Source of the DNA: Hypanus sabinus
Taxonomy: Eukaryota
Reading direction: 5' to 3'
NCBI RefSeq assembly: GCF_030144855.1
Contig: NC_082710.1
Span: 174,654,001 to 174,718,000 of the forward strand
DNA length: 64,000 nucleotides
Positions 1 through 64,000 of the stretch are shown here, one piece after another. Below the pieces are notes generated by a model. The model worked only from the letters and a program-made list of their open reading frames with translations, did no database searches and was not told where the DNA came from. Numbering within the stretch: position 1 is the stretch's first letter; every line of letters begins with the position of its first letter. The translations under genes and the position numbers were made by a program.

Positions 1-604
1 AGACATCCCTCTTTTTCTGAACCAAGTTTCTAATATCCCTTGAAAACCATGATGCTTTCAAACCTTTAACCTTTCCTTTCAACCTAACAGGAACATAAAG
101 ATTCTGTACCCTCATAATTTCACCCTTAAATGACCTCTATTTCTCTATTACATCCTTCCCATAAAACAACTTGACCCAATCCACTCTCTCTAAATCCCTT
201 CGCATCTCCTCAAAGTTAGCCTTTCTCCAATCAAAAATCTCAACTCTAGGTCCAGTCCTGTCCTTCTCCATAATTATATTGAAGCTAATGCTATTGTGAT
301 CACTGGACCCACAGTGCTCCCCAACACATACATCTGTCAGCTGACCTATCGCATTCCCTAACAGGAGATCCAACACTGCCCCATCTCTAGTTGGTACTTC
401 TATGAATTGTTGCAAAAAACTATCCTGTACACATTTCACAAACTCTAAACCATCCAGCCCTTTTACAGAATGAGCTTCCCAGTCTACATGTGGAAAATTA
501 TAATCTCCCACAATCACCACCTTGTGTTTACTACAAATATCTGCTATCTCCTTACACATTTGCTCTTCCAACTCACACTCCCCATTAGGTGGCCTATAAT
601 ACAC
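1..604 (-). mobile_element. CR1 LINE ORF2 endonuclease segment (inverted 5' part of the adjacent CR1)
   Basis: ORF 137..604 has APE-endonuclease motifs YRPP, VGDYNFP, PTR..LDLLL and SDH typical of CR1 ORF2; the sequence continues off the left edge. Confidence 0.9.
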
Positions 605-2847
605 TATAATGTAAGAAGAATCTTAAGAAAGAAATTAGAAAAGCTAAAATAAGATACGAGGTTGCTTTGGCAAGAAAGGTGAAAGTAAATCCAAAGGGTT
701 TCTACAGTTATATTAATAGCAAAAGGATAGTGAAGAAGAAAATTGATCCATTAGAGAATCAGAGTGGACAGCTATGTGTGGGGCCGAAAGAGATGGGGAG
801 ATTTTGAACAATTTCTTTTCTTCGGTATTCACTAAGAAGGATATTGAATTGTGTAAGGTAAGGGAAACAAGTAGGGAAGTTATGGAGACAATGACAATTA
901 AAGAGGAGGAAGTGCTGGCGCTTTTAAGGAATATAAAAGTGGATAAATCTCCAGGTCCTGACAGGATATTCCCTAGACCTTGAGGGAAGTTGGTGTAGAA
1001 ATAGCAGGGGCTCTGACTGAAATATTTCAAATGTCATTAGAAACAGGGATGGTGCCGGAGGATTGGTGTATTGCTCATGTGGTTCCATTGTTTAAAAAGG
1101 TTTCTAAGAGTGAACCTAGCAATTACAGGCCTGTCAGCTTGACGTCAGTGGTGGGTAAAGTAATGGGAAGTATTCTTAGTGATGGTATATATAATTATCT
1201 GGATAGACAGGGTCTGATTAGGAACAGTCAACATGTATTTGTGCGTGGAAGGTCATGTTTGACAAATCTTATTGAATTTTTTGAAGAGGTTACTAGGAAA
1301 GTTGACAAGGGTAAAGCAGTAGATGTTGTTTTTCTGGATTTCATTAAGGCCTTGACAAGGGTCCACATGGAAGGTTAGTTGGGAAGGTTCAATCGTTAGG
1401 TATTAATATTGAAGTAGTAAAATGGATTCAACAGTGGCTGGATGGGAGATGCCAGAGAGTAGTGGTGGATAACTGTTTGTCAGGTTGGAGGTCGGTGACT
1501 AGTGGTCTGCCTCAGGGATCTGTACTGGGTCCAACATTGTTTGTTATATACATTAATGATCTGGATGATGGGGTGGTAAATGGGATTAGTAAGTATGCAG
1601 ATGATACTAAGGTAGGTGGCGTTGTGAATAATGAAGTAGGTTTTCAAAGCTTGCAGAGAGATTTAGGCCAGTTAGAAGAGTGGGCTGAAAGATGGCAGAT
1701 GGAGTTTAATGCTGATAAGTGAGGTGATACATTTTGGTAGGAATAATCCAAATAAGACATACATGGTAAATGGTAGGGCATTGAAGAATGCAGTAGAACA
1801 GAGTGATCTAGGAATAATGGTGCATAGTTCCCTGAAGGTGGAATCTCATGTGGATAAGGTGGTGAAGAAAGCTTTTGGTATGTTGGCCTTTATAGATCAG
1901 AGCATTGAGTATAGGAGTTGGTTTATTTTTGTGAGATATTATAAACAGCCCCTTTTTTTTCTCACTTTTTTTTTTGCTTCTTTTTTCTTCTATATTAGTT
2001 ATTAGATTAGTAGATTAGCTAGTTTTGCATTATATATATTTTCTTTTTTCTGTTTTTTTTATATCATATATTATGAAATATTTAGACTTACCATGTTCAT
2101 ACATATATTGTATGGCTTATGTCTTGGTAAACTCATTTATATTGTAACTATTATGTATGTTTTTTTTCCATATGTAATGGAATTTGTATGTTTGTAATTT
2201 CTTTATCAATATATCATTTGTATTCTGTTCATATTACTAATAATAATAAAAAGATTTAGAAAGAGTATAAGAGTTGGGATGTAATGTTAAAATTGTACAA
2301 GGCATTGGTATGGCCGAATTTGGAGTATTGTGTACAGTTCTGGTCACTGAATTATAGGAAAGATGTCAACAAAATAGAGAGAGTACAGAGAAGATTTACT
2401 AGAATGTTACTTGGGTTTCAGCACCTAAGTTACAGGGAAAGACTGAACAAGTTGGGTCTTTATTCTTTGGAGCGTAGAAGTTTGAGGGGGGACTTGGTAG
2501 AGGTTATTTTAAAGTATGGCGTGGATAGGCTTTTTCCATTGCGAGTAGGGGAGATTCAAACAAGAGGACATAAGTTAAGAGTTAGGGGGCAAAAGTTTAA
2601 GGGAAACATGAGGGGGTATTTCTTTACTCAGAGAGTGATAGCTGTGTGGAATGAGTTTCCTGTAGAAGTAGTAGAGGCCAGTTCAGTTGTGTCATTTAAG
2701 GTAAAATTGGATAGGTTTATGGACAGGAAAGGAGTGGAGGGTTATGGGCTGAGTGCAGGTCAGTGGGACTAGGTGAGAGTAAGTGTTCGGCACGGACTGG
2801 AAGGGCTGAGATGACCTGTTTCCATGCTGTAATTGTTATATGGTTAT
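605..2847 (+). mobile_element. CR1 LINE ORF2 (RT) and 3' end, degenerate
   Basis: KSPGPD, NYRPVSLTS, SCLTNL, PQGSVLGP, YADD and LEYCVQFWS motifs across frameshifted ORFs; 3' tail GTTATATG. Confidence 0.92.
1922..2262 (+). mobile_element. Non-LTR (L1-like) 3'UTR fragment nested in the CR1
   Basis: T-rich tract ending AATAAAAAGATTTAGAAA, flanked by a 15-bp target duplication GAGTATA(G/A)GAGTTGG at 1907-1921 and 2263-2277. Confidence 0.65.
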
Positions 2848-3191
2848 AAGAGGAGGCCATGGACAGACCTGTCAGCATGGGAATCATAATTAAAATGTTG
2901 GGCCACAGGGAAGCCATAGATGTAAATTGTAAAGCAAATTAAGCTGATCCTTGATCCTTTTAAATGTCCTTACAAGACATGCAAACAAAGCTTTTCACCG
3001 TACCTCGGTACCTTACAGTAATAAACCAGGTACCAGTTACCATGGGACATCGTCCTATTTAACCAATCAAGAATAAAGGGGCAGACTCCTTCCAACACCA
3101 CAACACAGAGGTCACAGCCACTGAAGGAAGCCTCAGTGTGGAAGATAGCTGTAGCTTGTTGGAAATTGCCCGCAGAAATCATGCGACTTAC

Positions 3192-3335
3192 GTGCTGGTA
3201 GGGCAGCAGTAGCGCGCAGCTCACGGCAATGTCCGCCAAGGTGATCGCCTCCCCCACCAGGTAGGTCCGCAGCTTGAGATGGTCGTCGAGGAGCCGAAGA
3301 GCCTTCTGCAAATCCAGCTTTGCTCTCTCAACGGC
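3192..3335 (-). CDS. VARS1: Valyl-tRNA synthetase, second coding exon (GST C-terminal-like domain)
   Basis: 144-bp phase-0 exon, acceptor ttacAG and donor GTaagt; encodes AVERAKLDLQKALRLLDDHLKLRTYLVGEAITLADIAVSCALLLPYQH, matching VARS1 'LRLHTYLAGEAPTLADLA..ALLLPF'. Confidence 0.85.
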
Positions 3336-3404
3336 CTGTAATAACAGATAATGAGAGGGGGAGCTTATTCAACAACCAAGGTACCATTAGAAACATGAAA
3401 CATT

Positions 3405-3515
3405 TCAGGGAGGCACAGAAGTCAGCAGTGAGTTCCTGTGCCTCACAACCAAAGGACCCAGTTTCAATCCTCATCTCTGGCGCAGTCTTTCATAAGTTTA
3501 CACCTTCTCACTCTC
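3405..3515 (+). mobile_element. Degenerate tRNA-derived V-SINE (HE1-like) head
   Basis: GCCTCACA..CCAAAGGACCCAGTTTCAATCC (B-box-like) followed by a SINE body. Confidence 0.45.
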
Positions 3516-4569
3516 ACTGAATGATACTCCCCCACATGCGGGCAGCAGGTCCAATGTGACTGAGGGGGGTGGGGGAATTCTTCCGCCAGTAACTGGCATC
3601 TACTCTGAGCTGAATGCACTCTTCCCCCGCCATAATACGTTAATAAGCTAGAAAGACGGAGGGAATGGAAAGAGTCAGTGGATGTTCCTAGAGGGGAAGG
3701 ATTGGCCTCCTGGTTCAAAAACCAATGGTCTCAATTTAAGGACTCTTTACCTCTCATCTTCTATTTGCTCGCACAGTTTGTTGTTCATTGATCCTGTTTA
3801 CAGTTACTGTGCTATAGGTTGTCTAAGTATGCCAGCAGGAAAAAGAATCTCAAGGTTTTCTGTGGTGTCTTGTATGTACTCTGATAATAAATTTTACTTT
3901 GAACTTTTGAACTTTCAAGTGGAGTCATGCAAAAATGCACAGGAACTCTAAGACACTTTATTTACAAAAGGGAGTGGTTGCCATCTGGAATGCAGTGACT
4001 GCTGAATGGAGACAGGTTCCATTGCTTTGGGCAAAGGGGATAAACACAGAACACGAGAGCACAGTACTGTACCTTGTAACCTATTTGAAAGCCAATCAAT
4101 CTAACCCTTCCCTCCCACATAACCCTCCATTTTTCAATCATGCACGTGCCTACCTAGTACCCCCACCCTGGCAGCACATTCCACACACCAAACACTGCAG
4201 ATCAAAAAACTAACTCTGACACCTACCCTGTATTTCCTTCCGATCTCCTTAAAATTATGAAGGGGAACTCAAGGCAAAGTGAGAGCAGAGGAGGGAAACT
4301 GATTGGCTTTTCCAAACAGCTGGCAGACATAGCCATGGCCCTTTGATCGAGACTCTCCCAGAAGCAGGCTCAGCACAACGACACAAGCGCAGCCCCCTCA
4401 GGACCTGACATCCTTCACCCATTGTACTTCCAAACCCCAAAAGAATATGACATCATTTTAAGCCAGTTGACAACCCTCTCACTCGGGGGAGTAGCCCAGT
4501 CATTCCTCCCATCTCCCTTCACCGTCCCCATCTCCAATGATTGTTCAGCCTCCACTTAAATGTCTGAAT

Positions 4570-4840
4570 CACAGTTAGACCAGAAGACATTCAGAAGTTG
4601 TATGCACATGTAAATGAAATTCTGTAAAGCGAACGTGCTGTCAAAAATAATGAAATGGTCTCTAAATATCAAAAAATTTACTATAAAATGCAGTAAACAA
4701 TAAAAATAAACTAAATCAGATCAATATCTGATGTGACCACCCTTTGCCTTTAAAACTGCATCAATTCTCTTAAGTACACTATCAAGTTGTTTTATAAGAA
4801 AATCAACTGGTAGATTGTTGGGCAATCTTCTTGGACAACT
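4570..4840. mobile_element. Tc1/mariner DNA transposon fragment
   Basis: GTGACCACCCTTTGCCTTTAAAACTGCATCAATTCTC resembles Tc1 transposase 3' region sequence. Confidence 0.4.
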
Positions 4841-4844
4841 TAGA

Positions 4845-7800
4845 CCATAATACCTTGGAGCAGATTTAGGCCATTTGGCAAATCAAGACTGCTCTCTGTC
4901 CTTCAATGATAGCTGATCGTTTTTTTCCTCTCCTCAACCTTTTCCCCAACCTTCACCCTGTAACCTTTGATGCCAAGTCCAAACAGGAACCTATCAATCT
5001 CTGCCTTAAATATACCGAAAGACCTGGCCTCCACAGCCTCCTGTGGTAACAAATTCCACATATTCCCCACCCTCCAGCTATAGAAATTCCTCCGCATCTC
5101 TGTTTTAAATGGACGTCCCTCAGTCCTGAGCCCGAGCCCTCTTGTCCCAGACTCCTCCACCATGAGAAACATCCTTTCCTCATCTACAGTCTCAGCTTTT
5201 CAACATTCGAAGATTTCAATGAGTTCCCCACTCAACCTTCTAAATTCCAGCAAGTACAGACCCAGAGCCATCAAGCATCGTATGATATCCCTTTCATTCC
5301 CAAAATCCTTGTGATCCTTGTGAACCATCGCTGAACCCTCTCCAATGCCAACACATCTATTCTCATATAAAGAGCCAAAGACTGTTCAGCATACTTAAGG
5401 TGAGGCCTCCCAGGTGCCTTATAAAGCCTCAGCATCACTTCCCTGCTCTTATATTCTAGACCTCTTGAAATGAATGCGAACATCATATTTGATTTTCTCA
5501 CCACCGACTCAACCTGCAAGTTATCCTTTGGGGTGTTCGGCACAAGACCCTTTGCATCTTAGATTTTTGGATTTTCTCCCCAACCAGAAAATAGTCTGTA
5601 CATTTATTTCTTCTACCAAAGTGCATGACCATTCATTTTCCAGCACCGTATTTCATTTGCCACTTTCTTGCCCATTCTCCTAATTTGTCTAAGTCCTTCT
5701 GCAGCCTTCCTGTTTCCTTAACACTACCTGCCCCTCCACCAATCTTCATATCACCAGCAAACTTGGCAACAAAGCCATTTATTCCATCATCTAAATCATT
5801 GATATACAGCATGAAAAGCAGAGGTCGCAACACTGACCCCTGCAGAATATCACTAGTCACTGGCAGCCAATCAGAAAAGGATCCTTTCATTCCCACTCAC
5901 TGCCTCCTCCTACCAACCAGCCAATGCTCTAATCATGCAAGTAACTTTCCTGGAATACCATGAGTTTTCAACTTGGTAAGCAGCCTGATGTGTGGCACAT
6001 TGTCAAAGGCCTTCTGAAAATACAAATATACAACATCCTCTGCATTCCCTTTTATCTATCCCACTTGTAATCATCTCAAAGAATTCCAACAGGTTCGTCA
6101 AGCAAGAGTTTCCCTTAAGGAAATCATGTTGACTTTGTTCTTTCTTGTCCAGTGTCACCAAGTACTCCATCACCTCATGCTTCACAATTGACACCACCTT
6201 CCCAACCACTGAGGCCAGACAAACTGGTCTATAATTTCCTTTCTGCTGCCTTCCTCCTTTCTTAGAGTGCAGTGACATTTACAATATTCCAGTTCTCCAG
6301 AACCATGTCAGAATCCAATGATTTTTGAAAGATCATTATTAATGCCTCCACAATTTCTACTGCTACCTCTTTCAGAACCTAGGATACAATTCTTCTGGTC
6401 CAGGTGACTTATATACCTTTAGGTCTTTCAGCATTTTGAGCACCTTCTCTCTTGTAACAGTAACTGCACCCACTTCTCTTCCCTCACACCCTTCAACACC
6501 TGGGACACTGCTGGTGTCTTCCACAGTAAAGACTGGTGCAAAGTACTCATTTAATTCATCTGCCATCTCCTTATCCCCCATGATTATTTCTCCTGCCCCA
6601 TTTTCTAGCGGTCCTGTATCCACTCTCATTTCTCTTTTATTTTTAACATACTTGAAAAACTTTTACTAGGTTCTGAAAGAGGTAGCAGTAGAAATTGTGG
6701 AGGCATTAATAATGATCTTTCAAAAATCATTGGATTCTGACATGGTTCTGGAGAACTGGAATTACCATTTGAGCACTGTATCTCTTTGCTTTCGAAATAT
6801 ATCTGTCCTGCACCTTACTCATTTTTCCCAGATACTCAACCCACAACGATTTAACATCTTCCAACTCTATATCACCTCCTTGTAATGATTTGATGCCATT
6901 CTTTACCAGCAGAGCCATGCCACCCCCTCTGCCTAACTTCCTATCCCTCCTATGTGTAACCTTGAACATTCAGCTCCCAACTACAACCATCCTTCAGCCA
7001 CGATTCAGTGATGGCCACAACATCATACCCAACAATTTGTAAAAGTGCAACAAGATCATCCACCTCCTTTCTAACACTCCGTGTGTTGAGATATAATACT
7101 TTGAGTACTGTATTTGCTACCCTTTTTGATTCTGCATCCCTAATGCACTGATACTCACCTTGCTGTCTGTATTTTTCTCCTATCAGCTGCCTGCCTTTCC
7201 TGACTGTCTGACTGAATTATTACTTATTATATTAATTAATATTAATTATCCTTGCTTTATTACTTTCCGTCCTAGCCTGAATCCCTTCACCCCAGTTCCC
7301 ATGCCCTGCCAAATTAGTTCAAACCCTCCTTTACAGTTCTAACAAACCTGCCTGCAAGACTATTGGTTCCCCTCTGACTCAGGTGCAACCTGTCACTTTT
7401 GTACAGGTCATACCTCCCCCAAAAGATATCCCAAAGACCCAAGAACCTGAAGCCTCGCCCCCTGCACCAGCTTCTCAGCCACGCATTAATTTGCCAAATC
7501 ATTTGCTTCTATATCCTCAGTGGTGCATGGCACAGATAGCAAACCAGAAATGACCACTCTGGAGGTCCTGATCTCAGCTTTCTGCCTCACTCTCTCAATT
7601 CTCCCTTCAGGACCTCTTTGCTTTTTCTTCCTATGTCATTGGCACCAATATGGACTAAGACATCTGACTCCTCTCCCTCCCCCCCCAAAATGCTGTGGAA
7701 GAGATCAGAAATGCCCCTGATCTTGGCACCTGGGTTGCAACATTCCATCCGGATGTCCCATTCACATCCACAGAATCTCCCATCTTGTTCCTTTGACTAT

Positions 7801-8150
7801 TGAGTCCCCTTATCACTGTCACTCCCCTCTTCTCCCTCCTGCATTACAGAGCCATCCTTCAGTGCCAGTAACCCGGTCTTCGTGGCATTCCCCTGGGAGG
7901 TCATCCCACACAATAGTATCCAAAACATTACACTTACTATTGAGAGGAATGGCCATGGGGTGCTCTGCACTAACTGCTTTCTCCTGACAGACACCCAGCT
8001 ACCCGCCTCCTGCAACTTAAGGGCGACTACTTCCCTGTAACTCTAATCAATGATCCCCTAACTCTCCCGTACAAGCCAAAGGTCAACTAGCTCCTGCTCC
8101 ATATTCCGAACACGGTCTTCAAGGAGCTGCAGCTGGATGCACTTCTCCTA
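4845..8150 (-). mobile_element. Near full-length degenerate CR1 LINE (ORF1 SGNH esterase + ORF2)
   Basis: ORF1 INAWLRSWC..GFRFL..WD.FWGR.DLYK.D.LHL; ORF2 RRDR..GRGGG, KSPGP, NYRPV, SCLTNL, QGSVL and FAGD. Confidence 0.9.
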
Positions 8151-8254
8151 ATCTCCAATATCCAGGATGAAAGACACAGAATGGCTATTTAAACCACAAC
8201 AATTCCCCTGACACAGTAAGGAAAAAAGGGAAACTTAACATAAACTTATCCGGA

Positions 8255-8460
8255 AACACACACAAAATGCCGGAGGAGCTCAGCAGGCCAGTCAGCATCT
8301 ATGGAATAAAGTGCAGTCGACATTTTGGACCGAGACCCTTTAGCAGGACCAGAGATTTTGGCCCAAAGCGTTGACTGTGCTTTTCTCCCCCATTGATTCT
8401 GCTGAGCTCCTCCAGCACTTTGCTTGGATTTCCAGCATCTGCAGATTTTCTCGTTTGTAA
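8255..8460. mobile_element. Penelope-like terminal-repeat pair in inverted orientation
   Basis: ACACACAAAATGC.GGAGGA.CTCAGCAGGCCAG..AGCATCTATG followed by its reverse complement; decayed hammerhead core. Confidence 0.6.
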
Positions 8461-8617
8461 TGAGAAACTTACCCAAAGCTAATGCCTCTTCCAAGTCAAA
8501 ACCACCTTTGAGCCAAAGCCCGACACTCCCACTCCCAACAATGGCCGCTCCACTTGTCCCTTCTGTACTTTTATTTAATCCTCTCTGCGCTGCCCCCGTT
8601 GCTGATTAAGCCACCGG

Positions 8618-8780
8618 AATGACAGAGTTCTGCTACAGACTTTTGCTGCCTCACTTGCTTCTGCCTCTCCAGGTAATCCCAGAAAATCTCGACGATGTTG
8701 AGATTGAGGCTCTGTGGAGGCCATACCGTCTGAAACCACGTAAAAAATCTCGGGTGCCTGAGACTTTTGCACAGTACTGT
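8618..8780 (-). mobile_element. Tc1 transposase C-terminal fragment with TIR-like end
   Basis: WPPQSLNLNIVEIFWDYLERQ matches the Tc1 WPPQSPDLNPIE motif; TIR-like CAGTACTGTGCAAAAGT at 8763-8779. Confidence 0.7.
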
Positions 8781-8992
8781 AAGCAGAGAATTAGACCATT
8801 CAGCCCATCGAGTCTGCTCCACCATTCTAATATGGCCAAGTTATTTTCCCTCTCAACTCCATTCTCCTGCCTTCTCCCCATGTATTTAATATGAGGTTGA
8901 TAAGTTCTTGATTAGTAAAGGTATCAAAGGCAGGAAAATGGGTCTGTGAGGGATAATAATTGCATGACAGAGCAGACTTGATGGGCTGAATG

Positions 8993-9428
8993 AGAAAGGC
9001 TGAACAAGTTAGGTCTCTATTCATTGGAGCGTAGAAGGTTGAGGGGAGATTTGATCGAGGTATTTAAAATTTTGAGAGGGATAGATAGAGTTGACGTGAA
9101 TAGGCTGTTTCCATTGAGAGTAGGGGAGATTCAAACGAGAGGACATGATTTGAGAGTTAGGGGGCAGAAGTTTAAGGGAAACACGAGGGGGTATTTCTTT
9201 ACTCAGAGAGTGATAGCTGTGTGGAATGAGCTTCCTGTAGAAGTAGTAGAGGCCAGTTCAGTTGTGTCATTTAAGGTAAAATTGGATAGGTATATGGACA
9301 GGAAAGGAGTGGAGGGCTGAGTGCGGGTAGGTGGGACTAGGTGAGATTAAGAGTTCGGCACGGACTAGGAGGGCCGAGATGGCCTGTTTCCGTGCTGTGA
9401 TTGTTATATGGTTATATGGTTTTATATG
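8993..9428 (+). mobile_element. Young 5'-truncated CR1 3' end (same family as 605-2847)
   Basis: ORF ERRRLRGDLIEVFKI...FFTQRV..VWN; (GTTATATG)n tail; flanked by a short GAATG duplication. Confidence 0.85.
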
Positions 9429-9889
9429 GAATGGCCTAATTCTGCTCTTGCATCTAATTCACCTCCATTTTAAATATAGCCAATGGCTTGGCCTCCACAG
9501 CCATCTGTGGCAACCTGTGACTACACTCTGGGTGGCCTAACTCCCCTCTACAGTATTGTGCAGATTTTTATATGCTTTCAGAAATTCCTCATTTGTTCTA
9601 AAGTGATGTCCCTCTATTCTGAGGCTGTGCCCTCTGGTCCTAGACTCACCCACGATAGGAAACATCCTCTCCACATTTCGGCGTATTGCACTGGCATTTA
9701 ATAATCCTCCAGTTACACAACCCACTGAGCCTGTGTAGTAGGTCCACAGAGCAATCCTATTCCACTGATGAAGGGTTTCAGCCCAAAACACTGGCTGTAT
9801 TTCATTAGGAGTTTGAGGAGAATTGTTTTTTATGTCTAGCAATGTACTGCTGTTACAAAACATCAAATTTCATGACTCATGTCAGTGAT

Positions 9890-9958
9890 ATTGGAAATGA
9901 ACCGGGATCCTTGGAGCCGTGAGGCAGCAGTTCTATCTGCTGCACCACGAGGCTGCCC
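9890..9958 (-). mobile_element. tRNA-derived SINE head about 30 bp inside the VARS1 intron
   Basis: Minus strand GGGCAGCCTCGTGGTGCAGCAGATAGAACTGCTGCCTCACGGCTCCAAGGATCCCGGTTC with A- and B-box-like motifs. Confidence 0.6.
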
Positions 9959-9986
9959 TCTGGGGGCTCAGTTTGAAGGATAGTAC

Positions 9987-10349
9987 CTGTTTGTTGTGCT
10001 TCAGTAAGCCCAGAGCTGGGAAGGCCCAGGCACAGGCCGATGGGACCACCTCGATGTCCGCGTAGCTCACCCACTGCTGCACCAGGGCAGCCTCCTTTGG
10101 GCCGCAGCCCCTCATCCGCTCGGGGACCAGGTAGTGCGCCACTGCAGACGCGCCGTGGATGTGCGTTTTGGGGGCGACTTCCAGGGCCGGCAGCCTGTCT
10201 GGTGTCGAGCTCATTAATGCATCACCGGCTGATGGTCCACGGACTTCCACCACCTTCAGCTTCAGCTTCCCGTACTCCAGAGCAATAAGAACCCTGGCGT
10301 TCTGGAAGTTATGAGGGTGAGGAGAGAGGTAGAGCGACGGCGGGGCCAT
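9987..10349 (-). CDS. VARS1: Valyl-tRNA synthetase, first coding exon (GST N-terminal-like domain)
   Basis: 121 codons MAPPSLYLSPHP...RLPALE...GASAVAHYL...AALVQQWVSYAD.E..P.AC; acceptor ctcttgcAG (exon starts 10371) and donor cag/GTacta; splices in frame to exon 3192-3335. Confidence 0.87.
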
Positions 10350-11169
10350 TGTGAGTTATTCCAGTGTCCAGCTGCAAGAGTGGGGAAGGGTCTAAAAAAA
10401 AGCACAATCTTGTTTTAAACTTAATATTATTTTTTGTCAGAGCCTATAGTACCACCAAGCACCCAGATACACCAATCCTGCACCAATCCCTCTTTTTCTC
10501 ATTCTCAAATGTCAGAGTAAATATATATCAGAGTACAGATATTTCACACATACAACCCTGAGATTTACACTCTGACAGGCATTTTACGGAAAATAATAAA
10601 TTAGAATTTTTGAAACCTACCCATAAACAAATACTGGCAAAGTATTGCGTAAAAGAAGACCAACTATGCAAATAAAAAATACTGAGGACATGAGGTGCAG
10701 AGTCCCTGAAAGTAGTTCTGCAGGCTGTGGATTCTGCTCAGCATTGAGGTGAGTGAAGATATCCATGCTGGTTCACAGGCATGATCGTTGTCGGGTAATA
10801 ACTGTTCCTGTGAGACCGGAGGCTCCTGCACCGCCTGCCTGATGGCTGGATGAGAGGGCAGCGTGGCCTGAATGGTACGGGTCCTCTATGATGGATGCTG
10901 CTTTTCTGCGGCAGTGCTCAGTGGTGAGGGAGAGCTTTACCTGTGAAGGATCTGACTAAATCCCTCACTTTCAGTAGAGATTCTCACCCACTCCTCTCCC
11001 TCTCTCAAGGTTCTAGCACTCACCTGCGAACCAGGGACAAATTACTTATCACCCCACGCATTTGGGATACCATCTTCAACACAGCATTAACAATTTGCTG
11101 TAAGGTGGTAATGCAAAAGCAAAATAACCAAGTAACATCCCAGCAGCTGAGACAACTTTTTTTTAAAGT

Positions 11170-11375
11170 GATATGGCATGGCAACAGGCCCTTCCATTGC
11201 CCAATTACACACACTATCAATTAATCTGTTCACCCCTACATCTTTGGACTGTGGGAGGAAACCAGAGCACCCCAAGGAAACCCTTGCAGTCACGGGGGGA
11301 ATGTACAAACTCCAGACAGAATCCAACCCGGGTCACCAGCGCTGTACTAGTGTTATGCTAAACGCTATGCTAGCT
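11170..11375 (-). mobile_element. V-SINE (HE1-like)
   Basis: V-domain GGGTGCTCTGGTTTCCTCCCACAGTCCAAAGATGT on the minus strand. Confidence 0.65.
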
Positions 11376-12719
11376 GTAGTCACTGGTGCATCTGCACTTG
11401 GAAAGTTACAGGAAATCTGGAACAGAAGACATTACCAGTACGCCTGCGTAACTCCTGAACCAGCATGGATAACTTCACGCACCACAACACTGAACAGATT
11501 CCACTCTCTTTCAAGGACTTTTACAACTCCTGTCCTCAGTGTTACTCCTGTCCTATTTATTATTGTTTATATATATTTGCATAGCTCGTACTCTTCTGTA
11601 CATTGGATGTTTGTTAGCCTTTATTTCTGCAGCTTTTCGACTCGGTTGTGTTTCTTTGTTCTTCAGTGAATGCCCACAAGAATATGAATCCCAGTGTAAT
11701 AAATGGTGAGATACACCTTTGACACTAAATTTTCATTGAACTTTGAAGGCTTGAGTTACAAGGATAAATTGGATTGGCTGGAACCTTCTCCCCCCACCCC
11801 CCCCCCCCAAGAGGGAAAGAGACTAAGGGAGTGGCCTCAGAGGTCTATACAAAACCACGAGAGACTTAGAGAAGGTGGACGATCACAGGGTAGGGGAGTT
11901 AAAACTAGAGGACATAGATTTAAAGTGAAATGGGACCTAAGGGGAAACATTTTCTTAGGGGATGGAAGAAGCTGCAGAGAAGGGGACAGTTATGATGGGT
12001 ATACGGATAAAGAGGAATTTGAGCCAACACAAGCAAATAGGACTAGCTCAGATATACGTCTTGGTCAACGTGGACAAGTTCAGCCAAAAGGCCTATTTCA
12101 GCACTGAATACCTGACTCTGAATCTGACGTGCCAGAGATTAACTAGTCTACCCCAATCACTGCTCTGACAGACCTGAAAACCTGTTCCGTGAATTCCATC
12201 TACAGCCAGCATAAAGTGGTTTAGGCAGCAGAGAACTGTAAGCTCCACCCCAGATGCAATCTCCCAAGGCCCTGTGTAGTTCGAGCAGAAAAGGACAACA
12301 TGCCATTTGTTTTCAGCGCAAAGACAGCCGTTTCCCTTTGAACATCAACTTTTTGCCACTCCCACCGCTTGTGAAACCAGACCAGGTTTGAGATGTAGAG
12401 GTGACAAGACGCCACAGAGAACGTAGGGAAGATGCGACTTTGAATCCAGGGTTGTCCCTTTTGCAATGCATGCAAGTTTCGGTATACAATGAGCGGCGAG
12501 AGTGTTGTGCTCGCCTGCAGGTTATTTGCCCAGAGAAACTCTCAGGAGTAAAAATGAGATTTCCAGTAAAACGAAACAAAAGAAAACTTGAATTCAGTCC
12601 TCCTTATAAACACACTGGGGATAATCATGAGACTTTAAAAAGGGATATAAAAGTAAACATTGAGATCCTGCTACCGTGATCTTATCGTACGTTATAGAAA
12701 TTAACCTCTGCTATGTGAC

Positions 12720-13060
12720 AGCCGGTTGCATCAGCTGGTCAAGTTGCCCCGGCTCATGAGAAGTTCCGGAGCGGGCACTCCAATCAGTGGCGAGGTGACG
12801 GAGCAGGGTCCCGCGGATGAAATGAAACGCCGCGACATACCCGAGGGTTCGCACATTGATACAAAACGGTTGATGCATCTCCCCCCGGCTCTAACCTAGC
12901 AATTTGCAACCATCAGCTCCTCCCTTCACAGCACACTCACCGGTTCCGCGTCCCACACTGACACCCTCGTGGAAGGAGCCGAACTAGGACCCCCCAGCTA
13001 GGTCTGGCCTTCGCTCCGTCCTGAAAAACAAGATCCCGATTTCAACTCAAAATATTGTGC
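12720..13060 (-). promoter_or_regulatory. CpG-island promoter and probable non-coding first exon of VARS1 (donor after 12941)
   Basis: CpG-dense patch; strong minus-strand donor ccg/GTGAGT; the first coding exon has an acceptor 22 nt upstream of its ATG, which implies an upstream UTR exon. Confidence 0.55.
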
Positions 13061-14259
13061 GTCACACCTTATCACTATTTGTCTCTGTTTAGGGAGAGTA
13101 TGCTAAACTTTTGCTAATTATCGTACCAAAGAGAGTCGATTCCTTTCTATTCTCATCCGGCAGTGAAAAGGGCACATAAATAAGCGCATACAGATTTTTC
13201 GTTGCGTTGTCACTGACACCTTGTGGCTGGAAGACTTGATTTGCATCATCAAACTGGATGTTTGGGCTCTACGGGTCCTATACGTGGAAACTGAAAGATT
13301 ATTGTATCGTCAGTGCTTTTACCCCATATACGTTTGACACTCTCTTATTTTGTAACTATATTCCTTTACTTAAGATTGTTTCTATAATGGAAATATCTCA
13401 ACATCGACCCGTTATGTTCCTATCTGTTTCAATATTCCTCTTCCAATATTATTATCCCTTATTGTTCCCAACTCCAAATACAGATCCCAACACCTCTAAT
13501 CTCTTGTAATAGGGTAACACTCTCATCCAAGGAAGCAGAGTGAAACTTTTTTGGATTGTATATGAAATGACACAAAGATGGGCAGGATAGTAAATTGAAA
13601 GTATACAAAACTAAATTAATGCCAATAGCCTTATTTAGCATTTATTTATTATTATTTATTTTTATTTTTGTATTTGCAGTTTGTTGTCCTTTGCACATTG
13701 CTTGTTTGTGCGTCCTGTTGTGTGGGGGCTTCCGTTGAATCCATTGTGTTCCTTGCATTTATTATGAATGCCTGCAAGTAAATGAATCTCGGAGTTCTAC
13801 ATGGTGACATATATATATATATTTTTTTTGTTAATAATAAACCTATTTTGAACTTCATTATCACAGCAGCAAAGATATACAATTATTGTAAATTATAGAA
13901 GAAAATAAATTGTGAAAAAGAGGAATAGAGAGGCAGTTGTTCATACAACTGTTGACTATTTACAAATCTGATGATGGAGGGGAGAAGTTGATCTCAAATC
14001 ATTGAGTGTAGGTCTTCAGGTTCCTGCACCTCTTCTCCAATTGTTGAAGAAAGAATCTGACAGTAGACCATGGAATAAAGGGAAGGATTTGAGGAAGCAG
14101 AAGGAGGTGATGAAATGTAGGGAGGCTTGGTTTCAGTCGCACAGGACATTAATAAGACAACGTTTGAATTGTGAACTGCTTTGGTTTCCTAATTTAGTGT
14201 CAGATGCAATTCAGAGATGATTTGCAAGACTGACATCTGGAGTTGGTGTGTTGTCTTAT

Positions 14260-14474
14260 TGTGGTGAACTACATATACCTGTCTGGCCACGCCCCCTGCT
14301 GACTGCTCCTGTGGTTCCTCCCACAGACCCCTGTATAAAGGCGATTGGGGCACTGCTCCTCCCTCAGTCTCCAGGATGTTGTGTGATGGTCTCTTGCTGC
14401 TGACGGTGCTTTCTTCCAGATAATAAAAGCCTATCTCTGGCCTCACGTCTCTGAGAGTTATTGATGGTGCATCA
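14260..14474 (+). mobile_element. Solo LTR (215 bp)
   Basis: TG...CA termini, TATAAA and AATAAA, perfect 5-bp TSD CTTAT (14255-14259 and 14475-14479). Confidence 0.85.
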
Positions 14475-14584
14475 CTTATTCAGAAAGTTTGGCCAAGGTT
14501 TGAGTTTAGAAGAGGGAGCTTGACTAAAACATATAGTCAAGTCTGTATATGATTCTGAGGGGCCTGGATAAGCTGTATGTGGAG

Positions 14585-15205
14585 TGTTATGTATTGTAAT
14601 TCCAGAACATAAAACTAATTGAAAGAAAAACACAGTGCCAGGGTTAACACATGTGCATTTAGATTTCATTTTAGTGAGACACACACATATGATGCCATGC
14701 CGTAATGACGTATGTCATTCACATACTTGTTACATATAAGCCATAATAAATTACGAGAGCAACAAAGAATTTATTTACAATTTTACTCAAATATTATAGA
14801 AATATTAAATCCACAACACTCCTCCCGGCTCAGCTATAAACTCTAACTCCAATATAGACTGCATCTTAACTCAAAATTGTAATGTATTGCCCTCTAATCA
14901 TTACACACACACACACACACACACACATACTACATTGTATAATACAGCTTCTATATAGGCATCCACAGCCTTGTAAATTTTAATTATCCTGTTCAGGTCT
15001 AAAGATTTAATCGCTGTGGAGGATTTCTTATTCTTGTGGAATTTCTTATTCTTTCCTAACATGGGGGCTCACTCTGCTTGGCAGGTGGGACTTGTGAAGC
15101 AATCTCAGGTTCTGGGGCCTCATCCATGGCGGTTGTAGGAGTTGACTCTGGGATGGCTGGAAGTGGTTCTGACAGCCCTGGACATCCTCCCTCTCTACCA
15201 ACTGG
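14585..15205 (-). mobile_element. Gypsy 3' end: integrase tail, PPT and 3' LTR
   Basis: Pro-rich tail ending ...RIRNPPQRLNL; polypurine tract GGGAGGAG abutting TGT at about 14818. Confidence 0.6.
14904..14927. repeat. (CA)n microsatellite
   Basis: Direct inspection. Confidence 0.9.
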
Positions 15206-15254
15206 CACCGTTCTCTTCAAACGATTGACAGAGAAACCTGTCTGGCCAAACAAA

Positions 15255-15650
15255 TCTGAATCAGAATCAGGTTTACTATCTCCAGCATATGTTGGGAAAT
15301 TTGTTAACTTTGCAGCTGCAGTAAAATGTACAATCATGATAGATATAGGAAAAATATGAAATACAGTAAGTATATATGTATATTAAATAATTAAGTTAAA
15401 ATAAGTAGTGTAAAAGCAAAAATAAAGAAGTGCAGAGAGTGTTCATGGGTTCAATGTCCATTTAGGAATCAGATAGCAGAGGAGAAGAAGCTGTTCCTGA
15501 ATCGCTGAGTGTGTACCTTCAGGCTTCTGTATCTCCTACCTGATGGTAGCAATGAGAAGAGGGCATGTCGCAGGTCATGGAGGTCCTTAATGATAGAAAC
15601 TGCCTTCCTAAGGCACCACTCCTTGAAGATGTCTTGGATACCACAAAGGT
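15255..15650 (-). mobile_element. Rex1-type LINE 3' fragment
   Basis: KAVSIIKD...HALFSLLPSGRRYRSL-type C-terminus and (GATTCT)n tail; similar fragments at about 10540-10990, 23430-23660, 37530-37780, 44310-44975 and 57153-57520. Confidence 0.7.
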
Positions 15651-15659
15651 ACCTCTAAT

Positions 15660-15878
15660 CTCCTACTCGAATCCAGTCAGGCCGCTCCCGAGTAGGCTTT
15701 CCGTCTGTGCCGGGTTGAGTTTTTGAGCTCGCAACTGGGCCTCATAAAATAAAGAAAAACACTGCCATATGTCAGTGTGAGGAGTGATGCGCCACACAGT
15801 CTTTCGTTCCGCGCCTTGTAAGGCATGAAAATGCCCGACGTTGGCCTCTCAGGCCTGAGTCCACATCATCATCATCAT
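15660..15878 (+). mobile_element. Short retroposon with (CAT)n tail
   Basis: Ends in CATCATCATCATCAT; flanked by a CTCTAAT duplication. Confidence 0.5.
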
Positions 15879-16386
15879 CTCTAATTTTCCCTTTCAGGGT
15901 TCTTTTGAAGACCCTGATCTAAAGTTACACTCTGACTTCAGTTCTTTGCGGGAATGGGATCCACTCTCGGGATCTCACGACTGGCCATTATTCGACATGC
16001 CAAGGATGCAGCCTGAGAACTTAGCTTGCCTTCGGAGGTCCGAGATCTCATGGCTCGAGACAGGCGGATCGAAGCTCGGTGACCCAGCAGGAGATCGGTG
16101 TATCGTGGGAGCCGGAAGATCTATGGCTCTTTGGGCACAGAGCTCAGTAAAAGCGATGCAGTGGACTTTAACACCGTAAACTAGCGAGTCATTTGTTATG
16201 TCTCCCCTCTTGCTGTGAAACGGAGACACCATTTTCTCCCTTATTATGGAGAGAGAGAAAACCTGTGGTATGTCAAATACTGGGTGAACGCGTAGTCTTT
16301 GGGATATTGCAAGTCTATGTCTTTGCTGTTGCTTTGGGGTATGCTTGAGGGCTTGGTGGTGGGTGCCGGTTTTTTTTGCTCGTGCT

Positions 16387-17004
16387 GTCGTGGTTTTTCG
16401 TGCCTCACAAATGACCAGGAGACGCAGAAGATTCTTCAAGAAGGGTTAAACTTTAATTTGCAAATCAAAGCTGAGACAGTCAGTGAGCTAGCTGCTGATT
16501 GCCCACTGATCCTTGGGCACTGCATTTTTTATAGCAAAATCCTGGTCCAGTTTCACACGTTTGACTTAATCATGTTCCAATCCACATCTCCCAGCCGTCT
16601 CTCACCAACGCACCATTGTCTTCTACATTCTTAAGATTTCATTCTCCTACTAAATTGGGTACATGCATAGCAAATAGCAAGTTCAAACTACATAATCTAC
16701 ATCAAGGCTGACTACATAGTTTTGGTTACACAGCAAACAAGTTCAAAGCAAAACATCTCTTTGCTACCTCTCATTACCAAACCATTGTCTTCTACATTCA
16801 ATTGGATACATGCATAGCAAATAGCAAACTTCAAAGCTGACTACATCTCTTTGCTACCTCTCATTAACATATATTAACACACCATTGTCTTCTACATTCC
16901 TAGCATTTCATCTTGGGTACATGCATAGCAAACTGACTACATAGTTTTGGTTACACAGCAAGTAATACAAGTTTTATACTCCATAATATTTTTATACTCC
17001 AATA
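16387..17004 (-). mobile_element. Probable solo LTR with internal direct repeats
   Basis: Starts TGTCG and interrupts another repeat with an approximate GTGC/GTGT TSD; internal repeats ACCATTGTCTTCTACATTC and ACATGCATAGCAAA. Confidence 0.5.
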
Positions 17005-17224
17005 GTGTGAGGGGGGATCGTTGCTTGCTGCCGCTTACTCGTGGGAGGGAGAGGAGCTGGGGGGGGGGACCTTGGGGTTCTAACAGTTAACTGTCATTCT
17101 TTTGGGACACTCCTCTGTTTTCAGGGTTGCAAAACATTTTGGGTTATACATATATTGTATACATTCTCTGACATTAAATGTACCTTTGAAACTTTTGATA
17201 TGGAGCTGTCTAATTTTACAACTT

Positions 17225-20200
17225 CCTGTAACTTACTTCGATGCTACACTACCATTGTGTTGGTGTTGTTTCAGGGGCTCACATGCACCAGCCCAAAACA
17301 GGTTTAAAGGCAAACCTTGCAGAAAATGCAACAAAGTAGGACACATACAAACAGCAAGTTGGGCGGACAAAAATGAATGAACTGCATACAGAAGAGATAA
17401 ATACAAAAAGTCACGCTGAGTCTCAAAAAGGGAACCAGTCTGCATGTTGATGATAAAAATTCTGATAACGATGAGAGTGACATAGGACTGGGTACCCTTG
17501 AGATTTAAATTGTGAAAACTAATAAGAGACAAGCAATATGGCTTACATCAGAAGTGAAAGGCAAATTAATTAAACTGGAATTGGTCATTAGCTCAGCTGT
17601 TTCAAAATGAGTTTGGACAACATTTCAAAGATACTGAACTGGATCCTCCAACTGAGAACTTGTACTGGAGAAAAGATAACGCCTATGGGAATGATATTTG
17701 TAACAGTGAAATATAACAACCAGCAGGCCACATTTGACATGTATGTTGTATGAGCAAGAAAGCCAGCATTGTGGGGCAGTGATTGACTAGACAACTACAC
17801 CTTGATTAGAGATCCATCCATCACTTGCATATCACATCGCCTGCAATAGAGTCAACTGAAAGTGAATTAAGAAAAGTACTGGATGATGCCACAGAGTGTT
17901 CAAGGATGGATTTGGAAAACACAAAAATAGTGTTAAATGAAAATACCACACAGAAGTTTTACAAAGCCTGTCTGGTTCCTTACACCTTTCGAGATAAAGT
18001 AACCAATGAGCTAGATCACCTGGAACCTAAAGGACTACATTCCAAGGTTGAGTGGAGTCCATGGGCAGTACCAGTGGTCCCAGTAGCTAAATCGAATGGG
18101 GTTGTCAGGACCTGTGACGATTTTAATGTCACAATCAACCCAGTACTGAAAATAGCTCCACACCCTCTGCCCGGGACAGAGGGTATCTTTGCAAACTTTT
18201 CAGAAGGGAAGCACCTCAACAAAGTGGACTTCCCTAAGGCCTACCTACAAATGGAAATGGAAGCAGAAACCAAAGTTCTTCTCACAATAAGGGCTTTATC
18301 ACTATATTAGGTTTATCTTTAGAGTAGTATCTGAACCTGCACTCAGTTAAAATGCTCTGGACCAGCTTCTGCAAGGCAGCCCAAGTACTAAGTGTTACCA
18401 GAAAGACATCATTGCTACTGGTGAGGATGACAAGGAACATCTCCAAAATTTCAAGAAATTGTTAAAAAGATTAGAAGATAATGTGCTCAGTGCATGATGC
18501 AACAGGATTGAATTCTTTGAACTAAGCATGTCTTACTGTAGTCACACCATTGATGTACAAGAATTACACAAGTAAAACTGCTGAGAAAATTGAAGCGATG
18601 GTGGGTGTCTCAAGGTGAAAGGATGTATCGCAGTTGTGGTCCTTTTTTAGGATTTGTCACTTAATATACCAGGCTCCTGCCAATCTCCACCCCTCGAACT
18701 CATTAATACGGATTGGGAGGAAATGTCAGTGGGTTAAGCAGTGAGAGATGGCTTTACAAAAGACAAAAGAAATAGTGACGTCAGACATTGTGTTCACAGA
18801 TTATGATCCATATTATCCAGTGAAGCTTGCCTGTGGCACCTCACCATATGATGTAGGTGCAGTCGTGTCACATGTTATGAGAGATAGAAATGAACGCCCC
18901 TTAGACTGTGCATTACATTCTCCCACTGCTGCAGAGAAAAGTTATGCACAGACTGATAGAACAGTCTTGAGCATGGTATGGGGTGCAAAACAAATCAACC
19001 TGCACTTAAATGGGAGAGAGTTTACCCTCATTTCTGATCATCAACCATTGGCCCAAAACATCGACTATACTCTTTTCCTAGATGCTGCCTGGCCTGCCGA
19101 GATCCTCCAGCATTTTGTGTGAGTTGCTTGGATTTCCAGCATCTGCAGATGTTCTCCTGTTTGTGATTGAATTACTACACTGTGAAGTCTCTTCAAGGGA
19201 TGCCTACCCTTTGACAAGAGTTCAGTGAAACCCTCTCTCACTGCTCCCCTTCTGTGATCCCTGCTGCTCTCTGACCCTTCGACCACATGCTTACCCAGAT
19301 CTATTACCACAGCCGTGTCGTATCCTTTCTGGGAATGTCTTCGCCACCAGCTTGTACCACACAGTTTCCAGATCCATTTAAAAGCTCTTTTACCAATTTA
19401 CTTCACAGCTCTTAACTTCATCCCCCTTCAGGTTTCACCTATCACCTTGTGATTCCCTCCCCCTCCCCCCACCTTTAAAATCTACTCCTCAGTTTTTTTT
19501 CTCCAGTCCTGCCGAAGGGTTTCTGCCCAATATGTTTATTGTACTCTTTTCCATAGTTGCTGCCTGGCCTGCTGAGTTCCTCCAGCATTTTGTGTGTGTT
19601 GCTCAGATTTCCAGCGTTTGCAGTTTTCTCTAGTTGATTGTCTCAGGTTGAAGGGAATCTTTGTCTCGGGTTGTCTCTAGTTGATTGTCTCGGGTTGTCT
19701 CGAGTTGATTTGTCTTGAGTTGAAGGGTATCATTGTCTTGGGTTGTCTATAGTTGATTGACTCGGGTTGAAGGGATGTTTCACAGATCACAGTTGTGGTC
19801 CTATTTTAGGGTTTGTCACATGATATAACAAGTTCTTGCCAGACCTGCCAACTGTGCTCCACCCCTCGAACTCATTACTACAGATTGGGAAGAAATGTCA
19901 GTGGATAAAGCCGAGTGAGATGGCTTTCCAAAGGACAAAGGAATGGTGACATCAGACAGGGTATTCACACACTCATGTCACATGTATGGGAAAGAGTTTA
20001 CCCTCAGTACTGATCATCAATTGTGTCCATTTTCAATCGATGGGAGTGTGTTCCACTAACAGCAGCAGCACAAGTGCAGAGTTGGGCTCTGTTTCTTGGA
20101 GGATACAATTACAAGATCGAATTCAAGAGGTTGACTGATCATGTAAATGCTGATGGACTGTCCTGTTTAGGAAAGGAGATAACTGAAAAGTTTACAGAAG

Positions 20201-20725
20201 ATGTATTCTCTGTAATAAAAATCGGCCTGCAATGTCAGATACTGTAATATAAAGGGAAACCAGAAAAGACCCCACACTGTCTCAGGTCTAGTGGGCAACC
20301 AAAAATGGCCGGAATGTGTAGCAGAGTTCCTAGTTCCCCCATTTTTACCAGCACTGAGATGAACTTTCCCTTGGTGGGGGTTGACTCATGGAGGGACTGA
20401 GATTTGTTGTACCATCAAGTGTGGGAGAAGATACACGCCAGTCATCTAGGCATGGTCAAAATAAAATTGTAGGCCTGGTGGCCTGGGATAGATCAGCATA
20501 TCGAGCAGCTTGCTATGCACCGTTCAGGATGCCAACACATCCAGAAGATGCCAAGAACAGCACCCCTCCACCCCTGGGAATTGCTTGCATTACCCTGCCC
20601 CGGGATTCATGTGGATTTTGCTTGCCCATTTTATGGGCACAAATTTCTTGATATTAATGGATGCAGCTACACAGAGGCCAGAAATGTTCCTAGTGGCCTC
20701 AACTACAGGCTCACACACTGTTGAT
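17225..20725 (+). mobile_element. Degenerate Gypsy LTR-retrotransposon internal region (gag zinc knuckle, protease, RT, RNase H, integrase)
   Basis: CRKCNKVGH; WSPWAVPVVPV.K.NG.VR.C.DF; KLAC..SPY.VGAV; FTLISDHQPL; PLHPWE...IHVDFA.P. Confidence 0.9.
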
Positions 20726-21604
20726 GTGATCAACACCCATCACAGACATTCAACTTCCTCCCCCTCTCATCAGGCAGATTATACAACAGCCTTAATGCAC
20801 GTAAGATTATTGAATGGTCTCCTAGTATGATAAGATGGACTTTTGACCCAACAATCTATGTGTCATGGCTTTGCTCCTTAATATCTGCCTGCATTGCACT
20901 CACTCTTTGTAATTGTAATGCGTCATTCTGCATTCTATTACGGCTTTTCCCTTGCAAAGATAAAGATTAGCTTTATTTTTTCACATATGTCGAAACATAG
21001 AGTGAAATGTGTTACTTGCATCAAATCGGATCAGCACAGATAGCACTGGGGGCTGTAAGTGTCACCTGGCTCACAGCATGCCACGACTCACTAACCCTAA
21101 CACATAAGCCTTTGTGATGAGGGAGGTATCCATTGCACCCAGAGGAATCCCATGTGGTCACGGAGAGAACATACAGATTCCTTACAGACAGCAGTAGGAA
21201 TCAAACCCCGATCGGTGGTTGCTGTAAAGTGACTGTGCTAACCCCTATTCTACCCCCTGCCTTTCTACACTGTTGTTGCCTTAATGCACTGACATGATGA
21301 AGGGATGGATGACATTTAGTCAGAGATTTTCCCCATACCTCGGTACATGTGACAATAATAAACCAATCTACCAAGTTAAATCTCCCAATCTAAAGGTGCT
21401 GATGTAGTCATCATCGTTTAAGTGACAGGAGCGGGAATATGAGGCTGAGTGGCTGCTTTCTGCTTCAGAATCAGAGTCAGGTTTAATATCACTGGCAGAT
21501 GTCGGGAAATTTGTTAACTTTGCGGCAGCGTAATTATTTATTTTATATATATAGAAAGTTTTTTTAAAAATATAAAAAAAATAGTGAGGTAGTGTTCTTC
21601 TCAC

Positions 21605-23425
21605 ACTCTGGATCTTTTCCAGGACTTCAGGTTCCAAGGACCCATCATCTTATTTTTACTATGGATGTCCAGTCCCTATACACCTCCATCCTCCACCAGG
21701 AAGGTCTCAAATCTTCCCCTTTCTTTCCGGACACCAGACCTAATCAGTTCCCCTCTACCTCCACTCTCCTCCGCCTAGCGGAACTAGTCCTCACTCTAAA
21801 TAATTTCTCCTTTGGCTCCTCCCTCTTCCTTCAAACAAAAGGTGTAGCCATGGGCACACGCATGGGTCCCAACAATGCCTGCCTGTTTGTTGGCTACATG
21901 GAACAGTCTATGCTCCAAGCTTACACTGGTGACCGTCCCGCACTTTTCCTACGCTACATCAATGAGTGCATTAGTGTTGCTTCCTGCACCCATGTGGAAT
22001 TTGTCGACTTCATCAACTTTGCCTCCAACTTCCACCTGCCCTCAGGTTTACCTGGTTTTCCAGCACCTCGCTCCCCTTCCTCAATCTCTCTATCTCTGGA
22101 GACAGCTTATATACTGATGTGTATCACAAACCCACGGACTCTTACAGCTACTTAGATTATACCTCTTGCCACCCTGTTACTTGTAAAAAACCCATCCCCT
22201 TCTCTCAATTCCTCCATCTCCGCCGTACCTGATCTTAGGATGAGGCTTTTCATTCCAGAACAAAGGAGATGTGCTCCTTTATCGAAGAAAGGGGCTTCCC
22301 TCCCTCCACAACCAATACTGCCAATGTGGTTACATCGCTTCCATTTCACACTCTTTTGCCATCATCCCATCCTCCTGCCACTCCACCAGGGATAGGGTTT
22401 CTCTGGTCTTCATCTACCACCCCACCAGGTGCTGTGACCAGCACATAATTCTTCACAACTTTCACCATCTCCAATGGAATCCCACCACCATACACATTTT
22501 TCCCTTCCCCCTTTCCACGCCACTCTCTGCTTTCTGCAGAGATTGCTCCCTACGCAACTCTCTTGTCCATTCGTCCTATCCTACTGATCTCCCTCCTGTC
22601 ACTTATCCTTGCAAGCGGAACAAGTGCCCCTACACCTCCTCCCTCAGGGCCCTAAACAATCCTTCCAGGTGAAACTGTGAGCCTGTTGGTCATCTACTGT
22701 ATCCAGTGCTTGTGGTGTGGCATCCTGTATACCAGTGAGACATACACCTAGATCGGGAGACATACACCTAGATCGGGAGACATACACCTAGATCGGGAGG
22801 CCACTTTGCCGAACACTTATGCTCTGTTTGCCAGAAAAAGCAGGATCTCCCAGTGGCACCCATTTTAATTCCACTTCCCATTCCAAAATGTCTATCTATG
22901 TCCTCCTCCACTGTCAAGATGAGGCCACACTCAGGTTGGAGGAACAACCCCTTATATTTTGTCTGGGTAGCCTCCAACCTGGGGGCATGAACATCGATTT
23001 CTTGAACTTCTGGTAATTTCCCACTCCACTTCTCCTTTACCATTCCCCCATTTCATTTTCTCTCTCTCGCCATATCTTGTTGACCACCCATCGCCTCCCT
23101 CTGGTCCTCCCCGCTTTTCTTTATCTCATGACCTTCTGACCTCTTCTATCAGACTCCCCATTCTCCAGCCCTGTCTCTGCTTCACCAATCAACTTCCCAG
23201 CTCTTTATTCACCCTCTCCTCCTTCGGGATTCACCTATCACCTTGTGTTTCTCTGTCCCTGCCACCACCCTCCCTCCACCTTTTAAATCAGCATCTTTTC
23301 TCCAGTCCTGCCAAAGAGCCTCAGCCTGAAACATTGACCCTTTTCCATAGATGCTGTCTGGCCTGCTGAGTTCCCTCAACATTTTGTGTGTGTTGCTTGG
23401 ATTTCCAGCATCTGCAGATTTTCTT
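21605..23425 (+). mobile_element. Penelope-like retroelement (RT + GIY-YIG), degenerate, with terminal repeat
   Basis: TMDVQSLYTSI, QTKGVAMGTRMGP and FLRYI; VIYCIQC..CGILY GIY-YIG start at about 22690; terminal repeat at about 23290-23425. Confidence 0.88.
22737..22798. repeat. 20-bp tandem repeat x3 (GAGACATACACCTAGATCGG)
   Basis: Direct inspection. Confidence 0.9.
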
Positions 23426-24237
23426 TTGCTAATGAGGTATTGTTCATGGGTTCAATGTCATTCAGAAAACAGATGGCAGAGGGGCAGAAGCTGTTGCTGA
23501 ATCTCTGAGTGTGTGCCTTTAGGCTTCTGTACCTCCTTCCTAATGGTAACTATGAGAAGAGGGCATGTCCTGGGTAGTAGGGTCCTTAATGATGGATGCT
23601 GCCTCTTTGAAGCACCACTCCCTGAAGGTGTCCTGCATCCAATGGAGGCTAGTCCCCATGATGGAGCTGACAATAGGACAACCAAGTGGTGCAGCGGCTG
23701 GTGCTTCTACCTCAGAACTCCACCCTCCCAGATGTTGGGTGTTGCCTGGGCAGAGTTTGCATGTTCTCTTTGTAAACACAAGGGTTTTGTCTGGGCACTC
23801 TGATTCCCTGCCACACCTCAACAGTGCTCTGATTATTTAATCAGATACTGGAAGTCACAGCTCATTAAGGGACAGAATAATAAAAGGGAAGGATGGACAT
23901 ATGGATCTCAATGAAGTGTCTTGGCCCAAATATTAAACTGTTCATTCCTCTGCCCAGATATCTGCTGAGTTCCTTCAGTATTTTGTGTGTCTTACTCTGG
24001 ATTTCCAGCATCCCTAGAATTTACTGAAACAGAATACGTAGGTTGCAGGGCCCAGGGAAATAAGGACAGGGAATAGATGGGGCTTTTCCTGATTGAATCA
24101 GCAGAGAGCCAATGGGCCATATGGCTGTGTTATGAGATGTAAGATGTTTCCTGAGATTTTCCTGCACTGATTACCTGATAAGATGGGAGTGAGATTTTAT
24201 GAACTGGAAACTTTGAATGTGGGGATATTCCAGACAT

Positions 24238-24420
24238 ACACACTCAGTGGCCACTTTATTGGTACACCGGAACACTTGCTTGTTAATGCAAATACCTAAT
24301 CATGCAATCATGTAACAGCAGCTCAATACATAAAAGCATGCAAGTTCAGTTGTTCTTTGGACCAAACGTCAGAATGTGGAACAGATGTGATCGGTGACTT
24401 TGACCATGGAGTGATCGTTG
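24238..24420 (+). mobile_element. Tc1-like transposon left end
   Basis: CACTCAGTGGCCACTTTATT.GGTACACC terminal motif preceded by TA. Confidence 0.6.
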
Positions 24421-25148
24421 TAATTTTTTACATCAATTATATATTACACCACAAAAAATAAATAAATTAAACCCAAATTTATCTGATCAATGTTTCCAAT
24501 GTAATCAAGAAATTGGTACTTTTTTTACATTCTACTTGGTCTTGTTCTACAATTCAATCTTTTTGGACAAATTTAAGAGTTTTACTGGAACAAATTATTG
24601 GAACACAACTTCCACATAACACAATATTATTTTTATTAGGTGATATTGAAGGGATAAAACCGAAATGAATAAATATCAGAAAAAATTCATAAAAATTGCA
24701 TTGGCAGTAGCCAAAAAGGCTATTGCAGCTACTTGGAAATTGGATTCATACTTAAGTATAGATTGTTGGAAGAACGAAATTTTCAGCTGTATTCCACTTG
24801 AAAAAAATACTTATAATTTAAGAGATAAATATGAAACATTTCTGAAAATTTGGCACCCTTATTTACAAAAGACAGGATTAAATATACAGGTGCTCCAAAG
24901 ATAAAATTATTGGTTATTTGGGGAAATAAATAAATATGTATATTAAAGCTATTATGAACATGGAGCATGTGGGGATCTTCCGATATCCAGACATTCTTTC
25001 TTTCTTTCTTCTTCTCTTTCTTTTCCTTTCTTTCTATAGGGATATGTTAAGAGGGAGGGGTTAAGGGGAGGGGGGGCAGGGTTGATTTTTTTTTTCTTTC
25101 TTTCTGTAATCATTTGAAAACTCAATTTTTAAAAATTTTAAAAAAAGA
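24421..25148 (+). mobile_element. L1 ORF2 C-terminus and 3'UTR
   Basis: HSTWSC..IQSFW and ALAVAKKAIAATWK motifs; G-rich tract and A-rich tail. Confidence 0.75.
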
Positions 25149-25149
25149 A

Positions 25150-26260
25150 GGCATTGAGTTCATCTGGTAGTGAAGCATTGCTGCCATTCATGCTACTGGG
25201 TTTCGCTTTGTAGGAAGTAATGTCTTGCAGACCCTGCCAGAGCTGTCATGCATCCAATGTCACCTCTAGCCTCTTTCAAAATGGTCTCCTTGCCCTTCAA
25301 ATAACCCTCCACAAGTCATACCTGGTTTTCTGGTACAGGCCTGCATCGCCAGATTTGACTGCCACAGATCTGGCCTTCAACAGACGACGTACCTCCTGGT
25401 TCATCCACAGCTTTTGGTCTGGGAATGTACAGTAAGTCTTTGTGGGCACACGCTCATCCACACAGGTTTTAATGGAGGTAACAACTGCGGCATACTCATC
25501 CAAGTTCGAAGATGAATCCCTGAATACAGTCCAGTGCAGCAATTCAAGGCAATCCTGTACTTCCCTTGTCCATACCTTCTCGGTTCTCACTTCTGGTGCT
25601 GCAGTCTTCGGTCTCTGCCTGTACTCAGGGAGTAGAAGTACAGCCAGGTGATCAGACTTTCTGAAGTGAGGGCATGGAATAACATTGTAGGCATTCTGGA
25701 TGGTGGTGTAGCAGAAGCGAGAGGTCAAAAATCTCAGAGTGAATAGTGCTGCCAGCTGATCAGCACAGGTCTTTAGTACTCAGCCAAGCACCCTGTCTGG
25801 TCCGGATGCTTTTTATGGTTTCACCACCCCCCCCCCCCCCAAAGGCTGCTCACACGTCAGCCTCAAAGACTGAAATCATTGGGGATTGTGGGAGCTCCGT
25901 GTTTTGATGGTCAAGGTGAGCATTGGCGTCATTGAGCTCACCTGGAAGCGAAGCCCTGTTCAAATCATGTCGTCACATTTTATTGTCATTTCAACCATCC
26001 AATACGCAGTAAAACTGAGACGATGTTTTTCAGGACCATGTCGCTGGACTTAACTTTATAAGTGATAGCATTCAATCCTGCCACAACTGTGGCAATCGAG
26101 CTTCCTTCATTGATTCAAGTTTAGTCTGGAATTGCAACATCGCCCATGAGATGGCTTTGCAGAGATCGTACCGAGCCCTCTTGTAACGTCGTCACCAAAC
26201 TTGTTCGGCTCTCAACTTGTCCTCTCAACAGATCGTATATTTCATGGTTCCTCCAGGGCC
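25150..26260 (-). mobile_element. Rex1/Babar LINE internal fragment
   Basis: PCPHFRKSDHLAVLLLPEYRQ...FPDQKLWMN motif typical of Rex1. Confidence 0.75.
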
Positions 26261-26581
26261 TCTTGCTACAGAAGTCTGATTTATTTTGTGGGGACACATT
26301 CGTCTAATTGTTGTAATGTTCAGATTCTTTAAATGTATTGTAATGGTACCCAGCAGGTGTAAAATGATTCATTGGGATGAGTTACAAGGTGGCCAACTTT
26401 TTTTAAATTTAATCTGGTACAGGGATCGAAAAACGGATAAATTACGTTTAACTGGAGGGAAGTGGGGTAGGATAGAGCTTTTCGATGGGCGGTAGTCAGT
26501 GATGTCTCAATAATATATAGTGAATTTTGGGCAAGATTCATATTCTTTTTCAATAGCTCCTCCCAATGGAGATGTGTGAGC

Positions 26582-26597
26582 GGCTCTGAAAAGAGCC
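26582..26597 (-). terminator. Histone 3' stem-loop (H1-like A)
   Basis: Canonical GGCTCTTTTCAGAGCC followed by purine-rich GGAGGAGCT (HDE-like). Confidence 0.92.
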
Positions 26598-26620
26598 TTT
26601 TGTGTTCATTTACTCGGGTT

Positions 26621-27175
26621 TTATTTCTTTCTGGCTCCTCGTCGTTGTCGCCCAGTTGCAGTGGAGGCTGGCCTAGACACCTTCTTTGCCTTGGCTTTCT
26701 TGGTAGGTTTTTGGGCACGAGGCTTGCCTGCTGCCGTTCTCTTCGGGCTAGGTTTCCTGGAGGGCGCCTTTCTCGTAGCGCCTCTTTTACTCCTACCCTT
26801 CGTTTCGCCCTGCTCGTCTTCTGCCCCTTGAATTTCCGACACGCCCTCCGGGCGAAGAGGAGCCGTGGAGATACCAGCGCCACCCTCGACTGGAGCGGCG
26901 TTATCAACCAAGGCGCCGGCCTTACCTACTTCATGGTCAGTGGCAGAGACGGTTTTTTTCACCGTAACAGACTTCGGGGCCTGGCGTTTCTTAGTGGCAG
27001 ACAGCGCCTCCATAGTTTTCTCGACCACGGCAGCCGCCGTGCTTTTTTGTGGCTTGTAATCGGTCTTTTTGACGGCAAAGAGTGCGGCGGAAGGGACAGA
27101 GAAGGAGCGATCTCCGGCGAGATCAAGAACGACAGGAGCCGGGACATCCGCCTTGGCGGATACAATCTCGGCCAC
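26621..27175 (-). CDS. Highly divergent H1-like protein A (eroded globular domain); start uncertain (GTG 27175, or ATG 27214)
   Basis: Intronless ORF with basic C-terminal tail, TATA at 27232-27239 and canonical stem-loop; VVEKTMEALSATKKRQ...VKKTVSA aligns with H1 helices 1-2. Confidence 0.7.
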   Translation of the reverse strand: MAEIVSAKADVPAPVVLDLAGDRSFSVPSAALFAVKKTDYKPQKSTAAAVVEKTMEALSATKKRQAPKSVTVKKTVSATDHEVGKAGALVDNAAPVEGGAGISTAPLRPEGVSEIQGAEDEQGETKGRSKRGATRKAPSRKPSPKRTAAGKPRAQKPTKKAKAKKVSRPASTATGRQRRGARKK

Positions 27176-27902
27176 TATACGCCCATGCAATGGACTCCTC
27201 CTACAAAATGGCATGCAGAAGCGAAGTATGGTATATAAACGCAAAATGCGGACTTGGTAGACTCAATGAGCTCAGCTGCGCCTATCACGTCGGAGGAGTT
27301 GACCAATCCACTGCTCTAAACTGCAGTTTAGCCGCGCCCCTCGATCTGTTGCTTTCCTTTCCCCATCCCATCACCTTACTATTCGATTCACCGTTCACCA
27401 AAATTCAGACAAATTAATTTTTTATTTGGACCAAGCTCTTGCACCATGCTACTCACTTTCATTTCGTCCTGTTCAGGTATCAAATAATAAGAAATGTTTA
27501 GCCTTGCAAGCTTTAAGTCACGTTACCACCAACTGAAGTGCAGCCACAGAGCATTGTAAAAGTCTACAGTCATTCCCACACCTTGTCCCATCTCGTTGTT
27601 ATTTTGTTCTCAATATTTAACATGATAAAGAATACGTTGAGAAGAAACTACTCAAAGCCTTACAAAACGAGTTTAGTATTAGTGTATTTAAACTTAAAAC
27701 GGCGGTAGGGTACTTGGACACCGAGAGGAGAGAAGGTCTAGAAGTCTGTCCGTGAAAATTGAAGAAGCAAGATGTGAGATTTAGTAGTACAGTGAGTTTG
27801 GACCAATCGTACATTTGAAACTGAAAAGGATTTCACACAGGAAACTCCTATATCCTCCAGTGTTTTCTACTTTAAATTCAATAAATGACCCTTGCACTTC
27901 TC

Positions 27903-28002
27903 CTACGATGTGGAGAACAAAGCCCATCTCAGCAAGGTGAGCAATGGGTCCCTTGTGCGGATCAGACGTGGCAAAAACTCCACAGACTCGTTCACCCTCA
28001 GC
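27903..28002 (+). pseudogene. Inverted H1 globular-domain fragment
   Basis: YDVENKAHLSKV-SNGSLVRIRRGKNSTDSFTLS, paralogous to 28715-28825 on the opposite strand. Confidence 0.75.
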
Positions 28003-28029
28003 GCTTCTCCCCGTAACGGTTGATGTCGT

Positions 28030-28450
28030 CTCCAATCAAAAACCTATCAACCTCTGCCTTAAATACACCCAACGACCTGGCTTTCCACAGCTGCATGTGA
28101 TAACAAATTATATAAGTTTATCACCCTGTTGCTCGCATCTGTTTCAAATGGACGCCCCTCTATCCTGAGGGTGTGCTCTCCTATCCTGGACTCCCTCACC
28201 ATGGGAGACATCATTTCCACATCTACTCTATCTAGACCTTTCAATAATCGAAGCCAGCACTTCCTTTCTTAGATGAGGAGCCCAAAACTGTTCACAATAC
28301 TCAAGGTGATGACTCACCATTGCCTTAAAGGTCTCAGCATCACACCCCTGGTCCTGTATTCTGGACCTCTTGAAATGATTACTAACATCGCATTTGCCTT
28401 CCTCACTACCGATTCTACCTGCAAGTTAAAGTGTACGGTATTTTGCACAA
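28030..28450 (-). mobile_element. CR1 3' fragment
   Basis: KGLDRVDVEMMSPMVRESRI..H.LRIEG motif. Confidence 0.75.
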
Positions 28451-28605
28451 GGATATTTCTCCTCGTTCAGAAACAGCCTGCATTCATTTCAACTATATGT
28501 GGTTATTATAATGCACTGTGCAAATATAGCTCTGAAAAGTCGTCAATTTTTGACCTTTTATTTCCCTTTAATATAATTTGTCTTTTTTATGCTTTCAGCA
28601 TTTCG

Positions 28606-30222
28606 CTACTTTTTGTGTTTTTGTTGACATTGTTTTCGCTTCTTAGCCTTGCTGACTCTGTTAAGGTTGGTTTTGGTCGCAGCTTCCTTTTGCTCTCGGC
28701 TCTGCCTTTTGCTGAAAGTGAAGAAGTCCGTGGAGTTTTTGCCACGTTTGGTCCGCACAAGGGATCTGTTGCTCACCAATCTTTTGACCACCTTGTTGAG
28801 ATGGGCTTTGTTCTCTACATCATAGCCATTGTGAAGCAATAACTCTCTGAGCGAGGCGAGCTACAGGCCGCCACGTTGTTTACGAGCGGAGGGCGCCCGT
28901 ATGAAAAGTTGTGAGATGCGCAGAACCTCCATCTTCCGTCGCCTGCTGGGTTTCCTCCTCGTTGCTGTCGGCTTCTGCTGTTCTTTTTGCTGTCGTTGCT
29001 AGGCGTTAACGCCAGGTGGAGTTTTGGACACTTGGGCATTAGCTCCAACAACTGGTGCTGCCAACCACTGCTAATTGTTTTTTTCCCAAAAATACTTTAT
29101 TCAGAAATATTACAAAATAAAGTTATTTACAATAAATTATACGTTGACTCTCTGTTCCTATTCAAATTAAAGATGTTTACAATAAAACATTCATTGACTC
29201 TCAAACTTCAGACAAGTTTATTGCATTTCCAGCCACTCCTGGGGCACCATGTTGAATCATCCATCCACACCGCTGATGAGGGGTATTTTCCTCCCCACCC
29301 GGCCCCTCCCACTCCCGCGGGTGATGAACCTTAAACTGTGGTCCTTCCCCACCGGGCCTCTGCGGTGGCTGCACCGAGTTTGAGTGTGTCCCTCAGCACG
29401 GACTCCTGCAGCCGAGAATATGCCAGTCGGCAGCATTCCCCCACGGACATCTCCGTGTGCTGGTAGACCATCAAGTTTCGGGCCGACCAAAGAGCGTCTT
29501 TCACCGAGTTGATGATCTGCCAGCAGCACCGGATGTTGGTCTCTGTGTGCGTCCCCGGGAACAGCCCGTAGATCAGAGAGTCCTCTGTTACGCAGCTTCT
29601 GGGGATGAACCTCGACACAGCCCCTTCCATCCTCCTCCACACCTTCTCCGCGAACCCACAGTGTGCGAAGAGGTGGGTCACCGACTCCTCCTCTCTGCAG
29701 TCCTCCCATGGCCAGAGGGGTGTGGAGACGACGTTCCGGGCGTACAGGAGGGATCGGACTGGGAGGGCCCCTCTCACCACCAGCCAGGCGAGGTCTTGGT
29801 GCCTGTTGGTGAGGTCTGGCGATGAGGCAATTTGCCAGATGAACTGGACAGTCTGCTCAGGGAACCACCCCACTGTGTCCATCTCGTCCTTCTCCTGCAG
29901 TGCCTGCAGGACATTACGTGCCAACCACTGTCTGATGGCCCTGCGGTCAAAAGCATTGACCTGGAAGAACTTCTCTACGAAGGACCGGTATGGCGGCATC
30001 GACCAGCTGACAGGGGTGTTGCGCGGGAAAGGGGCCAGACCCATCCTTCGTAGCCAGGGCGACAGGTGGAACCTGGGCACGCAGTGGTACTTGGTGTCCA
30101 CGTACCTGGGATCCACACACAACCTGATGCAGCCACACACGAAGCTTAATTGTTAAGCTTAACTGCTTAATTGTTTTAATTTTTTTTGCTTGTTTTAATA
30201 CAAAAACACCCTCGGCTCTCAT
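28606..30222 (-). pseudogene. H1-like pseudogene B, interrupted by a Tx1/L1 insertion
   Basis: ATG at 30222 behind TTAAAT and CCAAT elements; after removing the insertion the frame reads MRAEG...ISQLFIRAPSARKQRGGL*LASLRELLLHNGYDVENKAHLNKVVKRLVSNRSLVRTK; in-frame stops; decayed stem-loop at about 28528-28544. Confidence 0.8.
29080..30146 (-). mobile_element. Tx1/L1-clade non-LTR element, 5'-truncated, open frame
   Basis: 269-aa ORF with zf-RVT (RGALPVR...CREEESVTHLFAHC); AATAAA and A-tail; TSD-like ACTGCT(T)AATTGTT at 29067 and 30162. Confidence 0.88.
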
Positions 30223-30581
30223 GCGTTCACCGTCAAAGTGAAAACGACAGCATTTAATGGCGGGACGAGGACTCAATAGAAACAATCTCGGAACCCCCAC
30301 CCCCGAGCGCACCAATCCCATGTATCCTCTGCTTGGCTCCGCGTTTTAGTGCGAATTCAAAGGTTCAAAGCACATTTAATATAAAAATGTATAAATTATA
30401 ATAAACTCGTGTACTTAGCATGCGCCGGCCATTTGCAAATCAATCATTCAATAGCACGTTTTCATTAAAATTTTTATTGGAAAGTTAACTTTTATTTGAT
30501 GCCAACAGTACTTGCACGGAATCGCTTTATCCCAAATCCACAAATAAACCAAATGATTTTGCTCTTGATTAAGTATTTCGT

Positions 30582-30597
30582 GGCTCTGAAAAGAGCC
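30582..30597 (-). terminator. Histone 3' stem-loop (H1-like C)
   Basis: Canonical GGCTCTTTTCAGAGCC 24 nt after the stop. Confidence 0.93.
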
Positions 30598-30620
30598 GTT
30601 GTCTCTGTCGATGCCTTTAT

Positions 30621-31250
30621 TCAGGTGTTCTGGTGCTGCTCTGAGTCAACTTTCTCGGAGGATGATGTCTCTGTCAGAGGCTTCTCCGCTTTTGCCGGTC
30701 GTTTGGTTGGTTTCCTTGGTTTCGGACGTTGGCGACTTGTCTTCTTAACTTTCCTGACTGCTTTTCTCCTCGAAACAGTTTTCGGTTTTCTGCCGTCTTT
30801 CGCCCACTTCTTACGGCCGCCAAACTTCTTCATCCCCCGATACGTCTTTTTGGGTTTCTTAGCGGGGATGGGTCTCTTGGCCGCACGTTTTCCCATCGAT
30901 GTTTTGACGGCGGAGGTTCGTGAAGCGACCCCTTTCTTCTCTGCCCGCTCCACCTGGTCCTTCTGCTCCTTGCTGAGTTTGAAGGAGCCTGAGGCTCCCT
31001 TACCAGTGACGTTTACTAACGAGCCCTTGTTCACCATGGTCCTCACCGCCTGGATTATCCGAGAGTTGTTTTTCGTTACGTCGTAGCCGCTGCCCGATAG
31101 CACCTTCTTGACACCGGCGAGCGAGAGACCGCGGCGCTCCTTTGTATCCGCCACCGCATGAATGATCATCTTGGATACGGATTCATTCTTCGGCACCTGC
31201 GGAGCTTTGGTCTTCTTCCGAGTACGTTTAGTACGTACAAGGTCAGTCAT
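30621..31250 (-). CDS. Histone H1 variant C (209 aa)
   Basis: Complete winged-helix domain SVSKMIIHAVADTKERRGLSLAGVKKVLSGSGYDVTKNNSRI...KGSLVNVTGKGASGSFKL; TATA-like TTAAATA at 31306-31312; stem-loop. Confidence 0.93.
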   Translation of the reverse strand: MTDLVRTKRTRKKTKAPQVPKNESVSKMIIHAVADTKERRGLSLAGVKKVLSGSGYDVTKNNSRIIQAVRTMVNKGSLVNVTGKGASGSFKLSKEQKDQVERAEKKGVASRTSAVKTSMGKRAAKRPIPAKKPKKTYRGMKKFGGRKKWAKDGRKPKTVSRRKAVRKVKKTSRQRPKPRKPTKRPAKAEKPLTETSSSEKVDSEQHQNT

Positions 31251-31536
31251 ATCTCCGCACGATTCACTCTCTCTTCAGAAGTGAAGTGTTTCCAGCAGCT
31301 GCCGCTATTTAAGAGCGGGTGCCGGACGGTGCAGAGCCAAGTTAGCGCCAACGTCTCGATCCACACACGGAGGAACTCAGCAGAGCAGACACATTCCTGT
31401 GGGGGAAATGAATAGACGACATTTATGGTGGAGAGCTTTCGTTTGAACTCGTCTATGGTATTCTTCATCTGGGCTCGATCCTTCAAAGATCTCGATCTCA
31501 GGTTTTCGTCTCCTTAAATGTATATTCTGTGTGGGG

Positions 31537-31569
<33 letters not shown>

Positions 31570-31570
31570 A
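31537..31570. repeat. Compound (GT)n(AT)n microsatellite
   Basis: Direct inspection. Confidence 0.9.
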
Positions 31571-32565
31571 ACAGCTTGTGTATCACGCTGGAGTAAGAAA
31601 TTATTTTACAGACAGCAAGTGTGCGAGAAAATATATGTTGTAAATCCTAAAACAAAATATTAAATTTGAAACCATTCACAGAGGCAACGCAACTGTCACA
31701 AAATCTGTATTTCGAGATTGTAGGATTAAGTTTCACAATGGGAAGATATCAAACTAAAACAACGTTTGGAGAGCTTGATTGAAACCCACAGCAAGGAGAA
31801 TCTAGCTTTTTAAAAAATAACTATTAATTAGCCATTCAGTGTTAGTCAGTGAAAATTCGGAAGCGAGCAGATTCAGCGTGCAAAATCTCAAACATTGAAA
31901 TGAGGTTTTTACCATTACCCCTGTACTTTCGTTCACAAAATATTTTATAGATATCGACTGTGAAGACATTGGGAAATATTGAGAAACGAGGATGTTCCAA
32001 ATTAGAATGAAATAGCCCGCTTCTCCCCAGCCTTCATCGGTTCGTATAAGGTTTACTTGTGTAGTGTAATTGTTTTAATCTAATAATTAAACAAGTTCAA
32101 GTCGTCCAACCCGCTTTGTAGCAAATTAATTACTTTGCAACACCTGGAAAGGTAGTGACTGGTAGATTAATGTGATTCTACTGTCAAAGAAATTACGCTG
32201 CCTCTTTCGAAATCTAACTAGTTGGGTTTACTAGTTAATATTTACAAACGAAAAAGCGCGTTTTGAATATTGTTGAGCATCACCAAAATTAGATCACCTG
32301 AAATGTAACCTAAGAAACAACGAATCGCTGCTTTGGAAATGGAGCGTTTGACGCAATGAGATGTATTGTTTATCATTGACTCAAGATGCCGGAGAAAATT
32401 GCCACGCCGGCCCGAACAGCTCCTGCAGGCAAAAATTTGGGGGCGTTGGTTTAATCGCACTACCCAGCTGTTGGTTTGCACCTTTCAAAGGCTTCACCGG
32501 GAATTTTAACAGCAGTAATGGTTGGGTCTCCTCACTGAGATTCAAACTTTCACTGTCATTACATG

Positions 32566-33259
32566 TGTAAAGGGGGTTTCTTTTTTCCCTTTGTTACTGT
32601 TGGGAAAGGGTTTCCTTTTGTTAACTAGCAGGAATGCTAATTTACTGATAACGAGAATGGTATTCCTTTGTAAACCAAATGGGGATTAATGTTCTATCTT
32701 CTGAGTCTAAGCTTTTGTTGACGGGCTTTTGGGCAGATCGGCGCGAGGGGGTCGAGAGAGAGGACGCAATGCTCTAAGCTGGGCGAGGATCGGACCCCAA
32801 AGGGGGGGTCCGAGGCCGGGAGATTCTCCGAGGGGGGGGGGATGAAGCTAGATGTGCTTGGTTGACCACTCGGAGGGTCCTGAGCTGTTTGGAGAGTCGA
32901 GGAGTTCGGAGGGTCCTGAGCTGCGAGTCGAGGAGTTCGGAGGGGATCGAATGGTGGCCAGAAGTCTTCAGAAATTGAGCTCCAACGGCTGTGCACGAAG
33001 TGGTTTGGACTTTGATAAGTTTGGCGCCTTTTCTTTAATTTTCTCTTCATATATACTGTATTGTTATTAATCACTTAGTTATAGTAACCTTTATAAATTG
33101 TACTCATTTAATCGCATATGGTGTACTGTCTGTTTTTGGGCGAGGCGGGGACATCACACAGCATCCACACCAGCTGATTACCCAGTTTGGCGGGGCTGAA
33201 GGCTGCTCCCCCTAGACAAGAACGAGCTGAGCGAGCCTGAGGCGACCCAGGGGGTTACA
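32566..33259. mobile_element. Solo LTR (694 bp)
   Basis: TGTAA...TTACA termini with perfect 4-bp TSD CATG; CpG-rich; internal tandem duplication at about 32870-32945. Confidence 0.85.
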
Positions 33260-33586
33260 CATGGTTTCTAAATACATTATTTTCTCTCAGTTACTGACAT
33301 CACCCCTCTTTACTCGGTACTAATCTCCCTGCAAAGGGATTTTTTCCACTCTACGATGTAGACCAGTTTCGCACCTCGAATCTGCCCGTCTCTGACATGT
33401 AGTTTATTTAACTCCATATTTCATGCAGGAGGAACTCAGCAGCAACTATAAAGGGCAATGACAGTCGACCTTTCATGGGGAGACCCTTCAGGACTGGAAA
33501 GGATTGCATACCTCCTTGTTTTAACGTGGTTTATCTAATCCAGTGAATTATTGTAGTGGCATTCAGCTCAATTTTTGTCGTTTAGT

Positions 33587-33602
33587 GGCTCTGAAAAGAG
33601 CC
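33587..33602 (-). terminator. Histone 3' stem-loop (H1-like D)
   Basis: Canonical GGCTCTTTTCAGAGCC, followed by an HDE-like TTGAGCTG. Confidence 0.93.
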
Positions 33603-33631
33603 GTTGTGTTCAAGGCTAGGTTCCAACTGAT

Positions 33632-34273
33632 TCACTTCAGCCGAGAGGCTACTTTCTGTTTGTAGGGTTTACGAGGCCGCCCAACTGGCCGCCGCCCCAG
33701 TTTCCCTTTGCCCGCCCCCTTCCTGCCACGGGCCACCTTGCGCGCGTAGGACACCCTAACTTTGGGGGATTTTGGCTTCATGCGCCGACCGCGGCCCTGC
33801 AGCCCACTCTTCCCCTTGGCCGTCCGTTTTTCCTTCGCAGTTCGGCCGCTCTTGTTCGGCAACGAGTTCTCGTTAAGCATCGAAGTGATCTTAGCCGCTT
33901 TCTTCAGCGCAGAGGCACGAGCCGGCTGAAGGCTCTGGCCTTTGTTGGAGCGATTGAATCGAAATGATCCGGAGGCGCCGGTGCCGCTGGTCTTCACGAG
34001 CGAGCCCTTCTTCACCAGACGCCGCACTGTCTGGTTGACGAGGTTGTTGTGGCGGTTTACATCGTAGCCTTTGCCTGACAGCGCTTTCTTGAGGGCGGCC
34101 AGCGAGATGCCGCGTCGCTGCTTGCTGGCCGCCGCGACCGACAGAATGCGTTCAGTCACCGTGGGGCCCTCCCCCTTCTTGCGAAAATATCGCTTCTTCC
34201 TGAGGGCCATCGCCTTCGTCTCCCCACCTCCAAAGGGGTCACCGATAGCTTTGACCTTGTGGCTCTCAGCCAT
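33632..34273 (-). CDS. Histone H1 variant D (213 aa, Arg/Gly-rich tail)
   Basis: GPTVTERILSVAAASKQRRGISLAALKKALSGKGYDV...KGSLVKTSGTGASGSFRFN; TATAAA at about 34351-34356; stem-loop. Confidence 0.93.
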   Translation of the reverse strand: MAESHKVKAIGDPFGGGETKAMALRKKRYFRKKGEGPTVTERILSVAAASKQRRGISLAALKKALSGKGYDVNRHNNLVNQTVRRLVKKGSLVKTSGTGASGSFRFNRSNKGQSLQPARASALKKAAKITSMLNENSLPNKSGRTAKEKRTAKGKSGLQGRGRRMKPKSPKVRVSYARKVARGRKGAGKGKLGRRPVGRPRKPYKQKVASRLK

Positions 34274-34719
34274 GGCAGGCAGGTTAGGTGTCGCTCTCTT
34301 TCTCGCTTGCCGTTGTTGGATAAGGCACAGGCATCAAGCCCAGGCTCGCCTTTATATCAACGAGGCGGACGCGAAGGAGAAGACCTAAAATCCCTCGCTC
34401 TCCTCGCACCTTCGCCAAACCTCCCGTTGCCAATTTTGTGTCTTTTGCTTTTATTAAATCCTTGGGTCCCCGGAAACCCGCCTACCACGCCAAACCAAAC
34501 CCGCTGTGTCTCTTGCTAACGGATGCAAAGCATTCGATTTCCCAGGCGTTGCGAGTCTGTGCCTCATTTAACTCGCCAAAACCTCCAGCTAGTTGTAAAA
34601 GTAATTGGACCACGTTGGCATTTTGCTCCTTCTTCCTGAGAAACTACGTGCAATTCTTCGAGCTCTGTCGGAATTTAAACATTCCCTCCAAAGCCAAGTT
34701 GGGACGCGCTCAGACCAAC

Positions 34720-37529
34720 AGTTTAAGATGTGTCTATTTTAAAGCAAGGAGTGTTGTGAACAAAGTGGATGAGTTTAGAGCGTGGATCAGTACTTGGAGA
34801 TATGACGTGGTGGCCATTACAGAGACTTGGATGGCTCAGGGACAGGAATGATTACTTCAAGGGCCGGGTTTTTAGATGTATCAGGAAGGACAGGGAGGGA
34901 GGCAAAAGGGGCGTGGCACTGTTGATCAGAGATAGTGTCAAGGCTGCGAAAAGCTGAATGCCATGGAGGGATTGTCTATGGAGTCTCTATAGGTGGAGGT
35001 TAGGAACAGGAAGGGGTCAATAACTTTACTGGGTGTTTTATAGGCTGCCCAATAATACCGGGGTTATTGAGGAACAGATAGAGAAACAGATCCTGGAAAG
35101 GTGTTATAATAACAGAGTTGTCGTGGTGGGAAATGTTAATTCCCCAAATATTGATTCCCTAGAGCAAGTGTTTTAGATGGGGTGGAGTTTGTTAGGTGTG
35201 TTCAGGAAGGTTTCTTGACACAATATGTAGATAATCCTACAAGAGGAGAGGCTGTACTTGATTTGGTATTGGGAAATGAACCTGGTCAGGTGTCAGATCT
35301 CTCACTGGGAGAGCATTTTGGAGATAGTGATCATAATTCTATCTCCTTTACAATAGCATAGATAGGAACAGACAAATTAGAAAAGCGTTTAATTGGAGTA
35401 AGGGGAATTATGAGGCTATCAGGCAGGAACTTGGAAGCTTAAGTTGGGAACAGATGTTCTCAGGGAAAGGTATGAAAGAAATGTGGCAAATGTTAGGGAT
35501 ATTTGTGTGGAGTTCTGCATAGGTACGTTCCAATGAGACGGGCAAGTTATGGTAGGGTACAGGAACCGTGGTGTACAAAGGCTATAGTAAATCTAGTCAA
35601 GAAGAAAAGCTTATGAAAGGTTCAGAGAGCTAGGTAATGTTAGAGATCTAGAAGATTATAAGGCTAACAGGAAGGAGCTTAAGAAGGAAATTAGGAGAGC
35701 CAGAGGGGGCCATGAGAAGGACTTGGCAGGCAGGATTTAGGAAAATCCCAAGGCATTCTACAAGTATGTGAAGAGCAAGAGGATAAGACATGAAAGAATA
35801 GGACCTATCAAGTGTGACAGTGGGAAAGTGTGTATGGGACCAAAGGAAATGGCAGAGGTACTTAATGAATACTTTACTTCAGTATTCACTATGGAAAAGG
35901 ATCTTGGTGATTGTAGTGATGACTTGCAGCAGACTGAAAAGCTGGAGCTTGTAGATATTAAGAAACAGGATGTGCTGGAGCTGTTGGAAAGCACCAAGTT
36001 TGATAAGTCATCGTGACCAGATGAAATGTACCCCAGGCTACTGTGGGAGGTGAAGGGGGAGATTGCTGAGCCTCTGGCAATGATCCTTGCATCATCAATG
36101 GGGATGGGAGAGGTTCTGGAGGATTGGAGGGTTGCAGATGTTGTTCCCTTATTCAAGAAAGAGAGTAGAGATAGCCCAGGAAATTATAGACCAGTGAGTC
36201 TTACTTCAGTTGTTGGTAAGTTGATGGAGAAGATCCTGAGAGGCAGGATTTATGAACATTTGGTGAGGCATAATATGATTAGGAATAGTCAGCATGGCTT
36301 TGTTAGTAGCAGGTTGTGCCTTATGAGCCTAATTGAATTTTTTGAGGATGTGACTAAACACATTGATGAAGGAAGAGCAGTAGATGTAGTGTATATGGAT
36401 TTCAACAAGGCATTTGATAGGTACCCCATGCAAGGCTTATTGAGAAAGTAAGGAGGCATGGGATCCAAGGGGACATTGCTTTGTGGATCCAGAACTGGTT
36501 TGCCCACAGAAGGCATAGAGTGGTTGTAGAGGGGTCATATTCTGCATGAAGGTCGGTGACCAGTGGTGTGCCTCAGAAATATGTTCTGGGACCCTTATTC
36601 ATGATTTTTATAAATGACCTGAATGAGGAAGTGAAGGGATGGGTTAGTAAGTTTGCTGATGACACAAAGGCTGTAAGTGTTGTGGATAGTGTGAAGGGCT
36701 GTCAGAGGTTACAGCAAAATTGATAGGATGCAAAACTGGGCTGAGAAGTGACAGATGGAGTTCAGCCCAGGTAAGTGTGAAGTGGTTCATTTTGGTAGGT
36801 CAAATATGATGGCAGAATATAGTATTAATAGTAAGACTCTTGGCAGTGTGGAGGATCAAAGGGATCTTGTGGTCCGAGTCCATAGGACACTCAAAGCAGC
36901 TGCACAGGTTAACTCTGTGGTTAAGAAGGCATACGGTGTTTAGGAGCTGAGAGGTAATGTTGCAGCTATATAGGACTCTAGTCAGACCCCACTTAGAGTA
37001 CTGTGCTCAGTTCTGGTCACCTCACTACAGGAAGGATGTGGAAGCCATTGAAAGGGTGCAGAGGAGATTTACAAGGATGTTGCCTGGATTGGGGAGCATG
37101 CCTTTTAAGAATAGGTTGAGTGAACTTGGTCTTTTCTCCTTGGAGCAACGGAGGATGAGAGGTGACCTGATAGAGGTGCACAAGATGATGAGAGGTATTG
37201 ATCGTGTGGACAGTCAGAGGCTTTTTCCCAGGGCTGAAATGACTGTCACAAGAGGACACAAGTTTAAGGTGCTGGGGAGTAGGTACAGAGGAGATGTCAG
37301 GGGTAAGTTTTTAACTCAGAGATTGGTGAGTGCATGGAATGGACTGCCAGTGACAGTGGTGGATGCGGATATGATAGGGTCTTTTACGAGAGTTTGGATA
37401 GGTACATGGAGTTTAGAAAAATGACTATGGCTATGGGTAAGCCTAGTAACTTCTAAGGTAAGGACATGTTTGGCATAACTTTGTGGGCCGAAGAGCATGT
37501 ATTGTGCTGTAGGTTTTCTACGTTTCTAT
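34720..37529 (+). mobile_element. CR1 LINE ORF2, nearly complete, degenerate
   Basis: LRCVYFKARS, ITETW, NYRPVSLTS, FADD and LEYCAQFWSP motifs; TTTCTA-type tail. Confidence 0.92.
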
Positions 37530-38155
37530 GAATCACTGAGTGAGTGTTTTCAGGGTTCTGTACCTCCTTCCTGATGGTAGCAATAAGAAGAGGGCATGTC
37601 CTGGGTGGTGAGGTCCCTAATGATGGATGCTTGCCTTTTGGAGGATCTATGTAAATGTGCTTAACAATGGGGAGGGATTTCACTGTGATGCACTGGGCTG
37701 TATCTACTATTTTCTGTAGTCTTTTCAGTTCCTGAGCATACTGTCCTCTGGGCATTTACAGAAGTTTGTCAAAGTTCTGTTCATCATTCTGTTATCACAA
37801 CACCTTGGAATCATTCCATCAGGACAGGTGAAATCTAGGTGTTACAGAACCTCACATGTTAAAAGCAAAATAGCCAATTAGACCTCAACTACAGTTTTCT
37901 GACATTTGTTGGAAGTGATGCAGGGTTAAAATCATTCAATTTACTTCAAGAATGTCAATATCAAGACTAATTTGCAAGTTTGAAATACAGTACCAAATGT
38001 CAGTTTGTTATATAAAGGAAACCGTGATTTCATGGACAGAGGCACAGGAGATTCTGCTGAAGCTGGAAATTAAACAATACACACAAAATGCAGGTGAAAC
38101 CCAACAGATCAGCAAGATCCACACAGAATGCTGGAGAAAATGGGTGGACCAGTCA

Positions 38156-38357
38156 NNNNNNNNNNNNNNNNNNNNNNNNNNNNNNNNNNNNNNNNNNNNN
38201 NNNNNNNNNNNNNNNNNNNNNNNNNNNNNNNNNNNNNNNNNNNNNNNNNNNNNNNNNNNNNNNNNNNNNNNNNNNNNNNNNNNNNNNNNNNNNNNNNNNN
38301 NNNNNNNNNNNNNNNNNNNNNNNNNNNNNNNNNNNNNNNNNNNNNNNNNNNNNNNNN
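38156..38357. other. Assembly gap (202 N)
   Basis: Run of N; falls within a Penelope-like terminal repeat. Confidence 0.99.
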
Positions 38358-51005: not shown

Positions 51006-54000
51006 TTGAGACGATGTCTTTTTCCTCGGAGCGATGCCGAGTGTCTTTAGCGGTTCTTTTGGATTTTCCTATTAAATTAGGTTGTTTTGTGGACCATCGG
51101 AAAACTTGTGCATAATCGATTTCGACTGGTCTCTCTGATATTTACAGAAATAATGGATTGCGGCAGTTTCCTGTGTGAAAAAAAACTTGCCTCGCACATT
51201 TCACTGAACTTGCCCCTCTCTCCTTCAAAGCATTACTCCTAGTATCAGACCTGTTGAATCGTGGAGAATGATACTGGCAGCCTGCCCTATCTATGCCTCT
51301 GACAATTACTATTAGGTCTCGTGGGAAAGGACCCCGGTGTATGGCTCTTCTCGAACTGCAGAAGGGAAGCCCCTCAATGATTTAGTATTTATTATAAAGC
51401 TGCAGTGTGCCACGTGAGTGCCAGCAATGCTATTGATGTATACGAATGCAACAAAACAGTACAGAAAGCATTGACTATAAATAATGACAAACACTGAATG
51501 ATTTATTCTTGTAAATAATTTTATTATGAATAACGTTTATTTTGTTTTAAAAATTGCAATCAGGTCTCCTCTTCTATCCAGACCAGCATCCTGGTGAGCC
51601 TCTTTTTTTTTTAGTAGCAATATACTGTATACAGAAGTATATAACAGTTATACAGCTTTCATATAATGGGGCAGCCATCACCGAATTGGCAGTGACTCTA
51701 AAAATTGAGGACAGGATTTTAATGTTCTTGGTGTTATATAGCACAGACTTTGGCCAAACTTGTCCATTCTGGCACACCCAAGCTGGTTCCATTTGCCCAA
51801 CCTTTACCCATATCCCTCTAACCCTATGCATATACCTACCGGGGGTGGGGGAGGGAAACATTTAAGGAGATCTCAGGGGCAGGCTTTTCACAAAGATATT
51901 AGAAGGAAAGAAAGCTTAACTTTATTTGTCATGTTTACATAGAAACATTCTGTGAAGTGCATTGTTTCCATCAAATCAAATCAGTGAGGATTATGATGGG
52001 CAGCCCACAGACAACATCCATTGTCAAAAATCCCTGCCATCCAGGCCATGCCATCTTCTCACAGTGAAGGCACAGAAGACTGAAGTCCTATACCACCAGG
52101 TTCAGGAACTTCCCTTTAACCATTTAGTTCTTGAATCAACTGATACAACCTGTATCATTCTATCATTCAGCAACTCCTCAATCACTTTTATCAGTTTTGT
52201 TATTGTTCTAATTGTGTTTTATTTCTTGTAAGATTTCTGTACAATTTCTGTTCAATTCATGTTTTTCTTGTGAATGCCCACAAGGAAATGAACCTCAGGG
52301 TTGTTTGTGATGACATGTATGTACTTTGAGAATAAAATGCACTCTGAATTTTGAATGCAGGTTATATAATTCAATGTGCCTGTGATGTTGCTGCAAATAA
52401 GATTTTCATTTCACCTTTGCAGATGTACACACGACAATAAACTCGACTTGTCATCGGCTTTGGCAAGGCAGGACAGTGTACCACTATACTCTAGCAAGTA
52501 ACGTTAAAACAGATGGCAGGGTCTTAGAGTGTAATTGTGGATCCTTTTATATACAGGTGAAATTTGTATAATGGAAAATAATGAAATTGAAGAGGAATTA
52601 ACTAACTGCTTCATCTCTGTATCACAGAAGAAAATGGATCGCGCTTGGTCAACTCAAGGTCCAACCAGGTTCATCCTTTAACTAGTTCTTATGATCATAA
52701 GACGCCGATGGATACTAAGATGTTTCTCTGCTAAAAATGCTATGTGTGGTATGGGCCGTGTGCTCTGTGTGACTGCTGGTTCTGCGTTTTGCACCTAGGC
52801 TCCAGAGGAACGCCTTTGTCTTTGGCTGTATTCATGTGATAGCTGAATGACAATTAAAGTTAATAAAAAAAAGAAATACTGGAGATCAAGGGTCTGACAA
52901 GTGTGGGAAAATGCAGAACTAATTTAAAAACAGGATTGCAAAGGACCTGACAATCTGTAATCCAGACTTTTGTGACTTGGCTGTTGAAGTATCTTCCAAA
53001 ATCCAACAGATGCTGAAATTATCCCTGTAAATTTGAGGATAGCAAATATGACCGCACTATTTAACACAGGGTGGGTAGGGTAAGAAAGATGACAGGGAAC
53101 TATTTATCTATTAGCCCAGTATTTTCTAAAACTGTTCACCAGTCTCCAGTGCAGGACTTTACTGAGATCCTTCTACATATAAAAGCATACTTCAACTGGC
53201 TCCTCCTAACCTTTCCACTAATCGCAACCTCAAAGATATTAATCAAGCATGAAATGAAGCATGATTTTCCTTCATAACTACATGCTGCCTCTCCTGTTCC
53301 ATTATTCACATTGTCTTCTGCAATTTCATTCTTTCATTAGATTCCAGTTTTTTATGAGATGGGAGTGGGGGGGAGGCAAAGGAAAGAAAAGGGAAAAGTC
53401 AATTTATATATTTGATCTATCATGAATACGTAAGGAACTCTACTTAATCAGTGGATCCCTAGGTGAGATCTGTAGAGGAAGATGGTAGACTTTGAAAGTC
53501 TCGGCCTGAAAATTGAAAAGGTCTCCCGGAGGTAGATCGTCCACCTGGGCCCATCCAGTTAATCCACTAACCAAGGCCAATGTATAAGTATATGCAAAGA
53601 AAGGTAGATAATTATAAGAAGAGTAAACAACCTCTAGGTGACCCATTGGTTCCCCCAGGTTCACCCGCCAACAAGATTTGGTTGGAAACTGGGGACAGCA
53701 GCTACTCTGGAACACACTCAAGTGATTTGTGGTGAACGGCTATATGGTGGGTCTTTCAATCTAAAGAAAATTCAGTAATGGAGACACAAAACAGAAGTTG
53801 GGAAAGGGGATTGAAACTGGGACTTAGAACATATGATGTGGTGGTTTAGTAAATGGGAAGAGGCATCACCACTTAAAGGTTAAACCTAAGAAAGAAGAAA
53901 ACCTGATCCCCTCAGAAGGCAGAGGGACACTCGGCTCGGGACTATATCCTTGAATAGCAGCCACACCTCCTTATCCAGAACTCCCCGATGACACAGAAAT

Positions 54001-56179
54001 AATAGAGGTGGCTGAGGGTGTGCCAGCGGTAGGGGCAGCAACAGCTGCCACAACAGGGGCTGGAACAGGAGCAAGGGTCGGAGCCACATGACCCCAGAAC
54101 AGATGCTTCAGCTCAGCCAGGGGATGGTTCTGCAAGCAGAACTCGACCAAGAGGTGCTGCCTCTACCGCTGGCACGCCCTAACATAACCCTCCATTTTTC
54201 TGAGCTCCATATACCTCTTAAAAGACCCTATCGTATCCGCCTCCACCACCATCACCAGCAGCCCATTCTACACACTCACCACCCTCTGAGAAAAACGCAT
54301 ACCCCGATAACTCCTCTGTACCTACTTCCAAGCATCTAAAAACTCTGCCTTCTCGTGCTAGCCATTTCAGCTCTGGGAAAAAGCCTCTGACTATCTGCAC
54401 AATCAATGGCTCAAAGACCTTTGAGCTTGCCTGGCACTTTTCCCTTTATAATAGCGATGGCTCTCTCTCTGGCTACCTGATACTCATGGACTTCTGGCGC
54501 GCTGCTAGTGTCTTCCATAGTGAAGATGATGCAAAGTACCCATCTGTTATTTCTTTGTCCCCCGTTACTACCTCACCAGTATCATTTCCTGTGGTCCAAT
54601 ATTGATTCTCACCTCCCATTTACTCTTGATAACAGTGGTGGAGGCATCTTTTAAGAGACTTTTGGATAGGTGCATGGAGCTTAGAGAAACAGAGGGCTGT
54701 GGGGAAGTCTAGTAATTTCTAAGATAGGGACATGTTCGGCACAGCTTTGTGGGCAGAAGGGCCTGTATTGTGCTGTAGGTTTGCTATGTTTCTATAATAC
54801 TGAAAAATCTTTTAGTGTCCTGCTTTATGTTATTGGCTCGTTTGCTCTCATATTTAATCTTTTCCCTTCTAATATCTATTTTTAGTTACCTGTTGTTGGA
54901 TTTTAAAAGCTTCCCAATCATCCAACTTTCCACTCACTTTTGCCACCTTATATGCCCTTTCCTTGGCTTTTATGTTGTCTTTAACTTCCCTTGTCAGCCA
55001 CGATTGCCTAGCCCTGCCATTTCAAAACCTCTGTGGGACATGTCTATCCAGCACCTTGTGAACTATTCCCAGAACCTTTAGACACCTCTGCTCTACTATC
55101 ATCCCCACCAGCATCCTCCTCCAATCCACCTGGGCAAGCTGCTCTCTCGTGCCTCTGTAAATCCTTTTAGTCCATTGCGATACAGATACATGTGAGTTAT
55201 ACTTTTCCCTCTCAAAATGCAGTATCCAGACAACACAACAAAAGCTGAAGAACTTAAGATGACTGGAAATATAAATTTTTGTACAGCCAATATATTCTTG
55301 GCAGCCAAGCTATATCAAAACAAATCAAGCTTAATCGTCATTATATTGTCATGAATACAGCTGAACAAGACAGCGTTCCCCGGGGCCAAGGTGCCAAAAT
55401 ATACATATGCATTCAAAATATCGAGAAAGGAGAAAAAAGAACATAGCCAAGTAAGAAAACAGATTTTTGGACCACGTTCCTGAGTGCAAATTGATGGTTC
55501 TCGCTGTGCAGCATCATGCTCATGAACACAGGACTTGTCAAGCCCAACAAGGCACCTAGCTATGTGTTGGGTTAACACACAGAGCACTGGAATAACCCAG
55601 CAAATTAGGCAGCATCTATGGAGGGGAACTCAGGTTGTCTTGCAACTAGTTACTTAGGGTTATGTCAGAACCCTTGACCAGGGTTACCTCAGTGTTTTGG
55701 AGTGAATGGAATTACACACTTATTTCAGAAAATCTTACAGAAATGAATCAGGAGCATTTTGCTGCACTTTGATCAGAGTTCTGAATTCAGAATCAGAATC
55801 AGGTTTACTATCACTAGTACATGTCATGAAATTTGTTAACTTTGCAGCAGCAACTTTGCAATGCATGAGAAAAGAAATACTGGAAGTATATATGTATATT
55901 TTTGTATTAAATAGTTAATTTAAATAAATAATACAAGAACTGAAATAAAATAAAATAGTGAGGTCCACTCAGAAATCTGATGGTAGAGGGGAAAAGCTGT
56001 TCCTTAATTTTAAATATAGCTGACACTATATCAGGAATTTTCCTCTAATGTCAAACAAATGTGCAGTTTGAAATTGTCCTATTAAACAGTATTTAGGATA
56101 TATTAATGTCATTTCAGGCCATTCAAATTTATGAGAGCTTTGACGATTTAATTTGATCTCGTGGCCAGGTTTGTGAATT

Positions 56180-56470
56180 CATGTCGGCCAACGGCCGACA
56201 GCAAAACCGTTTGTGATATAACCGCAACCCTCATTTGCATAAAAGGATTGAAAATGTACCCTCGGCGTGTAGCCAATCAGAAGTCAGACTTTTAACCAAT
56301 GGGCTTAAAGCATACCGCTGACGATCCCCTGCAATACTCACAGCGACGCACCGCAAATCGGAGAAAACAGAAGGTGGTTTGCATTAAGACATCATTGGAA
56401 GATTGTCTCGGTTTAATAAAATATAGAAATAACAAAAAAATCAATAATTCATTGGCACGTATTAGTCTAT
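56180..56470. promoter_or_regulatory. Orphan histone-like promoter
   Basis: ATTTGCAT at 56233-56240, CCAAT at 56273 and 56296, two ATTGG, CpG-rich; no histone ORF on either side. Confidence 0.45.
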
Positions 56471-58964
56471 TATTTGGCGTCCTTCCGCGCCTTGTCTTTT
56501 TATTTTTTTGAGGCTACGATGCGACTAATTCAATAACAAGGCTTCATTCCAGGATTTTTTTTAATAAGACGGGAAACCAGAAACCCGATTTCAGCACCTT
56601 CAGTCCGACTGACTTTAGAATGTTGCTTGGGCACAATTGGCTTTTTATCTGAGATCTCAAATTTATCTCTGCAATGTTGAAAATACCATAGTTTAGCCTA
56701 GAAATGCTTATTAACCGGAATTTAGATTTGATCTTAATCAAATCTAAAAAACAATAAACACATAAATTAAATCTGTCAAAACCTATAGGTTTTAAACAAC
56801 TTTTATTCCATTCTTGACTCAGGAAATATTCTCCAGAAACTAGCCAAACGAACTTTTAACTGTGGGCAACGTGCACAAAGTGCTGGCAGAACTCAGCAGG
56901 TAAGGCAGCAACTATGAACATATGGAACTCCAAGCAGTCAAGACCCTTCACCGTAGTCCACTTTAAAATTATAGTGGTTTTTGTAATACAAACTGCAAAA
57001 TTACAAGGCAATATGTGTAGCCATTCTGAGAATCATGGCCTTTCACAGTTTTGTCTAATCAGCGCATTAATGAAACTCTTCAGATGCACTTAAGTTGAAT
57101 TAAGAGTCCATCAAATCCGACAATGACAGGATACCAGTGCGGGGGAGTTTTTAATCAGAATCAGAATCAGATTTATTATCACCGGCATGCGACGTGAAAT
57201 TTGTGAGCTTAGCAGCAGCAGTTCAATACAATACAAAATCCAGCAGAGAGAGAAAATAATAATAATTAATTAATTATATATATTGAATAGGTTTTTTTTA
57301 AATGTACAAAACCAGAAATCCTGTGTATTTTAAAAAGTGAGGTAGTGTCCAAAGCTTCAATGTCCATTTAGGAATCAGATGGCAGAGGTGAAGAAGCTGT
57401 TCCTGAATCACTGAGTGTGTGCCTCCAGGCTTCTGAATCTACTATCTGATGGTAACAATGAGAAGAGGGCATGCCCTGGGTGCTGGGGGTCCTTAATAAT
57501 GGACGCTGCCTTTCTGAGACCTTTGAAGTTTGAGTCCTGTGGTACCAAGAAATGTCACAAACTTGGTTGCTGTCGAAGACCACGATGTCTTCTGTGCCTT
57601 GTCATGCTCTTCGTTCTCCACGAAACGATACAGTAAAGCTTACCCGGCCATCAGATCGCACTGTAGATCTTTTCCACCCAGTTCGCCGGAGCTGGCTTTG
57701 CATGCTGGCTGGGTTAGCAATGCCACTTTTTCACCAGGTATGAGGCTGCCAGCTATCCTCCCCGGGTTTAGCTCACCTGTCGAAGCGATGTACCGGGGGT
57801 GAGAGCTGAGTGTCCACTGGTGACCAAAAATGAGTGAGCTGTCCCGGAATGGACACAGCAGGTCCCCTTCACCAGAGGAATGGACAACCCATATACCACA
57901 ACATAAACAGTGCATGCATTCAGGTTTGATCTTATTTCCAATCTGAGGAATCTGATCACAAAACAGTTAATTCGAGTGTATTTTCATTCAATTCATTTAT
58001 TGAAGGATTCTAATGACTTCGGAGTTTGCAACTTCATAACTTTTTAAACACTAACTTTCACCAATGCTGAACTTAACATTAATTCCAAATCCAACTATTA
58101 TATTTCCCCATCTTCTAACCTTCATAGCCTGGCCTCACACATTAACCTCAACATCTAACCTTTGACCTTAACTCAATTCCTAATCGCATGATGTCAACAG
58201 CGCAGTACAGGAGCAATGGTGGTTAGATTTCCATTCTGTGTTTTACTCGTGATTTATTTCACAAATGTATTTGTAATATCGATCTTCCTAAATTTAAAGG
58301 TGGAGTTGCGCGTTAACTATTATATCCTCACTGAAGAGGAGCCCATTCAATCTTCCGTTTAATTATTTATTTTTAAAGTATGTGTTGACAGCATTGAGTA
58401 CAGTCTTTCCAGCAGATAAAGACTATTTTCTCGTTTTCAATGTAATTGGTCTGTTGAGGTTCAAAGTATTTGATAAAAGTACACGAGAATCAAAAATGAG
58501 AACCAATTTTTTCTTTTGAAATTTTTCGACATTTTGGTGAAACCAGTGGGGATAGTGCAGCGAACTGTGAAAAATAAAGTTCTAGATCATGTTTTAAGTC
58601 CAGGAAATTTACAGTAATCTGCCAAGGCAATAATTGATTTGCCCAGTTACTTTCATTTTAAATGATCCTCTCAGCCTGTTAAGCGAATTTAAAAGCAATC
58701 GTAAAAGTAAAAACTACCGTGATGTAATTTTTAAGCAGGGAAGAATATGTTGTTGGACGGAAAATGGACGGGGATAAATAAAAATCAGAACCACAAAGTG
58801 TTAAATTTCATCCCTAAAACTCTAAGGTTCGTTATTTTCCTATTGAGAGTCATTTAAAAACGTTAAGTGGATGTCGTTCAAAGTGAGTCGGAATAAATAA
58901 CGAAGTTATGTGTTTTACTTGCGCATATTTCGAGCTTAAACAAATCGTAGCTGGAACACATCTC

Positions 58965-59335
58965 AGCACACACAAAATGCTAGAGGAACTCAGCAGGCAA
59001 GGCAGCATCTATGGAATGAAAAGGCAACACGAGCGAATCTGCAGATGCTCGAAATAAATAAAAAACACAAAATGCTGGCAGAACTCAGCAGGCCAGACAG
59101 CATCTATGGGAGGAGGTAATAACGATGTTTCGGGCCCAAATCCTTCATCAGGATTGCTCACTCCTGTCTGGCCTGCTGAGTTCTGCCAGCATTTTGAGCT
59201 TTTTATCCATGAAATAAAGCACAGTCGATGACTTCTGCATATTTTCCTGACGAAGGGTCTTGGCGCGAAACGTCGACAGTGCTTCTCCTATAGATGCTGC
59301 CTGGCCTGCTGTGTTCTACAAGCATTTTGTGTGTG
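58965..59335. mobile_element. Cluster of Penelope-like terminal repeats with hammerhead cores
   Basis: Several CACAAAATGCTGG..GAACTCAGCAGGCCAG units in both orientations; CTGACGA...GAAACGTC at 59247-59274. Confidence 0.7.
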
Positions 59336-59723
59336 CGGTGTGATGTGCTGTGTTTTTTTTTGCAGAATTCAGTAATTTTATTTGTATGACTGTAAGAGGC
59401 AAAGATGCTACCGTAAAGTTGTTGAATTACCTGCTCACCTGCGTCTGGCTTGTCGCGAGGGAATTAGATATATTTCTGACCTTATATATGAGAAAACGTG
59501 GTTTCTTGAAAGATTTATTTTTCGAAAATGTTTTTAGGGGTTCAGTTATCTCCACCGAACACGCCAAATGCAAAACAGTCATTGCAATGCTTGTGTCTGC
59601 TTTAAAGTTTAGACAAAGGTGCTTGGTAGTTGAAATAAGGTTAGATTGCCATTCGTAGAAAGGGACTTTTTTTCCAAGAGCAGAGCTCGAGTTAACATGC
59701 GCACCTTGTAAATTGTAAATTAT

Positions 59724-59810
59724 GCAGCCCGGTGGTATAGTGGTATCAGCACTGGACTTTGAGGCGTATGTATTTGGAATCAGGCCACTCCTTGCCTGCT
59801 TTCCATCGAG
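59724..59810 (+). mobile_element. tRNA-derived SINE head or tRNA pseudogene
   Basis: A-box TGGTATAGTGG and anticodon-arm-like CTGGACTTTGAG; T-arm and B-box decayed. Confidence 0.45.
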
Positions 59811-60772
59811 TATTTGCCAATCGGAAGGTCGTGATCCATCTTTGTTTCTAGTGTCCCTACTGTCGCCGAAAAGGCTGTATTGATAACGTGCTTCAGAGTT
59901 CTTACTGATAACAGGTATTTTCAACATGTCCATCTGGGGATGAAGGTGGTTATTTTGCCGAAGACTTGAGGAACATTGGAATGAAAGGCTGCGATTTGTG
60001 TTTATAACGTCCACACTACAGGTGCTATTGGACCTAAATGAATCTTAAACTATCAGGTTAATTTAGGACTTTTCGGTTAAAAGGGTAGTTGCCATGCCCG
60101 AGCTAAGATGTAGAACTCTCCGATCGCGAGGTAAGCCCTAGTCCAAAGCCGTTGTGATCTCTTATAGCGTCCATGAGTAAAATATTGATTGGGGGATGAT
60201 GGTCTTATCATGAAAACTGCAAAATATCTTTGGTTGCAGCAGGTTCCTCCGATTTACTCAGCTTTCACGTCGCAAAGTTGTTGTGTTACTGAGGCTATGC
60301 TTAGCAGGATATTTCCCGGTTGCATACGATATTAAAACAATAGGGCCCTGTGGAATATGAGTCTCAACTCTTCGTCTGCAAGTTTAAGGCTTAACAGGAG
60401 ACGAAATATCGAACAGGTGCGACGTTCTAACCCGGAAAATGGGAGAAGCCTGTTCCTTTGAGGTGTCACGGCGCAATGATGGAGTGTTAGGAAAGACGCC
60501 AGAGCGTTTCTAAACTCCAAATCATCGCTTAGGCAAGAAATTGTGCAGGGTGGGAAGTAGACGACAGGCGCGGCTTTCCGAGTGCTCGATTTTGAGCTGA
60601 ACGCGAGCCACTTTCGGAGAGGAGAAAGCACAACCGCGCTGCCTCGGGCGGTACCGGGAGGCCGGTTGTCTACCGCGTCCGCGCCGCCGCTTTAACCGCC
60701 GCCCTGCCAGGCCGGTGCCGTCACTGAGGCCGCAACTGCAGGGCGGAAGCAACGCGGGTGAGCGGCTACTGA

Positions 60773-61456
60773 ATGGCAGATTCGGAAGTGGTGGGCACCG
60801 GCGTCTCTGCTGCGACGGCCCCGGCACCGCCATCACCGTCTCCTTTGGACGAGGCAGAGGTGCTGGACATTGCGGCGGCCGTGAAAAAGAAGCGGAGGCA
60901 GTACCGGCACAAGAAGTTCGGCTGTACGGTGGCCGAGCATATCATGAAGGCGGTGGCATCCACCAAGGAGCGCCGCCGGCTCTCAGTGGCTGCTATGAAG
61001 AAGATGCTGTCGCCCAGCGGCTATAACCTGGCCCGCAGTAACTCGCGGGTCAATCGAACTGTGCGCAGCCGGCCTAGCAAAGGATCGCTGGAGCAAACGG
61101 CGGGCTCTGAAGCCTCGGGCTCGGCCAAGCTTAGCAACAGTCTGGAGGAAACGACGGCAGAAACTCCCAAGATGGTGCTAACCAAGAAGTCGATGGCTAG
61201 GAAGTCCCGAAGGCTGAAGGCGACAAGCAGGAAGAGGTGCCAGCGGATGAAGAGACTGGACAGGCACCGTAAGAAGTACGGCGCCGTGAAAAGGTCGACC
61301 CGCTGGAAAGCCGTCCGGGTGAAGAAGGTGCTGGCGATCCGCCGGGTCTCGAGAAAGCCGAAGGAGGCTGCGAAGAGCCCATCGCAGAGTGTGAACCCGA
61401 CAGGTTTGGATGTGAAACCGACTCCATCCAAACACAATGACTCAGACATGAGCTGA
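60773..61456 (+). CDS. Histone H1 variant F (227 aa, Arg-rich, predicted polyadenylated)
   Basis: TVAEHIMKAVASTKERRRLSVAAMKKMLSPSGYNLARSNSRV...KGSLEQTAGSEASGSAKL; intronless, CpG-island promoter. Confidence 0.88.
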   Translation: MADSEVVGTGVSAATAPAPPSPSPLDEAEVLDIAAAVKKKRRQYRHKKFGCTVAEHIMKAVASTKERRRLSVAAMKKMLSPSGYNLARSNSRVNRTVRSRPSKGSLEQTAGSEASGSAKLSNSLEETTAETPKMVLTKKSMARKSRRLKATSRKRCQRMKRLDRHRKKYGAVKRSTRWKAVRVKKVLAIRRVSRKPKEAAKSPSQSVNPTGLDVKPTPSKHNDSDMS

Positions 61457-61516
61457 AACAGTATACATTATGTTAATCTGACGTAACAGACATATGTGCT
61501 AATGATTTTTTGATCA

Positions 61517-61533
61517 AATAAAGAGAAAATAAA
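61517..61533 (+). terminator. Tandem poly(A) signals of H1 variant F
   Basis: AATAAA at 61517 and 61528, followed by a GT-rich element; no histone stem-loop seen after the stop. Confidence 0.7.
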
Positions 61534-63037
61534 TCGTGTATGGTTGTTTACTTGTGTTTAGAAACACCTAACAGAAATGATTAAGGTTCACTCCACCTCT
61601 CCCTTCTCTTTGTAGGCATAAGTTATGAAACTAGCTAATTGTCACTTCTCAGCAACGTTACCGATTCTGTCTTTACTTCATGTTTCCCGTGACTATTATT
61701 TCCCTTTTACTGCTTAGGTCTTCATTACGAAAGTAGGTTCAAATTAAGGAAAGGAAAATTCAGAACTATTATGAAATGCTTCAACTGAAGGGATTTTAAA
61801 TTTTTATTGAATAAATAACATACCAATAGAAGTTTAAAACTCCATCTCATGAAAGCTCTACACAATAAATTTGAAATTTTCCTTTCCGAAATTAGAACCA
61901 ACCTTTATAATGAGACCGCAGAAACTGGAAAACTCGAGCGACTCGAAAACAAAATGCTAGAGTAACTCAACAGGTTAGGCAGCATCTATAGAGGGAAACG
62001 GGGAGTCGAAGTGTCACGGCAAGACCGGACCGTGCCGATGAAGATCTCGGCCCGAAACGTCCATTTTCGTCCACAGCTGCTGCCGGACCAGTTCCTCCAG
62101 CATTTTTTTGTGAATTGCTGCCTTCATGTGATTCAGGTTGAAATATTAAATGTACAATTTCATAAGTTTTCAATGCATTTCAATCTAATGTGATTCGTTT
62201 ATGTTGAATTTAACGTTTTTCTCGACATGTTTAATTCATAAAGCGTTAAGTCCTCAATTTATTTTTTTAAACCCCTGTGTGCCCAGCTGCATCTACACAC
62301 TCCAGTAAGAAAGAGTCATTGATTTAAAATCAATCAGCGGGCAGATTCTGAATTGTAGTCGTACTGTTTTTACCCCCGCTTCCATAGAAAAAATTGCCAA
62401 AACAATAGTATTCGTGCAAAGACCATGATCGCCTACCTCATACAAAAGGGCAGTTAAGGATACGTTTTATCAAATCCAGAACACACCCATATCCATACAT
62501 AAGAGCTGTTTCCACTAGCCTTTCGTTTGACCTGCACTATTACCGAATAAGTTAGAACAAAGCGTTTTGTCCCCGAATATTTTGTACCTCGTACTAAGAA
62601 GTAAGCTGGATATACAAGAGATGCAGATGCTAGAGTCTTGCGGGCGCAGTATTTAATAAAATCAAACTGCTCTAGCACCGCGGCGACTGAGCGGCATCTG
62701 TGGAAGGAAATAGATAATCGACGTTCGGAGTTAGAAATTAGATGAAGTTTTTATGAACAGGCCACCTGGGTAGGAAAATGGCGGGATTTGGTCTGGGATA
62801 TCATGAATGCAGTCAAATTTTGTTAGTGACGAGGTCTGATACAGACATGGTCCAAATCAGAGTCAAGGGAAGCTCTCCTTTATGTTAACATATTCGCTTT
62901 AGTTGTTGGATACCCGCGGTACATTGCAGAGATGTCAGGCGTGTATCGTCACGGAAGATGTTTTGTGACGTCTTGCTGTAGACATTCATTGATGCACAAC
63001 TGCTCTCGCCTTTCGACCGTAAAACCATAAACAACTG

Positions 63038-63255
63038 AAGCAACACACAAAAAACGCTGGTGGAACGCAGCCGGCCAGGCCGCATCTATAGGACGAAGTA
63101 CAGTCGACGTTTCGGGCCGAGACCCTTCGCCAGTTCTAACGAAGAGTCTCGGCCGGAAACGTCGACAGTGCTTCTCCTTGTAGATGCTGCCAGGCCTGCT
63201 GCGGTCCACCAGCATTTTGTGTGTGTTGCTTGTATTTCCAGCATCTGCAGATTTT
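63038..63255. mobile_element. Palindromic pair of Penelope-like termini
   Basis: About 95-bp arms (63038-63231) inverted around about 63135, each with a hammerhead-like core. Confidence 0.75.
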
Positions 63256-64000
63256 CTCGTGTTTGCGTTGGTTTCCCCAGCGCTGACGTGTTTGAACTTG
63301 CTCGAGTTGCTTCATTGTAGCTCCTTTAAAGGCAGACGGGAACCGAGCGTAAAAAATATTAGCCTGATTTGTCAAATATCGGTCGAAACTTAAAGTGAAA
63401 TGCGTCGTTTCCGTCAAATCATAACAGCGAGGATTGTGCTGGGGGCAGCTCGCCAAGATTCCAGCGCCACAACTCACGAATCCTAGCCGTAAGTCTTTGG
63501 AATGTGGGAACACCCGGAGCGGTCCAAAGACGAGTATTTTTTACAAACATGCAAGACACAATCCAGTTATAAAAATACATACAGTAATACGGGGTGACAA
63601 AACTAGCAACGATTTCAAATTAAAATAAAAATCTTCTTCATGTGCTTTGCGGGTTACACGCTTGGGCGATCATGGCTCCCCACATCGAACGATCCCCCGC
63701 AGCGCCAATGATATCTCGCACACTTAGATCTGTTAGTTAAAATAAAAACATATTTCAATTACCTGCAGAACATTCAAGGGATTGCGGGAGCCCATGCTGA
63801 CGGAACTTCCCCCTAAACCCATGCCCATAGAGACTGCCTGCTCCTTCTCCAAGTTCGACCAAGAGCTGCATGGGCAAACATTTCGTTTTCTCCAATATAA
63901 AAATGAGGCGCTTTATTAATTTAAATTCCGAGATGTTGTCTGTTTCAATCAAATAAAACTAATCCAGCGCTACTTTAAGTGTATTGAAGAGTTTAATGTG

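What the first reader, a model, noticed from the sequence alone, without database searches (positions are those of the whole stretch)
26582..61533. Cluster of highly divergent Arg-enriched H1 variants: candidate germline H1-to-protamine-like series
Seen: five open H1-like genes (A 27175-, C 31250-, D 34273-, E 42527+, F 60773+), one pseudogene and one fragment, but only one H3, one H2A and no H4 or intact H2B. None has the Lys/Ala/Pro tail with repeated S/TPKK of somatic H1. Hand counts give D about 26 Arg/34 Lys, F about 26/29, C about 21 Arg and E 17 Arg, most of it in the last 35 residues. The globular domain ranges from intact (C, D) through altered (F) to half lost (A, E). Established: protamine-like sperm proteins derive from H1 by Lys-to-Arg shifts and loss of the winged helix, and chondrichthyans use spermatid-specific basic proteins. 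Inference: this is a spermatogenesis-specific variant array showing several stages of that transition side by side.
Basis: partly seen in the sequence, partly recalled or inferred. Interest (0 to 1): 0.85.

Follow-up and report, generated by a model that had tools for sequence, protein, structure and literature searches.

The report
Ancient Arg-rich H1 variant cluster, cartilaginous fish
This stingray window holds members of four old, separately conserved, arginine-enriched linker-histone (H1) families found in sharks, rays and (two of them) a chimaera; they are real specialised genes, but they are parallel lineages rather than a stepwise H1-to-protamine series, and where they are expressed is unknown.

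Summary
A has lost its ancestral ATG (now GTG). B is a pseudogene. No separate H1 "fragment" was found, but a decayed H4 piece lies at 59430-59625. The assembly gap is intergenic and touches no gene.

The genes are not a graded local series. A tree gives four clades (C, D, E/A, F), each with 100/99 support and each holding both sharks and rays. D-like and F-like genes also sit in one elephant-shark histone cluster.

- C and D keep a full globular domain and a histone 3' stem-loop.
- Most D-family members (12 to 14 of 17, by strictness), plus the chimaera D-like gene, carry an AT-hook-like tail motif.
- E/A has a degenerate helix 3 and wing in every species aligned.
- F is polyadenylated, with a 3'UTR conserved in skate.
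- All five promoters share a GTCCG motif just upstream of the TATA-like box.

Arg enrichment is family-wide: R/(R+K) is 0.32-0.73, against 0.05-0.28 in bony-vertebrate H1. Total basic content (21-30%) is not raised, so none is protamine-like in charge.

Germline use is plausible (about 0.4) but untested. I found no paper on these families. An earlier scan note flags a similar all-variant cluster about 830 kb upstream on the same chromosome.

The parts
26621..27175 (-). H1-derived gene A. It is the batoid-type member of the E/A family. The ancestral start codon is now GTG, and the gene is probably decaying.
   Evidence: ORF. GTG start. No Pfam hit. Groups with the Pristis, Leucoraja and Rhinoraja orthologues on a long branch (0.65).
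26557..26602 (-). Sub-threshold histone 3' stem-loop of A. The stem is perfect but the 3' flank has diverged.
   Evidence: Rfam RF00032 at 21.8 bits against a gathering score of 34. Alignment.
27232..27253 (-). Promoter core of A: GTCCGC motif followed by TATATA.
28609..28998 (-). H1 pseudogene B, with an in-frame stop inside the globular domain. It cannot be assigned to any of the four families.
30621..31250 (-). H1 variant C (209 aa). Intact globular domain, basic tail, and an acidic/polar C-terminal end.
   Evidence: Pfam 62.3 bits. Orthologues at 97% (Hemitrygon), 84% (Mobula) and 45-47% (sharks). Clade support 99/97.
30556..30602 (-). Canonical histone 3' stem-loop of C.
   Evidence: RF00032 at 36.5 bits. 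The skate C-family gene also has one, at 37.2 bits.
31306..31327 (-). Promoter core of C: GTCCGG motif followed by TTAAATA.
33632..34273 (-). H1 variant D (213 aa). Intact globular domain and an Arg-rich tail with a C-terminal PVGRPRK motif (AT-hook-like).
   Evidence: Pfam 58.3 bits. Family hits. Motif survey. Chimaera homologue.
33561..33607 (-). Canonical histone 3' stem-loop of D.
   Evidence: RF00032 at 34.5 bits. The chimaera D-like gene also has a stem-loop.
34351..34370 (-). Promoter core of D: GTCCGC motif followed by TATAAA.
38156..38357 (.). Assembly gap. It is intergenic and no gene reads across it.
42457..42478 (+). Promoter core of E: GTCCGC motif followed by TATAAA.
42527..43069 (+). 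H1-derived gene E (180 aa), a fast-evolving member of the E/A family. Helices 1-2 are kept, helix 3 and the wing are degenerate, and the last 35 residues are Arg-rich.
   Evidence: Pfam 19.9 bits, below the cut-off. Mobula orthologue at 84%. AlphaFold2 predicts only helix 54-64. Alignment.
43094..43139 (+). Weak stem-loop of E. A six-pair stem is kept with one G-U pair; the loop and the 3' flank have diverged.
   Evidence: RF00032 at 17.2 bits. Alignment.
48541..48951 (-). Histone H3 with substitutions in the histone fold. Its stem-loop is at 48470-48514.
50404..50793 (-). Histone H2A ending in [11 protein letters not shown]. Its stem-loop is at 50329-50374.
   Evidence: It is 91-92% identical to the H2A of the elephant-shark cluster, which has the same kind of ending.
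59430..59625 (+). Frameshifted H4 pseudogene remnant.
   Evidence: tblastn with elephant-shark H4 gives two pieces in different frames, E = 1e-10.
60677..60695 (+). Promoter core of F: GTCCGC motif followed by TTTAA, in a GC-box-rich promoter with no TATA box.
   Evidence: The core is conserved in skate and chimaera.
60773..61456 (+). H1 variant F (227 aa). It has a conserved Pro-rich/basic N-terminal extension. The end of helix 3 and the wing are altered in the Hypanus/Mobula lineage.
   Evidence: Pfam 37.5 bits. Orthologues. All 12 family members hit Pfam. Alignments.
61517..61533 (+). Two AATAAA poly(A) signals of F (61517-61522 and 61528-61533). There is no stem-loop.
   Evidence: The 3'UTR has about 82% mean column identity with skate.

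Best explanation
The window is part of a conserved cartilaginous-fish cluster of variant histone genes. The genome is most likely Hypanus sabinus.

The cluster holds members of four old H1-derived families. All four descend from the cluster-type (H1.1-H1.5-like) linker histone. All four shifted from Lys towards Arg and lost the S/TPKK tail repeats.

- C family: full winged helix, stem-loop mRNA end, basic tail capped by an acidic end.
- D family: full winged helix, stem-loop end, Arg-rich tail. Most members carry a conserved C-terminal (R/K)P(V/I)GRP(R/K)K motif that looks like an AT-hook. I infer that it adds minor-groove contact with AT-rich linker DNA.
- E/A family: only helices 1-2 of the winged helix are conserved, followed by an acidic patch and a basic tail. 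I infer that it no longer docks on the nucleosome dyad and acts as a largely disordered basic chromatin protein.
- F family: replication-independent and polyadenylated, with a GC-box promoter.

All five promoters share a GTCCG(C/G) element 6-16 nt upstream of the TATA-like box. I infer a common regulator, and hence co-expression in one special setting.

Shown here: gene structures, family membership, age, conservation, 3' end types and the promoter motif. Inferred: the biochemical roles and the setting. My estimate for the setting is male germline about 0.4, oocyte or early embryo about 0.15, and ordinary somatic subtypes about 0.25. Gene A is probably a decaying copy.
For: - Identity of the genome. 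The contig length, 187,191,526 bp, is shared with a Hypanus sabinus protein record, and C is 97% identical to its Hemitrygon orthologue.
- Four clades. Each has 100/99 or 99/97 support, each holds sharks and rays, and all are separate from a bony-vertebrate H1 clade.
- Age. The elephant-shark locus L007 holds an F-like gene (no stem-loop, AATAAA) and a D-like gene (RPVGRPRK motif and a stem-loop) beside H2A, H2B, H3 and H4.
- Synteny. Family members share one chromosome in Heptranchias, Heterodontus, Rhinoraja, Pristis, Carcharodon and Chiloscyllium (contig lengths). The order E, H3, H2A is kept in Mobula.
- Constraint. Crude omega is 0.29-0.51 over deep comparisons. The F 3'UTR has about 82% column identity between stingray and skate, against about 55% identity at synonymous sites.
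- 3' ends.
- Winged-helix state: Pfam scores, alignment, AlphaFold2 models.
- Parent type. All four are closest to GH1/H1.1-H1.4, with much weaker hits to H1.0, H5 or H1x, or none.
- AT-hook-like motif. It is present in 12 to 14 of 17 D-family members, depending on how strictly it is defined, and in the chimaera D-like gene.
- Promoter motif. It is at the expected place in all five genes, which accounts for 5 of 8 window hits against 4 expected by shuffling. It is conserved in the skate and chimaera orthologues.
- Composition.
Against: - There are no expression data of any kind, so 'special setting' rests on analogy and on the shared promoter motif.
- I could not find a canonical Lys-rich somatic H1 from any elasmobranch in my searches. 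One of these families, most likely C, could therefore be the ordinary somatic H1. The Arg shift would then be a lineage-wide trait.
- Pfam's AT_hook model does not hit the D-family tails.
- The AlphaFold2 models are low-confidence (pLDDT 52-53) from 12-row alignments, and no control model of C or D was possible.
- The omega values come from saturated, whole-length pairwise estimates.
- The GTCCG motif has no known binding factor.
Confidence: 0.6

Rival explanations
1. This is a spermatogenesis-specific array in which the paralogues display successive stages of the H1-to-protamine-like transition (Lys to Arg, then loss of the winged helix).
For: - Arg enrichment and loss of S/TPKK.
- Erosion of the winged helix in E/A and in F.
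- The nearest protein-language-model clusters are 'spermatid-specific linker histone H1', 'testis-specific H1 histone' and 'protamine-like protein'.
- Mammalian spermatid HILS1 likewise lacks S/TPXK motifs and condenses DNA poorly (PMC6069787).
- PL precursors often lack the C-terminal hairpin of the winged helix (PMC11607694).
Against: - The genes are four parallel clades, each holding sharks and rays, and each state is stable within its clade.
- Basic content is 21-30%, no higher than somatic H1, and E and A have only about half the net charge.
- The parent type is H1.1-H1.4-like, not the H1.0/H5-like type proposed for PL proteins (PMC11607694).
- C and D keep S-phase-type stem-loops.
- From my own knowledge: elasmobranch sperm is packed by true protamines, after small spermatid proteins that are unrelated to H1.
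- No expression evidence.
Confidence: 0.15
2. These are the ordinary replication-dependent somatic H1 subtypes of cartilaginous fishes. On this view Arg-richness is a lineage-wide feature of chondrichthyan H1 and not a sign of germline use.
For: - C and D have canonical stem-loops.
- The C family lies nearest to bony-vertebrate somatic H1 in the tree and has several copies in skates.
- No Lys-rich elasmobranch H1 appeared among the hits of three searches, although many tetrapod and teleost ones did.
- Every chondrichthyan H1 seen, including Callorhinchus P0105, has R/(R+K) of at least 0.32.
Against: - Each gene is single-copy here, in a cluster with only one H3 and one H2A.
- Earlier scan notes, unchecked, report repeated histone units with their own H1 on other pieces of this genome (s1-207110, s1-207169).
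- F is polyadenylated and E/A lacks a working winged helix. Neither fits a main somatic H1.
- The promoters lack the H1 box (AAACACA) and carry their own shared motif.
Confidence: 0.25
3. These are maternal or early-embryo linker histones, analogous to H1oo/B4 or to sea-urchin cleavage-stage H1. They would be stored in oocytes and used before the somatic set takes over.
For: - F has a poly(A) mRNA end and a GC-box promoter.
- Net charge is lowered and acidic stretches are present in F, C and E/A.
- The cluster also holds divergent H2A and H3 genes.
Against: - None of the PDB sequence searches returned an H1.8/H1oo entry.
- From my own knowledge: Arg enrichment is not a feature of the oocyte H1s.
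- No expression data.
Confidence: 0.15
4. The genes are decaying pseudogenes of a dead histone cluster.
For: - B is broken.
- A has lost its ATG and sits on a long branch.
- An H4 remnant is present.
- Transposon remnants fill the spacers.
Against: - C, D, E and F have intact ORFs and full-length orthologues across sharks and rays. Family-specific motifs, promoters and 3' signals are conserved, and omega is below 1.
Confidence: 0.03

Closest known systems
Cluster-type vertebrate linker histones (H1.1-H1.5 and testis H1t/H1.6)
   Same: - The globular-domain sequence is closest to these (GH1/H1.1-H1.4 at 46-80 bits).
- The genes have no intron.
- They lie in a histone cluster.
- C and D have stem-loop 3' ends, and A and E have weak ones.
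   Different: - R/(R+K) is 0.34-0.47 here, against 0.05-0.10 in tetrapod H1.
- There is no S/TPKK, and no Lys/Ala/Pro tail.
- There is no H1 box in the promoters.
- The four families form their own clades apart from bony-vertebrate H1.
Mammalian spermatid linker histones HILS1 (H1.9) and H1T2/H1fnt (H1.7)
   Same: - A divergent globular domain, no S/TPXK motifs, Arg-rich tails and lower helicity (PMC6069787).
- They are the nearest protein-language-model clusters to D, E and F.
- F, like them, is polyadenylated.
   Different: - Orthology could not be tested, because no reference sequences were available to the tools.
- From my knowledge and PMC6069787: the mammalian genes lie outside histone clusters. 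[quoted passage not shown]
- Expression of the shark and ray genes is unknown.
Protamine-like (PL-I) sperm proteins of molluscs, tunicates and some fishes
   Same: H1-derived, with Arg gained at the expense of Lys and with the wing lost in some members (PMC11607694).
   Different: - PL proteins are proposed to derive from the replication-independent H1.0/H5 type (PMC11607694). These families are closest to H1.1-H1.4.
- Basic content here is only 21-30%.
- Presence in sperm is unknown.
Plant GH1-HMGA proteins (H1 globular domain plus AT-hooks)
   Same: The D family combines a GH1 domain with a C-terminal GRP-core motif flanked by basic residues. A plant cluster carrying Linker_histone plus AT_hook appears among the distant neighbours.
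   Different: There is a single motif with Val in place of the first Arg. There is no Pfam AT_hook hit. The origin is clearly independent, inside vertebrate H1.

Membership tests
Linker histone H1/H5 (Pfam PF00538) | Winged-helix globular domain scoring above the Pfam gathering cut-off (22.4 bits) | tested here: met
   Met for C (62.3), D (58.3) and F (37.5), and for all 12 F-family members.
Linker histone H1/H5 (Pfam PF00538), applied to genes E and A | Winged-helix globular domain scoring above the Pfam gathering cut-off | tested here: not met
   E scores 19.9 bits and A has no hit. Only 1 of 12 E/A-family members matches at all. Descent from H1 is still clear: the family profile hits H1.2 at E = 4e-11 and GH1 at 4e-9.
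Replication-dependent histone gene | 3' stem-loop (Rfam RF00032) in place of a poly(A) signal | tested here: met
   C scores 36.5 bits and D 34.5 bits. A (21.8) and E (17.2) are sub-threshold, so inconclusive. The skate A/E orthologue has a canonical-looking stem-loop by eye; Rfam at gathering threshold did not report it.
Replication-dependent histone gene, applied to gene F | 3' stem-loop | tested here: not met
   There is no RF00032 match within 700 nt, even at E = 10. Two AATAAA signals lie 61-77 nt after the stop, and they are conserved in skate.
Protamine-like (PL) sperm nuclear basic protein | Very high basic content, clearly above somatic H1 | tested here: not met
   K+R is 21-30% and net charge +23 to +52. 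The bony-vertebrate H1s measured here have 28-33% and +51 to +58.
Protamine-like (PL) sperm nuclear basic protein | Presence in spermatid or sperm chromatin | not testable with these tools
   No expression or proteomic data could be reached. The Logan contigs carrying the skate orthologues run past the 3' processing sites, so they are genomic and not transcripts.
AT-hook (Pfam PF02178) | GRP core flanked by Arg/Lys and Pro | tested here: inconclusive
   The motif (R/K)P(V/I)GRP(R/K)K lies near the C-terminus in most D-family members (12 to 14 of 17, by strictness) and in the chimaera gene. hmmscan gives no AT_hook hit, and DNA binding is untested.
H1.0/H5 and H1x (H1.10) variant lineages | Globular domain closest to that lineage | tested here: not met
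   H1.0/H5 hits score 22-38 bits and H1x 23 bits, against 46-80 bits for GH1/H1.1-H1.4.
HILS1 / H1fnt (mammalian spermatid H1) | Orthology by tree or synteny, and spermatid expression | not tested
   The only evidence is feature similarity from a protein language model (0.89-0.94). No reference sequences were available for a tree.

The most novel reading that the evidence does not exclude
Cartilaginous fishes keep a dedicated, co-regulated, all-variant histone module. It consists of four H1-derived families plus divergent H2A, H2B and H3, and has been kept since before the chimaera-shark split. On this reading it is used in spermiogenesis between canonical histones and protamines. The E/A family would then be a vertebrate example of a linker histone frozen halfway to a disordered basic protein. 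The D family would be the first animal H1 with a working AT-hook. The shared GTCCG promoter element would be the switch for the module.
Probability: 0.3. Interest if true: 0.8.

Novelty: new variant of a known kind. Interest (0 to 1): 0.6.

Why it matters
Vertebrate H1 variants have been defined almost wholly from mammals, birds, frogs and teleosts. Here there are four further families. Each is found in both sharks and rays, and two reach back to the split from chimaeras. They have distinct architectures: an AT-hook-like tail, an eroded winged helix, a poly(A) variant inside a stem-loop cluster, and an acidic tail cap. They also share a promoter element.

They give a natural test set for two questions: what the winged helix, the Lys/Arg ratio and the S/TPKK repeats each contribute, and how germline or stage-specific linker histones arise. 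Elasmobranch testis is zoned by stage (my own knowledge), so their timing relative to the histone-to-protamine exchange could be read directly. If instead they prove to be the ordinary somatic H1s, the textbook picture of Lys-rich H1 would not hold for a whole vertebrate class.

Tried and rejected
1. DNA of the close orthologues (Hemitrygon, Mobula birostris, Mobula hypostoma) for a proper dN/dS. Only deep, partly saturated comparisons with skate and chimaera were possible.
2. Transcript evidence from Logan contigs. The two skate runs (SRR17051962 and SRR17051963) give contigs that extend past the stem-loop or poly(A) sites, so they are genomic. Neither run number appears in any held paper.
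3. Literature. No held paper describes H1 variants of sharks, rays or chimaeras.
4. Finding a canonical Lys-rich elasmobranch H1. None was among the listed hits. Two Lys-rich Logan proteins (P0019, P0020) come from runs of unknown species. This stays open.
5. Pfam AT_hook on the D-family tails: no hit.
6. Fold searches were not run, because both AlphaFold2 models had pLDDT near 52-53.
7. B could not be assigned to a family.
9. Rejected: H1.0/H5, H1x or H1.8 ancestry, and pseudogene status for C, D, E and F.

Full report
**What is in the window**

- C 30621-31250(-)
- D 33632-34273(-)
- E 42527-43069(+)
- F 60773-61456(+)
- A 26621-27175(-)
- H3 48541-48951(-)
- H2A 50404-50793(-)

The hand counts of Arg and Lys are exact. 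None of C, D, E or F has an S/TPKK motif.

A tblastn search and a family HMM run over all six frames find one more H1 relic, B (about 28609-28998, minus strand). B has an in-frame stop inside the globular domain. No other significant H1 fragment appears. Using elephant-shark core histones as queries, I found a frameshifted H4 remnant at 59430-59625 and no H2B.

The gap at 38156-38357 lies in AT-rich non-coding DNA between transposon remnants, about 4 kb from the nearest gene. No reading frame depends on it. I did not try to fill it.

**Gene A is probably not functional**

At the position where E and the skate orthologue start with ATG, A has GTG. The only upstream in-frame ATG lies about 20 nt after the TATA box, so it is probably outside the mRNA. 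A also sits on a long branch (0.65), fails Pfam, and has a stem-loop with a diverged 3' flank.

**mRNA ends**

- Rfam finds threshold-level histone stem-loops after C, D, H3 and H2A.
- It finds sub-threshold ones directly after A (21.8 bits) and E (17.2 bits).
- F has none. It has two AATAAA signals 61-77 nt after the stop.

These end types are conserved.
- The skate C-family gene has a stem-loop.
- The skate A/E orthologue has a canonical-looking stem-loop by eye, although Rfam at gathering threshold did not report it.
- The chimaera D-like gene has one.
- The skate F orthologue has a 3'UTR with about 82% column identity to the stingray one, including the AATAAA signals. Synonymous sites of the same gene pair are only about 55% identical.
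- The chimaera F-like gene also has AATAAA and no stem-loop.

**Where the genes come from**

The window's contig length (187,191,526 bp) equals that of a Hypanus sabinus protein record, and C is 97% identical to a Hemitrygon akajei protein. The genome is therefore most likely the Atlantic stingray.

Each gene has full-length relatives across sharks and rays.

| Gene | Relatives and amino-acid identity |
|---|---|
| C | Mobula 84%, skates 58-61%, sharks 45-47% |
| D | Rhinoraja 49%, Heptranchias 41% (95% coverage), many others |
| F | Mobula 78%, Pristis 59%, Heptranchias 50% |
| E | Mobula 84%, Heptranchias 51%, Heterodontus 47%, and others |

A maximum-likelihood tree of 62 proteins gives four clades. 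F, D and E/A have 100/99 support and C has 99/97. Each holds both sharks and rays. All are separate from a clade of teleost and tetrapod H1.

Within E/A, gene A groups with the Pristis and skate genes. E plus its Mobula orthologue form a fast-evolving branch.

An elephant-shark contig (L007) carries, within 20 kb:
- two H3 genes and an H2A;
- an F-like H1 (P0186);
- a D-like H1 of 212 aa with the tail motif RPVGRPRK;
- an H4;
- a third Arg-rich H1 (P0105);
- two H2B genes.

So at least the D and F families, and the clustering itself, predate the chimaera-shark split.

Contig lengths show that family members share one chromosome in Heptranchias, Heterodontus, Rhinoraja, Pristis, Carcharodon and Chiloscyllium. 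Mobula keeps the local order E, H3, H2A.

**Family features**

Arg enrichment is a family trait, not a local one.

| Group | Mean R/(R+K) |
|---|---|
| D family | 0.54 |
| F family | 0.58 |
| E/A family | 0.42 |
| C family | 0.40 |
| The 11 bony-vertebrate H1s in the tree | 0.13 |

The window's own copies sit at the low end of their families.

- The D family carries (R/K)P(V/I)GRP(R/K)K 10-20 residues from the C-terminus in most members (12 to 14 of 17, by strictness) and in the chimaera gene. This is AT-hook-like, although Pfam's AT_hook model does not score it.
- The C family ends in a conserved acidic/polar stretch.
- The E/A family keeps a conserved N-terminal block and helices 1-2. In every member aligned, helix 3 and the wing are replaced by a Pro/Ser/Ala-rich stretch, followed by an acidic patch and a basic tail with a conserved end. 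Only 1 of 12 members hits Pfam, and AlphaFold2 predicts only helix 1 (low confidence). A family profile still finds H1.2 at E = 4e-11.
- The F family has a strongly conserved basic block before helix 1, and an ancestrally intact domain (all 12 members hit Pfam). Only Hypanus and Mobula carry the Leu/Val-to-Arg/Pro/Glu changes at the end of helix 3 and in the wing. Chiloscyllium carries a separate set of changes. AlphaFold2 still predicts three helices but no hairpin (low confidence).

All four families are closest to GH1 and H1.1-H1.4. Hits to H1.0, H5 or H1x are much weaker or absent, and no H1.8 entry was returned.

**Constraint**

Pairwise Nei-Gojobori estimates against the skate and chimaera genes give omega of 0.29-0.51. 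These are whole-length, partly saturated values, so they are upper-leaning. They show purifying selection on fast-evolving proteins.

**A shared promoter element**

All five H1-type promoters have GTCCG(C/G) 6-16 nt upstream of the TATA-like box. These are 5 of the 8 window matches to the pattern, against about 4 expected in shuffles, and each lies in the expected place. The motif and its surroundings are conserved in the skate A/E, C and F orthologues and in the chimaera D-like and F-like genes.

The H3 and H2A promoters have CCAAT plus TATA instead. None of the H1 promoters has the H1 box AAACACA. F has GC boxes and no TATA box. I infer a common regulator.

The descriptive core is right and the genes are real.

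The 'series' is not supported.
- The states belong to old parallel lineages.
- The erosion in E/A is shared by all shark and ray members aligned, and is stable.
- Total basic content (21-30%) and net charge (+23 to +52) are not raised above somatic H1, which measures 28-33% and +51 to +58 here.
- PL proteins are proposed to stem from the H1.0/H5 type (PMC11607694). These families do not.

The germline idea stays open.
- The nearest protein-language-model clusters to D, E and F are labelled spermatid-specific H1, testis-specific H1 and protamine-like. That may simply reflect Arg-rich, divergent H1 composition.
- Mammalian HILS1 offers a functional analogy: no S/TPXK, low helicity, poor condensation (PMC6069787).
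- Against a simple germline reading, I could not find a canonical Lys-rich elasmobranch H1 in any search.
- Unchecked earlier notes do report H1 genes in repeated histone units elsewhere in this genome (s1-207110, s1-207169).
- They also report a second all-variant cluster with further Arg-rich and broken-domain H1 genes 830-865 kb upstream on the same chromosome (s1-195638, s1-195650, s1-195656, s1-195658).

**Verdict**

This is a conserved chondrichthyan cluster of four uncharacterised H1-derived families, annotated in databases only as 'histone H1-like'. I found no paper on them. I rate it a new variant of a known kind, of moderate to high interest. The function is inferred only. The decisive test is tissue- and stage-resolved expression.

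Noticed in passing
window 27232-27253(-), 31306-31327(-), 34351-34370(-), 42457-42478(+), 60677-60695(+); also L001 near 9950, L002 near 9900, L007 near 9900 and 11990: All five H1-type promoters share a GTCCG(C/G) element 6-16 nt upstream of the TATA-like box. It is conserved in the skate and chimaera orthologues and absent from the H3 and H2A promoters. No known binding factor comes to mind.
   Followed up: partly
window 59430-59625(+): A frameshifted, degenerate H4 pseudogene about 1.1 kb upstream of F.
   Followed up: yes
window 50404-50793(-) and L007:5957-6343(-): The H2A of this cluster ends in [11 protein letters not shown]. The H2A of the elephant-shark cluster ends in KKTGQPSKVYA and is 91-92% identical overall. 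I could not tell whether this is a conserved variant or the ordinary chondrichthyan H2A.
   Followed up: partly
window 48541-48951(-) and L007:3627-5211(-): The H3 here has several conservative changes in the histone fold relative to the two elephant-shark cluster H3s (95-96% identity). All three share His in the KD(I/V)HLARR stretch, where I recall Gln in canonical H3.
   Followed up: partly
L007:18572-19024(+) and L007:17415-17795(+): The elephant-shark cluster holds two divergent H2B genes. One has a long Gly/Ser/Ala and Arg-rich N-terminal extension. This fits an all-variant cluster.
   Followed up: no
window 2970-3311(-) and 9933-10349(-): ORF pieces that look like exons of a GST-like N-terminal domain, of the kind seen in eEF1-gamma or valyl-tRNA synthetase. 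This suggests a spliced gene upstream of the histone cluster.
   Followed up: no
window 61697-61934 (both strands): A stretch of about 235 nt downstream of F matches a miRNA-precursor model weakly, and equally on both strands. This suggests a long hairpin or an inverted-repeat element.
   Followed up: no
window 137-2772, 17825-22155, 29331-30140, 36026-37424: Remnants of reverse-transcriptase and endonuclease ORFs (LINE-like and retrotransposon-like) fill the spacers between the genes.
   Followed up: no
window about 31550-31590(-), upstream of C: A (TA)n(CA)n microsatellite about 300 nt upstream of the C start codon.
   Followed up: no
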